Part shown: in pieces, positions 1 through 49,583 of the stretch
Layout of the letters: each line of letters starts with the position of its first letter
How positions within the stretch are numbered: the first letter of the stretch is position 1
IMG/VR virus record: IMGVR_UViG_2737471854_000004
Coordinates: 1 to 49,583 of that record
DNA: 49,583 nt
Reading direction: 5' to 3' (one strand)
Source of the DNA: a virus
Lineage: Duplodnaviria; Heunggongvirae; Uroviricota; Caudoviricetes
Made by a program: the position numbers and the translations under genes
The notes under the pieces: model-generated
Database searches by the model: none
Told to the model about the DNA's origin: nothing
Seen by the model: only the letters and a program-made list of their open reading frames with translations

Positions 1-246
1 CTACGATAACCCACTCTTTTGTTGCCCCATTTTTGCCCCTTTTGCAGCGTTTTGCCCCATTTTTGCCACCGAAAAATGCGAGAATTTCTCAATCTGTAGC
101 CTGCAAATTGCGCCCATGAATTCTTTCCAAGAGAATCAGTTTCGGCTGGAAATCATTCAATACTCACACTAAAACAAAAAGCCCGCTTATGGTGGACTGC
201 AGGCTTTTAGATTCCGTGATTTAAAAACAATAGTTATAGAAACAAA

Positions 247-1455
247 TTACCAGCCTACAGCAATACCCCCTCCGATTACTGCTCCATCAGTATTATTCCA
301 TGAAGACGATGCACGAATATTGGTGTTTTCATTAAGTTTGTATTGAACACCAACAGCTACTGCATTACCGTTTCTATAGTTACCAACCCCAACGCCGGCA
401 CTAAATGTCTGGTTATTCACATACGGGATATTGGTCATTGCTGCTACGGAAGCAATACCTGCATTAGCTTTTTTAGCATTAGCTTCTATCTTATCATTCA
501 GCTGCTTAAATGTTGAATTTATCTTCCCATTAATTTGGTTAAATTTTGTATCAGTATATGCGAATGATTCTTGTTTTGCTGATTGTATGTTTTTATTAAT
601 AACACCGTTATTTTTCGTAACTTCCTGATCAGTGTATGCCAGTGATTCATTCTTGGCATTATTAATATTCTGATTTATCACAGCATTATTTTTGGTAACC
701 TGCTGATCTGTATATGCCAGTGATTCATTCTTGGCATTATTGATGTTTTGATTAATTACGGTATTATTTTTAGCTATCTCATTCCCAGTATAATCTTTCA
801 GTTGCTTAACGTTAACACCATCAGTATCCTCAGTACCTGCGGCAACATGGGTCAGTTGTCGATTAGTATTACCCGTCCCAAAAGATACACTATACTCTCT
901 GTCAGTTGTACTTCCCCCGCCGATGGCAACACTATTATTATGTTCAGCCACACTCTGTGAGCCTAGTGAGATGGCATTTTCTGCATTAGATGTAGCCCCT
1001 ACACCAATAGCTAATGTATCTCCTGCAGTCGCCTGGGCGGAGGAACCAAATGCAACACTGTTTTCCCCGGTTGCTTTAGACGCAGCACCTACACTTGTAG
1101 AATTAGCGACTGCCTCACTACCCGCACCATTTGCTATAGCTGAATCACCGTTTACTTTACTAAATGAACCAATGGCTACCGAGTTATTTCCAACAACATT
1201 TGCATTTGCGCCAATAGCTGACGATGAGTTACCTTGAGATGAAGAATATGAACCAATTGCAGTATTATAGGCTCCTTCGGTTTTTGAAACAGCGCCAATT
1301 GTTGTAGAAGAAGAACCTGAAGCATTTGCATATGCACCAATAGCTGTCGCATTACTATCAGTTGCCTGGCTATTATCACCGGCATTATAAGAATTATATG
1401 CATAAGAATTTGCTGAAACTGTAAATATAACAGAGGCTACAAATAGTTTTTTCAT
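247..1455 (-). CDS. Trimeric autotransporter adhesin, YadA/Eib-like (prophage moron)
   Basis: ORF 247..1497; likely start at MKKLFVASVIFTVSANSYA (signal peptide). Many NSxAxG head-type repeats, three tandem stalk repeats (NAVINQNINNAKNESLAYTDQQVTK), C-terminal membrane anchor ending GGIAVGW. Confidence 0.8.
   Translation of the reverse strand: MKKLFVASVIFTVSANSYAYNSYNAGDNSQATDSNATAIGAYANASGSSSTTIGAVSKTEGAYNTAIGSYSSSQGNSSSAIGANANVVGNNSVAIGSFSKVNGDSAIANGAGSEAVANSTSVGAASKATGENSVAFGSSAQATAGDTLAIGVGATSNAENAISLGSQSVAEHNNSVAIGGGSTTDREYSVSFGTGNTNRQLTHVAAGTEDTDGVNVKQLKDYTGNEIAKNNTVINQNINNAKNESLAYTDQQVTKNNAVINQNINNAKNESLAYTDQEVTKNNGVINKNIQSAKQESFAYTDTKFNQINGKINSTFKQLNDKIEANAKKANAGIASVAAMTNIPYVNNQTFSAGVGVGNYRNGNAVAVGVQYKLNENTNIRASSSWNNTDGAVIGGGIAVGW
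540..780. repeat. Tandem ~78-bp coding repeats inside the adhesin stalk
   Basis: Near-identical DNA units 'gtatatgccagtgattcattcttggcattatt...' repeated 2-3 times; correspond to the repeated peptide ESLAYTDQQVTKNNAVINQNINNAKN. Confidence 0.6.
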
Positions 1456-2250
1456 AGAAATGACGTATGTTAAATAGATTGAAAAGATAAGATTCAAATC
1501 AATTAAATGACGCTTTAAAAATAAGCGGCAGGATTTTATTCATCTGATAAAAATAGCGCAAGAGTTGTCTTATATGGAATATTCAGATAAGTCTTATTGA
1601 AAAAACGGTATAACAAATACATAACATTACGGCCATTATAAATACATTATAAAAATTACAGAGATATTTAATTAAATCCAAAGCATTTTTTCAATATGGA
1701 TTTCGAAGAACTTGTTATAGTACATTAATCAATCAATTATAGGTATTTCGCTCACTGTTCATATAGTTTTAATACATCAATGCATAAGAACATTTTCTCA
1801 TTCATAAAAGCGATAAAAACTGTTGTACCTTATATTGTTAATGTTTGGTAACAAAGACAAATCCAACAAGGCATTGATCATCCCCTATGATACCCATAGA
1901 AAGAATTATCTGAAATATAATAACGATATAAAGTATATTATTGCTAATGAAACTATATGATAGCTTCACATTCAGCAATACCTGCTCAACCTTATCTCTG
2001 GAAATGAACATTGCTAACTTTCCTACTCCTTAATCGTTCTCCCAGAGCGCATCATCCACACCGACAATCCCCTCAGGCATCAGCCAGGTGACATTTTCCG
2101 CTAATGGGCTGGTTCAGAGATAAATAGTGCGTCCCCGGAAGCCAAGTCAAAGAGCATTTTTCCCCTGTGACCTTCAACGGCTACTTACTGTTTAAAAACA
2201 GCTACGATGCCAGCATAGATACTCTTGAATACGATGTACTACGTTTTTTC

Positions 2251-2604
2251 TTATTCTGGACTGAACTCCCTAACCTGCTTCAAATCCAGGAGATTGCTCA
2301 GTTCCTCTTTCATTTCACGCTGATGACGATAAATCTCATTATTGCGATCAACCTGCGCCATAGCTGCAGCCAGCTCCTCCAGTTCCGTCATCGACAGTTT
2401 CACCTGCTGATTATCAGCATCACTCCATGTCATAACGTCCCACTGCCCTGAGTCAGCCCCTGCAGCCATTACCACCGGGTAAAGGCGGGCCAGCGAGTCG
2501 GGGCCGCCATTCCAGGTGTGTCCGTTCCATTCGAATGTGAACGGCTGCGCTTCCTGTTCTGTGCGCCACACCTCGATTTCCCGCTTTCTGGCATCCTTTC
2601 CCAC
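2251..2604 (-). pseudogene. Tail-fibre-assembly-like C-terminal fragment (remnant)
   Basis: 117-aa ORF with a motif (FTFEWNGHTWNG...) that I read as Tfa/DUF4376-like; no upstream partner gene; lies in a GC-rich block with broken frames. Confidence 0.3.
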
Positions 2605-3003
2605 GGCGATAAGTTCTGGCGTGACGGTGAACGCAGGGCTGTCCAGTGGCGTTTTGTTTTCGTCTCGTCCATGACGGTTTTGACAGCCTTTGGCGTGGCT
2701 GCCAGTACTTCGCTGTCGTTGTCTGTATCACTACAGAGTTGCGCCAGACCTTTTTTGTCGTGGAAGCATTGCTTCCCTTCAGATCATCAACTATCCATTG
2801 CGCCTCGTCCCTGTGCTGTTTCGCGCTCTGCTGCGCCTGCACCACAGTTTCCTGTCACCACGTCGGCAACTGTGCGCATCACACCTCTGAGGTGTTTACC
2901 CGGGATTTCAGAGTTATGTGGCATCCGTACATGGGGATGCCTGCGCCATCAATCAGCGCACCTGATATCACTACAGACATAGTTTTTCTCGCGATAAATT
3001 AAA

Positions 3004-3549
3004 TCAGGAAGAGGCTTCCAGAGAGACGGGCCATTCAATGGCGTTATATGAGGATTTATCAGTGATGGTGCTGAAATCCATCGCCTGCAGCGATTTCGCG
3101 TAAATGCGGTACGCTTTCAGCTTCTCCCTGTCGTCGTCACTGATTAATCCCAGCAGCAGGTCTTTTTCCCATTCGCTGGTCATGATGCTGACCCGTTGTA
3201 ACAGGGCATCGCGCTCATCTTCCGCTTTAAGTTTGTAGTCGAAGACAAATTTATCGTCGCGGTAAAACCAGTAACCAGGCACGGTAATACGGCGGTTAGC
3301 GGTAATATCAGGAACTTCAATAACACTGGCGTTACGGGGTTCAATGCCTGTCACATCCTTACCGACCCATACCACGCGCCCGTCTCCGGTGTAAACCATT
3401 TTTATGGTGTCACTGGCAAAATTTTTCAGCTCTTCATACCAGTTTTGGTCATCTTCCGAAAAAAGCCAGGTGATACCATGTTGTTTTGTCATCTGATATT
3501 GTTCTGCGGTTTTCGGATTGCCTGCAGTAATATTTTTTAAATGCAACAT
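3004..3549 (-). CDS. Tail fibre assembly protein (Tfa/gpU-like)
   Basis: 181 aa immediately downstream of the tail fibre gene; C-terminal ...KLKAYRIYAKSLQAMD...IEWP motif typical of tail fibre chaperones. Confidence 0.7.
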   Translation of the reverse strand: MLHLKNITAGNPKTAEQYQMTKQHGITWLFSEDDQNWYEELKNFASDTIKMVYTGDGRVVWVGKDVTGIEPRNASVIEVPDITANRRITVPGYWFYRDDKFVFDYKLKAEDERDALLQRVSIMTSEWEKDLLLGLISDDDREKLKAYRIYAKSLQAMDFSTITDKSSYNAIEWPVSLEASS

Positions 3550-3551
3550 TG

Positions 3552-5105
3552 TTAAACACTCGCCACGTTATACCAGGTGCCGTTAATCAGTTTCTGAAGC
3601 GGTCGGTAATACACGCCGTTGACGTTATCCGCTGAATTTTTACCAGTATCCGATATCGATATCCCTGACAATCCGTGTCCCGCAGGAGCGTGATATGTCC
3701 AAGAGATTACATTGCTGCCAGGTTTGTAATACATTTCGGAACCATAGCGCACATCCTGCACGCCGCCATTTCGCTGCTGATAACGGGCATCGAAATTTCC
3801 ATAGTTTGATGGGGTCATCTGTCCGTTTACAGCGAATGTGATACTGCCATCGGTATTTCTCTGGCTGTAAAAATGCCAGCCGGAATCATCACCAAGCTCT
3901 GCAACTACAGGTCGGGATGAATTACCCCATAAATTAAACGTTGCGTTTTTCGTGGAGTTGTTGGCGCTGGATAACGTGAATTTTTTAGCATTTCCGGCCT
4001 GAATATTTTTTAACGCTATCGCCACACCATTCTGGAAACGAAATACATGCTGTCCATTCGCATAAACATCCAGAATGCCGTCGCCGTTTTGTTTTATACC
4101 TGTATCGTTATCCCCGAAAGCAATTGAGTTTCCGCCCAGCGCGTTCTGAACGCCGATACCCAGTGCACCATTGACCTGAGAACCACCGCCAACAGACACT
4201 TTATGCGACATGGATATCTCTCCTGTCCGCAAATTAATGGTGAGCGGACGCAGGGGACCAATATCTCCATTCTCGCCCTGACCTTCACTAGTAGGGATAA
4301 GGTGCAGGCACTCTTCAGAACGGCGAAAAATAAGGCCAAAAGCCTCGTTAAAAATCCTCAATGCATTAACACCACGTATTTTCAGCTCCCCGGTCATCAA
4401 ATCACCAGATTTTTTTACATATCGCAGATCAAAATCTGAATAGATATTGCCGGGGTTTATCACACTGAAATAGCTTTTCTCGCTATCAAGAAGGCAAATC
4501 AAAGGAATACCCTTAATGATATCATTCGCTACCAGCTCGGACTTGTTCCCCTTATAAAGTGGGAACGTACCAAGAACCTTTCCGCCTAGTGTTAGTTGAA
4601 GTGTCGCCGCGTTGGTATTGTTCTGAACGGGGAAAACTATAATCGGGGTTCGTAGCGTCCAATCTGTACCTCCATTAACAAAAAACGTCGAGGGAAGTTC
4701 CAGCGTCAGTGCGTTTGCAGTGCCACCAGTAACACCCGCAATATAATGACCGCTCTGAAGCTGCGCTATCTGTACGAAATAGTTTTCCGAACCACGCGTG
4801 GCAAAGTTAGCCACAACATCATTAAGGGACCAACCTTTCGCGGTTGTTCCTTCCTGCCCACGAATGACTTTCAACACATCACCGCTTACCGATACCAAGT
4901 GACAAATCTCAAATGCAGACTCTTTATTATCGGTAAGCGTAATTTTTGCATAGACGCGTTGCCCGTTCGATTTATTTTCAAAATCGGCAGAAAGCAATTT
5001 TGCAAATTTAGCCCCTGTACCGGGCATTACCGGAATATCAGTCTGAATCGTGGTGATATCACCAGCCAGTGCTGAAACAACGTTATTGCCGAACCCAAGA
5101 ATCAT
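3552..5105 (-). CDS. Tail fibre protein
   Basis: 517 aa, Gly/Asn/Thr-rich, follows baseplate genes and precedes tfa with a 3-nt gap. Confidence 0.7.
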   Translation of the reverse strand: MILGFGNNVVSALAGDITTIQTDIPVMPGTGAKFAKLLSADFENKSNGQRVYAKITLTDNKESAFEICHLVSVSGDVLKVIRGQEGTTAKGWSLNDVVANFATRGSENYFVQIAQLQSGHYIAGVTGGTANALTLELPSTFFVNGGTDWTLRTPIIVFPVQNNTNAATLQLTLGGKVLGTFPLYKGNKSELVANDIIKGIPLICLLDSEKSYFSVINPGNIYSDFDLRYVKKSGDLMTGELKIRGVNALRIFNEAFGLIFRRSEECLHLIPTSEGQGENGDIGPLRPLTINLRTGEISMSHKVSVGGGSQVNGALGIGVQNALGGNSIAFGDNDTGIKQNGDGILDVYANGQHVFRFQNGVAIALKNIQAGNAKKFTLSSANNSTKNATFNLWGNSSRPVVAELGDDSGWHFYSQRNTDGSITFAVNGQMTPSNYGNFDARYQQRNGGVQDVRYGSEMYYKPGSNVISWTYHAPAGHGLSGISISDTGKNSADNVNGVYYRPLQKLINGTWYNVASV

Positions 5106-5728
5106 TTTTGAATCACCGTTGTTGCATAAGAATAAATAAAAGGGAGTTTTACATATTTCTGGTCAATGGCATCTTTCAGAAAATAGCCTATACCATCACC
5201 ATATTCTGGTATATGAATAGAAAAAACACTGTCCGACACAGTCACGCTCACATCAAAAGTGTGCTGCAACGGCGGGTCTATTCCATTTTTTCCATGAATG
5301 AACCGCGCCACACGGCGCTTTAACCAGTCAATGCAGAAATGCGAACCGTCAGCCTTATAAAAATTCCACGTTAATATTCGTTTGAAATAATCATCAGGAA
5401 CATACGATGCCTGCCCCGGAACGTAATTCCGCATTGCTGCATACGGGATCGTATTGTATTCAATGGTATCGTATGCGCCGCGTGCAATAGCCTCCTCGGA
5501 AACCTGTAGTAAAGGCCTTTCAACGCCATAAATCCCGAGTGCAATCCAGTCCAGCAATTGCCCGGTTATTGATTCCGATGTCCAGCATGGCAATGCCAGA
5601 TTGTTGAGTGAATCGAGGTATTCCTGAGCAATTTCATTGTATGCATCAAAGAACGCAACAACATTCGGATCATCTCTGTACTGCACAAATGGATAAGCAG
5701 GGAGAATTTTCTCAGTCAGATATTGCAT
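5102..5728 (-). CDS. Baseplate/tail protein (Mu gp48 / DUF2313-like)
   Basis: Position between baseplate J and tail fibre; start moved to the internal Met (MQYLTEK) to give a short overlap with the upstream gene. Confidence 0.45.
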   Translation of the reverse strand: MQYLTEKILPAYPFVQYRDDPNVVAFFDAYNEIAQEYLDSLNNLALPCWTSESITGQLLDWIALGIYGVERPLLQVSEEAIARGAYDTIEYNTIPYAAMRNYVPGQASYVPDDYFKRILTWNFYKADGSHFCIDWLKRRVARFIHGKNGIDPPLQHTFDVSVTVSDSVFSIHIPEYGDGIGYFLKDAIDQKYVKLPFIYSYATTVIQK

Positions 5729-6938
5729 ACTTGTTGACCTGAACCTGTGATGCCACCGTTGAAAAATAGGAATAGGTATCGCCATAAACCAGGCTTGTAT
5801 CTTTCGCCGGAAGAACAATGTGGCCGTTAATACCAATGCTCACACTGATTGTTGAGATCAACGTCGAATCAACCAGCAACCTGACAGAACTGGTAAAAAT
5901 ATCCTGGATACGCAGAAGATTTATCGGGTGTCCGACTTCAATTGAATTGATGTAATCAGCAACGTTTTGCTGCACAGCCATAGCAATACCCGCCGGATCA
6001 ACATAATCATCAGACACCGTGTTCCAGGTGATTAGCACCATGACGTTTTGTGATGACGGGATAACGAACGGCACCTGATAAACGTCCGGCGAAACGGTTA
6101 TTGAAACCGTGCGTTTTTCCACTGCCGCACCGGATGGATTGCTTACATCGTTGGTCAGTTTCGAAATATCCGGTACAGATTTGTAAATCGCATAAGCCAC
6201 ATCATACGGATCACCGCCACCAACAACCGCAACCCATTTCCCCAGCGACGACTGCCGGAAAGAAATCAGGTTTTCTCGCACACCGCTTACTGATTTGAGC
6301 ATCGCTTTAAAGCAATCCGGAGTTCCCTGCACACCAAACATGCCGGACTCCATGACTTCGGCGCGGTAAGATGCCCACGTCTGCGCCTCCTGACCTGGCA
6401 TCCCTGCGGTAAGGTTCGTGCATTTTACAGGCTGGTCTTTTGGTACTGAGGTAATAACCTGCGTCACAGTCCCTTCCGGCACAGCCCATGAGCCTGACGT
6501 TGTGGCCACACAGTAGACTGGTTCAGACTGCCCACTTTCCGGCACCACCGTATCGCGGGAAACTGCATACTGGTAGTTGCCATCACCGACAACAAATCCT
6601 TTAGGGATACCAAACCCCGGCAACGCCTCAAATACCACGTATACCGCAGTATTTGTACTTAATCCCTTCTGTGCTCCATAAATGTTTCCGAGTTGCATCA
6701 GTAACGGAATATTCGCACCGTATGGGCTTACGGAGTTAATAAGGTCCACCCGCGCCTGGTCTATTAATGCCAGCGCCCCGATAGCCGTGCTGGCAAGGTC
6801 TGTAATAAGTCCCGCCGGAAGGTTGGCTGTATATCTAGGTACTTTTTCAGCAACTCTGATGATAAGATTTGCAAGCAAATCATTGGGTGGCGTAGGCTGC
6901 GCCCCCGCACTGGTCATAGTAATTGGTATTTCTGACAT
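5712..6938 (-). CDS. Baseplate J-like protein
   Basis: 408 aa; size and position typical of baseplate J / Mu gp47 family upstream of the tail fibre. Confidence 0.55.
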   Translation of the reverse strand: MSEIPITMTSAGAQPTPPNDLLANLIIRVAEKVPRYTANLPAGLITDLASTAIGALALIDQARVDLINSVSPYGANIPLLMQLGNIYGAQKGLSTNTAVYVVFEALPGFGIPKGFVVGDGNYQYAVSRDTVVPESGQSEPVYCVATTSGSWAVPEGTVTQVITSVPKDQPVKCTNLTAGMPGQEAQTWASYRAEVMESGMFGVQGTPDCFKAMLKSVSGVRENLISFRQSSLGKWVAVVGGGDPYDVAYAIYKSVPDISKLTNDVSNPSGAAVEKRTVSITVSPDVYQVPFVIPSSQNVMVLITWNTVSDDYVDPAGIAMAVQQNVADYINSIEVGHPINLLRIQDIFTSSVRLLVDSTLISTISVSIGINGHIVLPAKDTSLVYGDTYSYFSTVASQVQVNKYAISD

Positions 6939-6949
6939 ATTTACTCCAT

Positions 6950-6977
6950 TAAAAAACCCGCTTTCGCGGGTTTTTTA
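6950..6977. terminator. Bidirectional intrinsic terminator hairpin
   Basis: AAAAAACCCGCtttcGCGGGTTTTTT: 6-bp GC stem flanked by an A-run and a T-run, so it reads as a terminator on both strands; sits directly after the cargo gene stop. Confidence 0.7.
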
Positions 6978-6978
6978 C

Positions 6979-8139
6979 TTATTCAACCTCTTCTAAACTG
7001 CTCACTCTGGACCCTCGGCGGAAATTATCATCATTTTTAACATACTCGTATGAATCCAGAATCAAACCAGATATGCGAAGTATATCTTCAGGATTAGTTA
7101 TATGTATCCTTTTACCATCCGTATCAAGTCGAGCTCGTCTTATTTCATTCAACTGAACTTCACTAAGCGAAATAGGTAAAGTTATAAATGAAGATTTTTT
7201 ATCATAAAATCTTAACAGCCATCTATTGGTTTTACCATTCAATAGTACGCCGAAATATGACTCAGTATCTTTATATTCTATATTATCTTCTGTTTGTATG
7301 ATTTGTTTTACCCTTTCAAATAGCTCCAATTCTTTGGCTGTGGTTATTATGTTGGGGTTTTCTTCATCAACAATGGCGTTATTAACTTGTGTATCCGTTG
7401 CATCATTTTCTTTAGTTTGCTCTACCGGTTGTGTAGATAGCCCGGAAACCACCATTGCGCTAACAGCGCGCTCAACGGCCTGTTTAACTAATGGAGTCAC
7501 GAACTCAAGAAATCTCTGATTAAGTTGTCTCTCAATATTTGAACGACTAGCAACATATCGAACAAACTCCAGATCAACTTCACGAAGACTAGAACTGATT
7601 GTTTTAGTAAATGAATTCAAATAAACACTTTCTTCAGCCAGTGTCCGTAAAGCCTCTGGTTTGAATTTATCATAACGAAAACGAAATAATTGTGTAATAT
7701 CGGAGTGAGTTAGAGAATCCATTCTTATTTTTAAAAACGGCGTTGAATCCATTATGTTTTTTTGTTTCAAATCCGTAAAAAAACGCCATTCAACACCATT
7801 TGTAATGGCTGATATAGTAACTTCCGGTGTTGAATTAAAATATCTTGATAGCTGTGGGCAGTGATTATCAATTTGTTCTGAAAACGATTTCGCCTCAATG
7901 AACATCACAGGAACATCATGACAAAATAAAGCGTAATCAACCCGTTCATTAGCCTTAACCCCGGGGAAGTCAGCACTATACTCAGCTTTGACTTTTCTTG
8001 GATCATACGGAGTAAAACCAAGAATATCTAGTAATGGCATAATGAGTGCTTGTTTTGTCGTTTCTTCAGTTGTACAAAACACCCCCATTTTTGCAACATG
8101 CTCTGTGTGTATTTTTAACTTATTTGCAAAATTTTCCAT
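6979..8139 (-). CDS. Cargo protein with N-terminal HsdR-N/Mrr-type PD-(D/E)xK nuclease-fold domain; C-terminal domain unknown
   Basis: ORF 6979..8154; GGAGG RBS favours the second ATG (MENFANK). Motif TEETTKQALIMPLLDILGF...VDYALF...VMFIEAKS...QLSRYF. AT-rich and non-overlapping, unlike its neighbours. Confidence 0.6.
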   Translation of the reverse strand: MENFANKLKIHTEHVAKMGVFCTTEETTKQALIMPLLDILGFTPYDPRKVKAEYSADFPGVKANERVDYALFCHDVPVMFIEAKSFSEQIDNHCPQLSRYFNSTPEVTISAITNGVEWRFFTDLKQKNIMDSTPFLKIRMDSLTHSDITQLFRFRYDKFKPEALRTLAEESVYLNSFTKTISSSLREVDLEFVRYVASRSNIERQLNQRFLEFVTPLVKQAVERAVSAMVVSGLSTQPVEQTKENDATDTQVNNAIVDEENPNIITTAKELELFERVKQIIQTEDNIEYKDTESYFGVLLNGKTNRWLLRFYDKKSSFITLPISLSEVQLNEIRRARLDTDGKRIHITNPEDILRISGLILDSYEYVKNDDNFRRGSRVSSLEEVE

Positions 8140-8288
8140 GCTTGTCTCCTCCATGGTAACAATATGTATTTTGCAAATCCGAAATAATATATGTCAATAT
8201 GCTCCAGCTTAGAAAATTACTCGCCCCCCTAAAATATCTCTCTACAGCACTCCAAACCAAGGTAAAAGTTTTATCATAAAACTGTGAT

Positions 8289-8636
8289 TCATACCGGCAC
8301 CTGCGTCCGGTAACTGGTCCCATTAAAAAACACAACATCGATGTTATAGGTGGGGTTATCTGCTCCATCTACCTTTGAAATTGCCAGTGATGCAAAATAC
8401 CCAGCAAACTGTTGCTGAACCATGTTCACATAGTAGTCTGGGTAAATCTGCTGCACGATGCACTGCTGCGCAGGAATACCGTAATTCGCGTAAAACGGCG
8501 ACTCCCCCAATCCCAGCTTTAACGTCTGAATGAGCGTCGTCAGCCAGCCGTAGGAGAAATCACCGTTGGCGTCAGATTCTACTGCAACCCATTTTTTGTT
8601 GCCGTTCGCGTCGGTGACGCGGCCCCATGTTCTCAT
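8289..8636 (-). CDS. Putative baseplate protein (gp46/gp25-position)
   Basis: 115 aa between the spike-like and J-like genes; assignment by position only. Confidence 0.35.
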   Translation of the reverse strand: MRTWGRVTDANGNKKWVAVESDANGDFSYGWLTTLIQTLKLGLGESPFYANYGIPAQQCIVQQIYPDYYVNMVQQQFAGYFASLAISKVDGADNPTYNIDVVFFNGTSYRTQVPV

Positions 8637-8836
8637 CGTGCCCCCATCACTTTAACTAACTCTGTCAGTACTGGTGAAAAGGCAAATGCTAAAGCTACGA
8701 GTGCAGCGGTGTAATACATGCGTCGTAAGGTATTGCTTTTTGCCACTAATTTTAAGGCTTTCACAATCCAGTCTCCTCCGCTAAAATTAATCACGGAAGA
8801 CCTCCAAACATACGTAATCATCCCTTGCGTATTCAA
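8633..8836 (-). CDS. Small hypothetical protein with hydrophobic segment
   Basis: 67-aa ORF overlapping the next gene by 4 nt; one predicted hydrophobic helix (AALVALAFAFSPVL). Confidence 0.3.
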   Translation of the reverse strand: MNTQGMITYVWRSSVINFSGGDWIVKALKLVAKSNTLRRMYYTAALVALAFAFSPVLTELVKVMGAR

Positions 8837-8847
8837 GGTGAGAAACA

Positions 8848-8885
8848 GAAAACCCCGACTGGGCCAACAGTCGGGGTTTTCGTTT
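8848..8885. terminator. Hairpin followed by T-runs (terminator-like, both strands)
   Basis: CCCCGACTGggccaaCAGTCGGGG followed by TTTTCGTTTT on the + strand and a T-rich run on the - strand. Confidence 0.5.
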
Positions 8886-8918
8886 TATGGTTAGAATTTA
8901 AAGTGAAATGAACCGGTA

Positions 8919-9632
8919 TTAACCAGGATTTGGTTTCTTCGACGTAATCGTGCTGCTGCCGCTTTGAACACCAGTCACATCGTGGCTGTGGCCGCTGACG
9001 CTCACGCCGTTGATAACTGCATCCATCTCGACATTAAGAGGACCAATCAGCGAAGCGGTTGTATCCTTCATCTGGGCTTTGTCCTGGACGATCGGTCCGT
9101 TGAGGTGAATTTTCCCGTTCAGGAAAATATCTTCGGCCTCGAGGTAAACAGCTTTCGACTTTTGCCTGATTTCTTCCAGAGCCACCATTACCGAGCTACT
9201 GCCGTCCTCTGTTTTGAGGATCGCGCCATCCGGACCGTACAAAACGATTTTTTGCGGATCTTCGTCGGACCACTCCTTGTTTGCCAGTGGCACGAAAAAC
9301 AGGGGAGTGAGCGACATCGAGTAAGAAAGCGTTGCCATACCGGTTCCCAATCCGGACACACCGCGCAGTGATACATCAGCGGCAATTGTTACTCCTCGAT
9401 CGCCCGGCTGTATCGGGTAACGGATATACGGGAATGTGGCGACAGGGATTGTTATCTGCGGGAAGTTGATCCCCTCCGGCAACATATCAAACTGAACTGT
9501 CACTATTTGCCCGCAGATATCGACAACATGGCAGGGCAATTCGCGGCCTTTAAGCTCGGCTTGTTGGTTACCAGAACTGGTCATCATCTCCGACAGTGTT
9601 CGGAGAAACGGTAATTTTTGAGCGTTTGACAT
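8919..9632 (-). CDS. Baseplate spike/assembly protein (gpV / Mu gp45-like)
   Basis: 237 aa; position between the hub-like and gp46-like genes. Confidence 0.5.
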   Translation of the reverse strand: MSNAQKLPFLRTLSEMMTSSGNQQAELKGRELPCHVVDICGQIVTVQFDMLPEGINFPQITIPVATFPYIRYPIQPGDRGVTIAADVSLRGVSGLGTGMATLSYSMSLTPLFFVPLANKEWSDEDPQKIVLYGPDGAILKTEDGSSSVMVALEEIRQKSKAVYLEAEDIFLNGKIHLNGPIVQDKAQMKDTTASLIGPLNVEMDAVINGVSVSGHSHDVTGVQSGSSTITSKKPNPG

Positions 9633-20114: not shown

Positions 20115-20823
20115 TGTTCAGGCTCCCTTGAGTGTTAATTTTTGCCAGACGACGCCCCGGAATTTTGAAAGCACTCAGCCAGACGTTCGGATCGCCCTGA
20201 TATTCAGTAATGCGACGTCCGGCTTCATCGTTGCGGATACGTTTATGAAGTTGCCCCTGCGTACTCATCATTTCTTTTTCGATGGACTGACGGGCGGCAC
20301 TGAAAATTGCGTCCTCAAGCACAGCCAGCGTTGCAGAATCCGCAATCGCGCGAATATTGACGTCCTTATGTGCCGGAGAGTGTTTCTGCATAGCGATTAG
20401 CGCACGCTTGCGGTAGTCCAGCGCATTTTCACCAGAAAACGGTGCTGGCGCGTTTTTACCGCAGGCACTGAATGCGGAGTCGGCTTTTGCCTGTGCTTCT
20501 GCCAGGGCTGAGTCATTGCGTTCTTTTTCTGCCTCCTCGGCAGCCTTACGCTGTTCTTCCGCTTCGGAATCAGCCTTTGCTTTCTCCTCAGCGTCTTTAG
20601 CTGCCGCCTCGTCAGCTTTGGCTTTTTCTTCCGCCTCCTTTGCCGCAGCTTCATCAGCTTTACGTTGTTCCTCTGCGGCTTCATCGGCTTTGGCCTTTTC
20701 TTCGGCCTCTTTTTTCGCCTGTTCTTCGGCATCCGCCCGCGCTTTGTCCCGCTGCTCCAGTGAGTCCATGCGCGTAACGACACCATCGATTTTCTGATTA
20801 ATGCCTTGCAGGGCATCGCTCAC
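20107..20823 (-). CDS. Putative scaffolding protein (coiled-coil, Ala/Glu/Lys repeats)
   Basis: 238 aa with tandem AEEKAKADEAA(A/E)(K/E) repeats; sits just upstream of the capsid block. Confidence 0.5.
   Translation of the reverse strand: MSDALQGINQKIDGVVTRMDSLEQRDKARADAEEQAKKEAEEKAKADEAAEEQRKADEAAAKEAEEKAKADEAAAKDAEEKAKADSEAEEQRKAAEEAEKERNDSALAEAQAKADSAFSACGKNAPAPFSGENALDYRKRALIAMQKHSPAHKDVNIRAIADSATLAVLEDAIFSAARQSIEKEMMSTQGQLHKRIRNDEAGRRITEYQGDPNVWLSAFKIPGRRLAKINTQGSLNNG
20480..20780. repeat. Tandem coding repeats (~33 bp) in the scaffold-like gene
   Basis: Repeated DNA unit gcttc(g/a)tcagctttggc(c/t)ttttcttc(c/g)gcctc visible on the + strand. Confidence 0.55.
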
Positions 20824-21428
20824 AACCCCTGTAACAGGGCCTGGAGTTCTTCTTTTTCCATCTCGATTTCACCTGTGTTTGTCACTTCAACCCCTGCGGG
20901 GATCCGGTCTTTATCCCACACACCCAGCGAGCCGTGGGCTTTCGTCACCAGGGCGATATGATCAACCAGGAAAGGAACGCCCTCGATTAAAAAATTGGTG
21001 TCACCTTCCTGTACTTCCACATTTCCTGATGTGCTGTTGAACACCACCGACGGACTTGTCGAAACATCCCCCTCAGTGATTTCTTCAACAATGCTCTGGA
21101 GGTAAACGCGGCACACCGCCCATACCTCATCACCCCGGATATACGGCAGCATGACGCTACCGACGATCCGCGATTTAAAATCCTCCTCCGTCAGAACTGC
21201 GTCGTCAGGATGGTTTGTGATAACCGGAAGGCCATTGCATCGCCTTAAAAACTCCTCGTTCAGATAGAGCTTTGGATCACGCCAGACGTGCTCTTTCAGC
21301 CCGGCGCGATAGGCAAGCCCGGTTCCGGTTATGCGCAAATTCACCAACCACATGTTGGAGAATTTCACCGGAGACGGTACGGTTCCGTCCCTGATGCGTT
21401 CTGCCACTTCAAGCTCGGTTAAACTCAC
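20820..21428 (-). CDS. Head morphogenesis-region protein (possible prohead protease or virion morphogenesis protein)
   Basis: 202 aa between the head-morphogenesis and scaffold genes; assignment by position only. Confidence 0.3.
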   Translation of the reverse strand: MSLTELEVAERIRDGTVPSPVKFSNMWLVNLRITGTGLAYRAGLKEHVWRDPKLYLNEEFLRRCNGLPVITNHPDDAVLTEEDFKSRIVGSVMLPYIRGDEVWAVCRVYLQSIVEEITEGDVSTSPSVVFNSTSGNVEVQEGDTNFLIEGVPFLVDHIALVTKAHGSLGVWDKDRIPAGVEVTNTGEIEMEKEELQALLQGL

Positions 21429-22242
21429 GTTTGCCCTTCTCCGTTAAAAATTCGTCGGGTAGTTTCTGAGGGGCGTAGATCGGCAGAGCATCGCAACTGC
21501 AATAAACCTCCTCCCCGGCAGCAGTGATTTCGTCATAAAAACCATATACGGGCTTAATAAGCCCCTGCTCCAGCGCCCACGAATCGCGGAGGAGATAAAT
21601 TTTCTCGTCGCGCTCTTTGTGGTCCTGTCGGTATTTGTAGCCCGGACGCCGCCAGTTAGAATGCCAGCGCAGAGCAATCGCACCACTCTGAACAGCCAGC
21701 AGATACTTAACGTTGCTCGCCAGCTTATGTCCCTGGTCAATTGCCACCCGGCGACTGATAAAATCCATATCCTTCACGGACTTCTGAAAACCGGACTTCA
21801 CTTCCCGGCGATCAATTTCGCTCACCCCGTCAGGCGGAATGGACGTAACCCATCCCTGAAAACGCTGTATGGTTTTCTCGATAGCCTGTTCGCGGTTGAG
21901 TTTTATCAGGTTGGCACTGGCGAAAATTCGCCTGTCGAGTTCCTTGCGAAACTCAGGTTTCAGTTTTTCAACAGTGATTTTTTTAGGGCCGTCAGGAGGC
22001 TGATCCCGTAATGCCCCGCCGTCGATGACAAGACGGCTGTAGATAGCGGTGAGATGTTTTCTGGCTACGGTATCATCAGGGGTTTCTCGCTGAGCGGCTA
22101 CACGGAGTTTCCGGCACCATTCGAGCAATGATTTTTCGCTATCCCACCCGTGATTTACGTAGTAGTTAACGGCATCCGTCAGAACCTCATACAGCGTCCT
22201 GATCCGTTTCTTCTTCCTCCCCGCCCGGCTGGAAATTGCCAT
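21409..22242 (-). CDS. Minor head / head morphogenesis protein (F-like)
   Basis: ORF 21409..22380 overlaps the portal by 193 nt; start moved to the internal Met (MAISS...). Immediately downstream of the portal. Confidence 0.4.
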   Translation of the reverse strand: MAISSRAGRKKKRIRTLYEVLTDAVNYYVNHGWDSEKSLLEWCRKLRVAAQRETPDDTVARKHLTAIYSRLVIDGGALRDQPPDGPKKITVEKLKPEFRKELDRRIFASANLIKLNREQAIEKTIQRFQGWVTSIPPDGVSEIDRREVKSGFQKSVKDMDFISRRVAIDQGHKLASNVKYLLAVQSGAIALRWHSNWRRPGYKYRQDHKERDEKIYLLRDSWALEQGLIKPVYGFYDEITAAGEEVYCSCDALPIYAPQKLPDEFLTEKGKREFNRA

Positions 22243-23626
22243 CAGGCGTCTCCTGCTTCGGTGGTTCATAATTCGCCAGGGCGTCCACATCAATGATGAG
22301 TGGAGCTTCGCCATAGGTCTGCGTGGCATTAACAAGGCTTGCCAGCCATTCAGTGACGGCGGCACGGTTTTCAGGATCAACCTGTAGCGACACGGCAGAG
22401 AAAAGTGCTATCGCCTGTTGAATCACTTTACTGTCGCTTTCCCGGCGTTTGTCCGGCGACTCCTCCACCAGCTCCTGCCACGTCGCGGTAAACTCGCGCC
22501 GCCACTGGTAAAACGTGGTTTTATAGTCCTCGGTTATGATGTCCGGGTAATCATTTTTCAGCGACTGATAAAATTCCTCGTTCCAGGCGATGTACTGCAC
22601 CAGGCGTTCGAAATAATCCATCACAGGTTCAATCTGCTGGCGTACACCATCGATATACTGGCTGATGGCTTTCGAGTCCTCGGTTCCTTCACCGAAACCA
22701 TTCGAGAAAGCCTCCTCCTTGATGAGAATCGCGGGAACATCGCTACCTGATGCAATATCGGAAATAATGTTGTCGCGGGCGGCATTTAGCGCGCCATCGA
22801 TGTTTTGTAAATTCAGCGAGGTAACGTCCTCATCCTTCCCGATACTAAGCACACCTTTATTTTTTGCCTCTTTGACATTTTCCCTTTTTCGTCCCGTGGC
22901 GGCAGCCATGATCCCGTCAAGTTTCGAACCATACTGCACAACTTTAGCCACCAGCACGCCTGCCTTCTGGCTGACGAGATCATTCGCCTCCATCGTATTG
23001 ATATAGGATTTCAGGGAATAAAGAACGCGCTGAAACACGCTTCGCCCGGTGAATCCGAACGATGAACTCTGAAACTCCAGATAAATCGGTGTGCCATTGA
23101 AAATTTTCAGTGTGCGTGACGGATGCCAGTCTTTTCCGCCAATCTTCAGCTTTTTATTGGCTTCCTGGAAAAACGGGCTGTTTGGGTTCTGGTCAGTCAC
23201 CATCGAACCAGAAGCGTTCAACGGGTCCCACGCGTTGATATACACATCATCTTCTGTCAGTCCGAATGTCGGAAGCGGCTCACGACATGGAACACTGTCG
23301 GTGCCCACGCCGATCGCTGCGGCACCGTAGCAACGAGACAGAAAAAACAGATTTTTAATCTTCTCGTTAACCTTCATACGTTCCCATACCTCCTGGAAAC
23401 GCCGCACAACCCGCTCGTCAGGGTCTGTCTCCACGTTGTACTGACGCGGCTTACACATCGCCATAAGTATGGGTTTTTCGACAAGTTTTCCGCCCAGAGG
23501 ATGGAATTGCCACAGCTGCTTACACAATTCATAGCCAATGTCGGTTCCCGGCTGAATTTCTTCAGCCTCAAGAATATGCATCAGTGCTGAACCGAGGCCG
23601 CCAGTAATCTCGATCTCTGCCATCAA
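22187..23626 (-). CDS. Portal protein
   Basis: 479 aa directly downstream of the large terminase; acidic C-terminus. Confidence 0.55.
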   Translation of the reverse strand: MMAEIEITGGLGSALMHILEAEEIQPGTDIGYELCKQLWQFHPLGGKLVEKPILMAMCKPRQYNVETDPDERVVRRFQEVWERMKVNEKIKNLFFLSRCYGAAAIGVGTDSVPCREPLPTFGLTEDDVYINAWDPLNASGSMVTDQNPNSPFFQEANKKLKIGGKDWHPSRTLKIFNGTPIYLEFQSSSFGFTGRSVFQRVLYSLKSYINTMEANDLVSQKAGVLVAKVVQYGSKLDGIMAAATGRKRENVKEAKNKGVLSIGKDEDVTSLNLQNIDGALNAARDNIISDIASGSDVPAILIKEEAFSNGFGEGTEDSKAISQYIDGVRQQIEPVMDYFERLVQYIAWNEEFYQSLKNDYPDIITEDYKTTFYQWRREFTATWQELVEESPDKRRESDSKVIQQAIALFSAVSLQVDPENRAAVTEWLASLVNATQTYGEAPLIIDVDALANYEPPKQETPDGNFQPGGEEEETDQDAV

Positions 23627-23640
23627 AAATATCCTGATTT

Positions 23641-24969
23641 TTACAACTCCGCGTAATTACCGTGCGCGATGATCAATCCATAGGTGTAACAATCGAAAAG
23701 GTCATCAGCACGTTTATGCGCGTCTTTATCCGCCAGGTGGAATCCGGCGATTTGTTTTATGAGGTGGTTTGCGGTGGTGCGCTTGAATGAAACGGTCTTG
23801 TCGTAAGCCTCCCGGACGATTTTGCACATCCCCTGATAGTGGTAGCTGGATGCCATCACCGCCCGTTCGTCTTTGCCCTTGCTGGTTAGTGCCGATTTAA
23901 TCGGCGTCATATCCCAGCCTTCGGTTTCCGCCTTCTGGTTGAGGATTGCCCCCATCGCGGCGTCTTCCATAAAAATTCCCTGGCTGCCCAGACGCGGACG
24001 GCATAATTTCGCGAGGCGCTCAAGGTTGTCATAAACGCCGGGGATATATTCAGGAAGCAATGACGCTTTAATTTGCGTAACATCCCAGTCAATAATCGTC
24101 AGTTTTGGCTCTTCCGAATACGTTGACTCATAAGCGAAATACAACACGCCAGTACCATCATTTTCGGTCCCGCCTTTCAGCGCCGTATCCATCACTGCGA
24201 AAATCATGTCGCAGTACGGCGGCATCTCAATCGGCTGACCGTCCACCAGCAGCTTATCGACATCGAGTAACGCGTCTTTGGACCAGTCCACGAACTCGGC
24301 AAGATATTCCTGCTGCCAGACGCGCGGATCGGATTTCTTCTCCGTTTCCTCCAGTTCTTCTTTCGGAATATACGGATTCGATGAAGTTGGCGCATGGTGC
24401 ATGACAAATCCCAGGGATTCATCGTGGCATATCGCGTAGAAAAAATTGCTCTCGTCGATACCGTTTGGTGTGGAAAATACCCACGCACAGCCGCGGTAAT
24501 CGACAAGCGTCGGGCGTATAGCTCGGGGCCAGATTTCCTCGAGCATTTCCGGCGATTTAGTGAATGCTGCCTCATCAATCAGCACAGCGTGATATTTACG
24601 CCCACGCCCGGCCAGTTTGTTATTGTCCGTTACCCAAAAGTCGATGCGCCCCCCATTACGGAGAATAATGCGCTTTTCATTTTTTGACTGGCTGAGGATC
24701 AGCGGTTGCAGAACGGCGCTAATTTCATCCCAGATTTCCTGGTACTGGCGGTATTGTGCGGTAAAAATCCCCACCCTACCCGCGATAAGTTGCCCGGTGG
24801 TAGGAACGGCAAATTTCCGCGTAGCGAAACTGGTAGCGATGTTTACCAGCATCACCGTTTTACCCCAGCGACGACCACAGCATACCGCGTGGAAGCGTTC
24901 CTCTATTGCCGCCGTCCATGCAGCTATTTGCCCCTCATGAGGTTTTGGGAGGTAGATTTCAATCGACAT
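23641..24969 (-). CDS. Terminase large subunit
   Basis: 442 aa; Walker A-like CCGRRWGKT and Walker B-like VLIDEAAF; C-terminal nuclease-like region with acidic residues. Confidence 0.8.
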   Translation of the reverse strand: MSIEIYLPKPHEGQIAAWTAAIEERFHAVCCGRRWGKTVMLVNIATSFATRKFAVPTTGQLIAGRVGIFTAQYRQYQEIWDEISAVLQPLILSQSKNEKRIILRNGGRIDFWVTDNNKLAGRGRKYHAVLIDEAAFTKSPEMLEEIWPRAIRPTLVDYRGCAWVFSTPNGIDESNFFYAICHDESLGFVMHHAPTSSNPYIPKEELEETEKKSDPRVWQQEYLAEFVDWSKDALLDVDKLLVDGQPIEMPPYCDMIFAVMDTALKGGTENDGTGVLYFAYESTYSEEPKLTIIDWDVTQIKASLLPEYIPGVYDNLERLAKLCRPRLGSQGIFMEDAAMGAILNQKAETEGWDMTPIKSALTSKGKDERAVMASSYHYQGMCKIVREAYDKTVSFKRTTANHLIKQIAGFHLADKDAHKRADDLFDCYTYGLIIAHGNYAEL

Positions 24970-26050
24970 TATCCACTCCCGGCATCGGCAGAGAGTTGTG
25001 GATAATTATTTCGTTATTCTCACCACCCACGCCTTTTTTGAGGTTTTCAATCTCAGTGCGCAGCTTTTCGTTGCGAAGCCTCAGTCCTTCAAGCTCCAGA
25101 TCATTGCGACTGTCAGTTGCACCACCAGCAGAACTTCCTTTCGTCGCCATTATCAGCTTGATAAGTTCGCGCCGGGCGGCAGCCTTATCCTCCAGCAGGA
25201 TCTCAACACCAAATTTCCCGAGCTTTGCCCCTGCATATAATTGTCGCGCATCCCCATCAAGCAGAGTGGTATCAGCCATATAAAGCTGTCCCGTTCCCTC
25301 ACCGCAGCACTTCGGACAATCCGGATTGGGTATGGCGTTATCAACAAAGCCGAGGCCTCCATATTCCGGCTCGGGTTTGCCATCTCTGGAGGCCTGTGCC
25401 GCTGCCTTATCGAATTCTGCAATATCACGCCACTGGTAGAGATGATTCTCGCCCCAGCAATAACGGCAGTTAACACGGCGAAATTGTGCCAACTGATTGG
25501 GGTCGGCCTGGACAATAGCCATCAACTGACTCACCAGTAAATCCAGGTCTGCGGTATAGCGTTTCTGATACTGATTGCGGAAGTAGCTGATAGCACGATA
25601 AACCCTGGCATTTCTAAGCATACGGCTGGCGTTGCTGTTAGCTGTCGCACCTTGCCCCTCATAACCAGCCAGTCGGTATGCCTCTGTCGGCTTTTTCCCC
25701 TGAGCAACAAGCATCGCAAACTTAGCCTGCTGGTCAGAAATGCCGAATTCATCGGGGCAGAACGAAAATTCCTCCGCGTCGCCCTCATTCAGGCACGCAT
25801 CGGATACTGGCTTTTTTTTCTGAGATTTTCCGTTCCGCTTTTGCGCAGTCTGCGCAGATTTTTTCTGCGCACTTTGTTGCGCAGTTTTGCGCATTTCTGT
25901 CTGCGCATTTTTCGGAGGTTTTTTGATGTAACGACGGGCTGTTGCGTAATTCAGTCCCCTTGCCTCACACCATGCCACCGGAGATACACCGGAGCGGGTG
26001 TATTCAGCAATATATTCCTGCTGCAACGCCCCCCAGTCCGGTCTGCTCAT
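24959..26050 (-). CDS. Terminase small subunit (with N-terminal HTH and a Cys-rich zinc-ribbon-like segment)
   Basis: 363 aa; central motif FAMLVAQGKKPTEAYRLAGYEGQGATANSNASRMLRNARV resembles the terminase small subunit signature; CxxC...CxxCC cluster; overlaps terminase large start. Confidence 0.55.
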   Translation of the reverse strand: MSRPDWGALQQEYIAEYTRSGVSPVAWCEARGLNYATARRYIKKPPKNAQTEMRKTAQQSAQKKSAQTAQKRNGKSQKKKPVSDACLNEGDAEEFSFCPDEFGISDQQAKFAMLVAQGKKPTEAYRLAGYEGQGATANSNASRMLRNARVYRAISYFRNQYQKRYTADLDLLVSQLMAIVQADPNQLAQFRRVNCRYCWGENHLYQWRDIAEFDKAAAQASRDGKPEPEYGGLGFVDNAIPNPDCPKCCGEGTGQLYMADTTLLDGDARQLYAGAKLGKFGVEILLEDKAAARRELIKLIMATKGSSAGGATDSRNDLELEGLRLRNEKLRTEIENLKKGVGGENNEIIIHNSLPMPGVDNVD

Positions 26051-26053
26051 TAG

Positions 26054-26305
26054 TTAGTCCTGATTTTTATCCACCCTGAGTAGTTCACGCAGGGCAAAGG
26101 CATCCCCTTTTCTGGCAAGCTTAAACAATGCCGCCCGTAGTTCGGCTTCACCTTTCGCTCTGCCCTTACGGATGGATGCGTAAAAATCTGTCATTGCTTC
26201 CCGATTTTCTTTCAGTCGGTTCAGATCAACATCCAGAACGTCAGCGATTTGTTGTGCAGTCATCCGGCACGCTGCCAGAGACTCGACTTTCGAATACGGA
26301 ATCAT
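26054..26305 (-). CDS. Small hypothetical protein (possible HTH)
   Basis: 83-aa ORF upstream of the small terminase; start uncertain because it overlaps the upstream gene by about 65 nt. Confidence 0.25.
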   Translation of the reverse strand: MIPYSKVESLAACRMTAQQIADVLDVDLNRLKENREAMTDFYASIRKGRAKGEAELRAALFKLARKGDAFALRELLRVDKNQD

Positions 26306-27194
26306 TTGTCACCCCCATTGATATGCAGGGTGTCTTCTTCCTGTATTTTTCGTGAAGGATTTTTACTGCAGCGTTGTTCCAAGTGACCTGATGGTGAATG
26401 CGTTTATGGCTGGCCCCCATCAGTGAGATTTTTACGCACGAGGGCGCATACATGACGGAGTAAAAACTTTTAACGTAGGTTCCGGAATCCAGATACAGCT
26501 CGGTCATTCCGCCGCTGTTTTTCTGCGTCTGTTTCTGCCCTAACTGGACAGCACCGATCGTCATAAACAATTCACCACAGCGACCGAGATTCGTGTACGT
26601 ATTCACATCCTCGTTAATGCGCCCCATGAATGAGAACGGTCGATCAACCGAACAGATAAAGCTGTTCATTGCCTTGCGTTTCACCCACGAAGCATGGCCG
26701 CCATTGTCACCAAGAAAATCCCCGCCCTGCGACATAGCGATGGAAAGCGCAGGTATTGATTCGTAGTACGCCAGCATTTCAGAAAGGATCGCATCCAGTT
26801 TTCTTATCGGGAAATAGGCCTGGTCATAGTTGCGATCCACCCGAAACTGGAACTCGTGATAATCATCATCGAGCTGAATGAAGTATTTACACCCGACCAG
26901 TTTTGCCAGGTCGAAACAGGCATTACGGGCGTAAAAAATTGAGCGGCGATCACCGAAATTATCGGCTTCGTCAAAACGACTGGCTATATCGGCTTTGGAA
27001 AACACCAGCACCTGTTCACCAAATTCAGCTATGTACTGATGCCGTGTCTTATCTTCATCATCAACAACGATAAAAACTTTCCCGGTATAGCCAGCACGAC
27101 GCAACGTCCGGTAAGTCAGAACTTTGTCCGGGCGCCCGTGAGTCAGAATAAAGGCGCAAAAATCATCACGCATATTCCTCCTCCTCCCCGCCAT
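26241..27194 (-). CDS. GT-A-like (DxD) putative glycosyltransferase/nucleotidyltransferase-fold protein
   Basis: 317 aa; N-terminal strand motif FILTHGRPDKV (resembles the GT2 'PTYNRP' strand) and hydrophobic-DDD motif YFIQLDDDY; no methyltransferase motifs seen. Confidence 0.35.
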   Translation of the reverse strand: MAGRRRNMRDDFCAFILTHGRPDKVLTYRTLRRAGYTGKVFIVVDDEDKTRHQYIAEFGEQVLVFSKADIASRFDEADNFGDRRSIFYARNACFDLAKLVGCKYFIQLDDDYHEFQFRVDRNYDQAYFPIRKLDAILSEMLAYYESIPALSIAMSQGGDFLGDNGGHASWVKRKAMNSFICSVDRPFSFMGRINEDVNTYTNLGRCGELFMTIGAVQLGQKQTQKNSGGMTELYLDSGTYVKSFYSVMYAPSCVKISLMGASHKRIHHQVTWNNAAVKILHEKYRKKTPCISMGVTNDSVFESRVSGSVPDDCTTNR

Positions 27195-27957
27195 GCATGA
27201 TCTCCACCATGCGCTGCGTCATCCGGACAAATCCATTTTCAATAGCCTGCTGATAATCAATGATCACCAGCGCCGACTCCTCAAAAAGGTTCTGAATTTC
27301 AGCGGGGGCGTGAGCGTAATAGTCCGCAATTCTGCTGAAATTAAACACCGTGTGACGTTCTGCCGCGCACAGGAGGAATTTTTCGATATCAGGCTCAAGG
27401 GACGCCGAACGTATCCGGCTGACCAGCTCCTGAGTTTTCGTATCGTCGCACAGTTCACTGATATCCGGTTTATCGCCTGACGGCTCATAAACAGGCGTAT
27501 CAATTTTCGTCGTGTACGGCTCCTCCTCATTTCCTGTACCTGGCAAAACATCCGTCAACAATTCATCAATTTCTGTTGGGCTGAATCCTGTCAGGGAGAC
27601 ATCAAAATCAGCATTGATTAGGTCCGACAGCTCCATCCGTAACAGATCTTCATCCCAGCCAGCATTCATCGGCAGGCGATTATCTGCCAGGCGGTACGCC
27701 TTTTTTTGGTCATCCGTCAGACCAGACAGAACAATGACCGGAACCGAATCCATTTTGAGCACTTCAGCCGCCATAACACGACCGTGACCCGCAATAATTT
27801 CGCCCTTTTCATCAATCAGCACTGGATTAGTCCAGCCGAATTGCTTAATGCTTTCTACCAGTTGTGCCACCTGCTCAGGGCTGTGTGTCCTGGCATTGTG
27901 TGCATACGGAGATAGTTCTTGTAACGGGCGATAGACGATCTTCAATTTCTCGCTCAT
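27166..27957 (-). CDS. ParB-like nuclease domain protein
   Basis: 263 aa; N-terminal region (...LIDEKGEIIAGHGRVMAAEVL...) matches the ParB/Srx N-terminal fold; acidic C-terminus. Confidence 0.6.
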   Translation of the reverse strand: MSEKLKIVYRPLQELSPYAHNARTHSPEQVAQLVESIKQFGWTNPVLIDEKGEIIAGHGRVMAAEVLKMDSVPVIVLSGLTDDQKKAYRLADNRLPMNAGWDEDLLRMELSDLINADFDVSLTGFSPTEIDELLTDVLPGTGNEEEPYTTKIDTPVYEPSGDKPDISELCDDTKTQELVSRIRSASLEPDIEKFLLCAAERHTVFNFSRIADYYAHAPAEIQNLFEESALVIIDYQQAIENGFVRMTQRMVEIMHGGEEEEYA

Positions 27958-28557
27958 ACAGCCTCGCTTTATGAATAAAAAAGCCCACTATCGGCCAGTG
28001 CGCTGGGTGCGCGGCGGGTGCTGATAACGAGCTTTGACATTATCGCAGCCCCTCACACTGAAGGGCTGCTGTAATGCCTGTTACTCACAAATCAAACGAG
28101 CATGCTGACCACTCATTTCAATGCGTAAGTATTGTGGCTTGCCGTCAATCAACGCGGTGATTAACTTGTCACCTGTAGGTGTCCACATAATTTTCTCCTG
28201 TTTTAATGCCCCTTGCCGCCAGGCAGTTGATCAAAGTTCATCTTGATTCGGCAAGATTTAGAATGAATAAGATAAAATTGGCACACGCAGCAGAATTTCA
28301 TACTTTCCGGACGCTGACGCACCCTTCATTTTTCAGCAAAATATTCTGCTATTACAGGCGATCAGTTCTGCATACACTGCCGAACACCGTCGACAATTTC
28401 ACAAACCTGAGAAGATGTATCGAAAAGCTGGCGCGCCTTATCCAGACTGACGCATCCCGCCAGAAAAAAGGCACCAGTATCGCTACCAGTGCCCATTTCG
28501 CCGCCGTTCGCGGCATTCTGTGTGTCCAGTGTTTTCTGCTCATAACACACCTGGTTA

Positions 28558-28941
28558 TCAGCGTTTCAACTGAAAGTGAGGCCCGTCTTTCAGTGTTTTC
28601 CAGTCCCCGCCCCATTCGATGGCAGTTCCCAGCTCTGCGGCAGCCTGCTTAAATGCCTGCGCGATTTTCTCGTACAGAGGCCAGTCCCATGACACCTGGC
28701 TGCCAACCCAGGCAACAACATCCACCGCATCACCGGTCAGGTGGCGGCTGTTCATGGTCTGGCTTTTCCCTTCCGCGACCAGCTGTTTCTGGCGTTCTTT
28801 CGTGCGCAGCCCTTCCGTAATACCGAAATCAACCTCCGTCAGCTCCAGCGCACGGCGAACGACAGCAACCAGCTGTGGTTTAACGCCCTCCAGATTTTTT
28901 TCACTGCGACGGCTGAATCTGAATTTACCCGACATATTCAC
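28558..28941 (-). CDS. Endolysin, peptidase M15 (L-alanyl-D-glutamate peptidase) family
   Basis: 127 aa with SRHLTGDAVDV ... GGDW ... DGPHFQL motifs, a zinc-peptidase signature known from phage endolysins. Confidence 0.8.
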   Translation of the reverse strand: MNMSGKFRFSRRSEKNLEGVKPQLVAVVRRALELTEVDFGITEGLRTKERQKQLVAEGKSQTMNSRHLTGDAVDVVAWVGSQVSWDWPLYEKIAQAFKQAAAELGTAIEWGGDWKTLKDGPHFQLKR

Positions 28942-29213
28942 CTCAACAATGGAAAGATTTTTGTGACGTTCCCGCGTGCGCGTATCACCAGCACGCAGAA
29001 CAGCAGGTTAAAAAACACTTCCAGCCAGCCCGTTGCTAACGGGCGACCACACAGATAGCTGAGGGGCGCAAAGGCATACAGCAGCATCAGCAGCCACGCC
29101 AGCCATGACATCAGCGGTTTATGTCTGGAATCACGGCGACGATAAAAAAAGAGCGTCAGCACGATAACCGTGCATAACGCTACATTCAGCAATCCGGGAA
29201 TGTTACTTAACAT
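28938..29213 (-). CDS. Small two-TM membrane protein in lysis cassette (holin/antiholin-like)
   Basis: ORF 28938..29267; two hydrophobic helices (LLNVALCTVIVLTLFF; WLAWLLMLLYAFAPL); between holin and endolysin. Confidence 0.4.
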   Translation of the reverse strand: MLSNIPGLLNVALCTVIVLTLFFYRRRDSRHKPLMSWLAWLLMLLYAFAPLSYLCGRPLATGWLEVFFNLLFCVLVIRARGNVTKIFPLLR

Positions 29214-29596
29214 TGCCGCCTCCTCCACCCCGCAGACGGGAGAACAGGCCGGACACCAGTGATGCAATATCCTGCTGGTGGATGAACGAGAGAATCTTCA
29301 CCGACACCACTGACACCAGCACTGCACACAGTGCGTCGACAGGCGCACCGTCAAACCCTGTATGCTTTACCAGCCAGGATGCCAGAACCTCTGCGCCCAG
29401 CACGCCGATAATGAACGACACCAGAAAATGCGCCGCCACACGCCAGGCTGAAAGCGCCTGCGGCATCGTTGCCACAAATAACGCCCCGGCGAACGCACCA
29501 AACACAATCCCGAAATCCGTTCCGGTAAACAGCCCGAATACCGTCGCCCCGCCGAGCGCCACAGCCGTACCGGAACCGGATAAGGGTTCAGACATG
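29203..29596 (-). CDS. Holin
   Basis: Internal start MSEPLSG preceded by GGAGGAAAAAGC; three or more hydrophobic helices, charged C-terminus; first gene of the lysis cassette. Confidence 0.5.
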
Positions 29597-29758
29597 CTTT
29601 TTCCTCCCACAAATAAAAAAGGGCCTCCAGCGGCCCGTAAAAACACCCTGTCAAAGGCACCCGCAGATGCCTTTTGTGTGGTGTTATCTGATGTGATGTG
29701 CGCCGGGCGCGGCGCGGATATGAAAAAGGCCCGCCGGAGCGAGCCATACAAAACTGAA

Positions 29759-29788
29759 TAAAAAAAACCGCCCGGTAGAGGCGGTTGG
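29759..29788 (-). terminator. Intrinsic terminator upstream of the lysis cassette
   Basis: On the - strand: AACCGCC-loop-GGCGGTT followed by eight Ts. Confidence 0.7.
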
Positions 29789-38488: not shown

Positions 38489-39318
38489 AAGATTTTATTG
38501 GCTATGAAGATACATCTGGCTCTATCGATGCAAAGTTTTATAAACTAATTCGTTCAGTCTCTCAGTATTTAAATCTAAATAGAATTGAAGTTATTTCAAC
38601 CTCAGTTTATCAGGAAGATAGAATCATTGAGGAAGTTGCCAGGAAGTTTTCTAGGCAAATATCTGGTCCAAAAAAAAGAAATCCACGAACTATTAATAAT
38701 GATATTTATGCTGCATTAACCTTATCTGATGACAGCATACACTGCGATGAAAAGGGAGTCGGTCAAATCCCTATGCTAATTACATGGGATGCAACTCAGC
38801 ACACACTCAGGAATATAGTAAGACAAAAAGATAAATATAAAGAATGGTTGGTTTACACTCCCCAAAGAGCAATTGAAAGACTTTCAATGTTAGAAATGAA
38901 AATTGAGAGCTCCGCAATTAAAGATGGTGTTTTAGCAATTATTGATGAGGATTATTTCTTCAAGGAAAACGATTCAAATTTAATCGATACTCTGGCATTG
39001 CTAGTGAAAGATGATTCCCCTGACGCCGGCGCATTAACAACTTTGATAAATAAACTATCGCAAAGGGTAACCGAGGAGTCTTTAGATTCTCAAGATATTG
39101 AAAAAGAAGCATTCAATACTTTAAACGAGATTTTAGTATTTACTTACACTGAGTTTAAAGATAATTTTAGCCAGGTAAAAATTGTTTTCAGTGATGAAAA
39201 ATATACCGACTCAATCTTTGAGATACTAACCTCAACACTTAAGCGACCTTTCGATGATTCTTCTAGAATAGAGTATAAAAATAAAATAGACGAAATAATT
39301 TCAGTTCACTTTGGTTGA
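38449..39318 (+). CDS. 3' part of the same gene in the -1 frame
   Basis: This frame is open from 38449, 324 nt upstream of the annotated Met at 38773, and overlaps the upstream ORF by 40 nt across A6/T6 homopolymers. Confidence 0.4.
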   Translation, partial: KSKPSSYNFENFLEDFIGYEDTSGSIDAKFYKLIRSVSQYLNLNRIEVISTSVYQEDRIIEEVARKFSRQISGPKKRNPRTINNDIYAALTLSDDSIHCDEKGVGQIPMLITWDATQHTLRNIVRQKDKYKEWLVYTPQRAIERLSMLEMKIESSAIKDGVLAIIDEDYFFKENDSNLIDTLALLVKDDSPDAGALTTLINKLSQRVTEESLDSQDIEKEAFNTLNEILVFTYTEFKDNFSQVKIVFSDEKYTDSIFEILTSTLKRPFDDSSRIEYKNKIDEIISVHFG

Positions 39319-39531
39319 CTGTTTGGGGAGAGGGTTCTCCCCAATTAAAGAACTTATTAACAATATCGATAAAGTTGTGAACTGTTCCCCATGGATTGAT
39401 GCAGATAGGTGCTATCAACATCCGCCTTTGGCACAAAGCGGACAACCACGCTAGCTCTACCGACATGGCTTTTCCCATTGCTTTAAGTGCGTCAAAAAAC
39501 AGTCTCCATTAAAATTTCCTCCCGGTAAAAA

Positions 39532-40278
39532 TCACTTCGCAATTCCTGGCTGGACGACATTCGGACGCCAGCTCTCCCAGTTAAAATTCACCCATCGCCC
39601 GCCGTTCATGGTCATGCGATCCATAATCCGCTCGCCGAGCAATGTTTTCATGGCCTCATAGTTCAGGTTTGTCAGCATCCCCACGCTGCGCATCGACGCT
39701 GTCCGGCGATCAACAATCTGGTGCAGTACCACCTGCTCGTTTTTCGTCTCGCGCTGAATGCCAATTTCATCAAGAACCAGCAGATCCACTTCGCACAGTT
39801 CCCGCAAAAATTTTTCGCCTGACTGCCCATCGTCATAGCTGGCGTGCAGGGCACTCATAACATCAGCCACGGTAACCACAATCACTGTCTGACCGTCTTT
39901 CAGCAGGCGATTCCCGATCGCTGCCGCTAAGTGGTTCTTCCCGGTACCAGGTTTTCCGCTAAACGCGAAATTTGTGCATCCGGTAACCAGTTCATCAGCG
40001 ATAGATTTCGCCTGGTTCAACGCGTATCGCTGACCGTCGTTCTGCACCTGGTAATTCGCAAACGAGCATTTGCGGTGCAATGGCTGGATGCCAGAGCGAT
40101 TCAGAATTTTTTCCACCCGCAACTGACGATTCTGACGGTTGATCTCCTCACAACGTTTCTGGCCTTCGGAAAGTTGCCACTCGCGCCACTCCGCTACCGT
40201 TTTGAATGGGGCGGTTACATGTGGCGGGGCCAGTCTGCGGATACGTTCAAGAACGCCGCCTGCCGCAATATTTTTCAT
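39532..40278 (-). CDS. ydaV: DnaC-like replication ATPase (helicase loader)
   Basis: 248 aa; Walker A GKPGTGKNHL and Walker B LLVLDEIG; follows the ydaU-like gene as in Rac. Confidence 0.75.
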   Translation of the reverse strand: MKNIAAGGVLERIRRLAPPHVTAPFKTVAEWREWQLSEGQKRCEEINRQNRQLRVEKILNRSGIQPLHRKCSFANYQVQNDGQRYALNQAKSIADELVTGCTNFAFSGKPGTGKNHLAAAIGNRLLKDGQTVIVVTVADVMSALHASYDDGQSGEKFLRELCEVDLLVLDEIGIQRETKNEQVVLHQIVDRRTASMRSVGMLTNLNYEAMKTLLGERIMDRMTMNGGRWVNFNWESWRPNVVQPGIAK

Positions 40279-40284
40279 GGTCAG

Positions 40285-41091
40285 TTACCCCCTGAAGCCT
40301 GGCGGGATCGCACTATCCGGTAACGAGACGGTGTTAACCTGTCGGAGTAACGTCTCAGGTCGAACACCTTTTGGCGCGAACAAGCCCTGGTATTCATTGG
40401 CGATGCTGTGTCGAATCACCTGCTCAGGTGAAAAACCCTGCTGGCGGAATTTTTCCAGCTCCCGTATCGCCCCGTTAGCGCCCTGCTCCGTTCGAATCGG
40501 TTTACGCAATGCCTGGCGAAATTCAACCCACTCACGCCAGAGCGAGACAGAAATCCAGTTCGGCAAAGCAATATCCAGAGGGTCAAACTTTTTGACACCT
40601 CGATTCCCCCGGGGGGGATTTAGGGGGGGATCTGTTTTTAGATCTTTATCTGTATCTTTATTAGTTGCCTTTGTGTTGGCATCATGTTCAAACACCACTT
40701 CAACATCTGTTTGAACACCTGTTAAATTTCTCTCTTGTTTTGTTTGAACATCTGCTTCCTTTCTGCTTCTTCTGGCCTGAACAGATGCTTTTCCTGCGGC
40801 TGATTTTTTTGTTAATTTTTCCCTGACTGATGCCAGATCTTCCTCAATCCGAAGATGCACCCATTCCTCGCCGTTATCGCAAAAAAACTCCCGCAAGGAT
40901 GGTTCAACATCAGCCCATCGCTCGTTAGTCAGACGGGCAATTTTTGCCAGCCTGTTTTTGGGTATTGGCTTTCCTGTTTGCCAGTAATTGAACATCAGCA
41001 ACAAATACGCACCGTGCTCCTCTGCTGACAAATGCATGGTGTCAGCCAGATAATCAGCTATGTACAGTTGCATGTATGGTAATGCGGCCAT
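40285..41091 (-). CDS. ydaU: Replication protein, YdaU/DUF1376-like
   Basis: Start moved to MAALPYMQLY; N-terminal ...HLSAEEHGAYLLLMFNYWQTG... motif; Rac synteny. Confidence 0.55.
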   Translation of the reverse strand: MAALPYMQLYIADYLADTMHLSAEEHGAYLLLMFNYWQTGKPIPKNRLAKIARLTNERWADVEPSLREFFCDNGEEWVHLRIEEDLASVREKLTKKSAAGKASVQARRSRKEADVQTKQERNLTGVQTDVEVVFEHDANTKATNKDTDKDLKTDPPLNPPRGNRGVKKFDPLDIALPNWISVSLWREWVEFRQALRKPIRTEQGANGAIRELEKFRQQGFSPEQVIRHSIANEYQGLFAPKGVRPETLLRQVNTVSLPDSAIPPGFRG

Positions 41092-41154
41092 AATTGCCCC
41101 GTATGATGCTGCCCGGTTGCTTAGAATAAGCACAAACAGCATGAAAACTTTTGC

Positions 41155-41577
41155 TTAATGAACAATGACAGAATCGTCGGAAGACCCGCCGCCGCTGAAA
41201 TGCGCTTTCCGGTAAACGGCTTGGACTGCATCATCATGCGCATCAATTGCCGTACTTAACGCTTCCTGCGCCGCCAGTAATGCACGGCGCTCCAGGGTAT
41301 CGAAGATGCAGAGTCGGTGACGCAGCTCGCGCGGAAGGATTGCCAGAATTGCTGGGATCAGCTTCTGAATTTTTTCTCTTTGCGTTTTCGTTTCACCTTT
41401 CAACCAACGGTGATAGATATTCTGCTGATTGTTCCAGTCCTTGCCTGGAACCAGGGGCAATTCGCCGCCCCCCTGGCGCAGATATTCTTCAGTAATTGCA
41501 TTGGCTACCCATGCCTGCCCTTTTTCGGCTGCCAGGGCTAACAACACTGATTCGATGTGCTCATGCTTGATTTTCAT
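41155..41577 (-). CDS. ydaT: YdaT-like protein (Rac toxin-like)
   Basis: 140 aa, matches Rac YdaT in length and sequence as I recall it; synteny ydaS-ydaT-ydaU-ydaV. Confidence 0.6.
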   Translation of the reverse strand: MKIKHEHIESVLLALAAEKGQAWVANAITEEYLRQGGGELPLVPGKDWNNQQNIYHRWLKGETKTQREKIQKLIPAILAILPRELRHRLCIFDTLERRALLAAQEALSTAIDAHDDAVQAVYRKAHFSGGGSSDDSVIVH

Positions 41578-41828
41578 GAATCAACTCCCATCTGCTTTTT
41601 CGTAGTAGTTTTATTTCTGCCAATAGTTAAAATTGCATCGGCAGAAAATAATCCGTTTGATGCATGAGCGATTTTTTCAGCGTAATTTGTTTCGCCGGTA
41701 TATTCTGTGCGAGGCAATTTTCCGTTATCCATCCATTTGTAGATTGCTCTTTGGCTGACACCACAAACGTCGGCCACAACAGAAACGCGAACAGTTTTGA
41801 TTACATCTTCAAGTGTTTTCTGGTTCAT
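41574..41828 (-). CDS. ydaS: Cro-like HTH regulator, YdaS-like
   Basis: ORF 41574..41900; start moved to MNQKT; HTH region VADVCGVSQRAIYKW; divergent from the repressor gene. Confidence 0.55.
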   Translation of the reverse strand: MNQKTLEDVIKTVRVSVVADVCGVSQRAIYKWMDNGKLPRTEYTGETNYAEKIAHASNGLFSADAILTIGRNKTTTKKQMGVDS

Positions 41829-41907
41829 ATCACCCTCACAATGTGAACTTTGAGTACATGCTATAACAGAACTGACAGTACATTCAAGAGCGAATATCAT
41901 TGAACTT
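41829..41907. promoter_or_regulatory. Divergent immunity promoter/operator region (racR-like and ydaS-like)
   Basis: 79-bp gap between divergent starts with repeated TGAAC/GTTCA and AGTACAT motifs. Confidence 0.45.
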
Positions 41908-42327
41908 ATGGTTCATGAAGATAAAGCGCGTAAAGAGTTCGCCAGTAGGCTTGCGCTAGCCTGTGAAAACGCTGGTTATGAACAACATGGAAGGCAGGCA
42001 GAAATTGCCCGTCGAATGAAATTAACACCAAAAGCGGTTAGCAAATGGTTTAATGGCGAAACAATTCCTCGCCGAGAGAAATTAAGGGAATTAGCAACAC
42101 TCATTGGAACAACACCAACCTATCTTTTGGGAGAGGATACAGAAGAAAGTGGACAGGTACGTTTCTATCAGGAGTTAAATCCAAGACAAAAAATCATCAT
42201 TGACCTTCTGGACGAGCTCCCTGACAGTGAGACAGATGAACTTTTAAAAACTCTTGAGGAGAAAAAACAGAAGTACAATGCAATTTACGAAGAGTTAGCA
42301 CGAAAGAAAAAACAAAAAGCCTCTTAA
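41908..42327 (+). CDS. racR: Prophage repressor (XRE-family HTH), RacR-like
   Basis: 139 aa; HTH MKLTPKAVSKWFNGETIP; divergent from the cro-like gene; Rac synteny. True start may lie upstream at a non-ATG codon. Confidence 0.5.
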   Translation: MVHEDKARKEFASRLALACENAGYEQHGRQAEIARRMKLTPKAVSKWFNGETIPRREKLRELATLIGTTPTYLLGEDTEESGQVRFYQELNPRQKIIIDLLDELPDSETDELLKTLEEKKQKYNAIYEELARKKKQKAS

Positions 42328-42614
42328 ACCAGCATAAATCCGGTAGCGTCCCCCTCCGGGTTTGTGCTTCACTTTATCCCATCTCATTTTTTTACACACA
42401 AAATGTACTTAAAGTACTTTACAACAATGAACACAAAGTACATTATATACCTATCAACCCACCCCGCCCCACAGAACGCAGGGCAATACTTCGAGTTACC
42501 AGGCAGTGGTAAGGGGTTAAGTAGCCAGCCCGAGGCGTATGAACATGACGGCGGGATTCAAATTTTGCAGTGCAGCAGTTAGTTCCGCCACCCGGCGTTA
42601 AGGGGAGAGATAAG

Positions 42615-42749
42615 ATGGTGCATTACGAAGTAGTTCAGTATTTGATGGATTGTTGCGGCATCACTTACAACCAGGCTGTGCAGGCTTTACGCAGCAACGA
42701 CTGGGATCTCTGGCAGGCAGAAGCCTCTATCCGCAACAACAAGATGTGA
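42615..42749 (+). CDS. ydaG: Rac prophage small protein YdaG
   Basis: 44 aa, MVHYEVVQYLMDCCGITYNQAVQALRSNDWDLWQAEASIRNNKM; not in the ORF track because it is under 60 aa. Confidence 0.6.
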   Translation: MVHYEVVQYLMDCCGITYNQAVQALRSNDWDLWQAEASIRNNKM

Positions 42750-42759
42750 GGTGCGAAAA

Positions 42760-42912
42760 ATGCAAAAAATCGACCTCGGCAATAACGAATCCATGGTGTG
42801 CGGCGTGTTCCCCAACCAAGATGGAACGTTCACTGCTATGACGTATACCAAAAGCAAAACATTTAAAACAGAAACAGGCGCACGTCGCTGGCTTGCCAGA
42901 AATACTTGCTAA
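42760..42912 (+). CDS. ydaF: Rac prophage small protein YdaF
   Basis: 50 aa, MQKIDLGNNESMVCGVFPNQDGTFTAMTYTKSKTFKTETGARRWLARNTC. Confidence 0.6.
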   Translation: MQKIDLGNNESMVCGVFPNQDGTFTAMTYTKSKTFKTETGARRWLARNTC

Positions 42913-43333
42913 TCCATTATTTGGATTAATTCAATATTCTCGCTGTAGGGGTATAGCAGAAACCACCAAAGCCCGGAGGTGGTGAAATAAAACCGGACAC
43001 AACACGAAGGCGCATTTCCGATATCCATAAAGAGTCGGTCTTGTCTGTTAAATTTAAATGGTGGGAGTGCGCCTCCGGTTGTAAATAACGACATTGCTGT
43101 GTGTAGTCCTGGCGGCATCAGTTTTTTTCTTGAAGTTCGGCTGATGTCCGCCCTTTTTAAAGTGAATTTTGTGATGCGGTGAATGCGGCTAAGCGCACGT
43201 GGCACAGTTAAAAGTCATGTTAGTCCTTATTGGTTTGGGTGGGAAAGCCGACTGTAATTGTTAACTGGTTGCAGTCACCTGGAGGCACCAGGCACCGCAT
43301 CAACAAAGTTCATTTGTAAAAATGGAGATAATT

Positions 43334-43555
43334 ATGATTGCACATCACTTCGGAACTGATGAAATACCACGTCAGTGTGTGACTCCTGGCGATTATGTTC
43401 TTCATGAAGGCCGGACGTATATTGCCTCGGCAAACAATATTAAAAAGCGAAAACTATATATTCGTAACCTGACCACAAAAACATGCATTACTGACCGCAT
43501 GATTAAAGTCTTCCTCGGTCGTGATGGTTTACCTGTAAAGGCGGAGTCATGGTGA
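43334..43555 (+). CDS. kilR: Cell-division inhibitor KilR
   Basis: 73 aa from [14 protein letters not shown]..., matching Rac KilR as I recall it. Confidence 0.7.
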
Positions 43556-43726
43556 TGACTAAGAAAATAAAATGTGCTTACCACCTTTGCAAAAAAGACG
43601 TTGAAGAAAGCAAAGCTATTGAAAGAATGCTTCACTTCATGCACGGGATTTTATCAAAAGACGAACCGAGAAAATATTGCAGTGAAGCTTGTGCCGAAAA
43701 AGACCAGATGGCACATGAACTTTAAT
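43556..43726 (+). CDS. ydaE: Small Cys-rich protein YdaE
   Basis: 56 aa, [14 protein letters not shown]...YCSEACAEKDQMAHEL; below the ORF-track size cutoff. Confidence 0.6.
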
Positions 43727-43799
43727 TAATTGACTATTCGAAACTGAATTTATGCCAGAAATGGCAGGTATTCGCTCAACCTTAATTAAGGAGAAAAAC

Positions 43800-44075
43800 A
43801 TGATTACCAATTATGAAGCCACTGTTGTAACTACCGATGACATTGTTCACGAGGTGAATCTGGAAGGAAAGCGCATTGGCTACGTAATTAAAACAGAAAA
43901 TAAAGAAACCCCATTCACTGTGGTTGATATCGATGGTCCATCAGGCAACGTAAAAACACTTGATGAAGGTGTCAAAAAAATGTGCCTGGTGCATATCGGA
44001 AAGAATCTGCCCGCAGAAAAAAAAGCCGAATTTCTGGCAACTCTAATTGCAATGAAATTAAAAGGTGAAATCTGA
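43800..44075 (+). CDS. racC: RacC
   Basis: ORF 43752..44075; start moved to MITNYEATVV after AAGGAG RBS; immediately upstream of recE. Confidence 0.65.
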   Translation: MITNYEATVVTTDDIVHEVNLEGKRIGYVIKTENKETPFTVVDIDGPSGNVKTLDEGVKKMCLVHIGKNLPAEKKAEFLATLIAMKLKGEI

Positions 44076-44176
44076 AAGAAATAGCCTGCGTATGGCGCAG
44101 GCTATGAACAGTGTGTATCCGGCAAGATCATTCACTGAACAAAACGAATTTTAATCTGAGTTGAGGTTAAAAAACA

Positions 44177-46798
44177 ATGAGCACAAAACCACTCTTCCTG
44201 TTACGGAAAGCGAAAAAATCATCCGGTGAACCTGACGTCGTCCTGTGGGCAAGCAACGATTTTGAATCGACCTGTGCCACTCTGGACTACCTGATCGTTA
44301 AGTCAGGTAAAAAACTGAGCAGCTATTTTAAAGCTGTTGCCACGAATTTTCCTGTCGTTAATGACCTGCCCGCTGAAGGTGAGATCGATTTTACCTGGAG
44401 TGAACGCTATCAACTCAGCAAAGACTCCATGACATGGGAACTAAAACCGGGAGCAGCACCAGACAACGCTCACTATCAAGGCAATACCAACGTCAACGGC
44501 GAAGACATGACTGAGATTGAGGAGAATATGCTACTCCCAATTTCTGGCCAGGAACTGCCCATTCGTTGGCTTGCTCAACACGGCAGCGAAAAACCGGTAA
44601 CGCACGTTTCACGCGACGGACTCCAGGCATTACACATTGCTCGGGCTGAAGAACTACCGGCTGTTACTGCCCTGGCTGTTTCCCACAAAACCAGCCTGCT
44701 CGACCCGCTGGAAATTCGCGAACTCCACAAACTGGTTCGTGACACTGACAAAGTTTTCCCTAATCCTGGTAATTCAAACCTGGGACTGATAACTGCTTTT
44801 TTCGAAGCATACCTGAACGCTGACTACACCGATCGAGGACTGCTGACAAAAGAGTGGATGAAGGGTAATCGTGTTTCACACATCACTCGCACGGCTTCCG
44901 GTGCTAATGCTGGCGGCGGAAACCTCACCGATCGCGGCGAAGGTTTCGTACACGATCTGACGTCACTGGCGCGCGACGTAGCCACTGGCGTACTGGCCCG
45001 CTCAATGGATCTGGACATCTATAACCTTCATCCGGCACACGCTAAACGCATTGAGGAAATTATCGCTGAAAATAAACTGCCCTTTTCTGTTTTCCGCGAC
45101 AAATTCATCACCATGCCTGGCGGGCTGGATTATTCCCGCGCCATCGTGGTTGCGTCCGTAAAAGAAGCACCAATTGGGATCGAGGTCATCCCCGCGCACG
45201 TCACTGAATATCTGAACAAAGTACTGACTGAAACCGATCATGCCAACCCTGATCCGGAAATCGTGGATATTGCCTGCGGTCGCTCCTCTGCCCCAATACC
45301 GCAGCGAGTAACAGAAGAAGGAAAACAGGATGATGAAGAAAAACCGCAACCATCTGGAACAACGGCAGATGAACAGGGAGAGGCTGAAACAATGGAACCG
45401 GACGCAACTAAACATCATCAGGACACGCAGCCGCTGGATGCTCAGTCACAGGTAAATTCTGTTGATGCGAAATATCAGGAACTGCGGGCAGAACTCCATA
45501 AAGCCCGGAAAAACATTCCATCAAAAAATCCTGTCGATGCCGATAAATTGCTTGCTGCATCACGTGGTGAATTTGTTGACGGAATTAGCGACCCGAACAA
45601 TCCGAAATGGGTTAAGGGGATCCAGACTCGCGATTCTGTGTACCAGAACCAGCCAGAAACGGAACAAAACACGCCAGAAACGGAAAAAACCAGCCCGGAT
45701 GTGAAACAACCTGAGCCAGTAGTGCAACAGGAACCGGAAATAGTCTGCAATGCCTGCGGTCAGACTGGCGGGGATAACTGCCCTGACTGTGGTGCGGTGA
45801 TGGGCGACGCAACATACCAGGAAACATTCGATGAAGAGAATCAGGTTGAAGCTAAGGAAAATGATCCGGAGGAAATGGAAGGCGCTGAACATCCGCACAA
45901 TGAGAATGCTGGCAGCGATCCGCATCACGATTGCAGTGATGAAACTGGCGAAGTCGCAGATCCCGTAATCGTAGAAGACATAGAGCCAGGTATTTATTAC
46001 GGAATTTCGAATGAGAATTACCACGCGGGTCCCGGTGTCAGTAAGTCTCAGCTCGACGACATTGCTGATACTCCGGCACTGTATTTGTGGCGTAAAAATG
46101 CCCCCGTGGACACCACAAAGACAAAAACGCTCGATTTAGGAACCGCTTTCCACTGCCGGGTACTTGAACCGGAAGAATTCAGTAACCGCTTTATCGTAGC
46201 ACCTGAATTTAACCGCCGTACAAACGCCGGAAAAGAAGAAGAGAAAGCGTTTCTGATGGAATGCGCAAGCACAGGAAAAACGGTTATCACTGCGGAAGAA
46301 GGCTGGAAAATTGAACTCATGTATCAAAGCGTTATGGCTTTGCCGCTGGGGCAATGGCTTGTTGAAAGCGTCGGACACGCTGAATCATCAATTTACTGGG
46401 AAGATCCTGAAACAGGAATTTTGTGTCGGTGCCGTCCGGACAAAATTATCCCTGAATTTCACTGGATTATGGACGTGAAAACTACGGCGGATATTCAACG
46501 ATTCAAAACCGCTTATTACGACTACCGCTATCACGTTCAGGATGCATTCTACAGTGACGGTTATGAAGCACAGTTTGGAGTGCAGCCAACTTTCGTTTTT
46601 CTGGTTGCCAGCACAACTATTGAATGCGGACGTTATCCGGTTGAAATTTTCATGATGGGCGAAGAAGCAAAACTGGCAGGTCAGCTGGAATATCACCGCA
46701 ATCTGCGAACCCTGGCTGACTGCCTCAATACCGATGAATGGCCAGCTATTAAGACGTTATCACTGCCCCGCTGGGCTAAGGAATATGCAAATGACTAA
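44177..46798 (+). CDS. recE: Exodeoxyribonuclease VIII (RecE)
   Basis: 873 aa; N-terminus [30 protein letters not shown] and C-terminal nuclease domain match RecE; followed by recT. Confidence 0.9.
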
Positions 46799-47600
46799 GC
46801 AACCACCAATCGCAAAAGCCGATCTGCAAAAAACTCAGGGAAACCGTGCACCAGCAGCAATTAAAAATAATGACGTGATTAGTTTTATTAACCAGCCATC
46901 AATGAAAGAGCAACTGGCAGCAGCTCTTCCACGCCATATGACGGCTGAACGTATGATCCGTATCGCCACCACAGAAATTCGTAAAGTTCCGGCGTTAGGA
47001 AACTGTGACACTATGAGTTTTGTCAGTGCAATCGTACAGTGTTCACAGCTCGGACTTGAGCCCGGTAGCGCCCTCGGTCATGCATATTTACTGCCTTTTG
47101 GTAATAAAAACGAAAAGAGCGGTAAAAAAAACGTTCAGCTAATCATTGGCTATCGCGGCATGATTGATCTGGCTCGCCGTTCAGGTCAAATCGCCAGCCT
47201 GTCAGCCCGTGTTGTCCGTGAAGGTGACAAGTTTAATTTCGAATTTGGCCTTGATGAAAAGTTAATACACCGCCCAGGAGAAAACGAAGATGCCCCGGTT
47301 ACCCACGTCTATGCTGTCGCAAGACTGAAAGACGGAGGTACTCAGTTTGAAGTTATGACGCGCAAACAGATTGAGCTGGTGCGCAGCCAGAGTAAAGCTG
47401 GTAATAACGGGCCGTGGGTAACTCACTGGGAAGAAATGGCAAAGAAAACGGCTATTCGTCGCCTGTTCAAATATCTGCCCGTATCAATTGAGATCCAGCG
47501 TGCAGTATCAATGGATGAAAAGGAACCACTGACAATCGATCCTGCAGATTCCTCTGTATTAACCGGGGAATACAGTGTAATCGATAATTCAGAGGAATAA
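46791..47600 (+). CDS. recT: Single-strand annealing recombinase RecT
   Basis: 269 aa from [17 protein letters not shown]..., essentially the RecT sequence; 8-nt overlap with recE. Confidence 0.9.
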
Positions 47601-47655
47601 TTCAGCCTGGCGGTGTAATGCACCGCGAACTTGAAATATTTTTATGAGAAAAGTT

Positions 47656-47850
47656 ATGAGATATGACAATGTTAAACCATGTCCATTTTGTGGTTGTCCA
47701 TCAGTAACGGTGAAAGCCATTTCAGGATATTACCGAGCGAAGTGTAACGGATGCGAATCCCGAACCGGTTATGGTGGAAGTGAAAAAGAAGCACTCGAAA
47801 GATGGAATAAACGAACCACTGGAAATAATAATGGAGGTGTTCATGTATAA
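47656..47850 (+). CDS. ralR: Restriction-alleviation / type I toxin RalR (Lar)
   Basis: 64 aa, MRYDNVKPCPFCGCPSVTVKAISGYYRAKCNGCESRTGYGG...; ORF track extends 4 codons upstream. Confidence 0.8.
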   Translation: MRYDNVKPCPFCGCPSVTVKAISGYYRAKCNGCESRTGYGGSEKEALERWNKRTTGNNNGGVHV

Positions 47851-48031
47851 AATTACCGCCACTATTGAAAAGGAAGGTGGCACTCCTACTAACTGGACAA
47901 GATATTCAAAATCTAAACTAACGAAATCAGAATGCGAAAAAATGCTCTCAGGTAAAAAAGAAGCAGGCGTTTCCAGAGAGCAGAAAGTAAAACTGATTAA
48001 TTTTAATTGCGAGAAACTTCAGTCCTCGTGA
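47843..48031 (+). CDS. ydaC: Rac prophage protein YdaC
   Basis: 62 aa from MYKITATIEKEGG... after GGAGGTG RBS; overlaps the ralR stop. Confidence 0.6.
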   Translation: MYKITATIEKEGGTPTNWTRYSKSKLTKSECEKMLSGKKEAGVSREQKVKLINFNCEKLQSS

Positions 48032-48130
48032 ATTGCATTGTATTCAAATTAAAACTTCATAGCTGATTATTAATAATCAACATCGGGCGTCAATTTCAGT
48101 CTAACATTGGCGCCTGCCAGAGGTGATGCG

Positions 48131-48346
48131 ATGGCACAAGTAATCTTTAATGAAGAGTGGATGGTTGAATACGGCCTGATGCTTCGCACTGGTCTGGGGG
48201 CCAGACAAATTGAAGCATACCGCCAGAACTGTTGGGTGGAGGGCTTCCACTTCAAACGAGTATCTCCTTTAGGTAAGCCAGACAGCAAACGAGGGATTAT
48301 CTGGTACAACTATCCAAAGATAAATCAGTTTATCAAAGACTCATGA
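48131..48346 (+). CDS. xisR: Excisionase XisR (YdaQ)
   Basis: 71 aa from [31 protein letters not shown]...; immediately upstream of the integrase. Confidence 0.75.
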
Positions 48347-48347
48347 T

Positions 48348-49583
48348 ATGTCTAAATTACCAACAGGTGTCGAGATTAGAGGTAGATACATTCGCATCTG
48401 GTTCATGTTTCGAGGAAAACGATGTCGGGAAACATTAAAAGGCTGGGAGATTACAAACAGTAATATTAAAAAGGCCGGAAATTTAAGAGCACTGATAGTT
48501 CATGAAATAAACTCCGGTGAATTTGAGTATTTAAGACGTTTTCCCCAGTCCAGCACTGGGGCAAAAATGGTGACAACGAGAGTCATAAAAACGTTCGGGG
48601 AGCTTTGTGATATCTGGACAAAAATTAAAGAGACAGAGTTAACAACAAACACAATGAAGAAAACGAAATCACAATTAAAAACACTCAGAATAATAATTTG
48701 TGAAAGTACCCCGATATCACATATACGTTATAGCGATATCTTAAACTACCGGAATGAACTGCTGCATGGAGAAACGCTTTACCTGGATAATCCAAGATCC
48801 AACAAAAAAGGAAGAACCGTGCGCACAGTTGATAACTATATCGCCCTGCTCTGTTCGCTGTTACGTTTTGCGTATCAGTCGGGATTTATATCAACCAAAC
48901 CATTTGAAGGAGTAAAAAAATTACAGCGAAACAGAATAAAGCCTGATCCGTTATCTAAAACAGAATTCAATGCATTAATGGAAAGTGAAAAAGGACAGAG
49001 CCAGAACTTGTGGAAATTTGCCGTTTACTCAGGACTTCGTCACGGGGAACTGGCAGCTCTGGCGTGGGAGGATGTGGATCTCGAAAAGGGAATAGTGAAT
49101 GTCAGAAGAAACCTGACGATACTTGATATGTTCGGTCCCCCAAAAACAAATGCCGGGATCCGGACAGTAACACTACTGCAGCCTGCTCTTGAAGCACTGA
49201 AGGAGCAATACAAACTGACCGGGCATCATCGCAAAAGCGAAATCACCTTTTATCATCGGGAGTACGGCAGAACCGAAAAGCAAAAACTGCATTTTGTTTT
49301 CATGCCCAGGGTGTGTAACGGAAAACAAAAACCTTATTACTCGGTAAGCAGTTTGGGGGCAAGGTGGAATGCAGCAGTAAAACGTGCTGGTATTCGCCGC
49401 CGTAATCCGTACCATACGCGGCATACTTTTGCCTGCTGGCTGTTGACGGCAGGAGCGAACCCGGCATTTATAGCCAGCCAAATGGGGCATGAAACTGCGC
49501 AGATGGTGTATGAAATTTACGGTATGTGGATTGATGACATGAACGACGAACAGATAGCCATGTTGAATGCGCGGTTATCATAG
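48348..49583 (+). CDS. intR: Prophage integrase IntR (tyrosine recombinase)
   Basis: 411 aa, MSKLPTGVEIRGRYIRIWFMFRGKRCRETLKGW...; C-terminal R...H..R...Y catalytic region; stop is the last codon of the window. Confidence 0.85.
   Translation: MSKLPTGVEIRGRYIRIWFMFRGKRCRETLKGWEITNSNIKKAGNLRALIVHEINSGEFEYLRRFPQSSTGAKMVTTRVIKTFGELCDIWTKIKETELTTNTMKKTKSQLKTLRIIICESTPISHIRYSDILNYRNELLHGETLYLDNPRSNKKGRTVRTVDNYIALLCSLLRFAYQSGFISTKPFEGVKKLQRNRIKPDPLSKTEFNALMESEKGQSQNLWKFAVYSGLRHGELAALAWEDVDLEKGIVNVRRNLTILDMFGPPKTNAGIRTVTLLQPALEALKEQYKLTGHHRKSEITFYHREYGRTEKQKLHFVFMPRVCNGKQKPYYSVSSLGARWNAAVKRAGIRRRNPYHTRHTFACWLLTAGANPAFIASQMGHETAQMVYEIYGMWIDDMNDEQIAMLNARLS

Follow-up and report, generated by a model that had tools for sequence, protein, structure and literature searches.

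An account of full-sized Rac-like prophages was given by Jobling in 2016 (Pathog Dis 74:ftw001, cited in PMC5917428). Phage Rac-SA53 has been deposited in GenBank, E. coli W has an open-frame copy named Rac*W (Archer 2011; PMC3032704), and the Rac-like elements Sp10 and CP-933R at ttcA were reported to be transmissible (PMC4632033). The DNA analyzed here is one viral record of 49,583 nucleotides (the window). Its virion module is collinear with that of Rac-SA53 gene for gene from terS to tail2, mostly at 91-100% amino acid identity. Rac*W aligns to 74% of the window (mean identity 96%) with gene order conserved, and the virion module was found in 82 of 5,426 complete E. coli genomes. Because of this collinearity and distribution, the prophage type was already known, and the window is an ordinary member of the described full-sized Rac-like type rather than a new one. 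The first-pass annotation had put forward an intact Rac-type phage, an idea that is not novel in view of Jobling's Rac-like prophages, Rac-SA53 and Rac*W (PMC5917428, PMC3032704). It had also proposed comparison with Mu-like and SfV-like phages; the virion module resembles neither by sequence. With a probability of roughly three in four, the window is a full-length lambdoid prophage of the Rac site, belonging to the known Rac-like contractile-tail family and built as a modular mosaic, of which this copy is most likely recently defective.

Locus and early arm

The window occupies the Rac locus as one lambdoid prophage, and its nearest relatives sit between uspF and ttcA. The 26-bp Rac att core TTGTTCAGGTTGTATTGTTCTTTCTT flanks these relatives on both sides, ∼80-110 bp outside the window ends. 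In NWU_3 the core is located inside ttcA, 76-101 bp past the intR stop codon, which is the window end. Attachment sites were thus located in the flanks of the nearest relatives, as had been suggested, but the window itself ends ∼80-110 bp short of them. Judging from its sequence, the window is approximately the whole of one lambdoid temperate prophage, presumably integrated in ttcA by IntR/XisR, with ∼80-110 bp missing per end. The integration, early, immunity and replication genes are as follows.

48131-49583, plus strand: xisR and intR (100% amino acid identity to K-12 XisR and IntR)
42615-48049, plus strand: early-left arm with ydaG, ydaF, kilR, ydaE, racC, recE, recT, ralR and rcbA (92-100% amino acid identity to K-12 Rac)
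41574-42327: immunity region with a cro-like HTH gene (minus strand) and a 139-aa CI-like repressor gene (41908-42327, plus strand)
39532-41577, minus strand: ydaV, ydaU and ydaT (replication and cII-like) of K-12 Rac type (97-99% amino acid and 97.8% nucleotide identity)

Protein identity to K-12 Rac is 97-100% for intR, xisR, rcbA, ralR, recT, recE, racC, ydaE and kilR, and 92-93% for ydaF and ydaG. Positions 42938-49583 are 98.8% identical to K-12 Rac in nucleotides, and Rfam places the RalA sRNA on the minus strand at ralR. The repressor shares 100% identity with the CI protein of phage Tritos and 99.3% with its 666R9 counterpart; it has an HTH_3 domain alone, the S24 peptidase domain being absent. 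K-12 RacR, YdaS and SieB gave zero matches in the window, protein level included. The close match to Rac claimed for the whole early block (recET, immunity and replication) therefore holds for recET and for ydaT/U/V (97-100% amino acid identity), but not for immunity: the window lacks sieB, and its repressor and cro have no relationship to racR/ydaS.

Late genes and cargo

Features beyond the replication genes are given in descending order of coordinates. Functional names are predictions from the matches cited.

33800-39450: low-GC cargo island between replication and nin genes (GC 0.31-0.35), with an HEPN_LA2681 protein, a 92-aa gene, an integrase pseudogene (36172-36645) and, disrupted by a frameshift at 38447, a 756-aa gene
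31550-33765, minus strand: nin region and late regulator, with Q-like antiterminator, DUF1364, NinB-like gene and hok/sok
30148-31320, minus strand: moron slot in the Q-to-holin interval, with tRNA-Arg(UCU) and an AraC-family regulator
28326-29598, minus strand: lysis cassette with two holins (29206-29598 and 28938-29216), M15 endolysin (28558-28941) and a broken lipoprotein gene
About 28326-28517, minus strand: the broken 63-aa lipoprotein gene, downstream of the endolysin
26241-27957, minus strand: genes for a ParB/Srx-like protein (27166-27957) and a glycosyltransferase of the TAGT family (26241-27194), both upstream of terS
24959-26050, minus strand: small terminase terS (phrog_51), with a mosaic junction near 25166
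21409-24969, minus strand: head morphogenesis protein, portal (22187-23626) and large terminase (23641-24969)
20107-21428, minus strand: DUF2213 protease/scaffold-like gene, split (Pfam DUF2213, weak head-maturation-protease PHROGs)
18454-20114, minus strand: major capsid protein (18454-19482) and 205-aa head gene (phrog_6671, weak phrog_264 major head match)
17928-18424, minus strand: conserved head-region gene of 156/165 aa, interrupted by the loss of one base at 18186
16120-17928, minus strand: three conserved head-tail interval genes (314, 146-151 and 146 aa; PHROG matches)
14783-16120, minus strand: tail sheath
14328-14771, minus strand: probable tail tube protein
13649-14343, minus strand: tail assembly chaperone gene with a putative site for programmed -1 frameshifting
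11574-13652, minus strand: tape measure protein with a lytic transglycosylase domain (phrog_7694, phrog_2276)
8289-11570, minus strand: baseplate/tail-tip genes, comprising a 115-aa gene, baseplate protein (8919-9632), hub (9632-10639), and 88-aa and 222-aa genes
6979-8154, minus strand: low-GC moron within the baseplate operon, consisting of a lone endonuclease-like gene with an HSDR_N domain
5102-6938, minus strand: baseplate J (5712-6938) and a baseplate-position gene downstream (5102-5728)
3004-5105, minus strand: primary tail fibre (3552-5105) and tail-fibre assembly protein (3004-3549) (phrog_136, phrog_6859, phrog_454)
2086-2980, minus strand: second tail-fibre gene and chaperone, decayed
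247-1455, minus strand: cargo gene for a YadA-like adhesin, located at the end of the prophage; its 78-bp repeats vary in number

The cargo island (Pfam HEPN_LA2681 at 4.2e-31; Phage_integrase) is decaying, as the first-pass annotation had stated, in both the integrase pseudogene and the 756-aa gene. The frameshift in the latter is an A7 to A6 change relative to NWU_3. For this island the NWU_3 annotation records an internal stop. The nin region (phrog_753, phrog_131 and phrog_319; sok by Rfam) has 74-93% amino acid identity to Rac-SA53 q, ybcO and irsA. In Rac-SA53 the Q-holin slot is filled by the eplBA toxin genes, whereas the window has there the tRNA (ARAGORN and Rfam) and the regulator (Pfam HTH_18 and HTH_AraC). 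The lysis cassette (phrog_198, phrog_217 and phrog_465; 94.8% identity to phiP27) is of phiP27 type with two holins and an M15 endopeptidase, and does differ from the Rz remnant of K-12. The EC11 counterpart of the lipoprotein gene has a lipobox; the window copy has a one-base deletion at 28463 and a stop codon from a nonsense substitution.

The glycosyltransferase matches Pfam TAGT at 9.9e-35 and the ParB-like gene phrog_620. Head assignments are based on phrog_324 for the morphogenesis protein, phrog_146 (1.1e-74) and Pfam Phage_portal_3 for the portal, and phrog_2 for TerL. The capsid and 205-aa head proteins are 99.7% and 100% identical to those of Rac-SA53, and the head-tail interval genes are 98-99.7% identical in amino acids to rac47 to rac49. 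The roles of the 156-aa and DUF2213 genes are putative.

That the tail is contractile was confirmed by the sheath (phrog_205, E value 4.7e-53), the hub (phrog_196 baseplate hub at 4.7e-43), Pfam Baseplate_J and the transglycosylase-domain tape measure. The sheath is 36-38% identical to proteins of Yersinia vB_YenM phages, Pantoea PdC23 and Klebsiella Chronis. The chaperone gene has a slippery T TTT TTA at nt 393, from which the -1 frame stays open to 13649, and its place between the tube and tape measure genes fits the assignment. The tape measure is the most divergent structural gene (55% identity to Rac-SA53). Baseplate/tail-tip genes are collinear with Rac-SA53 rac54 to rac59 at 91-99% amino acid identity. 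The endonuclease-like moron (Pfam HSDR_N at 5.6e-14; phrog_4225 endonuclease; GC 0.36) stands where Rac-SA53 has ant, rac61 and rac62, and PADLOC returned no match for it. Baseplate J (phrog_6 at 1.3e-36, Pfam Baseplate_J at 6.9e-08) and the gene downstream are 98-99.5% identical in amino acids to rac63 and rac64. The primary fibre pair is 30-48% identical to Mu S/U and has 91% nucleotide identity to the phiP27 fibre genes. The second fibre remnant retains just residues 1-47 and 209-287 of the 1061-aa Rac-SA53 tail3, in different frames, and its chaperone residues 61-184 of tail4. A one-base deletion at 2652 in this set is common to the window and NWU_3, and the region is annotated as pseudogenes in relatives. 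The adhesin gene, assigned from the RefSeq annotation of NWU_3 and EC11 and from PHROG adhesin and tail matches, is 156 bp shorter than in NWU_3, in frame.

Mosaic junction and the K-12 late remnant

The earlier description of a Rac-type early arm joined to a contractile-tail virion module stands, and a recombination junction was located in terS near 25166. The stretch 25166-28007 is homologous (96%) to the siphovirus-type 666R9, the match ending within terS, and homology to Rac-SA53 spans 13169 to 25898. The N-terminal 86 aa encoded by the ParB-like gene of the window are the counterpart of K-12 ynaK (95% identical). The K-12 late remnant as a whole points elsewhere: rzpR/rzoR-trkG-ynaK-ydaY-ynaA maps at 98.5-99.9% nucleotide identity onto vB_EcoS-666R9, a siphovirus-type prophage with a lambda-like H-M-L-K-I tail. 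Relative to it, K-12 Rac has an 11.6-kb deletion, and ynaA is the N-terminus of its lambda-H-like tape measure.

It is very improbable that the window is K-12 Rac itself in a complete ancestral state, virion included. The shared locus, the early arm (98-99% identical) and the ynaK match would suit such descent, but K-12 ydaY, ynaA, rzpR/rzoR and trkG have no match in the window, stfR and tfaR have only faint, short ones, and the segment from rzpR to ynaA belongs with vB_EcoS-666R9. Since the K-12 late remnant stems from a siphovirus-type module, the window does not show the ancestral virion of K-12 Rac, and the proposal that it shows what an intact Rac-type phage looks like fails for the K-12 late half. 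That the structural module is a separate prophage in tandem with a Rac remnant is hardly credible at all. The integrase pseudogene and low-GC island between replication and nin genes might mark such a boundary, but the pseudo-integrase sits within a variable cargo slot, and Rac-SA53, pPE4, EC11, A17 and E. coli W all have the same order but carry other inserts where the island stands. Moreover, the genes follow one canonical lambdoid order in which Q, the lysis cassette and the terminase each occur once, and the sole Rac att cores in the relatives are at the two outer ends. The window is thus a single element, as first proposed, and not an adjacent pair.

Lesions and state of this copy

All major modules had been described as complete and the prophage as apparently intact. 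However, two conserved head genes are frameshifted, the lipoprotein gene is broken, and the second fibre and chaperone genes are fragments only. In the DUF2213 gene (440 aa unsplit in EC11, 430 aa in Rac-SA53), a one-base deletion at 20826 (C5 to C4) leaves ORFs of 202 and 238 aa. The 156-aa gene, one ORF in EC11, A17, Rac-SA53 and pPE4, is divided by the deletion at 18186 into ORFs of 86 and 79 aa. Neither deletion occurs in the other copies in complete genomes (0 of 88) or in four comparators. Because of these two frameshifts, the copy is probably not intact. Late genes have pN/pS values of 0.07-0.11 against EC11, A17 and Rac-SA53, indicating purifying selection, so the lesions are recent.

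An unlikely alternative is that the prophage is fully intact and inducible, its single-base deletions being errors of sequencing or assembly. Of the five private one-base deletions, four are in or beside homopolymers (A7 to A6 in two cases, C5 to C4, GG to G), a pattern that could equally stem from sequencing error. Such losses are as frequent as substitutions relative to NWU_3 (over 29 kb, two homopolymer deletions and two clean substitutions, plus one alignment-edge mismatch). Strong purifying selection on late genes extends up to the nearest relatives, and the remaining late ORFs are all full length. Against this, an independent assembly, the Logan k-mer assembly of SRR2239615 (found in two samples), is 100% identical to the window across 20,609 bp, reproducing exactly both head-gene deletions and all three deletions in total, although SRR2239615 may be the window's own read set. 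Long homopolymers (T8, A8, C7), which an error-prone assembly truncates, are kept in the window; the deletion at 18186 is outside any homopolymer; and the lipoprotein gene carries a nonsense substitution besides its deletion. The second fibre set is degraded, 19.8 kb of late genes are gone from the sister lineage NWU_3, and the window, with a repressor lacking S24, has no antirepressor and no convincing LexA box. Quite improbable is a viable phage whose real frameshifts are tolerated, DUF2213 being made as two translationally coupled products (protease-like N, scaffold-like C). The TGA that ends the first ORF and an in-frame GTG in the second overlap (GTGA), so some function could survive, and Mu is annotated as expressing a nested scaffold (Z) inside protease gene I. 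C4 at 20826 is found in two other assemblies, with prophages 0.4-2% different from the window; Logan ERR6688977 has this deletion. However, one of the two assemblies (GCA_033660265.1) systematically undercalls homopolymers, DUF2213 is split in none of the 88 copies in complete genomes, and no such rationale applies to the frameshift in the 156-aa gene.

The element follows a standard lambdoid plan, with the CI-like repressor and cro-like gene facing each other. A leftward operon comprises kil-recET-ral-xis-int. In the rightward operon, ydaT (cII-like) is joined by ydaU/ydaV for replication, by the nin genes and by an antiterminator resembling Q, which would drive the late operon of two holins, M15 endolysin, ParB-like, TAGT, terminase, head, contractile tail, baseplate and fibres. 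Recent inactivating lesions have split DUF2213 and the head-region gene, broken the lipoprotein gene and removed the second fibre set. The prophage is most likely recently defective, with a presumed loss of virion production, but still repressible and excisable and still able to express recET and cargo genes. Its origin, like that of the Rac-like family, lies in modular exchange: an early arm of K-12 Rac type, an immunity allele and ParB-TAGT-terS (N-terminal) block common to siphovirus-type Rac-like prophages, and, from the C-terminal part of terS onward, a virion module of a rare enterobacterial temperate-myovirus type.

Relatives of the same type and the chromosomal site

The window belongs, as an ordinary and non-toxigenic member, to a family of full-size Rac-like prophages that has already been described. 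Among phage records, the only close relatives of its virion module are Rac-SA53 (KU052037) and “Actinobacillus phage vB_Apl-pPE4”. Rac-SA53 (Jobling 2016, Pathog Dis 74:ftw001, as cited in PMC5917428) is the prophage that in type II ETEC carries the LT-IIa and EplBA toxins; its att site is annotated by ttcA/uspF, the locus at which relatives of the window lie, and its att core is the one found in those relatives. It shares IntR, Xis, kil and ydaT with the window, and the two virion modules correspond one gene to one gene between terS and the first fibre chaperone, amino acid identity being mostly 91-100% (lower for the tape measure, 55%, and the fibre, 78%). Rac-SA53 structural proteins from gpOterS to tail2 were all matched in order, save the 45-aa rac58 ORF. 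It differs in carrying the LT-IIa and EplBA toxin genes and IS1, in having another RecT and RecE C-terminus, another immunity region, replication loader and endolysin, and in its intact second fibre genes and an antirepressor in the baseplate moron slot (a variable-gene position, 6979-8154 in the window). The toxin genes eltIIaA/B and eplA/B had no match in the window, which by its gene content is a non-toxigenic member of the full-sized Rac-like type, as Rac*W is.

Rac*W is the name given to the prophage at ttcA in E. coli W ATCC 9637 (Archer et al. 2011, PMC3032704). It is collinear with the window, covering 74% of it at a mean identity of 96%. The two share K-12-type recET, ydaT/U/V, the lysis cassette, ParB-TAGT and the virion module, as well as an HTH repressor of 139 aa at the corresponding position. 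Unlike in the window, its DUF2213 gene (440 aa; protease/scaffold-like) and a conserved 156-aa head-region gene are unsplit, and all virion frames are open. It also differs in having DUF262/AAA cargo and not the HEPN island, and tRNA-Thr and tRNA-Gly and not tRNA-Arg and AraC; its moron slot holds an antirepressor that is truncated, its second fibre (1046 aa) is intact, and there is no YadA-like gene within the stretch compared. Sp10 and CP-933R of O157:H7, which are Rac-like prophages also at ttcA and are grouped here with the siphovirus type, are reported to be transmissible (Liu et al., PMC4632033). The literature and GenBank already contain full-length Rac-like prophages that have this virion module. 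Note that searches for the names Rac-SA53, vB_Apl-pPE4 and Tritos returned no usable literature. The vB_Apl-pPE4 record (PP818812.1) is ∼95% identical to this E. coli Rac-like prophage and is in prophage order, with the integrase at one end. Its host attribution looks doubtful, and, being a prophage-order record with an implausible host, it was not taken as evidence of particle production.

An ORF listing, composition and a tRNA scan gave ∼36 kb of leftward genes, then a divergent immunity region, then a rightward arm that stops precisely at the stop codon of the integrase gene, which is the window end. In a megablast search of 5,426 complete E. coli genomes, relatives of the window were positioned at the Rac locus. 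The relative in strain NWU_3 matches 30259-49583 at 99.98% identity, with ttcA directly after intR, and 550-10452 at 99.7%, adjoining uspF (one mismatch and one 1-bp indel past position 700); 10453-30258 is missing there, and the shared 29 kb are near-identical to the window. EC11 carries the entire late region at 99.3% at the same chromosomal site. The 26-bp Rac att core, TTGTTCAGGTTGTATTGTTCTTTCTT, is found on both sides in K-12 and NWU_3. It does not occur within the window, which stops short of both sites: by alignment, the left core lies ∼86-110 bp outside position 1 (NWU_3 and EC11) and the right core 76-101 bp past the window end (NWU_3). The att sites that the first-pass annotation proposed to locate were placed in the flanks of relatives, and the window's own sites would lie in flanks outside it. 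Taken with the alignments, the cores around the relatives indicate that the window is a single att-bounded element trimmed at both ends, with boundaries taken from those relatives. An arrangement of two adjacent elements, in which the structural module would be a separate one, was rejected on the basis of the att cores and synteny.

Head-gene segments are present in 82 of the 5,426 genomes (∼1.5%), and 39 genomes contain 80% or more of the first 25 kb. In three bovine O155:H21 strains from South Africa (NWU_1, NWU_3 and NWU_4), this prophage lacks 19.8 kb through a clean deletion reaching from the hub gene to a point just upstream of the AraC-type gene (junction at window 10452/30259). Across the 29 kb outside the YadA repeats, the differences from the window amount to two substitutions, one mismatch at the alignment edge and two indels of a single base.

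Early arm, virion module and their junction

By blastn against K-12 Rac, the cryptic prophage of MG1655, identity is 98.8% across 42938-49583 (intR to kilR), 95.4% at ydaF/ydaG and 97.8% at ydaT/U/V. IntR/XisR and the recE-recT-ralR-kilR early-left arm are present in K-12 order at 97-100% amino acid identity (IntR, XisR, RalR, RacC and YdaE, 100%; RecT, 98%; RecE, 97%), and YdaT/U/V are 97-99% identical; Rfam detected the RalA antitoxin RNA and sok RNA. K-12 Rac sits at the integration site of the window's relatives and is like the window in its int-xis-ral-recT-recE-racC-ydaE-kilR arm and ydaT/U/V (97-100%). It is unlike the window in its racR/ydaS immunity and sieB, in having no sheath or baseplate genes, and in its late remnant of rzpR/rzoR, trkG, ynaK', ydaY, ynaA, lomR, stfR, tfaR and pinR.

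The first-pass annotation had matched the recET, immunity and replication block to Rac. This holds for recET and replication and fails for immunity: RacR, YdaS and SieB had no match in the window (RacR and YdaS by tblastn, E ≤ 1e-3), and the repressor, of 139 aa, shares 100% identity with Escherichia phage Tritos CI and 99.3% with CI of vB_EcoS-666R9 (ON470614; hereafter 666R9), a siphovirus-type Rac-like prophage. The window prophage should be heteroimmune to K-12 Rac. Lack of RacR/YdaS is a matter of heteroimmunity and leaves it a Rac-like member, because Rac-SA53 differs there too.

Late genes were named by PHROG and Pfam searches, as follows.

Proteins assigned in the late half of the window
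Q-like antiterminator and NinB; two holins and M15 endolysin (PHROG/Pfam)
ParB-like protein and TAGT-family glycosyltransferase (PHROG/Pfam)
TerS, TerL, portal, head-morphogenesis protein and capsid protein (PHROG/Pfam)
DUF2213 protein (weakly similar to head maturation proteases)
Tail sheath (phrog_205, E = 4.7e-53)
Tape measure with transglycosylase domain (tape-measure PHROG)
Baseplate hub (phrog_196) and baseplate J (phrog_6 and Baseplate_J)
Tail fibre and chaperone (PHROG/Pfam)

Within the virion module, Pfam recognised only Baseplate_J, DUF2213 and Phage_portal_3, and PDB sequence searches with the sheath and tube gave no significant match. The AF2 model of the tube had a pLDDT of 46.6 from the single sequence and 53.6 with a 38-sequence alignment; a fold search with this low-confidence model, together with gene position, weakly suggests the tube assignment. 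The candidate tail-chaperone gene contains a T TTT TTA slippery site, with the −1 frame open for a further ∼100 codons, a common tail-chaperone arrangement. A contractile tail, as read in the first-pass annotation, is well supported by gene content, since sheath, hub, J and tape measure were all matched, with the tube added by the weak model; the literature searched yielded neither a micrograph nor an induction report for this module. The “different lysis cassette” of that annotation was likewise confirmed, being of phiP27 type (94.8%), with no counterpart of K-12 rzpR/rzoR in the window. In RefSeq, a homologue of the portal gene (22187-23626, minus strand) is named “anti-CBASS protein Acb1 family protein”; the gene matches portal families (phrog_146, 1.1e-74; Pfam Phage_portal_3) and sits in the portal position.

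Comparison with Mu-like and SfV-like phages had also been proposed. When 22 virion proteins were compared with Mu and SfV (tblastn, E ≤ 0.01), the fibre and chaperone were 30-48% identical to Mu S/U, the other 20 had no match in Mu, and none of the 22 had a match in SfV. The tails of Mu and SfV are also contractile, and the window's tail module is not of their sequence type. The nearest isolated phages by sheath are Yersinia vB_YenM phages (vB_YenM_29.18 and kin), Pantoea PdC23 and Klebsiella Chronis, RothC and RothD (36-38% identical over 98% of the length), which are remote, infect other hosts and, as far as these data go, are not known to have a Rac-type early region.

666R9 is like the window in its early arm, its CI/cro allele (96% nucleotide identity) and the ParB-TAGT-terS N-terminal block at 25166-28007 (96%), with homology stopping inside terS. 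It is unlike the window in its P22-coat-like head, lambda-like H-M-L-K-I tail, S-R-Rz lysis cassette and trkG. Rac-SA53 homology in the window covers 13169-25898. Together, the end of 666R9 homology and the range of Rac-SA53 homology place the junction of shared block and myovirus module within terS, whose N-terminal part is shared and whose C-terminal part is module-specific; the window is a mosaic, as had been proposed. K-12 Rac aligns with 666R9 at 98.5-99.9% through rzpR/rzoR, trkG and ynaK, and then jumps 11.6 kb to ydaY and ynaA, the latter being the N-terminal 312 residues of a lambda-H-like tape measure. This alignment and its jump indicate that K-12 Rac is a deletion derivative of a siphovirus-type phage. 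The ynaK/ydaY junction of K-12 is an 11.6-kb deletion relative to 666R9, the lost genes running from the ParB C-terminus to the tail tube. Hence, the earlier suggestion that the window may reveal what an intact Rac-type phage looks like does not apply to the K-12 Rac virion, the K-12 late remnant being of siphovirus type.

Cargo and variable genes

One cargo island was delimited.

33800-39450, low-GC cargo island, 5.6 kb, between ydaV and the nin genes

The island encodes a 473-aa HEPN_LA2681 protein along with a gene of 92 aa, a pseudogene for an integrase and a gene of 756 aa whose frame is shifted, relative to NWU_3, by an A7-to-A6 change at 38447; the pseudogene and frameshift agree with the decaying cargo of the first-pass annotation. 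The 756-aa protein had no Pfam, PHROG or PADLOC match, and PADLOC found no known defence systems among the cargo genes. Other Rac-like prophages have different cargo in this position.

At the prophage end, a YadA-like adhesin gene (247-1455, minus strand) contains 78-bp repeats in variable number, two fewer in the window than in NWU_3, EC11 and A17; the gene is missing from Rac-SA53. Within the baseplate operon is a solitary HSDR_N-domain “type I restriction endonuclease” gene (6979-8154, minus strand; GC 0.36), which matched no PADLOC system and occupies the slot of the antirepressor and one or two other genes in Rac-SA53, pPE4 and E. coli W. The slot between Q and holin (30148-31320, minus strand) contains tRNA-Arg(UCU) and an AraC-family regulator, with the eplBA toxin genes there in Rac-SA53 and tRNA-Thr and tRNA-Gly in E. 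coli W. Immediately upstream of terS, ParB/Srx-like and TAGT-family (TET-associated) glycosyltransferase genes (26241-27957, minus strand) may form a DNA-modification module; TET/JBP dioxygenase is absent throughout the window. The pair is kept at 96% in siphovirus-type Rac-like prophages, and K-12 ynaK is a truncated leftover of the ParB-like gene.

Lesions and inducibility

Alignment with EC11 shows seven single-base deletions and one 3-bp insertion in the window. Indels were polarised against A17, Rac-SA53, pPE4 and NWU_3, giving four deletions private to the window plus a fifth in the cargo island; a deletion at 2652 is common to the window and NWU_3.

Private deletions
1600, A7 to A6, intergenic
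18186, AGC to AC, conserved 156-aa gene
20826, C5 to C4, DUF2213 gene
28463, GG to G, lipoprotein gene after the endolysin
38447, A7 to A6, 756-aa gene of the cargo island

The deletion at 20826 breaks DUF2213 into two ORFs (202 and 238 aa). Downstream of the capsid gene, the 156-aa gene is broken by the 18186 deletion into two ORFs (86 and 79 aa). Neither deletion was present in any of 88 copies from complete genomes. The 63-aa lipoprotein gene (lipobox LVGC in EC11) has a nonsense change as well as the deletion. Only fragments of the second fibre/chaperone pair are present in the window, EC11, A17 and NWU_3, the pair being intact in Rac-SA53 and Rac*W. With three genes broken and this pair lost, the first-pass statement that all major modules look complete cannot be upheld for the sequence as it stands. 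Values of pN/pS for late genes were 0.095 versus Rac-SA53 and 0.07-0.11 versus A17 and EC11, which argues for selection on the virion module until very recently, so that any inactivation would be young. A simple deletion has since removed 19.8 kb of late genes from the sister NWU lineage, which fits ongoing decay.

An artefactual origin is suggested by the location of the private deletions, mostly at homopolymers, and by the comparison with NWU_3, in which 29 kb show two clean substitutions (and one alignment-edge mismatch) versus two A7-to-A6 deletions. In favour of real lesions, the 18186 deletion is outside any homopolymer, and the window keeps T8, A8 and C7 runs that are truncated in the error-prone assembly GCA_033660265.1. 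A look-up of the 202-aa truncated product led to the Logan assembly of SRR2239615 (32.8-kb contig; two samples), which is 100% identical to 10820-31428 without gaps; this run may be the window's own source. In ERR6688977, C4 at 20826 is also present and the 18186 deletion is absent. We consider the lesions to be probably real (about 70%). GCA_033660265.1 was dropped as independent support for the 20826 deletion because nearly every long homopolymer is undercalled. In this assembly (JAWVHN010000001.1), almost all homopolymers of at least 6 bases are shortened and the sheath, terminase and tape measure genes are fragmented, making it unsuitable for judging gene integrity.

At the DUF2213 split, the TGA overlaps an in-frame GTG, so some coupled expression of the C-terminal part is conceivable. 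We regard it as unlikely that the lesions are artefacts or are tolerated (the split DUF2213 through translational coupling) and that this is a temperate, non-toxigenic myovirus, still live, whose RecET arm is K-12-type. If true, it would offer a living, tractable model for Rac-type phages, together with a naturally occurring pair of fused and split protease/scaffold genes. As sequenced, the window copy is more likely to be recently disabled than to be an intact phage. Overall, what the first-pass annotation saw is confirmed in part, and its interpretation is supported in part.

The 139-aa repressor contains HTH_3 only, and an S24 peptidase domain was not found in it. No antirepressor (ant) homologue is present in the window, an HSDR_N endonuclease-like gene occupying the baseplate moron slot that holds the antirepressor in Rac-SA53 and pPE4. 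There is also no plausible LexA box, the sole LexA-like match being inside the tape measure gene. Because S24 domain, antirepressor and LexA box are all lacking, SOS induction is not predicted; other induction routes are possible. E. coli W or EC11, with unbroken frames, would be better candidates for induction than the window copy.

The importance of these results beyond annotation is slight. For users of Rac, they indicate that the K-12 late remnant descends from a siphovirus-type relative and not from the window's module, and that Rac-type early arms circulate with at least two virion modules, joined inside terS.

What the first reader, a model, noticed from the sequence alone, without database searches (positions are those of the whole stretch)
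20..70. 16-bp direct repeat near the left prophage edge
Seen in sequence: TTGCCCCATTTTTGCC occurs at about 22-37 and 52-67, 30 bp apart, within a run of TTTTGC motifs downstream of the adhesin gene. Inference: possible binding sites or part of the attachment/junction region; the prophage boundary itself is not resolved.
Basis: seen in the sequence. Interest (0 to 1): 0.25.

Follow-up and report, generated by a model that had tools for sequence, protein, structure and literature searches.

The report
Integrase arm-binding sites of Rac attP
The repeat is real and is most likely the set of four docking sites for the prophage's own integrase in the outer arm of its attachment site, which is an ordinary lambda-like arrangement that has apparently not been mapped for Rac-type prophages.

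Summary
Observation confirmed. TTGCCCCATTTTTGCC occurs exactly at 22-37 and 52-67. Each 16-mer is a pair of TGCCCC boxes 11 bp apart, giving four boxes at 23, 34, 53 and 64 (the last is TGCCAC). A fifth "TTTTGC" at 40 is not conserved.

The window is a Rac-type prophage inserted in ttcA. Its edges were set by a prophage caller. The true host/phage junction (core ATACAACCTGAACAA) lies 85-99 bp left of base 1, so the boxes sit 105-154 bp inside phage DNA. They are absent from the empty site found in 2489 of 5426 E. coli genomes.

A matching pair, TTTGCCCCCAATTTGCCCC, lies 11-27 bp beyond the intR stop codon in the near-identical EC11 prophage and in K-12 Rac. In phage PHB10 and several IMG/VR contigs, int, the pair, the core and the four-box array are contiguous.

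The same layout recurs with integrases 31-69% identical that target other genes. The motif changes to GTTCCCA in the most distant case.

IntR carries an N-terminal arm-DNA-binding domain. Published EMSA fragments, mapped here, show that XisR does not bind a fragment holding the whole array.

Best reading: IntR arm-type sites of the P arm (confidence 0.85). This is a new member of a known kind and of low interest.

The parts
1..19 (+). Distal end of the P-arm spacer between the IHF-like site and the box array. It is phage DNA; the att core lies at window coordinates -99 to -85, outside the window.
   Evidence: Window base 1 equals L001 4001, and the core is L001 3901-3915. This stretch is largely conserved among 14 distinct Rac-type P arms.
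20..30 (+). Arm-type box a (TGTTGCCCCAT; core TGCCCC at 23-28)
   Evidence: TTGCCCC is invariant in 14 distinct Rac-type P arms. It aligns with a TGCCCT/TGCCCC box in PHB10.
31..39 (+). Arm-type box b (TTTTGCCCC; core 34-39), 11 bp after box a
   Evidence: Invariant in 14 distinct P arms. The same 11-bp pair spacing is seen in PHB10, the 933W type, the Yersinia phage and BR319a.
40..49 (+). Spacer that happens to read TTTTGCAGCG; not a conserved box
   Evidence: It varies among Rac-type arms (TTTTACAGCA, TTATACAGCG, TTTTGCAACG, TTTTGCGACT) and is unrelated in the 933W type and PHB10.
50..60 (+). Arm-type box c (TTTTGCCCCAT; core 53-58), 30 bp after box a
   Evidence: TTTGCCCCA is invariant in 14 distinct P arms. 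A second pair 30-31 bp after the first also occurs in the 933W type, PHB10, L110 and L137.
61..69 (+). Arm-type box d, degenerate (TTTTGCCAC; core TGCCAC at 64-69), 11 bp after box c. It is the outer limit of the conserved attP.
   Evidence: TTTTTGCC is kept in 13 of 14 arms, and one arm (L104) has the full TGCCCC. Homology with K-12 Rac and with the sitABCD-linked arms ends at about 75 and 68 respectively, just after this box.
70..171 (+). Phage DNA outside the conserved attP, shared only with a subset of Rac-like prophages
   Evidence: Matches Rac-SA53, CP026085, E. coli W and APEC O1 at 94-97% only up to 171. K-12 and the sit-type arms differ here.
172..246 (-). 3' flank of the adhesin cassette, with a terminator-like hairpin followed by a T-run on the minus strand (about 172-212)
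   Evidence: Inverted repeat I1, 167-186 / 199-218. Homology to adhesin-less Rac-like prophages breaks at 171/172.
247..1497 (-). YadA-like trimeric autotransporter adhesin gene, cargo just inside the attachment site
   Evidence: Pfam YadA_head, YadA_stalk and YadA_anchor. Annotated as a YadA-like family protein in EC11.
48131..48346 (+). xisR excisionase gene
   Evidence: Pfam DUF1233 putative excisionase, E 6e-21. Annotated xisR in EC11 and K-12.
48348..49583 (+). intR tyrosine integrase gene, the proposed reader of the boxes. The window ends on its stop codon; the P' pair of boxes lies 11-27 bp beyond the window.
   Evidence: Pfam Arm-DNA-bind_2 (residues 5-69, E 3.9e-26) plus Phage_integrase. 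P' pair in L003, L007 and L016-L064.

Best explanation
Window 20-69 is the array of arm-type binding sites for the prophage's own integrase IntR. It lies in the distal (P) arm of a lambda-like attachment site.

The phage-form attP reads: intR stop, two TGCCCC boxes 11 bp apart (P' arm), a phage-borne copy of the first codons of ttcA, the crossover core ATACAACCTGAACAA, about 105 bp of spacer with an IHF-like site, then two pairs of TGCCCC boxes (11 bp within a pair, 30 bp between pairs). All boxes are on the same strand. In the prophage the P arm is separated from int and ends up here, at the uspF-side junction (Liu's attR).

Proposed mechanism (inferred): the N-terminal arm-binding domains of IntR protomers dock on these boxes. 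Their catalytic domains hold the core sites. IHF-type bends fold the arms back, so that a bridged intasome forms for integration and, with XisR, for excision.

Shown here: the anatomy, its position relative to the core, its contiguity in phage-form DNA, and its conservation and co-variation with the integrase. Taken from the literature: the failure of XisR to bind a fragment containing the array. Inferred: physical binding of IntR to the boxes, and their requirement for recombination.
For: (a) Location. The boxes are phage DNA 105-154 bp from the core and are absent from the empty attB.

(b) Both arms. The same motif occurs as a pair 11-27 bp past the intR stop in EC11, K-12 and every related locus reaching that far.

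(c) Contiguity. In phage PHB10 (Int 69% identical, also with a ttcA-mimic core) and in IMG/VR contigs L157, L167, L106, L098, L166 and L099, the order is int, P' pair, core, 4-box array. The array starts 212 bp after the int stop.

(d) Same architecture with diverged integrases and other targets:
- 933W-type Stx phage (Int 43.5%): GTGCCCCA x2, then 211 bp, then TGCCCCAA x4 at spacings 11/20/11.
- Yersinia phage (Int 42.5%): a pair in each arm about 200 bp apart.
- Pseudomonas phiCTX-like BR319a (Int 31-33%): the motif changes to GTTCCCA, again in 11-bp pairs on both sides of a tRNA-like core.
- Further TGCCCC-type attPs: L137, L110, L111, L141.

(e) Footprint. Among 14 distinct Rac-type P arms, boxes a, b and c are invariant and box d nearly so. 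The spacers vary, and homology between prophage types ends right after box d.

(f) The reader protein. IntR has a Pfam Arm-DNA-bind_2 domain, E 3.9e-26.

(g) Statistics. The cluster is the only one of its kind in the window, with 0.003 expected.

(h) Accessory sites. An IHF-like site lies about 50 bp from the core in the P arm (perfect consensus in PHB10; TTTCAATGTGTTA in Rac). A published IHF peak lies at Rac attL near the ttcA start.
Against: No direct binding or mutational data for IntR exist in anything I could search. The assignment rests on architecture, conservation and analogy.

xis co-varies with int across the compared lineages, so co-variation alone does not separate Int sites from Xis sites. 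That separation rests on one published EMSA, done with K-12 DNA whose array differs from the window's at two spacer positions.

Box d is degenerate (TGCCAC). The Yersinia phage has only one clear pair in its P arm, so the number of functional sites is uncertain.

The window itself does not contain the core or the P' arm. These were read from the near-identical EC11 prophage and from K-12.

A single-sequence structure model of the IntR N-terminus was too poor to compare with the lambda Int arm-binding domain.
Confidence: 0.85

Rival explanations
1. The repeats are binding sites for the excisionase XisR (or jointly for XisR and Int). XisR would form a head-to-tail filament that bends the P arm during excision, as lambda Xis does at X1-X1.5-X2.
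For: XisR binds a 294-bp fragment spanning Rac attR (Liu et al. 2015, PMC4632033). Mapped onto K-12, that fragment contains the array. Tandem direct repeats about one helical turn apart, in the arm distal to int, are typical of excisionase sites (own knowledge of lambda). xis and int are adjacent and co-vary, so the comparative data do not exclude it.
Against: The negative-control fragment AttM of the same paper starts immediately after the core and contains the entire array (K-12 coordinates 1043-1333 against array 1150-1196 in my mapping; the fragment lengths of 291 and 294 bp reproduce the paper's). XisR did not bind it. The motif also occurs as a pair next to int in the P' arm, where lambda-type Xis sites are not expected. 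The array is the outermost element of attP rather than lying between the core and the arm sites.
Confidence: 0.07
2. The element is intrinsically curved DNA, or a site for a host nucleoid protein (IHF, Fis, H-NS). T4-5 tracts phased every 10-11 bp would bend the arm, and the GC-rich parts would be incidental.
For: T-runs start at about 31, 40, 50 and 60, close to the helical repeat. Lambda-type intasomes need bent arms. H-NS is reported to affect Rac excision (PMC4632033).
Against: The T tracts are not what is conserved across lineages. The conserved part is the GC-rich hexamer TGCCCC. The 933W type has A-tracts after the box instead of T-tracts before it, L141 has GC-rich flanks, and BR319a has GTTCCCA. 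Within Rac-type arms the T-rich spacers vary while the boxes are invariant. No IHF consensus lies in the array. Curvature may still assist as a secondary property.
Confidence: 0.04
3. The repeats are a non-functional local duplication or slippage product in AT-rich intergenic DNA, or a fragment of some other element such as an RNA gene, a terminator, a promoter or iterons.
For: The sequence is of low complexity, sits in an untranslated gap, and no annotation covers it in any record.
Against: The boxes are conserved in position and number across integrases 31-100% identical and across different integration targets. There is no Rfam match at E below 0.5 and none over the array. No promoter-like or terminator-like site falls in the array. 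It is not next to a replication gene. It is single-copy per genome.
Confidence: 0.03

Closest known systems
Bacteriophage lambda attP arm-type sites (P1, P2 in the P arm; P'1-P'3 in the P' arm), bound by the N-terminal domain of lambda Int
   Same: In both, short repeated sites distinct from the core lie in both arms. The P' sites form a tandem run about one helical turn apart next to int. The P-arm sites are the outermost element, about 105-155 bp from the core here. My recollection for lambda (not checked) is that attP spans roughly -160 to +80. Both have IHF-type sites between arms and core. Both integrases have a separate arm-binding domain (the lambda layout is from established knowledge, e.g. 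Ross and Landy 1982 as cited in PMC2951348).
   Different: The recognition sequence differs: TGCCCC(A) here, against what I recall as C/AAGTCACTAT in lambda (from memory, not checked). The arm-binding domain belongs to a different Pfam family (PF12167; I recall lambda's as PF09003, which I did not check). There are four P-arm sites arranged as two pairs and two P' sites, against 2 + 3 in lambda. All boxes here are on one strand, whereas by my recollection lambda P2 is inverted. The core lies inside a protein-coding gene (ttcA), and the phage supplies a replacement N-terminus.
Rac prophage of E. coli K-12 (IntR/XisR, attL/attR in ttcA/ttcC; Liu et al. 2015, PMC4632033)
   Same: It has the same integrase family, the same core, the same P' pair and essentially the same four-box array. 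The window is a full-length relative of the defective K-12 Rac.
   Different: K-12 differs at two spacer positions in the array and diverges completely from window position ~75 onwards (ynaM/ynaE instead of the adhesin). The paper defines the core and shows XisR binding to an attR fragment, but it does not mention arm-type sites (0 occurrences).
933W / VT2-Sakai-type Stx phage attP (integrase 43.5% identical, reported target wrbA)
   Same: It has the same 2 + 2 + 2 layout, the same box core TGCCCCA, the same 11-bp and 30-31-bp spacings, and a similar distance between the arms (211 bp against about 199 bp).
   Different: The core and the spacer sequence differ. The P' pair overlaps the 3' end of int. 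Flanks are A-rich after the box rather than T-rich before it.
KplE1 (CPS-53) IntS/TorI recombination module (Panis et al., PMC2951348)
   Same: It is another E. coli K-12 cryptic prophage in which arm-type Int sites and RDF sites were mapped at attL/attR, so it shows what the experimental proof looks like.
   Different: The integrase is different. The arm motif is different (conserved TAAA). The RDF sites are interleaved with the int promoter at attL.

Membership tests
Arm-type integrase-binding sites of a lambda-like attP (heterobivalent tyrosine integrase) | The cognate integrase carries a separate N-terminal arm-DNA-binding domain in addition to the catalytic domain | tested here: met
   IntR (window 48348-49580) matches Pfam Arm-DNA-bind_2 PF12167 at residues 5-69 (E 3.9e-26) and Phage_integrase PF00589 (E 6.6e-23). 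A structure model of the N-terminus was too poor to add anything.
Arm-type integrase-binding sites of a lambda-like attP (heterobivalent tyrosine integrase) | The repeated motif is distinct from the core and present in both arms of the attachment site | tested here: met
   P arm: TGCCCC at window 23, 34 and 53, plus TGCCAC at 64. P' arm: TGCCCC x2 at 11-27 bp past the int stop in EC11, K-12 and IMG/VR loci. The core ATACAACCTGAACAA is unrelated.
Arm-type integrase-binding sites of a lambda-like attP (heterobivalent tyrosine integrase) | The sites are element DNA within about 50-160 bp of the crossover core and absent from the empty attB | tested here: met
   The empty site is present in 2489 of 5426 genomes at up to 99.8% over 430 bp. 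The array lies 105-154 bp from the core, and the P' pair about 65-76 bp from it.
Arm-type integrase-binding sites of a lambda-like attP (heterobivalent tyrosine integrase) | Both arms and the core are contiguous in the excised or phage form (attP) | tested here: met
   Seen in PHB10 (L010 2737-3000) and in IMG/VR L157 and L167 with full-length IntR. The array starts 212 bp after the int stop.
Arm-type integrase-binding sites of a lambda-like attP (heterobivalent tyrosine integrase) | The sites are kept, or co-vary with the integrase, while the surrounding sequence diverges | tested here: met
   The boxes are invariant in 14 distinct Rac-type arms. The same layout occurs with Int at 69%, 43.5% and 42.5% identity. 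The motif switches to GTTCCCA at 31-33% identity.
Arm-type integrase-binding sites of a lambda-like attP (heterobivalent tyrosine integrase) | DNA-bending sites (IHF) lie between the arm sites and the core | tested here: inconclusive
   PHB10 has a perfect WATCAANNNNTTR. Rac and the 933W type have a one-mismatch TTTCAATNTGTTA at the equivalent place. A published IHF peak lies at K-12 Rac attL, but none was seen at attR (PMC8407004).
Arm-type integrase-binding sites of a lambda-like attP (heterobivalent tyrosine integrase) | The integrase N-domain physically binds the sites, and recombination requires them | not testable with these tools
   No published footprint, EMSA or mutagenesis of IntR arm sites was found.
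Excisionase (recombination directionality factor) binding sites | Bound by the cognate excisionase | tested here: not met
   The primers of Liu et al. 2015 mapped onto K-12 show that the unbound control fragment AttM (291 bp) contains the whole array. Only the fragment that also includes the core and host side (AttR, 294 bp) was bound by XisR. This is literature data reinterpreted here, not a new experiment.
Known structured RNA / intrinsic terminator / sigma-70 promoter | Match to an Rfam family or to consensus promoter or terminator features over the repeats | tested here: not met
   No Rfam hit over the array; the best hits nearby have E 0.5-0.9, well below gathering scores. No promoter-like or terminator-like site falls within the array.

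The most novel reading that the evidence does not exclude
TGCCCC(A) in 11-bp pairs, with two pairs in the distal arm and one pair beside int, may be the family-wide arm-site code of integrases carrying the PF12167 arm-binding domain. It would be shared by Rac-type, 933W-type Stx and Yersinia phages, and by further elements that integrate at quite different targets (ttcA, the 933W target, tRNA genes). If so, attP sites and exact prophage ends of this large family could be predicted from sequence alone. Arm-level cross-talk between co-resident prophages would also become testable, for example Rac IntR occupying or assisting the arms of an Stx prophage in the same cell.
Probability: 0.45. Interest if true: 0.4.

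Novelty: new member of a known kind. Interest (0 to 1): 0.2.

Why it matters
The prophage boundary is the ttcA core 85-99 bp beyond the window's left end, and the repeats mark the outer limit of the functional attachment site.

It gives a concrete, testable map of the Rac-type attP: two boxes, core, IHF-like site, four boxes. For a prophage whose excision is studied in K-12, I found no arm-site mapping in the searchable literature.

In practice the TGCCCC pair signature can be used to place prophage ends correctly. The caller that produced this window cut one end at the int stop codon and the other inside attP. The signature also helps recognise piled-up, decayed elements at the ttcA hot spot.

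None of this changes how lambda-type site-specific recombination is understood.

Tried and rejected
- Phage-database DNA hits to the left end (Rac-SA53, Salmonella phage SPF_0923, vB_EcoS-683R6) were prophage records that include host flanks (uspF, ompN, ttcA, dbpA). They gave attR/attL context but not a phage-form attP.
- Citrobacter phage phiNP (Int 29-33%) has another gene directly after int, so its attP is elsewhere. I dropped it.
- The 3-mismatch copy of the 16-mer inside intR (48560-48575, minus strand) and the two TTTGCCCC at 24927 and 25224 are at chance level: 5 found against 2.5 expected.
- Rfam and promoter/terminator scans over the region found nothing over the array.
- Full-text searches for TTTGCCCC or TGCCCCA with integrase or attP returned only unrelated primer and phiC31 papers. 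Searches for arm-type sites of Rac, ttcA or 933W found no mapping.
- A single-sequence AlphaFold model of IntR residues 1-91 had pLDDT 56.5. I did not run a fold search because the matches would be meaningless.
- A sequence search of PDB matched only the catalytic domain (Tn1549-type Int 6emy, E 2.5e-7), nothing for the arm-binding domain.
- About half of the 75 IMG/VR hits to the three-box pattern are simple GC-rich tandem repeats unrelated to att sites. I set them aside.
- The inverted GGGCAAAAA directly after the core looked like a possible extra site, but it is not kept in PHB10.

Full report
**1. The observation**

Window 1-70 reads ctacgataacccactcttttgTTGCCCCATTTTTGCCccttttgcagcgtTTGCCCCATTTTTGCCacc. 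The 16-mer TTGCCCCATTTTTGCC is exact at 22-37 and 52-67, 30 bp start to start, and occurs nowhere else in the window.

The repeat finder resolves it into 9-mers TTTTGCCCC-like at 20, 31, 50 and 61, with spacings of 11, 19 and 11 bp. A further TTTTGCAGC starts at 40. So each 16-mer is a pair of boxes.

The hexamer TGCCCC occurs 32 times on both strands of the window. Three same-strand copies within 50 bp are expected about 0.003 times per window. That was reached in 2 of 500 local-composition shuffles. The pair at 23/34 is the only pair at 10-12 bp spacing, against 0.018 expected.

**2. Where it sits**

The window is a Rac-type prophage.
- Left end: a YadA-like adhesin gene at 247-1497 on the minus strand.
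- Right end: xisR (48131-48346) and intR (48348-49583).
- IntR has Pfam Arm-DNA-bind_2 (residues 5-69, E 3.9e-26) and Phage_integrase domains.

The window stops on the last base of the intR stop codon.

The left 246 bp are 100% identical in 11 complete E. coli genomes. In strain EC11 the neighbourhood is nifJ, ompN, uspF, then 310 bp, then window base 1.

Those 310 bp hold a remnant of the first codons of ttcA. It ends in ATACAACCTGAACAA (L001 3901-3915), which is window coordinates -99 to -85. At the other end of the EC11 prophage the intR stop is followed 52 bp later by the ttcA start codon, and the same 15-mer lies at L003 1332-1346.

A reconstructed prophage-free junction (uspF side + core + ttcA) matches at up to 99.8% over 430 bp. 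It covers at least 80% of the query in 2489 of 5426 E. coli genomes.

So the host/phage junction is that core. The repeats are phage DNA 105-154 bp inside it, and the window's own edges were set by a prophage caller. Dozens of IMG/VR prophage contigs end at the same int stop codon, and three begin at the same base as this window.

**3. The same motif at the other end**

Directly after the intR stop, EC11, K-12 MG1655 Rac and every related IMG/VR locus that extends that far read ttgcaaagtTTGCCCCcaatTTGCCCCatttag. That is two TGCCCC boxes 11 bp apart on the same strand as the array.

Relatives with integrases 65-71% identical, all in ttcA, keep the two boxes while the bases between and around them change (L071, L076 and L092; L090 has one degenerate box).

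**4. Phage-form attP**

In phage PHB10 (Int 69% identical) the elements are contiguous:
- int stop;
- TTTTGCCCCTATTATGCCCCTAT;
- a ttcA-like start and the core CAATACAACCTGAAT;
- an exact IHF consensus AATCAATTAGTTA;
- TGCCCT/TGCCCC boxes at 2945, 2956, 2975 and 2987.

A pattern scan of IMG/VR for three boxes in the observed spacing found 75 loci, 21 of them Rac-type. In L157 and L167 a full-length IntR (99.5-100% identical) ends 212 bp before the array. The intervening sequence equals my reconstruction from the two prophage ends. L098, L099, L106, L165 and L166 show the same junction after a truncated int, which points to piled-up, decayed elements at this site.

**5. Conservation and co-variation**

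Among 14 distinct Rac-type P arms:
- boxes a, b and c (TTGCCCC) are invariant;
- box d (TTTTTGCC followed by AC, AT or CC) is nearly so, and one arm has a perfect TGCCCC there;
- the TTTTGC at window 40 varies freely and is spacer.

Homology between different Rac-like prophages ends just after box d. K-12 diverges after about 75. Arms followed by sitABCD diverge after 68. Rac-SA53 and others diverge at 171, where the adhesin cassette begins.

More distant integrases show the same layout:
- **933W-type Stx phage** (Int 43.5%): CCGTGCCCCAGACGTGCCCCAAAGT at the int end, then 211 bp, then TTTTGCCCCAAATATGCCCCAAACA and, 31 bp on, TTTTGCCCCAATAGTGCCCCAAACA.
- **Yersinia phage vB_YenM_06.16-1** (Int 42.5%): TGTCCCacccaTGCCCCA at the int end and TTTTGCCCCATTCTTGCCCCATTT about 200 bp further on.
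- **Pseudomonas phiCTX-like BR319a** (Int 31-33%): the box becomes GTTCCCA, again in 11-bp pairs on both sides of a tRNA-like core.

Further TGCCCC-type attPs with other cores are L137, L110/L164, L111/L119 and L141. The distance from the P' pair to the first P box is 173-211 bp in all five lineages.

**6. Separating Int sites from Xis sites**

Liu et al. 2015 (PMC4632033) showed that XisR shifts a 294-bp AttR fragment but not a 291-bp AttM fragment. Their primers come from the paper's supplement. Mapped on MG1655, they reproduce both lengths exactly.
- AttR spans host DNA, the core and the array.
- AttM starts at the first base after the core and contains the entire array.

So the array is not sufficient for XisR binding. 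That paper and the others found do not describe arm-type sites for IntR.

Separately, a genome-wide IHF study reports an IHF peak at Rac attL near the ttcA start, between the P' pair and the core. It saw no peak at attR (PMC8407004). In the P arm a one-mismatch IHF-like site, TTTCAATGTGTTA, lies about 50 bp from the core in Rac, and a near-identical one lies in the 933W type.

**7. Interpretation**

The best-supported reading is that window 20-69 holds the four arm-type IntR sites of the P arm of a lambda-like attP. The array now sits at the uspF-side junction (Liu's attR).

The inferred mechanism is that IntR N-domains dock on the boxes while the catalytic domains act at the core. IHF-type bends fold the arms back. 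XisR acts nearer the core during excision.

The anatomy, contiguity, conservation and co-variation were shown here. The XisR result is from the literature. IntR binding and its functional requirement are inferred.

Rival readings are much less likely:
- XisR sites: contradicted by the AttM result and by the motif's presence in the P' arm.
- Curved DNA or a host nucleoid-protein site: the conserved part is the GC-rich box, not the T tracts.
- Meaningless duplication, RNA, terminator or promoter: contradicted by the conservation, and the Rfam and consensus scans found nothing over the array.

**8. Comparison with what is known, and verdict**

This is the lambda paradigm: a heterobivalent integrase, arm sites in both arms, and IHF between arms and core. 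It differs in the arm-domain family (PF12167), in the recognition motif, and in having a 2 + 4 arrangement with all sites on one strand.

It is a new member of a known kind. The arm sites of Rac appear unmapped in the searchable literature, but their existence and role are what a specialist would expect. Interest is low.

The most novel reading still open is that TGCCCC pairs are a family-wide arm code shared by Rac-type and 933W-type Stx phages. That would allow sequence-only prediction of attP and raise the possibility of arm-level cross-talk between co-resident prophages.

Noticed in passing
window 1 and 49583; IMG/VR loci L013-L069, L114, L122, L142: The window's edges are caller-made. The right end is the last base of the intR stop codon, as in dozens of IMG/VR prophage contigs. 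Three IMG/VR contigs start at the same base as the window. Both true att junctions lie outside the window: the core is 85-99 bp to the left and about 87-101 bp to the right.
   Followed up: yes
window 172-1497: The YadA-like adhesin gene and its minus-strand terminator form a cassette inserted just inside attP. Homology to adhesin-less Rac-like prophages (Rac-SA53, CP026085, E. coli W, APEC O1) stops at 171. Only 13 of 5426 E. coli genomes share the full 1-246.
   Followed up: partly
L004 (ON032529.1) 2900-6068; E. coli hits ending at query position 68: In the record named Salmonella phage SPF_0923 and in many E. coli genomes, the same P arm is followed directly by the sitABCD manganese/iron transporter operon. 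The uspF-side attR remnant therefore carries sitABCD as its immediate neighbour. That phage record also includes host genes (nifJ, ompN, uspF).
   Followed up: partly
L098, L099, L106, L165, L166 (IMG/VR): A C-terminal fragment of intR is followed by a complete P'-core-P junction and then by unrelated cargo. These look like tandem or decayed elements stacked at the ttcA integration hot spot.
   Followed up: partly
L002 (NZ_CP026085.1, labelled DH5alpha) versus L006 (MG1655): The record labelled DH5alpha has a Rac-like prophage end with intact tail-fibre genes next to attR and a 4.83-Mb chromosome. K-12 MG1655 differs here (ynaM/ynaE/pinR). The strain label or the assembly may not be a K-12 derivative at this locus.
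   Followed up: no
L001 3920-3928 (window coordinates about -80 to -72): An inverted copy of the box-like sequence (GGGCAAAAA) lies directly after the core in all Rac-type P arms. PHB10 instead has TTTTGCCAA in the forward orientation there. Its significance is unknown.
   Followed up: partly
L003 1297-1346; L010 2770-2836; L001 3868-3915: The phage carries its own copy of the ttcA start and first ~16 codons upstream of the core. Integration therefore swaps the N-terminus of TtcA (MQENQK... for MSQNQE...), as described for K-12 by Liu et al. 2015. PHB10 (Int 69% identical) carries a similar mimic.
   Followed up: partly
L110/L164, L111/L119, L141, L137 (IMG/VR): Further attP-like regions from other, partly GC-rich hosts have TGCCCC pairs in two clusters 160-220 bp apart. 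One has a tRNA-like core. In L141 there are five TGCCCCGC boxes. In some of them the nearest integrase is only about 23-25% identical or lies in a different orientation.
   Followed up: partly

Follow-up and report, generated by a model that had tools for sequence, protein, structure and literature searches.

The window (the whole stretch of 49,583 nucleotides analysed here) very probably carries an intact cargo gene, or 'moron', of a Rac-SA53-like prophage beside uspF, which encodes a short YadA-type trimeric autotransporter adhesin (TAA) with a stalk of variable length. The coding sequence, complete by its open reading frame and translation, occupies 247-1455 on the minus strand, to which all the genes and protein features of the window described below also belong, and yields 402 residues. 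Its ATG at 1455 is the start annotated by RefSeq in near-identical genomes, and strains C41 and ZYB62 hold a 99.6%-identical gene under the RefSeq name 'YadA-like family protein'. Judged from its sequence, the product is a YadA-type TAA, for which the trimer is predicted, and adds to a known family a typical member that is still uncharacterised.

Domain architecture

Three Pfam families matched the protein above their curated cut-offs: YadA_head (PF05658) in five stretches (6.5e-17), YadA_stalk (PF05662) at aa 200-241 (1.9e-7; 31.8 bits against a cut-off of 28.4) and YadA_anchor (PF03895) at aa 347-401 (9.5e-8; 32.4 bits against 22.7). In a search of PDB sequences, the protein matched YadA, BpaC, SadA, BoaA and EibD; the head matched that of YadA (1p9h, 6.4e-22), and the anchor those of YadA (2lme, 2.2e-6) and AtaA (9vnj, 2.1e-6). 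AF2 and Foldseek agree with these results, and the YadA-family assignment that an earlier note had made from the letters alone is thereby upheld. Anchor, coiled-coil stalk, head with neck, and signal peptide (the last by inspection) are all present, as is characteristic of type Vc adhesins.

The putative signal peptide covers aa 1-19 (MKKLFVASVIFTVSANSYA, followed by Y; 1399-1455). A signal peptide had been noticed here before, and on inspection it appears Sec-like: the n-region, MKK, is positive, the hydrophobic core spans 12 residues, and a cleavage-type motif, S-Y-A, would place the cut between SYA and Y. AF2 gives aa 1-21 a pLDDT below 50, and the segment diverges between lineages (35-60% identity) whereas the mature protein is conserved.

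The head (aa 21-202; 850-1395) is a YadA-like left-handed parallel beta-roll according to its 14-residue register, Pfam, 1p9h, AF2 and Foldseek, the last of which matched it to the heads of BpaC, BoaA, EibD and YadA. It consists of thirteen 14-residue rows in perfect register, and the AF2 model places a strand every 7 residues with a pLDDT of 90-98. The earlier note had described many NSxAxG repeats here: the repetition is borne out by the thirteen rows, but the strict N-S-x-A-x-G motif occurs only three times, the remaining rows having the looser xSxA[IF]G. The neck and the start of the stalk follow at aa 203-222 (HVAAGTEDTDGVNVKQLKDY; 790-849), as delimited by Pfam YadA_stalk, and G207, D212, N215 and Q218 in the neck region are invariant among 22 homologues. 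A D221-Y222 pair lies just after the neck, at a structural position that differs from that of the IgG-binding segment of EibD.

The membrane anchor (aa 342-402; 250-432) is defined by Pfam, PDB, AF2 and Foldseek, with matches to the anchors of Hia, AtaA and YadA in the last. Its four beta-strands lie at aa 351-360, 363-375, 378-387 and 393-400 in the AF2 model, and the protein ends in IAVGW, with the C-terminal W that had been pointed out. The AF2 model is a monomer (pTM 0.47) with low confidence in the neck and anchor, and for this reason trimer geometry and supercoil handedness are taken solely from periodicity.

A prophage cargo locus

Comparison with phage Rac-SA53 and RefSeq annotation place the gene at the edge of the prophage just past the tail-fibre module, where the earlier note had put it. 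Across 82% of window positions 2000-25000 the prophage matches Rac-SA53 at 95% identity. Window 1-171 corresponds to Rac-SA53 51875-51706 and window 2269 onward to 51629 and lower, so that a low-GC cargo insertion of 2.1 kb (172-2268) stands where Rac-SA53 has 76 bp separating its last tail gene from attR; attB lies at 51961-51986 of Rac-SA53, with uspF beyond it. No flanking direct or inverted repeats were found around the insertion, and therefore no insertion mechanism can be proposed.

The adhesin gene sits between tail-fibre gene remnants and attR. On its upstream side lie a tail-fibre-assembly fragment at about 2070-2179 (annotated as a RefSeq pseudogene in C41), the 3' part of a DUF4376 gene at 2251-2604 (Pfam DUF4376, 1.2e-17), without the N-terminal part that the 188-aa protein of C41 has, an intact tail-fibre assembly gene at 3004-3549 (Pfam Caudo_TAP, 6.4e-22) and an open reading frame at 3552-5105 for the tail fibre. 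The region directly upstream of the adhesin gene (1456-2010), presumed to be regulatory, is AT-rich as had been remarked, with 27.6% GC as compared with 39.1% in the gene and 45.9% in the window. It occurs in 13 of 5,426 complete E. coli genomes, and the adhesin gene stood beside it in 11 of the 11 loci inspected. A promoter scan of 1-2300 gave 8 promoter-like sites where 9.4 were expected, none of them above chance, and was uninformative since the observed number does not exceed the expectation; no Shine-Dalgarno sequence was recognisable before the adhesin ATG, and an Rfam scan of 1-3000 at E <= 1 returned no match. Downstream of the gene, folding of window 160-246 on the minus strand gave a statistically weak candidate intrinsic terminator (169-208; z = -1.64), with a 10-bp stem and a 12-nt loop followed by UGUUUU, which the pattern scan had missed because the loop is long.

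A stalk of 26-residue repeats that vary in number

The coiled-coil stalk (433-810) is modelled by AF2 as one continuous helix at aa 216-341, about 19 nm long and with no non-helical insertion. Its hydrophobic periodicity of 3.70-3.78 residues fits 26/7 = 3.71 and is consistent with a non-heptad, right-handed coil of the hendecad/pentadecad type. Repeat analysis resolved, as had been claimed, three tandem units of 26 aa (78 bp) at aa 230-307 (535-768), namely unit 1 at 691-768, unit 2 at 613-690 and unit 3 at 535-612; a unit is composed of 11 + 15 residues, or 7 helical turns, and each has an AYTD (YxD-type) motif. Tandem Repeats Finder reported a period of 78 with 2.3-2.5 copies and 78-83% matches at 595-792. 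The units had been called near-identical in DNA, which proved too strong: units 1 and 2 are 84.6% (about 85%) identical, with 12 differences (10 synonymous and 2 non-synonymous) and a longest exact in-register run of 29 nt; unit 3 shares 64-65% of its bases with either.

The prediction that repeat number differs between isolates was confirmed. At the uspF locus the protein outside the array is 100% identical between alleles, and the array has three units in the window and C41 (as well as in ZYB62, to judge from a matching hit length and identity), four in A2, and five in KY180, A17, NWU_3, NWU_4, JNU, EC11 and mip270_05. Other lineages also vary, with 4-5 units on the asrA island and 3-5 on IncF plasmids. 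All changes in array length are of whole 78-bp units and in frame, and NWU_4 has one extra in-frame codon. The internal units of the five-unit alleles are 99% identical in DNA, and unit 2 of the window is chimeric, its bases 1-55 being of the middle type and its bases 56-78 of the penultimate type of the five-unit alleles; the junction differs from that in the three-unit allele of C41. The chimeric unit suggests that units are gained or lost through unequal recombination or slippage. The window allele is probably a contracted, three-unit form, a direction indicated by allele frequency and by the chimera rather than by a rooted phylogeny. A mosaic breakpoint at window 550 was considered as a recombination junction and rejected, since direct alignment showed the alleles to be identical outside the array; it appeared because BLAST splits matches across repeats.

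Distribution, origin and selection

The adhesin gene is rare, being present in 31 of 5,426 complete genomes, and was found in four different genomic contexts. Apart from the prophage, close alleles are carried by IncF plasmids and an IS island adjoining asrA, or in Proteus stand beside RTX toxin genes, with no phage nearby. A search of a large protein collection missed the near-identical alleles of E. coli, probably because the low-complexity head repeats swamped its word index; exact look-up of four alleles in that collection found none. The best homologues outside Escherichia are from Proteus, Morganella, Providencia and Xenorhabdus. Because of the low GC content, the relatives in Proteus, Providencia and Morganella, and the presence on IncF plasmids and an IS-rich island, we infer that the gene was acquired horizontally.

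It could be argued that the gene is a silent, decaying remnant, and that the differences in repeats reflect neutral noise or faulty assembly. The neighbourhood is indeed full of tail-fibre gene fragments, neither a clear Shine-Dalgarno sequence nor a promoter was found in the scans above, and AT-rich upstream regions are of the kind silenced by H-NS. In addition, the gene is rare, and some alleles elsewhere are frameshifted (RM11911, TK3046 and GPEC349), which means that it is dispensable in some backgrounds. However, the 402-codon frame is intact, and dN/dS against other lineages is 0.03-0.08 in the head and anchor over a dS of 0.3-2.0, which indicates that the gene has been kept functional. 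The preservation of frame in all changes of array length and the excess of synonymous differences between units 1 and 2 also speak against decay. Moreover, identical alleles recur in independently finished genomes, and the same three-, four- and five-unit arrays are found there, so the repeats are no assembly artefact, a concern that the earlier note had itself raised. Thus, we consider decay unlikely, and a functional cargo gene remains our preferred reading.

Relation to Eib and other adhesins

[quoted passage not shown] EibC, EibD and EibE (ECOR-9 prophages; 2xqh) are likewise prophage-borne, with a YadA-like head, neck and anchor and a similar overall lollipop architecture. The prophage slot is also common to both: eibC, eibD and eibE are found just downstream of orf-191, whose product belongs to DUF4376 (Pfam 1.4e-19) and shares 38% identity with the DUF4376 protein encoded beside the adhesin gene in C41. 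This location is context only and does not define a protein family. There is, furthermore, a weak PDB match of EibD 2xqh over the head (4.8e-5).

Nevertheless, the label does not hold. In a comparison that covered EibC, EibD and EibE, the adhesin is 25.5-27% identical to proteins (26-27% in round figures) that share 71-87% with one another. The alignments do not start until Eib residue 150-157, which leaves the adhesin without the Eib N-terminal domain; its head starts at aa 21, after the signal peptide. The Eib stalk is a right-handed coil, a saddle and a left-handed coil, whereas that of the adhesin has tandem 26-aa repeats; in the alignment, the saddle and the TDRIDY388AVG stretch after it stand opposite nothing but gaps or these repeats, and the unbroken AF2 helix excludes a saddle in the model. 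The IgG Fc-binding segment of EibD around RIDY388 has no alignable counterpart. BLAST scores rank the Eibs (63-76 bits) below Saa (102 bits) and the YadA-like protein of pKY178 (245 bits). Kotaka et al. 2026 (PMC13534694) report that related E. coli adhesins without a conserved Asp lose Fc binding, that this Asp is needed in EibG, and that lineages sharing <50% similarity are separated. Taken together, the sequence and model comparisons argue that the adhesin is not an Eib, and we regard Eib-type binding by it as very unlikely.

The organization of the adhesin resembles that of YadA of Yersinia, with the same order of signal peptide, 14-residue-repeat head, neck, non-heptad right-handed-type stalk with YxD-type motifs, and four-strand anchor. 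The two are similar in size, and their heads are 38% identical in the Foldseek alignment. However, yadA lies on pYV, whereas in E. coli the adhesin gene is carried by a prophage, a plasmid or an island and encodes a stalk of 26-aa repeats; the adhesin scores 111.7 bits with the NCBIfam YadA model against a cut-off of 750 and is therefore no YadA orthologue.

Saa, the STEC autoagglutinating adhesin of pO113, is another short E. coli TAA on a mobile element, and of the E. coli adhesins of characterised function in the comparison it scored highest by BLAST (26.5% identity over 362 aa). Its stalk also consists of tandem repeats with a Y-T-x motif, five units of 37 aa in pO113 compared with the 26-aa unit here, and alleles of saa vary in how many of the 37-aa units they hold. 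The head of plasmid-borne Saa is YadA-like but very short, and its N-terminal region of ~180 aa is absent from the adhesin, the alignment starting at Saa residue 183. Orthology with Saa was rejected on account of the low identity and the missing Saa-specific region.

PMC13534694 distinguishes clades of Yal ('function-unknown adhesin-like') proteins, described as trimers of lollipop shape that lack both an N-terminal domain and a saddle and stand nearer to Saa than to Eib. The adhesin, too, has neither of these two parts and resembles Saa more than the Eibs, so that by description it fits the recently named Yal group and may be a member; strain JNEC-KY180, from the same study, has a five-unit allele at the same locus. 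The published 'YalA' is probably a different gene, because the pKY178 plasmid adhesin (WP_258291797.1) is only 37% identical. The pKY178 protein also has a tandem-repeat stalk, with repeats of ~30 aa and a head shorter than that of the adhesin. The closest homologues outside Escherichia are YadA-like proteins of Morganellaceae (Proteus columbae L022 and Proteus penneri P0001/L023; 51-55% identity), which share the head, neck, anchor and low GC. The Proteus columbae homologue is 51% identical over its full length; its stalk repeat is of 41 aa (26 + 15) rather than 26, and its gene is chromosomal, non-prophage and next to RTX toxin genes.

Finally, that the adhesin is a phage structural protein (a tail fibre or tail-associated trimer) rather than a bacterial surface protein is scarcely credible: tail-fibre genes adjoin it on the same strand, and several phage records name proteins matching aa 274-388 'tail protein' or 'tail fiber', but a YadA_anchor match is the only basis of those names that were checked, the protein combines a Sec-type signal peptide with an entire YadA anchor whose last residue is aromatic, its gene is set apart from the tail genes by gene remnants and an AT-rich spacer of 555 bp, Rac-SA53 has the same tail module without the adhesin gene, and close alleles occur with no phage nearby.

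Discussion

The reading that we favor, a cargo gene for a bacterial surface adhesin, leads to a plausible route to the cell surface. By analogy with the type Vc pathway, the 19-aa signal peptide would direct Sec passage, three C-terminal four-strand segments would assemble into a 12-strand outer-membrane barrel, and the passenger would be exported through it. The passenger would then fold into a trimeric lollipop made of a thirteen-turn beta-roll head, a neck and the ~19 nm stalk, in which each added 26-aa unit would set the head ~3.9 nm further out. Such an adhesin may serve the lysogen's adhesion, autoaggregation and/or serum resistance, and would presumably not bind IgG Fc by the Eib mechanism.

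It is tempting to speculate that the polymorphism of three, four and five units is adaptive, with the number of units tuning how far the head projects past the O-antigen or capsule of the lysogen, although we think this rather doubtful. If it were so, the prophage would supply an adhesin of adjustable length, which recombination in the repeats could re-fit after transfer to a different host surface. A related possibility is that the phage gains from the adhesin as well, for instance if receptors are shielded and superinfection is thereby hindered.

With this gene, one more surface adhesin is documented in the cargo slot next to the tail-fibre genes of an E. coli prophage. The slot is shared with Eib proteins, but the adhesin represents a different, uncharacterised lineage that is also mobile on IncF plasmids and IS islands. 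The current understanding of the adhesin family is unchanged by this result. For annotation, it implies that a prophage-borne TAA without the saddle and the IgG-binding segment should not be given an Eib name. Moreover, the alleles of three, four and five units, with an otherwise identical protein, form a clean natural series for relating stalk length to adhesion, autoaggregation and serum resistance.

Results

The adhesin gene is an intact ORF of 402 codons on the minus strand (window 247-1455), and its ATG at 1455 coincides with the RefSeq start in the 99.6%-identical gene of strains C41 and ZYB62, whose product is labelled 'YadA-like family protein'. The three signature domains of trimeric autotransporter adhesins, head, stalk and anchor, each exceeded the Pfam curated cut-off: YadA_head in five stretches (E 6.5e-17), YadA_stalk at aa 200-241 (E 1.9e-7) and YadA_anchor at aa 347-401 (E 9.5e-8). 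Among solved structures, the sequence matched the YadA head 1p9h (6.4e-22) and the heads of BpaC, SadA and BoaA, the anchors of YadA and AtaA (about 2e-6) and, weakly, EibD (4.8e-5). An AlphaFold2 monomer model, based on an alignment of 22 homologues, comprises a beta-solenoid at aa 23-202 (pLDDT 90-98), a low-confidence neck, a single unbroken helix at aa 216-341 and four beta-strands within aa 351-400; Foldseek linked this model to YadA-like heads and to the Hia, AtaA and YadA anchors. The head keeps a perfect 14-residue register through thirteen rows, and the N-terminus, in which MKK and a run of twelve hydrophobic residues precede SYA and then Y, looks by inspection like a Sec signal. The domain and structure matches bear out the earlier note's assignment to the YadA family of trimeric autotransporters with a C-terminal anchor.

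Across 82% of window 2000-25000, the sequence aligns to phage Rac-SA53 at 95% identity. Window 1-171 corresponds to Rac-SA53 51875-51706, inside the prophage and ~90 bp from the annotated attB with uspF beyond. The match resumes at window 2269 with Rac-SA53 51629 and continues towards lower coordinates, so that a 2.1-kb insertion at window 172-2268 takes the place of 76 bp. Besides a candidate terminator, the insertion holds the adhesin gene, with a GC content of 39.1%, and the 555 bp upstream of it, at 27.6%; the window as a whole averages 45.9%. Remnants of tail-fibre genes adjoin the insertion, followed by the tail-fibre assembly and tail-fibre genes, both intact and on the adhesin's strand; the position at the prophage edge beyond the tail-fibre genes and the AT-rich upstream region, both noted earlier, thus hold. 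The debris at window 2010-3003, which separates the adhesin cargo from the intact tail-fibre assembly gene, includes a piece of another tail-fibre-assembly gene (about 2070-2179), a DUF4376 gene reduced to its 3' part (2251-2604), without the N-terminus seen in the C41 protein of 188 aa, and short stretches that match the Rac-SA53 tail-fibre genes, a composition that suggests repeated recombination at the adhesin end of the prophage.

Window 22-67 contains 4.2-4.5 copies of the 10-11-bp tandem motif TTGCCCC(A/T)TT, and the 16 nt at 22-37 recur exactly, as a direct repeat, at 52-67. The motif lies within the prophage, ~110-160 bp from the attB annotated in Rac-SA53, and its copies may be arm-type binding sites for integrase or excisionase. 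The best match in the phage collection to window 2000-25000, an E. coli Rac-type prophage segment, was PP818812.1, 'Actinobacillus phage vB_Apl-pPE4' (95.5% identity over 87%), whose host label, Actinobacillus pleuropneumoniae, looks doubtful. The tail/baseplate module also contains a 391-aa ORF (window 6979-8154) whose KY180 counterpart is called a 'type I restriction endonuclease', an odd placement beside a baseplate J gene.

Three 26-residue units, each with an AYTD motif, occupy aa 230-307 of the stalk (window 535-768), and Tandem Repeats Finder reported period 78 with 2.3-2.5 copies and 78-83% matches. The DNA of units 1 and 2 is 84.6% identical, with 10 of the 12 differing positions synonymous and a longest exact in-register run of 29 nt, and unit 3 is ~65% identical to either, so that the earlier description of the 78-bp units as near-identical was too strong. 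The hydrophobic periodicity over the repeats, 3.74-3.78 residues, fits 26 residues per 7 turns (11 + 15), a non-heptad periodicity of the right-handed type found in YadA and Eib stalks.

Repeat number was compared among alleles from finished genomes and plasmids. At the uspF locus, three units (402 aa) are present in the window and C41, and in ZYB62 as judged from matching hit length and identity; four (428 aa) in A2; and five (454-455 aa) in KY180, A17, NWU_3, NWU_4, JNU, EC11 and mip270_05. The asrA-adjacent IS island carries four units in STEC309 and five in STEC711 and 400660, while IncF plasmids carry three (pEA5_1), four (pP393F10IncF) or five (pRHB07-C17_2). Isolates therefore do vary in repeat number, as had been proposed, and the same comparison rules out the repeats as an assembly artefact. 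Outside the array, protein identity among uspF-locus alleles is 100%, and the internal units of five-unit alleles share 99% DNA identity, which suggests recent duplication. Unit 2 of the window is chimeric, of the 'middle' type at bases 1-55 and of the 'penultimate' type at bases 56-78, whereas that of C41 is penultimate throughout; the junctions of these two three-unit alleles therefore differ, and the array has been reworked on more than one occasion. The comparison is direct evidence that one or other of unequal recombination and slippage acts within the gene. The five-unit NWU_4 allele (L006) has one extra in-frame codon in unit 4, and the added Met (NNAVMINQ..., 455 aa) is a small coiled-coil indel that would shift the register locally.

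The gene is rare, occurring in 31 of 5,426 complete E. coli genomes (13 at the exact prophage locus), and the carriers come mostly from cattle, other animals or the environment. Beyond Escherichia, its nearest relatives belong to Proteus, Morganella, Providencia and Xenorhabdus, and the natural inference is that the gene was acquired by horizontal transfer, with a low-GC member of the Enterobacterales as donor. The Proteus columbae homologue (L022 6001-7374; 458 aa, 51% identity) is chromosomal and adjoins an hlyC/RTX toxin pair outside any prophage; its 41-residue stalk units amount to the 26-aa E. coli unit with a single insertion of 15 residues.

Discussion

Type Vc secretion is an established pathway. 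By this route the adhesin would be exported via Sec, three chains would form a 12-strand barrel, and the passenger, once exported and trimerised, would hold the head on a ~19 nm stalk. Stalk length is shown here to be set by three to five units of ~3.9 nm each, a number that recombination inside the array alters. Judging from the family, the lysogen might gain adhesion, autoaggregation and/or serum resistance.

Counted against the gene being functional are the absence of a recognisable Shine-Dalgarno sequence, promoter calls at chance level across its region and frameshifted alleles elsewhere. The homologue carries a frameshift or is broken into two ORFs in GPEC349 (asrA island, L011 3001-4355) and in RM11911 and TK3046 (L007/L008 3001-4366), in the latter two at a different prophage end, at a tRNA-Ser/hyaA site or beside another integrase; some backgrounds are thus losing the adhesin. 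Comparison of lineages gave a dN/dS of 0.038-0.08 for head and neck and 0.03-0.07 for the C-terminal part (dS 0.3-2.0), and every change in allele length preserves the reading frame. We consider it unlikely that the gene is a silent remnant.

It would be tempting to see an Eib immunoglobulin-binding protein here, as the genomic context resembles that of eib genes: orf-191 immediately precedes each of eibC, eibD and eibE, and its DUF4376 product is 38% identical to the DUF4376 protein beside the adhesin gene in C41. However, the protein itself does not qualify. In BLAST the adhesin matched the pKY178 plasmid YadA-like protein (245 bits, 37% identity), Saa (102 bits, 26.5%) and EibC, EibD and EibE (63-76 bits, 25.5-27%), whereas these three share 71-87% identity among themselves. 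It has neither the Eib N-terminal domain nor the saddle, and nothing in it corresponds to the EibD ...RIDY388... segment, the conserved Asp of which EibG needs to bind Fc (PMC13534694). Membership of the Eib family, as earlier suggested, is accordingly very improbable. That study (2026), which worked on strain JNEC-KY180, describes 'Yal' as adhesin-like clades of unknown function, without N-terminal domain and saddle and nearer Saa; JNEC-KY180 carries the five-unit allele of the adhesin gene at the same locus, and the adhesin fits the clade features described there and may be a Yal protein. That it is a virion component is scarcely credible.

Two phage entries look like mis-annotated trimeric-autotransporter cargo genes: a 403-aa 'terminase large subunit' beside bor in Escherichia phage phiSTEC1589-Stx1c (L025 2164-3375; YadA_anchor 1.3e-11) and the 194-aa 'tail protein' gp126 among early and Ter genes of Proteus phage Privateer (L024 2285-2869; YadA_anchor 4.6e-10). 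Many 'tail protein' or 'agglutinating adhesin' entries of N4-like Salmonella, Cronobacter and Erwinia phages likewise match adhesin aa 274-388.

Thus, what the earlier note observed is confirmed and its interpretation partly supported. Prophage-borne trimeric autotransporters, and variation in the number of their stalk repeats, were already known, and the adhesin is a new member, itself uncharacterised, within this known kind. The most useful outcome is a natural allele series of three, four and five units.

Follow-up and report, generated by a model that had tools for sequence, protein, structure and literature searches.

Near one end of the DNA analyzed here, a GC-rich block of broken reading frames lies between an intact tail fiber assembly gene (tfa) and an adhesin gene. 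What did this block once encode, and how was it lost? The window, which is the whole 49,583-nucleotide stretch of IMG/VR record IMGVR_UViG_2737471854_000004 (Caudoviricetes), has a GC content of 0.52 to 0.58 over positions 2250 to 3000, versus 0.26 to 0.37 in the adjoining 1350 to 2100, and all frames are interrupted across 2040 to 3000, with none open throughout. A preliminary description of this DNA had noticed the composition and the broken frames and had read the block as the remnants of a second, Stf-type tail fiber locus. Translated searches against the Stf and Tfa families and alignment to stfR-tfaR of the K-12 Rac prophage gave significant similarity to Stf, StfR, and TfaR, and that reading is borne out by matches to PF08400 and PF03406 as well as by the likeness to StfR. 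The same description had proposed that the locus was lost when the present tail fiber module and the adhesin were acquired, a sequence of events that the evidence below argues against.

Positions 2069 to 2980 are made up of four dead pieces: the start of a side tail fiber gene (stf'), an internal piece of stf', a truncated DUF4376 gene (DUF4376'), and a scrap of a second tfa gene (tfa'). Relative to intact relatives, about 3 kb has been lost through three deletions, with a short direct repeat at each. These pieces are very probably what is left, in nonfunctional form, of the distal tail fiber cassette in a Rac-SA53-type prophage that occupies the ttcA/uspF site. The right end of this Rac-type Escherichia coli prophage has undergone ordinary gene decay, which is already known: RefSeq/PGAP annotates identical DNA as frameshifted or incomplete pseudogenes. 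The fiber, chaperone, and adhesin features described below, together with their junctions, all lie on the minus strand.

A Rac-type prophage with tandem tail fiber loci

The comparison with Rac, originally offered as an analogy, holds literally. The window aligns (158 to 10452 and 30259 to 49583) to NWU_3 at the Rac attachment site, which uspF and ttcA flank, with 99.7 to 99.98% identity except in the adhesin repeat region, and exceeds NWU_3 by 19.8 kb, with structural genes at 10453 to 30258. The att core lies about 90 to 110 bp to the left of window position 1 (attR) and is identical to attB of Rac-SA53 and to K-12 ttcC. The Rac early gene set (intR, xisR, ralR, recT, recE, racC, kilR, and ydaS/T/U/V) was read from the RefSeq annotation of NWU_3, whose DNA is 99.98% identical to window positions 30259 to 49583.

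Next to the block is an intact fiber locus. Its first tail fiber gene (3552 to 5105; 517 aa), which matches tail fiber PHROGs, is a full-length match to pPE4 gp67 with 83% identity. The tfa gene of this locus (3004 to 3549; Caudo_TAP, PF02413, E = 6e-22; phrog_136) is 93% identical to pPE4 gp68 and ends 23 nt before the ATG of stf'. This tfa also has about 70% DNA identity to U and U' of Mu and P1, and the sole terminator-like hairpin, a weak one, is at its stop. Both fiber loci are intact and in tandem in phages Rac-SA53, pPE4, and phiP27 and in the 52F4 prophage, which occupies the same chromosomal site. Because these relatives carry the intact tandem, the Stf locus is native to this tail module rather than displaced by it. 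The spacing of the window, with stf' starting 23 nt past the first tfa as in the intact relatives, likewise places stf' in the same module as fiber 1.

Fragments of a side tail fiber gene

The 5' fragment of stf' (2840 to 2980; start codon ATG at 2978 to 2980) corresponds to codons 1 to 47 of a side tail fiber gene of the Rac-SA53/52F4 type and is identical to 52F4 stf at 167 of 172 positions (97%), with one gap. A 1-nt deletion at 2882/2883 produces a TGA at 2879 to 2881 and leaves a 33-aa ORF (2879 to 2980), which RefSeq names 'prophage tail fiber N-terminal domain-containing protein.' When frame corrected, 2840 to 2980 matches PF08400 (Prophage tail fibre N-terminal; E = 1.2e-17) over profile positions 1 to 55 of 134, the first 40% of the domain being all that remains. 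The 33-aa ORF, extended across the frameshift, is 49% identical to residues 1 to 39 of K-12 StfR (E = 1e-9).

The internal fragment (2617 to 2832) represents approximately residues 215 to 287 of Stf and shares 207 of 218 positions (95%) with 52F4 stf, with 2 gaps. The tail fiber motif that had been quoted from the minus strand is encoded within it, at 2652 to 2756, where the peptide KKGLAQLCSDTDNDSEVLAATPKAVKTVMDETKTK matches PF03406 (Phage tail fibre repeat, motif GxxQLSSxxxSxSExxAATPKAVK; E = 4e-13; 49 bits, for a cutoff of 22 bits). Residues 465 to 494 of StfR are 63% identical to this fragment. Two 1-nt deletions interrupt it, at 2755/2756 and at 2651/2652, the latter private to the window and three NWU strains; across 2030 to 3010 EC11 differs from the window only at the missing G at 2652 and at one SNP at 2454.

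Three deletions and three single-nucleotide frameshifts separate stf' from its 52F4 counterpart, and neither a continuous ORF nor a C-terminal receptor-binding region remains. Because of these lesions stf' is a pseudogene and not a member gene of the Stf family. Comparison of the window with OkiPb01675 found 5 substitutions and the single-base loss at 2652 over 423 nt of the remnant, and 4 differences in 546 nt of the neighboring tfa, in both cases too few for a selection test.

A truncated DUF4376 gene and the question of function

The next piece (2251 to 2633, with its stop at 2251 to 2253) consists of the C-terminal 126 codons, or two-thirds, of a 188-aa gene. It matches DUF4376 (PF14301; E = 1.5e-17) over profile positions 3 to 96 of 106 with 64.4 bits, for a gathering cutoff of 25 bits, and phrog_1141 (E = 4e-46) and phrog_7703 also match it, both at E of ~1e-46. 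In alignment, intact homologues are 187 to 190 aa long and have a conserved N terminus; DUF4376' begins at about residue 63 and has neither a start of its own nor the 62 residues of that N terminus. A 117-aa GTG ORF sits inside the fragment at 2251 to 2604, where the preliminary description had placed it, but the resemblance to a Tfa C terminus that it had seen there did not hold, the ORF being DUF4376. A Pfam search of the ORF found no match to PF02413 (Caudo_TAP), BLASTP against TfaR gave no similarity (E = 16), and hhalign comparison of the DUF4376 and Tfa alignments returned a probability of 0.6%, so that a Tfa identity for the ORF was rejected. DUF4376 is a tail fiber chaperone-type family distinct from Tfa.

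An in-frame ORF of 165 or 166 aa that joins the Stf motif to DUF4376' is called by PGAP in 12 of the 15 genomes that carry the deletion junctions described below (165 aa in the EC11 type). A functional remnant, in which the 33-aa Stf N-terminal peptide or this fusion would plug the baseplate or assist fiber 1 as its chaperone, is consistent with that frame, with a DUF4376 domain that Pfam reports as complete, and with the existence of hybrid chaperones that have a Tfa N terminus and a DUF4376 C terminus (phrog_11571). Such a role is nevertheless highly improbable. The 1-nt deletion at 2652 disrupts the fusion frame in the window, and the start called for the fusion is not ATG but another codon (translated L) within frameshifted stf. 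The 62 N-terminal residues that every intact DUF4376 protein conserves are gone, and the fiber tip that is paired with such a chaperone in intact relatives is deleted. We consider it equally improbable that the fusion is an expressed and selected chaperone or adaptor, repurposed for the remaining fiber, of which the window copy would be a very recent null, owing to the G missing at 2652. A regulatory role for the block was also rejected, as a scan for promoters and terminators found nothing beyond the shuffled expectation. We infer that the remnant in the window is without function. The fusion that PGAP calls leaves a complete loss of function less certain for the wider group of genomes.

Three deletions at short direct repeats

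When the window was aligned to 52F4 stf and the repeat copies were examined, the junction of two internal stf deletions fell at 2833 to 2853. The first, Delta-A, removed about 191 nt and is out of frame; the second, Delta-B, removed about 303 nt and is in frame. Each is at a short direct repeat, GGAAAnTGGTG at Delta-A and AGCAGAGCGCG at Delta-B, and an 18-nt island, CAGGCGCAGCAGAGCGCG, was kept between them. The contiguous junction was found in only 15 of 5,426 complete E. coli genomes, and other genomes have both flanks separated by about 606 bp.

The third deletion, at junction 2 (2617 to 2633), was recognized from overlapping BLAST blocks that share a 17-nt homology, CGTTCACCG(G/T)CACGCC. 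One copy of this homology belongs to stf (AFTGTP, at about codon 282) and one to the DUF4376 gene (PFTVTP, at about codon 63), and 52F4 shows the two parental copies. About 2.5 kb is gone at this junction, including the shaft, the receptor-binding tip, and the 5' third of the chaperone gene. The 15 of 5,426 genomes that have the stf double-deletion junction are also those with a contiguous junction 2, and they carry two different downstream cargos. Direct repeats of 11 to 17 nt at all three deletions point to slipped or short-homology recombination as the mechanism.

Alternatively, two different Rac-type phages, coresident or incoming, might have formed junction 2 by crossing over illegitimately or at a short homology, one contributing a left arm of the Rac-SA53 type and the other a right arm with a different DUF4376 allele. 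Window positions 2581 to 2633 are just 60 to 86% identical to the sampled intact DUF4376 genes, and no intact parent has the exact allele. Rac variants with unrelated tail modules use the same attachment site, and a second, clearly homologous crossover lies 50 to 80 nt away. However, a deletion between the 17-nt copies within a single locus such as that of 52F4 suffices to produce the junction, and unsampled allele diversity accounts equally well for the mismatch. We therefore judge a crossover between phages to be unlikely and favor a deletion within one genome. Because no intact parent carries the allele at 2581 to 2633, the size of this deletion and its origin in a single genome are estimated from 52F4 as a proxy.

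A tfa scrap, an adhesin island, and a probable crossover

The block does contain a TfaR-like fragment, although not where the preliminary description had pointed. The tfa' scrap (2069 to 2235) is the middle of a TfaR/lambda-type tail fiber assembly gene, approximately residues 45 to 104. It is equivalent to 55 aa and is interrupted by a gap of 5 codons and by a frameshift; it can be called only a Tfa fragment because its N and C termini are absent. BLASTP gave 62% identity to TfaR residues 52 to 104 (E = 6e-19), tblastn with TfaR residues 45 to 102 gave E = 2e-9, and the DNA is 79% identical to K-12 tfaR (blastn E = 8e-18). A Pfam search of 2069 to 2235, which is too short a scrap, gave no match; a RefSeq pseudo-CDS at 2069 to 2178 covers it. 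E. coli 1303 retains the C-terminal 128 codons of the same tfa behind the same DUF4376 gene. The left breakpoint of the AT-rich adhesin island is at 2030 to 2068, where the homology to the 1303 tfa stops and the GC content falls, and one genome match begins at position 2068. The island encodes a 402-aa YadA-like trimeric autotransporter adhesin (247 to 1455) with the Pfam domains YadA_head, YadA_stalk, and YadA_anchor, which is cargo within the right end of the prophage. Its PDB matches are YadA, BpaC, and AtaA, not Eib, and identification as an Eib protein is accordingly unsupported.

Sliding identity indicates a crossover by homologous recombination inside DUF4376' at 2551 to 2580. Positions 2581 to 2700 are 96 to 100% identical to the OkiPb01675 type, versus 30 to 76% to A2, whereas 2030 to 2550 is 100% identical to A2, and the OkiPb01675 type, in which the counterpart of 2071 to 2190 is absent, is 26 to 93% identical over 2191 to 2550. 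From 2550 downstream, DUF4376' is also 100% identical to the 1303 allele. The window thus has OkiPb01675-type DNA upstream of the crossover and A2-type DNA, which carries the adhesin, downstream. A2, with which C41 and ZYB62 share a match pattern, has the adhesin and the tfa' scrap alongside an intact DUF4376 gene, and five genomes of the OkiPb01675 type have both stf deletions and no adhesin.

How the locus was lost

These distributions bear on the proposal that a resident stf-tfa pair of the lambda or K-12 Rac type was mostly deleted or overwritten by an incoming fiber 1-tfa module and the adhesin. The TfaR-like scrap, the A2-type identity of 2030 to 2550, and A2 itself, a lambda-tailed Rac variant at the same site with the order gpJ-stf...DUF4376-tfa'-adhesin, would all fit such a replacement. 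Yet the 23-nt spacing between tfa and stf' equals that of intact Rac-SA53, pPE4, phiP27, and 52F4, and these relatives, which have fiber 1 and tfa followed by Stf and DUF4376, suggest that the tandem predates the deleted forms. Furthermore, the deletions are at repeats inside stf and DUF4376, not at module borders, and deletions exist without the adhesin (OkiPb01675 type) as does the adhesin without deletions (A2). Displacement of a resident pair is therefore very unlikely, and neither the acquisition of the fiber module nor that of the adhesin explains the loss; stf decayed in place.

There is almost no chance that an invertible tail fiber segment like those of Mu (G), P1 (C), and e14 (P) is present here, with the block as its silent alternative half. 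Such a segment could be suspected because pinR adjoins tfaR in K-12 Rac and because the first tfa resembles U and U'. However, the remnants are oriented as expressed fiber genes are, and the loci of intact relatives are co-oriented. There is no PinR homologue anywhere in the window and no inverted repeats were found flanking the block, and with both the invertase and the inverted crossover sites absent, this explanation was rejected.

Decay in place suggests the following history, in which the order of the deletions is the one we infer. The native late operon would have ended with baseplate J, a 208-aa protein, fiber 1, and tfa, followed by Stf (about 500 to 1,060 aa) and DUF4376. Two internal stf deletions (about 191 and 303 nt) would have occurred in this lineage, a third of about 2.5 kb would have fused stf codon ~282 to DUF4376 codon ~63, and three further 1-nt deletions would have interrupted the remaining frames. 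The tfa' scrap is probably an older scar, left when a cassette of stf tip and DUF4376 replaced one of stf tip and tfa and spared only the middle of a lambda/TfaR-type tfa; it would have been shortened again upon insertion of the AT-rich island with its YadA-like adhesin. Homologous recombination with an A2-type Rac variant, within conserved DUF4376 (~2551 to 2580), was probably what brought the adhesin block into the window prophage.

Comparison with known systems

The nearest equivalent of the remnant is the pair tail3 (Stf) and tail4 (DUF4376) of Rac-SA53 (KU052037), an Escherichia phage on which the literature search found nothing beyond incidental mention and which shares its attachment site with the window prophage. 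The same pair is present in vB_Apl-pPE4 (gp69-gp70; PP818812) and in the Stx2e phage phiP27 (L56-L57; NC_003356). In all three the pair lies directly past fiber 1 and tfa with the 23-nt spacer of the window, the first 47 Stf residues are nearly identical, and the PF03406 motif and DUF4376 family are in common; pPE4 gp70 has 69% protein identity to DUF4376'. Their loci are intact (Stf of 490 to 1,061 aa, DUF4376 of 187 to 188 aa), whereas the window retains about 730 of about 3,700 nt, with broken frames.

K-12 Rac stfR-tfaR (b1372-b1373) shares the prophage family and chromosomal site of the window, and its proteins resemble the remnant in the StfR N-terminal domain (49% over 39 aa), the PF03406 region (63% over 30 aa), and TfaR residues 52 to 104 (62%). 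A lambda-type tail remnant (ynaA, lomR) and pinR are present in K-12 Rac, and the window has no homologue of any of these genes. The partner of Stf in K-12 Rac is a Caudo_TAP Tfa rather than DUF4376, and at the DNA level the similarity covers only 97 nt of tfaR plus 96 nt close to attR.

Lambda PaPa is another otherwise complete phage in which the accessory side tail fiber gene is frameshifted, and the N-terminal and PF03406 regions of lambda Stf are homologous to those in the window. The lesion in lambda PaPa is a single 1-nt change and tfa is kept, whereas the window has lost about 3 kb, and with it the receptor-binding tip and some of the chaperone gene. Hendrix and Duda reportedly described the frameshift in the stf gene of laboratory lambda (lambda PaPa orf401/orf314 versus Ur-lambda) in 1992.

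In Alteromonas myovirus V22, the DUF4376 protein gp27 was found experimentally to be needed for maturation of the tail fiber, gp26 (PMC7289586, PMC10579305). As in the intact relatives of the window, the DUF4376-domain gene is immediately downstream of the tail fiber gene. V22 is distant, with the domain alone in common, and it is by analogy with gp27 that the enterobacterial DUF4376 protein may have served this phage as the chaperone of its Stf fiber.

Implications

Neither the 33-aa 'tail fiber N-terminal domain' CDS nor the 117-aa ORF should be annotated as a gene. The locus is a worked example, of minor significance alone, of how deletions at short repeats, together with frameshifts, erode a prophage tail fiber cassette. 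Even a stub of a chaperone gene, if conserved, can be a crossover point, in this case probably moving a YadA-like adhesin between Rac variants with unrelated tails. Of its two ancestral fiber sets, this otherwise nearly complete Rac-SA53-type prophage can display no more than one, which bears on the prediction of its host range.

Identity and completeness of the prophage

Outside the variable adhesin repeat region, window positions 158-10452 and 30259-49583 aligned at 99.7 to 99.98% with the region between uspF and ttcA of E. coli O155 strain NWU_3. This aligned part includes the Rac early genes intR, xisR, ralR, recT, recE, racC, ydaE, kilR, ydaF, and ydaT/U/V, which run from ydaV/U/T (about 39.5 to 41.6 kb) to intR at the end of the window. 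About 90 to 110 bp beyond the left end of the window is an att core common to K-12 ttcC and the annotated Rac-SA53 attB, and positions 1-94 are a 90% match to K-12 Rac at its attR-proximal end. On this evidence, the element is a Rac-family prophage, with both the adhesin and the tail fiber remnants inside it.

The structural genes for lysis, terminase, head, tail, and baseplate (10453-30258; 19.8 kb) are kept in the window and lost from the otherwise near-identical NWU_3 prophage. Except for a few accessory genes, all of the lysis, head, tail, and baseplate genes of phage vB_Apl-pPE4 (gp36 to gp68) have a counterpart in the window, mostly full-length with 80 to 100% identity; the exceptions are tape-measure-like gp56 (71%), gp42 (matched from residue 44), and two split genes. 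Given this near-full set of full-length matches to the pPE4 structural proteins, the prophage is close to complete. The counterparts of gp46 (440 amino acids in pPE4, DUF2213/'TolA'; split into 20820-21428 and 20107-20823, minus strand) and gp49 (156 amino acids; 18164-18424 and 17928-18167, minus strand) could be pseudogenes or annotation differences. The stated Actinobacillus host of pPE4 (PP818812.1) looks doubtful: the phage has recET, kil, and ydaT and, over about 20 kb, shares about 95% identity with this E. coli Rac-type prophage.

Several accessory genes were also found. A 391-amino-acid protein with a type I restriction enzyme R N-terminal domain (6979-8154, minus strand; PF04313, E = 5.6e-14; PF13588) is encoded between baseplate genes. 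In Rac-SA53, pPE4, and the 52F4 prophage, exactly this place is taken by oppositely oriented genes, one for an antirepressor and two small ones, which suggests a hot spot for cargo within the tail operon. Just upstream of the terminase genes, a TET-associated glycosyltransferase (PF20691, E = 1e-34) adjoins a ParB_N-domain protein (26241-27957, minus strand), a pair that may be a phage DNA-modification module; positions 27704-28001 are 91% identical to the ynaK region of K-12 Rac. The early region 34201-39318 holds an LA2681-type HEPN protein (PF18733, E = 4e-31), an internal tyrosine-recombinase fragment (36172-36645), and a plus-strand gene of 756 amino acids in NWU_3 that is split in the window (37013-38488 and 38773-39318), with a Hok/Gef gene nearby.

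Remnants of a second tail fiber locus

The preliminary description had pointed to a GC-rich block with only broken frames, and this was borne out: GC content is 52 to 58% at 2250-3000 and 26 to 37% in the adjoining stretch, and none of the frames is open throughout 2250-3000. Right after the stop of the intact tfa (3004-3549, minus strand; PF02413, E = 6e-22), an ATG at 2978-2980 starts a 33-amino-acid minus-strand open reading frame. With one frameshift bridged, this frame and the next 14 codons matched PF08400 (Prophage tail fibre N-terminal; E = 1.2e-17), and the Stf-start peptide is 49% identical to the first 39 residues of K-12 StfR (E = 1e-9). The peptide earlier quoted as Stf-like, encoded at 2652-2756, does match PF03406 (Phage tail fibre repeat; E = 4e-13). 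Because of these PF08400, StfR, and PF03406 matches, the Stf remnants are real and far above chance.

The 117-amino-acid open reading frame at 2251..2604, previously likened to a Tfa C terminus, belongs to a different family. It sits inside a 126-codon open stretch (2251-2631) that matched PF14301 (DUF4376; E = 1.5e-17) and phrog_1141/phrog_7703 (E of about 1e-46). It had no similarity to TfaR (BLASTP E = 16), and comparison of an alignment of six intact DUF4376 proteins with one of six Tfa proteins revealed no profile similarity (hhalign, probability 0.6%). The functional guess was nevertheless close, as DUF4376 proteins encoded just downstream of fiber genes in Alteromonas phage V22 are fiber chaperones (PMC7289586, PMC10579305). 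Phrog_11571 matched both the DUF4376 domain (2251-2631) and the N-terminal half of the window's Caudo_TAP Tfa (3004-3549), a double match that suggests natural Tfa-N plus DUF4376-C hybrid chaperones.

A genuine Tfa fragment lies downstream of the DUF4376 stub, at 2069-2235, and shares 62% identity with TfaR residues 52-104 (E = 6e-19) and 79% DNA identity with K-12 tfaR (E = 8e-18); it has a 5-codon gap and a frameshift, and both ends are absent. The window's DUF4376 allele is also present in E. coli 1303, in a lambda-type prophage located elsewhere (near prfC), and the tfa that comes next there is missing only the N terminus. The fragment is thus probably an older scar, left when a fiber-tip plus DUF4376 cassette took the place of a fiber-tip plus tfa cassette; the AT-rich adhesin island would later have cut it again at about 2068.

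RefSeq annotates identical DNA as four entries: a frameshifted, incomplete 'tail fiber assembly protein'; an incomplete 'DUF4376 domain-containing protein'; a frameshifted, incomplete 'phage tail protein'; and a 33-amino-acid 'prophage tail fiber N-terminal domain-containing protein'.

Deletions and frameshifts

Decay was read from a base-level alignment to 52F4 in the sense direction. Stf codons 1-47 (2980-2840) are 97% identical to 52F4, and a missing base at 2882/2883 leads to a stop at 2879-2881. At junction 1 (2833-2853), two deletions flank a retained island of 18 nt: the first, of about 191 nt, has GGAAACTGTGGTG and GGAAATGGTGGCG at its ends, and the second, of about 303 nt, is bounded by two copies of AGCAGAGCGCG. 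The next segment, 2832-2617, corresponds to Stf residues about 215-287 (95% identical to 52F4) and lacks bases at 2755/2756 and 2651/2652. At junction 2 (2617-2633), about 2.5 kb was deleted between two copies of CGTTCACCG(G/T)CACGCC. The Stf copy encodes AFTGTP and the DUF4376 copy PFTVTP, and through the deletion codon about 282 of Stf is fused to codon about 63 of DUF4376. In total, about 3.0 of 3.7 kb is missing, and with it the 5' third of the chaperone gene as well as the shaft and receptor-binding tip of Stf.

When 5426 complete E. coli genomes were searched for each junction separately, an identical set of 15 had the junction contiguous; in dozens of others the junction 1 flanks are about 606 bp apart, the intact arrangement. 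Two separate phages, instead of a single locus, may have contributed the two sides of junction 2, as 2581-2633 has no close match among the sampled intact DUF4376 alleles.

Genomes of the EC11 and OkiPb01675 types have the fusion in frame, and in them PGAP calls a 165/166-amino-acid 'DUF4376 domain-containing protein' with a non-ATG start. A functional Stf::DUF4376 fusion protein is unlikely in the 12 genomes with an open frame, and for this window it is excluded by the frameshift at 2652, where the missing G is confined to the window and three NWU strains. The possibility that the block is part of an invertible tail fiber segment fails: the window has no PinR homologue, no inverted repeats flank the block, and the fiber cassettes are co-oriented. 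A regulatory role for the block found no support.

Relationship to the adhesin

Strain A2 has the same YadA-like adhesin, the same tfa fragment, and an intact 188-amino-acid DUF4376 gene behind a lambda-type gpJ-stf tail; matches of C41 and ZYB62 to the window cover the same spans. Five OkiPb01675-type genomes have both stf junctions and, at the adhesin position, other cargo (a hypothetical protein and an HTH protein). Thus, the loss cannot be tied to adhesin acquisition, as had been proposed. In a 30-nt sliding identity profile, window 2581-2700 is 96 to 100% identical to OkiPb01675 and only 30 to 76% to A2, whereas 2030-2550 is 100% identical to A2; OkiPb01675 is only 26 to 93% identical over 2191-2550 and lacks any counterpart of 2071-2190. 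The change from one type to the other is located in a conserved stretch at about 2551-2580. Because of this distribution and profile, the stf deletions and the adhesin are separable events, probably brought together by homologous recombination inside the DUF4376 stub.

The adhesin gene (247-1455, minus strand) encodes 402 amino acids, versus 454 in NWU_3; the 156-bp copy-number difference is in stalk repeats (about 550-771). GC content is 26 to 28% in the 600 bp upstream. The gene lies within the prophage at a distance of about 350 bp from attR, a position occupied in K-12 Rac by pinR-ynaE-ynaM.

Native two-fiber architecture

Four relatives share the order baseplate J, a 208-amino-acid protein, fiber 1, tfa, the same short spacer, intact Stf, and DUF4376: Rac-SA53 (tail3, 1061 amino acids; tail4, 187), pPE4 (gp69, 667; gp70, 187), phiP27 (L56, 490; L57, 188), and the 52F4 prophage, at the same chromosomal site as the window (1047; 190). 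Their Stf proteins have the N-terminal 223 residues in common; the last about 270 are common to Rac-SA53, pPE4, and phiP27, though not 52F4, at 89 to 93% identity. This conserved C terminus is in keeping with a DUF4376 partner that is itself strongly conserved (mean column identity, 85%). The Rac-SA53 tail3-tail4 pair and its pPE4 and phiP27 equivalents are the closest relatives of the remnant locus; stfR-tfaR of K-12 Rac is a family-level relative.

The remnant of the second locus is real, ordinary, and in kind already explained. In functional terms, the nearest precedent is the frameshift in stf of laboratory lambda, which shows side fibers to be dispensable. The evolutionary inference in the preliminary description, that the pair was deleted or replaced when the present fiber module arrived, needs correction. 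Because four relatives hold both fiber loci intact, the two-fiber tandem appears to be the native architecture of this phage type, in which the first locus would not have displaced the second.

Follow-up and report, generated by a model that had tools for sequence, protein, structure and literature searches.

A nuclease cassette in the baseplate operon of a Rac-type prophage

A stand-alone nuclease-family gene, bordered by promoter-like and terminator-like elements of its own, occupies a variable slot between two baseplate-operon genes of an intact Rac-type Escherichia coli prophage. We consider it somewhat favoured, at a probability of roughly 0.55, that this cassette is a moron whose product is made in the lysogen and acts there, by the mechanism proposed below, as a nuclease of one polypeptide that confers immunity (superinfection exclusion). 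The prophage lies within the window, that is, the whole 49,583-nucleotide stretch of IMG/VR record IMGVR_UViG_2737471854_000004 that was analysed. The cassette and its two neighbours are as follows.

6944..8277, minus strand: cargo cassette (moron) of promoter-like region, one gene and terminator, swapped for other cargo in related prophages
8289..8636, minus strand: upstream backbone gene, 115 aa, homologue of Rac-SA53 rac59 at the Mu-gp46 position (phrog_7986, unknown function, 1.6e-64)
5712..6938, minus strand: downstream backbone gene, baseplate J/gp47-family wedge protein (Pfam Baseplate_J 6.9e-8, phrog_6 1.3e-36)

BLAST comparison with three relatives carrying different cargo located the borders between backbone and cargo at 6943/6944 and 8277/8278, with backbone homology ending at 6943 (Rac-SA53, STEC367) or 6958 (ETEC4090) and restarting at 8278. 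These limits fall within ~10 nt of those drawn by an earlier sequence-only reading (6950-8288), which had described an AT-rich cargo block interrupting the baseplate operon. That description is borne out by precise junctions and by a GC content of 0.34-0.39 over 6800-8400 (~35%) against 0.46-0.55 (~48%) in the flanks. Comparison of the gp46-J junction across 100 E. coli genomes sharing this backbone revealed presence/absence variation, the cassette being carried by 25 of them at no less than 99.3% identity, whilst in the remaining ~75 the slot was filled by Ant, LprI-family or other/hypothetical genes. Because unrelated genes fill the slot in these relatives, the nuclease gene is stand-alone, swappable cargo rather than a virion component, in agreement with the earlier proposal; its homologues are absent from this position in ~75% of relatives and its fold matches are nucleases. 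As in the morons described by Hendrix and colleagues, a unit of deviant composition, here made of a promoter-like region, one gene and a terminator, stands where related phages have the two flanking genes side by side or other cargo between them. The slot is a recombinational cargo hotspot within the Rac-type late operon, documented as a two-slot hotspot in the baseplate operon and useful for mining further accessory genes. The upstream 115-aa gene had no Pfam match, its gp46/W-like assignment being positional.

Start codon and expression signals

The coding sequence and its putative signals are listed below.

6979..8139, minus strand: coding sequence of the HSDR_N-family stand-alone nuclease, 386 aa plus stop (Pfam, PHROG, RefSeq)
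8148..8152, minus strand: GGAGG ribosome-binding site, read from the sequence, 8 nt upstream of ATG 8139
8168..8197, minus strand: sigma-70 promoter-like site, TTGACA (8197-8192), 18 nt, CAAAAT (8173-8168); a 10/12 consensus match only
6950..6977, both strands: bidirectional intrinsic-terminator-like hairpin AAAAAACCCGC-GAAA-GCGGGTTTTTT, a perfect 12-bp inverted repeat with a 4-nt loop

The longest open reading frame (6979..8154, minus strand) spans 391 aa, and the sequence-only reading had taken this as the gene, with a GGAGG of its own. Frame and GGAGG both exist, but the start and length probably need revision: since the GGAGG falls within codons 1-3 of the 391-aa frame, 8 nt 5' of a second ATG at 8139, and since the RefSeq annotation is the shorter form (1161 nt, WP_000426902.1) and the PHROG match begins at residue 6 of the longer frame, the true product is most likely 386 aa from ATG 8139. 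The promoter region suspected upstream does contain a promoter-like TTGACA-18-CAAAAT, by consensus match. An ATATTGACA element is common to the upstream regions of the cassette and of family alleles L024 and L025, which stand in two other contexts, and the upstream region of allele L009 carries a close variant of it, ATCTTGACG; a TTGACA promoter-like element is thus seen again upstream of alleles at other positions.

The bidirectional terminator that had been predicted at the 3' end of the gene holds up as a perfect inverted repeat, placed directly after the nuclease stop codon and 11 nt before the GGAG/ATG of the J gene, bordered by an A-run and a T-run, with folding energies of -17.4 kcal/mol (minus strand) and -16.4 kcal/mol (plus strand). 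A consensus terminator scan missed this hairpin, apparently as an extension of the stem absorbs the T-run. In ETEC4090 the LprI-family cargo, which lies on the same strand as the nuclease gene, ends with an analogous hairpin and the same ATGGAGTAA; the Ant cargo of Rac-SA53 sits on the opposite strand, and no analogous terminal hairpin was found there. Most sampled alleles of the nuclease family are followed by a downstream hairpin of their own.

Two further elements bear on transcription through the operon.

8848..8881, both strands: strong bidirectional hairpin, 14 bp, conserved backbone (-26.8/-29.9 kcal/mol)
31550..32212, minus strand: Q-type late antiterminator (phrog_753 1.5e-78; Pfam DUF1133 1e-106; Phage_antitermQ 27.5 bits, cut-off 26)

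The first of these had been given as 8848..8885 and taken as a terminator flanking the cassette. It is real, but it is a backbone feature, lying between the baseplate gene 8919-9632 (bppV homologue; Mu-gp45 position) and a small open reading frame followed by the gp46-position gene, which together part it from the cassette, and it falls inside the backbone homology in all three relatives compared. The earlier suggestion that tail genes downstream need antiterminated transcription is reasonable, as the prophage encodes a Q-type antiterminator and the backbone itself has this strong internal hairpin.

Domain architecture of the nuclease

The 386-aa protein divides into four regions.

7735..8139, minus strand: residues 1-135, PD-(D/E)xK nuclease domain of HsdR/RecB type (Pfam, Foldseek, conservation)
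Catalytic-motif residues within it, minus strand: D68 (7936-7938), E82 (7894-7896), K84 (7888-7890), Q96 (7852-7854), Y100 (7840-7842)
7435..7734, minus strand: residues 136-235, conserved, mostly helices at low model confidence (AEE168-170, F192, R204, P216 conserved)
7354..7434, minus strand: residues 236-262, variable acidic disordered linker (pLDDT <50; charge ~-6.6 in the window copy)
7024..7353, minus strand: residues 263-372, compact acidic α/β C-terminal domain, α-β4-α-β-α (D291, Y295, W307 and R310 invariant)

Sequence and structural modelling both identify the N-terminal domain as an HsdR/RecB-type PD-(D/E)xK fold with intact catalytic residues, and the protein is likely an active nuclease. 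HSDR_N (5.6e-14) and HSDR_N_2 (2.4e-9) each matched above the gathering cut-off, and across 77 sequences of 30-99% identity from Enterobacterales and Clostridia, D68, E82, K84, R99 and Y100 were invariant and Q96 was at least 90% conserved. The domain was modelled at a pLDDT of ~90, and Foldseek against the PDB returned 3h1t (HsdR fragment, prob 0.97) as best match, followed by EcoR124I HsdR; structure prediction and fold search thus point to nuclease folds and not to baseplate proteins. Aminotransferase and AMPK matches of the full model were dismissed for their low probability, the matches of the N-terminal domain being the only interpretable ones. With HsdR (EcoR124I and the V. vulnificus fragment 3h1t) the protein shares HSDR_N, HSDR_N_2 and a D...ExK motif followed by QxxxY, the Q standing 12 residues after the catalytic K, which in EcoR124I we take to be K167 for this spacing. 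The QxxxY motif has been documented for EcoR124I (PMC2475608). The PD-(D/E)xK fold named by the sequence-only reading is therefore upheld, as HsdR/RecB-type and not as the Mrr-type that it had also allowed.

Unlike HsdR, the cassette protein lacks an SF2 helicase/translocase motor and the HsdR C-terminal helical domain, and has middle and C-terminal domains of its own. Even at E<=10, neither the 386-aa protein nor any of 76 relatives gave a ResIII/DEAD or Helicase_C Pfam match, and the annotations show no hsdM or hsdS at the NWU_3 locus (near-identical in the parts it retains), in the near-identical full-length GmM062 prophage or in the flanks. Given the missing helicase motor and HsdM/HsdS partners, the protein as judged from its sequence cannot be a Type I enzyme, and the name 'type I restriction endonuclease' that RefSeq gives it is misleading or wrong. 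In NCBIfam it matched an HsdR model of 1,123 positions only locally, at 18.9 bits where the cut-off is 729.

The helical middle region, which gave no Pfam or PDB match, possibly serves oligomerisation or coupling. Across the family the linker that follows is 25-39 aa long, poorly conserved and of median pI 4.07. The C-terminal domain, modelled alone, reached a pLDDT of 90.6 and a pTM of 0.81. Amongst 77 family members no Pfam family recurred in this domain even at E<=10, scattered Glycoprotein_B and UTP15_C matches being noise, and PDB sequence and profile searches (single sequence, C-terminal profile, whole-family profile) gave chance-level matches only (haemagglutinin, antibody chain, chemoreceptors). 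A second, degenerate nuclease domain at the C-terminus, suggested by an α-β-β-β-α-β order, was discarded on finding no nuclease fold matches.

A catalogued family usually found beside a repressor

By profile alignment, the protein belongs over its whole length to the unstudied family catalogued as phrog_4225 ('endonuclease'), matched at 4.7e-149 by residues 6-375 over profile positions 1-357 of 357, and it aligned over its full length with 76 other members in the same domain order. It had been called an uncharacterised protein with a motif-less C-terminal half; that half indeed lacks a Pfam family, but the protein is no orphan. Homologues number over 1,300-2,600 at a length steady around 380 aa, with a relative carried by 472 IMG/VR contigs, and they are spread over Enterobacterales, Clostridia, streptococci, enterococci, Porphyromonas, Corynebacterium and Fusobacterium, with one sequence labelled Methanococcus. 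Querying with the middle and C-terminal regions recovered 306 representative clusters, mostly of 350-400 aa and with matches that start near residue 135, and HSDR_N was present in all eight of the longer proteins checked among these matches. We found no functional study of the family in the literature; Brenes & Laub 2025 (Cell Host Microbe) may describe it.

Genomic context was sampled at 54 IMG/VR viral loci outside the Rac slot, of which 52 have a same-strand upstream neighbour. Repressors of cI/LexA type (HTH_3 plus Peptidase_S24) accounted for 17-18 of the 31 distinct upstream proteins, ending 8-21 nt before the gene, and an upstream class of 158-160 aa (~28 loci) is RacR, its 21-locus representative being 100% identical to RefSeq-annotated RacR. 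Repressor-adjacent arrangements were also found in four Citrobacter prophages, Klebsiella phage KpF5, E. coli PCN061 and STEC384, Clostridium phage CWou-2020a and pneumophage IPP25 (repressor-X-gene-integrase). The family is therefore usually directly downstream of, and co-directional with, a cI- or RacR-type repressor. Other copies are antisense cargo beside Q/stx2, HigBA, HicAB or Ant/ORF6N genes, including a copy in an Stx2 phage that sits between Q and stx2, whilst Clostridium copies adjoin Schlafen-like helicase, nSTAND3 and MazG-like genes and a Gilliamella copy is solitary among housekeeping genes with no phage nearby. One allele lies inside a replication module. At the loci inspected no conserved adjacent methyltransferase or second gene was seen, so the nuclease appears to act alone.

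Immunity in the lysogen as the favoured explanation

Under the favoured explanation, a promoter of the cassette itself would drive the nuclease gene in the repressed prophage, and the N-terminal domain would serve as the DNA-cutting effector. The helical middle, acidic linker and acidic α/β domain would form a regulatory or sensor module that lets the nuclease cut only in infected cells or on foreign DNA; what this module binds would most likely be a trigger derived from the phage and not DNA in general. During lytic growth, Q-modified RNA polymerase would read past the cassette terminator, so that J and the tail-fibre genes would still be expressed. A sensor role for the C-terminal domain, in preference to DNA binding, is suggested by its confident predicted fold, its coupling to HSDR_N in all proteins checked, its acidity and its invariant D, Y, W and R residues.

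The strong repressor-adjacent context of the family makes a defence or exclusion function more likely. Lambda rexAB occupies the same repressor-downstream position, and the co-directional arrangement that is habitual across the family is shared with rexAB and with P22 sieA-sieB. Unlike the Rex and Sie proteins, the cassette product is a predicted soluble nuclease and not a membrane protein, with no sequence or fold relation to them. Repressor-adjacent genes can also have other roles in lysogeny. Against lysogen-only expression, the gene points the same way as the late operon in the window, so it may also, or only, be expressed late, and against a family devoted to defence, the Gilliamella copy among housekeeping genes shows that members occur outside mobile or defence settings as well.

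Shedu (SduA, DUF4263), Type IV enzymes (Mrr, McrA, GmrSD) and the 'DS' systems of DefensePredictor likewise couple a PD-(D/E)xK effector to an unrelated domain in a single mobile gene, and 13 of the 42 E. coli systems newly validated with DefensePredictor are reported to have PD-(D/E)xK domains in new contexts (PMC13092281). The accessions of the window protein and of three E. coli paralogues were not found among the DefensePredictor supplement entries listed. Unlike Shedu and the other families of PADLOC-DB 2.0.0, which include PD-T4/T7/Lambda and PDC candidates, the cassette protein has no HMM match even at E<=1, and its C-terminal domain has no described counterpart; as the PADLOC scan gave no match, the nuclease is not assignable to a named defence system.

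If it is a defence system, the family is a common one by the counts of homologues and viral contigs given above, would be missed by current defence-annotation tools, is mislabelled as Type I by RefSeq, and could shape which phages superinfect medically relevant carriers, the Stx2 phage among them. A broader extension, which we advance tentatively and hold to be doubtful as it stands, is that proteins joining HSDR_N to the acidic α/β domain constitute a widespread and so far unnoticed immune system of temperate phages that needs one protein only and is as a rule transcribed together with the repressor, in which the C-terminal domain would be a new sensor of a superinfecting-phage component that releases the HsdR/RecB-type nuclease. 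Were this true, a place just downstream of cI would help to predict new defence genes in phages of many bacterial phyla. If the function is not defence, the cassette is an ordinary moron with a nuclease.

Competing explanations

The best placed of the alternatives, itself unlikely, is a Type IV-like (modification-dependent) or structure-specific restriction enzyme, in which a double-wing-like C-terminal domain would read DNA (e.g. modified bases) and position the nuclease with no protein trigger. A solitary nuclease without a methyltransferase partner would suit such an enzyme, and a base-binding pocket could be made up by the invariant D291, Y295, W307 and R310. Fold searches with the domain came back repeatedly to the MotA 'double-wing' and YdhG (DUF1801) only: 2oc6 and 9t2w of the YdhG/DUF1801 group (TM 0.40-0.49), chain M of the T4 sigma-appropriation complex 6k4y (TMq 0.43), presumably MotA from its 209-aa length, phage G Gp643 (TM 0.52), Acj61 MotA (prob 0.97) and Cronus MotA, all at TM 0.4-0.52 and none with an E-value reaching 0.001. 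Direct DNA recognition gains some plausibility from this because the best annotated of these relatives is the DNA-binding C-terminal domain of MotA. A MotA-like DNA binder was nonetheless down-weighted since, unlike that domain, the one studied here is acidic across the family (median pI 5.13, charge ~-4), and to our knowledge DNA-binding domains are generally not so acidic. It also lacks sequence similarity to MotA and any match to known reader domains (Pfam at E<=10, PDB profile searches), which argues further against this explanation. In its favour, double-wing folds such as YjbR are structural relatives of the 5mC-flipping McrB-N domain (PMC3424535).

It is rather improbable that the nuclease benefits the phage itself, through counter-defence, host takeover or recombination in lytic growth, and not host immunity. 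In the window the gene shares its strand with the late genes and would thus be part of Q-antiterminated transcripts, and nuclease genes are common in phage replication/recombination modules, the setting of one allele. Set against this are its dispensability in ~75% of otherwise near-identical prophages, the prevalence of alleles that are co-directional with a repressor or antisense to lytic operons and have their own terminator, and its occurrence as a chromosomal gene with no phage nearby.

We regard as very improbable a free-standing, homing-endonuclease-like selfish gene that inserted by cutting an empty allele between structural genes. Free-standing homing endonuclease genes of T-even phages insert likewise between conserved genes, and the precise insertion, own expression signals and low GC of the cassette, together with a 12-nt direct repeat, CCATTAAAAAAC, near both of its ends (6946-6957 and 8320-8331), would fit such an origin. 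The only mobility repeats at the cassette ends are, however, short and AT-rich, of a length plausibly due to chance, and in carriers the cassette does not clearly exceed its flanks in conservation. Unlike homing endonucleases, the family has no consistent target site, with homologues at many unrelated, mostly repressor-linked positions not tied to one target gene, and the Rac slot is a general hotspot that is refilled with Ant, LprI-family and hypothetical genes, no empty allele having been seen among related E. coli prophages with this backbone.

An inert passenger or decaying hsdR remnant, as the RefSeq name might suggest for a protein with only the HsdR N-terminal domain, is scarcely credible given the intact reading frame, the 86 positions, all catalytic residues included, that are at least 90% conserved between phyla in the 77-sequence alignment, the steady length of the many homologues and a dedicated C-terminal domain never seen in HsdR. 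The anti-restriction role once floated for the gene found no support and was rejected, as the catalytic residues are strictly conserved and the part of HsdR that docks to the methyltransferase is other than the nuclease domain.

A variable cargo slot in the baseplate operon

The window holds an intact E. coli prophage of the lambdoid Rac type, located between ompN/uspF and intR, with phage Rac-SA53 as a sequenced relative. It shares ~99% identity across the structural genes with full-length prophages, including the one in strain GmM062, and a 4-kb query (5700-9700) matched strain NWU_3 at 100% identity. E. coli O155 NWU_3 has precisely lost 10452-30259 (~20 kb encoding tail, head, terminase and lysis functions) and is 99.7-100% identical to the window elsewhere; this degraded prophage still keeps the nuclease cassette. 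The neighbours of the cassette are baseplate genes in a Mu-like order:

9632-10639, hub (phrog_196)
8919-9632, baseplate protein, bppV homologue in the Mu gp45 position
8848-8881, second hairpin, in conserved backbone
8289-8636, 115-aa protein (phrog_7986), gp46 by position alone
8197..8168, minus strand, promoter-like site TTGACA-18-CAAAAT, a consensus match only
6979..8154, minus strand, longest nuclease ORF (391 aa)
8148-8152, minus strand, GGAGG within the first codons of that ORF
6950-6977, both strands, terminator-like hairpin AAAAAACCCGC-GAAA-GCGGGTTTTTT, directly 3' of the nuclease stop codon
5712-6938, J (Baseplate_J, phrog_6)

Compared by BLAST with three relatives that bear different cargo, the backbone gave way to cargo at 6943/6944 and 8277/8278, and the cassette therefore spans 6944-8277, promoter-like region and terminator included. 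Its GC content is 0.34-0.39 against 0.46-0.55 on both sides, in agreement with the AT-rich block described by the sequence-only reading. The presence/absence variation which that reading had anticipated at the gp46-J junction was also found, with the cassette in 25 of 100 E. coli genomes bearing this backbone (99.3-100% identity), other genes in the remainder and no empty slot seen. In Rac-SA53 and STEC367 the slot is filled by opposite-strand genes, an antirepressor and two hypotheticals; ETEC4090 has an LprI-family gene and an Ant remnant, and further variants occur elsewhere. The cassette fits the classic description of a moron, here a putatively autonomous promoter-gene-terminator unit, in a cargo hotspot.

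Backbone homology to relatives breaks again at ~8651-8822, where a second variable stretch separates the gp46-position gene from the baseplate gene at 8919-9632. This stretch is occupied by a Rha-family regulator gene in E. coli STEC367 and, in the window, by only a small ORF with a hydrophobic tail (8633-8836; 43 aa in the GmM062 annotation). Lying beside the nuclease slot, it gives the Rac-type baseplate operon two adjacent cargo slots. The hairpin initially taken as a cassette flank at 8848 is real, but because it belongs to conserved backbone it does not flank the cassette.

Start codon and expression signals

The 391-aa ORF and a GGAGG exist as first described, but the GGAGG lies inside the first codons, 8 nt before the second ATG at 8139, which it would serve, pointing to a likely product of 386 aa. 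RefSeq starts the identical gene of E. coli O155 NWU_3 in the same way (WP_000426902.1, 'type I restriction endonuclease'), and the PHROG profile match begins at residue 6. The claimed bidirectional terminator is a perfect 12-bp inverted repeat, whose folding energies on the two strands are -17.4 and -16.4 kcal/mol, with the GGAG and ATG of J within the next 11 nt. Since same-strand LprI-family cargo closes with a comparable terminator and, ahead of J, the same ATGGAGTAA, and opposite-strand cargo has no terminator at the corresponding place, this terminator-plus-RBS junction may be common to same-strand cargo versions rather than private to the nuclease gene.

In 25 genomes a strong terminator precedes J by 11 nt, yet the prophage is full-length in those examined; this implies read-through, as do the LprI-family terminator and the backbone hairpin. 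In lambdoid biology, Q-modified polymerase ignores downstream terminators, and a Q-type antiterminator is encoded at the expected position (31550..32212); the suggestion that downstream tail genes need antiterminated transcription is reasonable, if ordinary.

A perfect 11-nt inverted repeat (ATTTGCAAAAT/ATTTTGCAAAT; 8122-8132 and 8168-8178) surrounds both the RBS and the start codon; the predicted -10 is overlapped by one of its arms, and codons 3-6 lie under the other. As RNA its stem reaches -15 kcal/mol (z = -2.67). Only transcripts begun further upstream, late read-through for instance, could form this stem, so it might shut off their translation, or the repeat might be an operator pair. 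A perfect 12-nt direct repeat (CCATTAAAAAAC; 6946-6957 and 8320-8331) lies near both cassette ends, and one copy of a 13-nt repeat (TTTTATCATAAAA; 7197-7209 and 8269-8281) spans the 8277/8278 junction; these may be microhomologies used when cargo is swapped, or may have arisen by chance in AT-rich sequence.

Domain architecture of the family

Pfam HSDR_N (5.6e-14) and HSDR_N_2 (2.4e-9) matches were both confined to residues 25-133, the match to phrog_4225 ('endonuclease', 4.7e-149) was full-length, and PADLOC gave no match to the protein at E<=1. The window protein has 1,356 homologues (E<=1e-5) and a 37%-identical Clostridium phage protein 2,660, almost always 370-395 aa long and with only N-terminal domains assigned by Pfam. 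Across an alignment of 77 members (30-99% identity), 86 positions were at least 90% conserved, including D68, E82 and K84 of the PD-(D/E)xK core and Q96...Y100. Q96 follows K84 by 12 residues, the same spacing as between K167 and Q179 of EcoR124I. Q96...Y100 corresponds to the QxxxY motif of HsdR and RecB-family nucleases defined by Sisakova et al., whose mutation slows or abolishes cleavage in EcoR124I (PMC2475608).

AlphaFold2, run on the 77-member alignment, modelled residues 1-155 as a confident N-terminal domain (pLDDT about 90), 160-235 as a helical but poorly defined middle, 236-255 as a disordered linker and 262-370 as a confident C-terminal domain, which modelled separately reached pLDDT 90.6 and pTM 0.81. 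In a Foldseek search of the full model against the PDB, HsdR nuclease domains led (3h1t, prob 0.97, then EcoR124I), so that the HsdR N-terminal PD-(D/E)xK fold first read from motifs is upheld by Pfam, by the conserved core, and by structure prediction with fold search. The protein shares this domain with Type I HsdR but lacks a helicase motor, and neither hsdM nor hsdS was seen in the annotation of two related prophages (NWU_3, GmM062); a Type I restriction enzyme is therefore rejected. The family is already catalogued (phrog_4225; RefSeq and UniProt names) but mislabelled.

For the C-terminal domain, Foldseek returned weak but recurring matches (TM 0.40-0.49) to the YdhG/DUF1801 proteins 2oc6 and 9t2w and to 6k4y chain M, which we take from its 209-aa length to be MotA of the T4 sigma-appropriation complex, and in BFVD to phage G Gp643 (TM 0.52), Acj61 MotA (prob 0.97) and Cronus MotA, no fold match having an E-value down to 0.001. 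Profile searches of PDB sequences and weak-threshold Pfam scans returned nothing for this domain. A middle-plus-C-terminal query against 1.84 billion representatives recovered 306 clusters; most full-length ones were 350-400 aa and matched from about residue 135 on, as the architecture predicts, and all eight unusually long cluster proteins scanned carried HSDR_N. One of these, P0293 (509 aa), additionally bears TerD at its N terminus, ahead of HSDR_N and the middle region, which may hint at what family members sense or associate with.

Genomic contexts of the family

Genomic context told the most about the family. Relatives are encoded on 472 IMG/VR contigs, and of the best 54 loci other than the Rac slot, 52 have their upstream neighbour on the same strand. 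HTH_3 + Peptidase_S24 repressors make up 17-18 of the 31 distinct upstream proteins and stop 8-21 nt short of the gene; a 158-160 aa class at ~28 loci (gap ~170 nt) is RacR, the representative common to 21 loci being 100% identical to RefSeq-annotated RacR. The gene likewise stands directly behind the repressor on the same strand in Klebsiella phage KpF5, after racR in E. coli PCN061 and a cI-like HTH gene in STEC384 (same strand), after HTH regulators in Clostridium phage CWou-2020a, and 22 nt behind an HTH_3 + Peptidase_S24 repressor in four different Citrobacter prophages; the order in pneumophage IPP25 is repressor, X, nuclease relative, integrase.

Positions away from repressors are accessory. 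A 77%-identical allele (L009) in the Stx2 prophage of E. coli JNEC-KY177 lies antisense between Q and methyltransferase, tRNA and stx2 genes, a region controlling Shiga-toxin expression. An 87%-identical allele is antisense between Q and lysis genes, another adjoins HigBA, IS605 and ORF6N, and another adjoins AntA, antisense within a replication module. Relatives sit beside HicAB in Porphyromonas phages, adjoin Schlafen-like helicase, nSTAND3 and MazG-like genes in Clostridium chromosomes, and stand solitary amid housekeeping genes in Gilliamella.

Alleles at two further loci, L024 and L025, share the ATATTGACA element with the window promoter-like site, L009 has the close variant ATCTTGACG, and most of nine sampled alleles have their own 3' terminator-like hairpin; from these shared elements, the mobile unit appears to be promoter, gene and terminator together. 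A palindromic promoter-like region, TTGTCAAGC-N-(A/C)TTGAC(A/G), occurs at L024:3800-4000, L025:3800-4000 and upstream of 7125 in L009, and a 9-10 nt inverted repeat in L024 and L025 (ATATATCCT...AGGATATAT) would sequester the Shine-Dalgarno sequence, which suggests that the family is under tight expression control.

Predicted function

We favour, at a probability of about 0.55, a lysogen-expressed single-protein nuclease acting in immunity or superinfection exclusion, because the family is found overwhelmingly behind, and co-directional with, prophage repressors, its nuclease motifs show strict conservation, the gene appears to work without a partner, and defence-like genes occasionally adjoin family members. 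The position directly behind a co-directional repressor is that of rexAB in lambda. The HsdR/RecB-type nuclease domain would be the effector and the acidic C-terminal module a gate or sensor; promoter activity, nuclease activity and any phenotype of the cassette are here inferred.

The C-terminal domain is acidic family-wide, with a median pI of 5.13 and a charge of about -4, and the linker is still more acidic (pI 4.07). This argues against MotA-like DNA binding and for a regulatory or sensor module that binds protein or ligand. The same acidity weighs against the main mechanistic alternative, a Type IV-like enzyme whose C-terminal domain directly recognises modified or otherwise foreign DNA, which we consider unlikely. 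A nuclease that benefits the phage is slightly less likely again, a homing-endonuclease-like selfish gene is improbable, and an inert remnant is very improbable.

The literature searched contained no functional study of the family. In Campylobacter comparative genomics, a phage-resistant strain encoded an HsdR_N-only protein, 'role unclear', that a sensitive strain lacked (PMC8713573). DefensePredictor reported many new PD-(D/E)xK defence proteins in E. coli, and the part of its supplements covered here contains no accession match to the nuclease protein or three E. coli paralogues (PMC13092281). We regard the gene as a candidate single-gene nuclease cargo or defence factor with a new accessory domain, and as a good, cheap target for experiment.

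Other cargo in the prophage

The hokD region and the replication genes flank a second cargo island (33800-39320):

34201-35622, LA2681-type HEPN protein, 473 aa (Pfam 4.2e-31)
36172-36645, truncated integrase
37049-39319, large ORF, 756 aa in the NWU_3 annotation

The HEPN protein had no PADLOC or PHROG match. The large ORF is probably frameshifted or pseudogenised in the window, where its frame is open for only ~480 codons and then full of stops. For the counterpart of 22187-23626 in prophages nearly identical to this one, RefSeq gives the name 'anti-CBASS protein Acb1 family protein', probably an annotation artefact given its portal matches (phrog_146, 1.1e-74; Pfam Phage_portal_3) and the adjoining terminase gene. 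At the prophage end, past the tail-fibre genes, a YadA-like adhesin ORF (247-1497; RefSeq 'YadA-like family protein', PHROG adhesin/tail) adjoins a very AT-rich stretch (1400-2000, GC 0.26-0.28), and together they look like another cargo position.

What the first reader, a model, noticed from the sequence alone, without database searches (positions are those of the whole stretch)
26241..27957. ParB-like nuclease-domain gene paired with a GT-A-like (DxD) gene next to the terminase
Seen in sequence: two translationally coupled genes just upstream of the terminase genes. The 263-aa protein has a ParB/Srx-type N-terminal motif; the 317-aa protein has FILTHGRPDKV and YFIQLDDDY motifs resembling a GT-A glycosyltransferase or nucleotidyltransferase fold, and no methyltransferase motifs. 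Established knowledge: ParB-like domains in phages are commonly fused or adjacent to DNA-modification enzymes. Inference: the pair may form a DNA modification or anti-restriction module.
Basis: partly seen in the sequence, partly recalled or inferred. Interest (0 to 1): 0.55.

Follow-up and report, generated by a model that had tools for sequence, protein, structure and literature searches.

The report
Prophage sugar-transferase gene with obligate partner
Two overlapping late genes of an E. coli prophage encode a sugar-transferring enzyme from a family mostly known for decorating DNA, plus a small acidic partner protein that accompanies it in viruses of bacteria and archaea, yet no gene was found that makes the modified DNA base such enzymes normally need, so what gets the sugar is an open and testable question.

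Summary
They lie in the late operon between the lysis and terminase genes of a Rac-like E. coli prophage.

The transferase belongs to Pfam TAGT (TET-associated glycosyltransferase), the family of the T2/T6 second glucosyltransferase. It keeps the R...DDD...ED motifs and gives a confident GT-A model.

Linkage was complete in every informative locus sampled: 23/23 loci found through the transferase and 78/78 found through the partner, across bacterial phyla and in a haloarchaeal virus.

What is conserved in the partner is not the ParB domain. It is an undescribed acidic C-terminal domain (Y[TS]xK..PxYEP...RH...SALVIID) that often occurs alone just upstream of the transferase.

No TET/JBP dioxygenase or hydroxymethylase was found in this prophage or annotated in two complete small phage genomes that carry the pair.

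My best reading is a two-subunit, late-expressed glycosyltransferase that probably marks phage DNA. Its acceptor is unknown, and glycosylation of a protein (possibly the partner) is not excluded. I rate it a new variant of a known kind.

The parts
27166..27957 (-). Partner gene (263 aa; RefSeq names homologs 'ParB/Srx family N-terminal domain-containing protein', gene ynaK)
   Evidence: ORF. Pfam ParB_N E 1.4e-6; phrog_620 E 1e-89 over residues 1-250. dN/dS 0.11-0.14.
27523..27957 (-). ParB-N module of the partner (aa 1-145), including the AGHGR box (G57-R60)
   Evidence: Aligns to Spo0J/ParB N-terminal domains of PDB 1vz0, 4umk and 6sdk, with GHGR in place of GERR. The same module is the N-terminus of ParB-methyltransferase fusions: PADLOC MTase_II 1e-38 for aa 10-145 and phrog_498 3e-51. 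Only G57 of the box is invariant among 21 orthologs.
27166..27522 (-). Acidic C-terminal domain of the partner (aa 146-263), the part that always accompanies the transferase
   Evidence: More conserved than the ParB-N module. No Pfam family above threshold and no credible relative among solved structures by sequence. pI about 4.6 and net charge about -11. Occurs as a stand-alone protein of about 130-140 aa directly upstream of TAGT. R201-H202, S228, D234 and G242 are 100% conserved in 119 family members.
27466..27516 (-). Linear motif Y148-T-T-K-I-D-T-P-V-Y-E-P-S-G-D-K-P164 at the start of the C-terminal domain
   Evidence: In 119 family members both Tyr and two Pro are 100% conserved, T/S 98% and K 97%. 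It is preceded by a variable acidic linker.
26241..27173 (-). TAGT-family GT-A glycosyltransferase (310 aa; RefSeq 'GREB1-related protein')
   Evidence: PF20691 E 9.9e-35 and phrog_842 E 3.7e-103. AlphaFold2 pLDDT 90.7. GT-A fold matches. dN/dS 0.05-0.06.
26862..26870 (-). DDD (D102-D104), the DxD metal/nucleotide-sugar motif of the transferase
   Evidence: At least 90% conserved in 116 homologs, together with R14 (>=90%) and invariant N187 and D189. Corresponds to the R...DDD...EDY/F motifs reported for phage GT-A DNA glycosyltransferases and JGT.
27166..27190 (-). Gene junction: Shine-Dalgarno GGAGGAGGAGG and ATGCGTGA start/stop overlap
   Evidence: Read directly. Comparable abutting or overlapping junctions occur in relatives.
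26054..26305 (-). Small ORF (83 aa; RefSeq aa) between the transferase and TerS. Context; not shown to belong to the module.
   Evidence: phrog_309 'terminase small subunit', internal segment, E 1.7e-22. Annotated hypothetical in RefSeq.
23641..26050 (-). Terminase small (24959..26050) and large (23641..24969) subunit genes, the usual downstream neighbours of the pair
   Evidence: Pfam Terminase_2 and Terminase_6N. Terminases of several unrelated families follow the pair in other loci.
29728..29786 (-). Two strong terminator-like hairpins upstream of the lysis genes. Inferred late-operon leader, used only to argue late co-transcription of the pair.
   Evidence: No sigma-70-like promoter lies between this point and the partner gene.

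Best explanation
The two genes encode a two-subunit glycosyltransferase system made late in infection, together with the lysis and packaging genes.

Shown here:
- The 310-aa protein is the catalytic subunit. It is a nucleotide-sugar-dependent GT-A enzyme of the TAGT family with an intact DDD site.
- The 263-aa protein is its dedicated partner.
- The partner's acidic C-terminal domain, with the near-invariant Y[TS]xK..PxYEP motif, is the part that always accompanies the enzyme.
- The partner's N-terminal ParB-type module is an optional add-on and is the same module found fused to phage DNA methyltransferases.

Inferred:
- The C-terminal domain binds and activates or positions the enzyme.
- The ParB-type module brings the complex to DNA.
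- The complex puts a sugar on replicated phage DNA shortly before packaging, which would shield the DNA from host nucleases.

Unknown: the acceptor atom. No pathway for 5-hydroxymethyl-pyrimidines, the usual acceptor, was found.
For: Catalytic identity:
- PF20691 at 120.8 bits against a 27.5-bit cut-off.
- Same PHROG (842) as the T6 beta-glucosyl-HMC-alpha-glucosyltransferase: 3.7e-103 for this protein and 3.6e-85 for T6, both full length.
- GT-A model with pLDDT 90.7, matching TarP, K4CP and SunS, and matching viral TAGT models including a T-even-type enzyme.
- R14 and D102-104 at least 90% conserved, N187 and D189 invariant.

Obligate pairing:
- 23/23 diverse loci found through the transferase carry the partner immediately upstream.
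- Of 79 loci found through the partner, 71 have the transferase adjacent, 7 have it one gene away, 1 is truncated and 0 lack it.
- The pairing also holds in Lactobacillus phages c5 and phi jlb1, Nocardia phage NTR1, a Porphyromonas phage and haloarchaeal virus HHTV-2.
- A partner consisting of the C-terminal domain alone sits upstream of the transferase in Vibrio phage pv27 and in three metagenomic phage contigs.

DNA as the target (indirect):
- Characterised TAGT members, apart from animal GREB1, act on DNA.
- The ParB-N module is shared with DNA methyltransferase fusions.
- A ParB-like protein activates a phage DNA-base dioxygenase.
- Neighbours are terminases, DNA polymerase, helicases and DNA methyltransferases.
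- The module sits on unrelated phage backbones, so its acceptor must be universal or carried within the module.
- The transferase is basic, median pI 8.7.

Real glycan chemistry: relatives have the transferase fused to SAM methyltransferase or sulfotransferase domains, occur as tandem copies, or have an inserted histidine-phosphatase plus cytidylyltransferase-like gene.

Late expression: the pair lies in the late operon with no promoter of its own.
Against: - No TET/JBP dioxygenase, dCMP/dUMP hydroxymethylase or other hydroxymethyl-base pathway is annotated in the near-identical RefSeq prophage, and none turned up where I scanned the part of the window that differs.
- None is annotated in the complete genomes of phages c5 (31.8 kb) and phi jlb1 (38.3 kb).
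- None recurs in the flanks of 19 diverse loci.
- I know of no GT-A enzyme shown to glycosylate an unmodified DNA base.
- The authors of the large phage GT survey regard GTs without such neighbours as less obviously DNA-directed.
- The ParB-N module is dispensable, since variants with only the C-terminal domain exist. Its nucleotide-binding box is not conserved.
- The conserved partner domain is strongly acidic, so it is not itself a DNA binder.
- One family member, GREB1, is reported to glycosylate a protein.
- Nothing here is experimental.
Confidence: 0.45

Rival explanations
1. The enzyme glycosylates a protein rather than DNA. The most economical version is that the partner is itself the acceptor. 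The near-invariant Tyr/Thr-containing motif at the start of its C-terminal domain would enter the active site and be glycosylated, as in glycogenin-type self-priming or GREB1-type O-glycosylation. The glycosylated acidic protein would then act in packaging or against host defences. A second version has virion or packaging proteins as the acceptors.
For: - Y148 and Y157 are 100% conserved and T/S149 98% conserved, in an apparently unstructured segment that follows a variable acidic linker.
- The partner travels with the enzyme on every backbone examined, so the module could carry its own acceptor.
- GREB1, a TAGT-domain protein, is reported to O-GlcNAcylate a protein.
- Methyltransferase, sulfotransferase and tandem-GT elaborations resemble the glycan tailoring proposed for mycobacteriophage capsids.
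- No hydroxymethyl-base acceptor is encoded.
Against: - Apart from GREB1, the characterised members of the family that I am aware of act on DNA.
- A substrate that is stoichiometric with its enzyme and more conserved than the enzyme is unusual. That pattern fits a subunit better.
- The fusion to a ParB-N module shared with DNA methyltransferases points to DNA.
- Virion proteins differ completely among the carrier phages, which makes a specific structural acceptor unlikely.
Confidence: 0.2
2. The enzyme acts on a 5-hydroxymethyl-pyrimidine (or on a sugar already on DNA), exactly as known TAGT enzymes do. The precursor would be made by a dioxygenase or hydroxymethylase that is too divergent to recognise, or encoded elsewhere in the phage or host.
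For: - Family precedent.
- The T-dioxygenase preprint reports thousands of contigs retrieved by its phage dioxygenase profiles that lack a TET/JBP Pfam annotation.
- Vibrio phage pv27, which carries the pair, encodes a thymidylate-synthase homolog and a dNMP kinase.
- Contig L198 has dCMP deaminase and dCTP deaminase/dUTPase genes nearby.
Against: - In phage c5 the largest gene without an assigned function outside the structural and lysis modules is 208 aa and has no Pfam match. In phi jlb1 all non-structural genes without an assigned function are under 120 aa.
- In this window the only sizeable proteins without a family are 491 and 181 aa, in a low-GC island that the near-identical prophage lacks.
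- No such gene recurs near the pair in 19 diverse loci.
- The pv27 thymidylate synthase sits next to a dihydrofolate reductase, as expected of an ordinary dTMP pathway (the inference is mine).
- To my knowledge E. coli is not known to make hydroxymethyl-pyrimidines in DNA.
Confidence: 0.12
3. The two genes have separate jobs and are neighbours only by position in the late operon. The ParB-like protein would help terminase recognise or cut DNA. The transferase would be a moron that modifies a host envelope polymer or a small molecule.
For: - The pair sits directly upstream of terminase genes in most loci.
- The top solved structural match is TarP, a prophage wall-teichoic-acid glycosyltransferase.
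- One variant carries a cytidylyltransferase-like gene.
Against: - Linkage was complete in both directions in every informative locus sampled, across phyla and in an archaeal virus, with overlapping reading frames.
- Linkage persists away from terminase genes, among replication genes.
- No common envelope polymer exists across Gram-negative bacteria, Gram-positive bacteria and haloarchaea.
- The window contains no GtrA/GtrC-type membrane partners.
- Neither protein matches a defence-system model apart from the shared ParB-N module.
Confidence: 0.08

Closest known systems
T2/T6 beta-glucosyl-HMC-alpha-glucosyltransferase (the phage member of Pfam PF20691 TAGT)
   Same: Same Pfam family and same PHROG (842), both matched over their full length. 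GT-A fold. Phage-encoded.
   Different: The T6 enzyme adds a second glucose to alpha-glucosyl-5hmC. It depends on dCMP hydroxymethylase and alpha-GT genes in the same genome, and the gene directly upstream in T6 is the thymidylate-synthase-like gene, not a partner of this type. Here no such pathway was found and a dedicated partner is always present. Direct profile-to-sequence comparison with T6 is not significant, so the relationship is remote.
Phage GT-A DNA glycosyltransferases linked to 5mYOX (TET-like) dioxygenases, and kinetoplastid base-J glucosyltransferase JGT
   Same: GT-A fold, R...DDD...ED motifs, and TarP as the best solved structural match.
   Different: Those enzymes glycosylate 5hmC or 5hmU made by a neighbouring dioxygenase or thymidylate-synthase homolog. 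No such neighbour occurs here. The third motif here is E-D-V rather than E-D-Y/F. No sequences of those enzymes were available for direct comparison.
ParB-dependent phage thymine dioxygenases (ParB-like activator plus enzyme; O'Toole et al., bioRxiv 2025 and PNAS 2026)
   Same: A phage DNA-modification enzyme paired with a ParB-like protein that has an N-terminal ParB fold, a variable linker and a C-terminal domain, but no classical DNA-binding domain. Nucleotide-binding residues appear dispensable there and are unconserved here.
   Different: The partnered enzyme here is a glycosyltransferase, not a dioxygenase. In that system both ParB domains are required, whereas here the ParB-N module is often absent. 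Homology between the two C-terminal domains could not be tested.
ParB-N / DNA methyltransferase fusion proteins of prophages
   Same: The N-terminal 145 residues are homologous to the N-terminal module of these fusions (PADLOC MTase_II 1e-38, phrog_498 3e-51). The fusions are enriched in prophages. From my own knowledge, they often occupy the same position upstream of terminase genes.
   Different: There is no methyltransferase domain here. The module is joined to a small acidic domain that pairs with a separate glycosyltransferase.
Animal GREB1 (source of the RefSeq product name)
   Same: Contains a TAGT-type glycosyltransferase domain. RefSeq labels the E. coli protein 'GREB1-related'.
   Different: GREB1 is a large multidomain cytoplasmic protein reported to O-GlcNAcylate the oestrogen receptor. 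The name says nothing about function in a phage.
Mom of phage Mu (functional analogy only, from my own knowledge)
   Same: A temperate-phage DNA modification made late, just before packaging, that protects against restriction.
   Different: Unrelated protein family and chemistry (an acyltransferase-type modification of adenine). No homology is claimed or tested.

Membership tests
Pfam PF20691 TAGT (TET-associated glycosyltransferase) | Sequence match above the curated gathering score | tested here: met
   120.8 bits against a 27.5-bit cut-off, E 9.9e-35, profile positions 4-205 of 205. All 120 listed homologs carry PF20691.
Pfam PF20691 TAGT (TET-associated glycosyltransferase) | GT-A (single Rossmann-like) fold | tested here: met
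   AlphaFold2 model with pLDDT 90.7 and pTM 0.85. Foldseek probability 1.00 to TarP, K4CP, SunS, GalNAc-Ts and SpsA. Best viral matches are TAGT-domain proteins, E down to 1e-28.
Pfam PF20691 TAGT (TET-associated glycosyltransferase) | Catalytic motifs R...DDD...ED(Y/F) | tested here: met
   R14 and D102-D104 are at least 90% conserved; N187 and D189 are invariant in 116 homologs; E188 is invariant in the closer 21-sequence set. The last residue is V190 rather than Y/F. Motif definition taken.
Pfam PF20691 TAGT (TET-associated glycosyltransferase) | Genomic association with a TET/JBP dioxygenase or a thymidylate-synthase-type hydroxymethylase that supplies the acceptor base | tested here: not met
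   None is annotated or detected in the prophage or in the complete phage genomes c5 and phi jlb1. None recurs in 149 flanking proteins of 19 loci, though only the 25 commonest of 65 families were displayed. This is a contextual feature of part of the family, not a requirement of the Pfam model.
Pfam PF20691 TAGT (TET-associated glycosyltransferase) | Transfer of a sugar to DNA | not testable with these tools
   Requires biochemistry or nucleoside mass spectrometry.
T-even beta-glucosyl-HMC-alpha-glucosyltransferase (functional equivalence) | Co-occurrence with a dCMP hydroxymethylase and an alpha- or beta-glucosyltransferase that make the glucosyl-5hmC acceptor | tested here: not met
   T6 has both near its TAGT gene. 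Neither is present in this window. The product name carried by phrog_842 should not be transferred.
ParB/Srx N-terminal domain (PF02195) | Sequence match above the gathering score | tested here: met
   28.7 bits against 26.3, which is marginal. Supported by alignments to Spo0J/ParB structures 1vz0, 4umk and 6sdk and by PHROG and PADLOC profiles at 1e-38 to 1e-89.
Chromosome/plasmid-partition ParB (TIGR00180 type) | GERRxR nucleotide-binding box, central HTH DNA-binding domain, and a ParA partner gene | tested here: not met
   TIGR00180 scores 37.2 bits against a 58.45-bit cut-off and matches the N-terminal region only. The box reads GHGR here and varies among orthologs (GERR, GHLR, GNGV), with only G57 invariant. 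No parA is annotated in the prophage. 'Partitioning protein' annotations are unsupported.
ParB-like nuclease | Nuclease activity or a conserved catalytic constellation | not tested
   No conserved acidic/His constellation stood out in the N-module across orthologs, but I made no specific test.
ParB-like activators of phage 5mYOX dioxygenases | ParB fold plus C-terminal domain without a DNA-binding domain, encoded next to the enzyme it activates | tested here: inconclusive
   The architecture and the adjacency to a modification enzyme are analogous. However, the neighbouring enzyme is a glycosyltransferase, and no sequences of those activators were available to test homology of the C-terminal domains.
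Gtr-type lysogenic-conversion glycosylation (O-antigen modification) | Membrane-bound GtrA/GtrB/GtrC set expressed from the prophage near the attachment site | tested here: not met
   No such genes in the window. The pair lies in the late operon next to terminase.
Known anti-phage defence systems (PADLOC-DB) | Match to a defence-system protein model | tested here: not met
   The transferase has no match. The partner matches only through its ParB-N module to a Type II methyltransferase model.

The most novel reading that the evidence does not exclude
The module installs a sugar on DNA without any hydroxymethyl-pyrimidine precursor. That would be a new DNA-modification chemistry: direct glycosylation of a canonical base, or of another universal feature of DNA such as an end. 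It would be carried out by a GT-A enzyme that needs a small acidic partner protein. The module is carried by prophages in roughly a sixth to a quarter of complete E. coli genomes and by viruses of at least five bacterial phyla and of haloarchaea.
Probability: 0.2. Interest if true: 0.9.

Novelty: new variant of a known kind. Interest (0 to 1): 0.6.

Why it matters
Sugar decoration of phage DNA is a classic counter-measure to restriction enzymes and CRISPR, and in turn a target of modification-dependent defences. In the cases described in the papers read here, the sugar is attached to a base that was first hydroxymethylated or hydroxylated.

This module has the enzyme of that pathway but not its first step, plus a dedicated partner protein that I found described in no database or paper searched. 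It is very common:
- A match occurs in 1,566 of 5,426 complete E. coli genomes, and the match covers at least 80% of the query in 867 of them.
- It is also found in Salmonella, Klebsiella, Serratia, Bacteroides, Lactobacillus phages and a haloarchaeal virus.

If it modifies DNA, it reveals a new acceptor chemistry and a hidden modification in DNA of widespread temperate phages. That would bear on phage host range, horizontal transfer and sequencing artefacts. If it glycosylates its own partner or another protein, it is a new kind of viral protein glycosylation.

Either way the question can be tested directly with two cloned genes in E. coli. Recent papers note that 'solitary' TAGT homologs exist and leave their function undefined.

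Tried and rejected
1. Nucleotidyltransferase reading of the 317-aa protein. Not supported: it matches the TAGT glycosyltransferase family far above threshold and no nucleotidyltransferase family. Pyrophosphorylases appear only low in the Foldseek list.
2. Genuine partition ParB. Rejected: below the TIGR00180 cut-off, no parA, no HTH domain.
3. A hidden TET/JBP dioxygenase in the window. I scanned the larger ORFs of the region that differs from the annotated near-identical prophage and found HEPN, an integrase fragment, a DnaC-like protein, DUF1376 and an AraC regulator, plus two proteins with no family. No dioxygenase was found.
4. The partner's C-terminal domain as a dioxygenase. Rejected on size: about 100 residues, mostly helical in appearance, with no Pfam or PDB match.
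5. Rosetta-stone fusions of partner and transferase. Long TAGT proteins of 462-551 aa were compared with the partner profiles and none matched. Their extra parts are second TAGT copies, methyltransferase or sulfotransferase domains, or unknown.
6. Direct profile comparison with the T6 enzyme. Not significant. The link rests on shared Pfam/PHROG profiles and on structure.
7. First structure prediction with a shallow alignment. The C-terminal half was poor (pLDDT 64.7), so I repeated it with 116 sequences. That left no prediction job for the partner or for a complex.
8. The afdb50 fold library was unavailable.
10. Literature. Iyer et al. 2013 (Nucleic Acids Res.), which as far as I recall defined TAGT, is not held, so I could not check whether it already noted the ParB linkage. 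Searches for ynaK/ydaY, the L. delbrueckii phages and HHTV-2 gave nothing on function or DNA modification. The 2025 survey of the ParB fold does not mention glycosyltransferases.
11. Defence-system reading. No PADLOC match beyond the ParB-N module.
12. Hydroxymethyl pathway in Vibrio phage pv27. I read only the first 50 kb and found a thymidylate synthase next to a dihydrofolate reductase, which I judge to be an ordinary dTMP pathway. This remains inconclusive.


Full report
**Setting.** The window is a Rac-like lambdoid prophage of E. coli. The 1.9-kb stretch around the finding is 99.9% identical to E. coli GmM062. A match occurs in 1,566 of 5,426 complete E. coli genomes, and it covers at least 80% of the query in 867 of them. 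It is also present in ten deposited Escherichia and Salmonella phage records. RefSeq annotation of the near-identical prophage shows integrase, recE/recT, replication genes, lysis genes, the two genes of interest, terminase, and then head and contractile-tail genes. RefSeq names the first gene a 'ParB/Srx family N-terminal domain-containing protein' (gene ynaK in some genomes) and the second a 'GREB1-related protein'.

**Observation.**
- Both ORFs exist as described on the minus strand.
- The second gene most likely starts at 27173 rather than 27194. That ATG follows GGAGGAGGAGG and overlaps the stop of the first gene as ATGCGTGA. It is also the start used by RefSeq and by a 310-aa cluster with 2,693 member sequences.
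- No sigma-70-like promoter precedes the pair, and strong terminator-like hairpins lie upstream of the lysis genes at 29.73-29.79 kb. I infer that the pair is read as part of the late transcript.
- Both genes are under purifying selection: dN/dS is 0.05-0.06 for the second gene and 0.11-0.14 for the first. Both are intact in 80 of 80 close relatives in IMG/VR.

**The transferase.**
- It matches Pfam PF20691, TET-associated glycosyltransferase (TAGT), at 120.8 bits against a cut-off of 27.5.
- It matches phrog_842 at 3.7e-103. The T6 beta-glucosyl-HMC-alpha-glucosyltransferase falls in the same PHROG at 3.6e-85, also over its full length.
- No solved structure is related by sequence.
- An AlphaFold2 model built on 116 homologs is confident (pLDDT 90.7). 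It matches GT-A glycosyltransferases, with TarP, K4CP and SunS at the top. It also matches predicted viral TAGT proteins, including a T-even-type enzyme.
- R14 and D102-D103-D104 are at least 90% conserved, and N187 and D189 are invariant. These correspond to the R...DDD...EDY/F motifs described for phage GT-A DNA glycosyltransferases and the trypanosome base-J glucosyltransferase.
- The family is large: 1,327 clusters at 50% identity have E <= 0.001.
- Relatives show glycan-tailoring elaborations. These include fusions to class-I SAM methyltransferase or sulfotransferase domains and tandem transferases.

**Linkage.** Starting from the transferase, a species-dereplicated genome collection gave 21 loci. 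They came from Enterobacterales, Desulfovibrionaceae, Thermodesulfobacteriota, Bacteroidales, Lachnospiraceae, Faecousia, Hyphomonadaceae and Thiotrichales. Together with two metagenomic loci, all 23 have a homolog of the first protein immediately upstream on the same strand, abutting or overlapping.

Starting instead from the first protein, 79 IMG/VR loci were analysed:

| Outcome | Loci |
|---|---|
| Transferase adjacent | 71 |
| Transferase about 0.95 kb downstream | 7 |
| Locus truncated | 1 |
| No transferase | 0 |

In the seven loci with the gap, the intervening gene encodes a histidine-phosphatase domain fused to a cytidylyltransferase-like domain. The latter resembles heptose-1-phosphate adenylyltransferase, so the gene plausibly makes an activated donor.

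The same pair occurs in:
- Lactobacillus phage c5, where they are ORF1 and ORF2 directly after the cos site;
- phage phi jlb1;
- Nocardia phage NTR1;
- a Porphyromonas phage whose transferase is only 28% identical;
- the haloarchaeal virus HHTV-2, whose partner is 40% identical in a profile alignment to the family, E 2e-62.

Downstream neighbours are usually terminase subunits, but of several unrelated families. The pair therefore behaves as a mobile cassette on many backbones. In several L. delbrueckii phages the transferase gene is split or reduced to a remnant. In two E. coli/Shigella lysogens the partner is frameshifted. This fits an accessory function.

**The partner.** An alignment of 21 orthologs shows that the ParB-type N-terminal part is the less conserved half. 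The box corresponding to GERRxR of partition ParB reads GHGR here. Elsewhere it varies (GERR, GHLR, GNGV), and only one glycine is invariant.

This N-terminal module (aa 10-145) is homologous to the N-terminal module of ParB-DNA methyltransferase fusions (PADLOC MTase_II 1e-38; phrog_498 3e-51). Such fusions are reported to be enriched in prophages.

The C-terminal part (about aa 146-250) is the strongly conserved half:
- Across 119 family members, Y148, P155, Y157 and P164 of the motif Y[TS]xK[IV]xxPxYEPxxxKP are 100% conserved.
- R201-H202, Y214, S228, D234 and G242 are also 100% conserved.
- The domain has no Pfam family and no credible relative among solved structures by sequence.
- It is uniformly acidic (pI about 4.6, net charge about -11), whereas the transferases are mostly basic (median pI 8.7).

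This domain very often exists on its own as a protein of about 130-140 aa. Everywhere I looked, that short protein sits directly upstream of a TAGT gene:
- in Vibrio phage pv27, among replication genes (hhalign E 9.6e-40);
- in three long metagenomic phage contigs, next to a DnaB-type helicase, an N6/N4 methyltransferase, an SNF2-methyltransferase fusion, or a tandem TAGT plus lambda-type terminase.

The constant pair is therefore 'acidic domain + TAGT'. The ParB module is an optional N-terminal addition.

**The missing first step.** Apart from GREB1, the characterised TAGT enzymes described in the papers I read act on 5-hydroxymethyl-pyrimidines or on a sugar already attached to them. The base is made either by a TET/JBP-type dioxygenase or by a thymidylate-synthase-type hydroxymethylase.

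No such gene is annotated in this prophage. In the 7-kb stretch where the window differs from the annotated relative, I found:
- a HEPN protein;
- an integrase fragment;
- a DnaC-like protein;
- a DUF1376 protein;
- two proteins without a family.

An AraC regulator lies just outside that stretch, beside the lysis region. The complete genomes of c5 and phi jlb1 have no candidate either. A Pfam scan of 149 flanking proteins from 19 diverse loci shows terminases, portals, clamp subunits and the like, but no recurrent dioxygenase or hydroxymethylase. Only the 25 most frequent of 65 families are displayed, so a single occurrence cannot be excluded.

Two recent papers make the same general point without resolving it. 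One reports 288 of 753 phage genomes with 'solitary' TAGT homologs of undefined function. The other reports that about 65% of GT-containing contigs lack a neighbouring 5mYOX or ThyS gene, which its authors consider less obviously DNA-directed.

**Mechanism.** I commit to a two-subunit glycosyltransferase made late in infection.
- Shown: the enzyme family and fold, the intact active-site motifs, the obligate and ancient pairing with the acidic domain, the optional ParB-N module shared with DNA methyltransferases, and purifying selection.
- Inferred: the acidic domain binds and activates or positions the basic enzyme, the ParB-N module brings it to DNA, and the product is glycosylated phage DNA that resists host nucleases.

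The closest mechanistic precedent is the ParB-like activator required by one class of phage thymine dioxygenases. That activator also lacks a DNA-binding domain, and its nucleotide-site mutants remain active. The weak point is the acceptor, because no known chemistry lets a GT-A enzyme glycosylate an unmodified base.

The main rival is protein glycosylation. Its simplest form is glycosylation of the invariant Tyr/Thr motif of the partner itself. It cannot be excluded and would explain how the module can be self-sufficient on any backbone. Against it, every characterised family member except GREB1 acts on DNA, and a 'substrate' more conserved than its enzyme looks more like a subunit.

**Comparison and novelty.** The transferase is a member of a known, curated family, and the ParB fold is known. 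The pair is not categorically new. As far as I recall, the 2013 paper that defined TAGT may already have noted ParB neighbours. I could not check, because that paper is not held.

What I did not find described in the databases and papers I could search:
- the obligate partner domain;
- the dispensability of the ParB module;
- the consistent absence of a hydroxymethyl-base pathway.

I therefore rate it a new variant of a known kind, with moderate-to-high interest because a simple two-gene experiment in E. coli would decide between a new DNA-modification chemistry and a new viral protein glycosylation.

Noticed in passing
window 33800-39320: A low-GC (31-41%) insert in the prophage early region that the near-identical GmM062 prophage lacks. 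It holds a 473-aa HEPN_LA2681 protein (34201..35622 -), a 157-aa integrase fragment (36172..36645 -), a 491-aa protein with no Pfam family and only a weak PADLOC PDC-S05 hit (37013..38488 +), and a 181-aa protein with no family (38773..39318 +). It looks like a defence or moron island.
   Followed up: partly
window 6979-8154 (-): A gene of about 390 aa that RefSeq names 'type I restriction endonuclease' sits inside the baseplate/tail gene cluster, between the baseplate J gene and other tail genes. That is an odd place for such a gene.
   Followed up: no
window 22187-23626 (-): The gene directly after the large terminase, where a portal gene is expected, is named 'anti-CBASS protein Acb1 family protein' in RefSeq. 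I did not check whether this is a portal fusion or an annotation artefact.
   Followed up: no
window 30577-31473 (-): A 298-aa AraC-family regulator (HTH_18/HTH_AraC) lies next to the late-gene leader and lysis region of the prophage. It looks like a cargo gene.
   Followed up: no
window 27960-28360 (-): The 400-bp gap between the lysis genes and the partner gene holds two tiny ORFs (35 aa MWTPTGDKLITALIDGKPQYLRIEMSGQHARLICE and 23 aa MSKLVISTRRAPSALADSGLFYS) and GC-rich hairpins. Their role is unexplained.
   Followed up: no
window 26054-26305 (-): The 83-aa ORF between the transferase and TerS matches an internal segment (positions 145-218 of 319) of a terminase-small-subunit PHROG. It may be a detached DNA-binding piece of TerS. 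The 3' end of the E. coli transferase gene overlaps it, and the encoded protein carries a tail of about 22 residues that other homologs lack.
   Followed up: no
L167, L171, L172, L175, L181, L182, L183 (e.g. L175:4752-5720): In seven IMG/VR loci a 322-331-aa gene is inserted between partner and transferase. It encodes a histidine phosphatase fused to a cytidylyltransferase-like domain similar to heptose-1-phosphate adenylyltransferase. This suggests that these variants make their own activated donor.
   Followed up: partly
proteins P0128, P0131, P0166, P0147, P0148; locus L104:3581-6161; L198:7419-9144: Relatives of the transferase are fused to class-I SAM methyltransferase or Sulfotransfer_2 domains, or occur as tandem copies. 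This points to methylated, sulfated or multi-sugar products.
   Followed up: partly
L001:21113-21904 (E. coli GmM062) and L086:7102-8008 (Shigella flexneri): In these lysogens the partner gene is split by a frameshift while the transferase stays intact. In L. delbrueckii phages phiLdb, Ld17, LL-Ku and Ld25A it is the transferase that is split or reduced to a remnant. The module decays in some lineages.
   Followed up: partly
L088:358-975 (Candidatus Pantoea gossypiicola): A 205-aa Methyltransf_23 protein lies about 390 bp upstream of the partner's longest ORF call in this locus. It may be another accessory of the module.
   Followed up: no
L198:1-4560: Upstream of a locus with the stand-alone acidic domain and tandem TAGT genes lie a C5 DNA methylase, Vsr, an EcoRII-like enzyme, a dCMP deaminase and a dCTP deaminase/dUTPase. 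It was not determined whether these belong to the phage or to the host flank.
   Followed up: no
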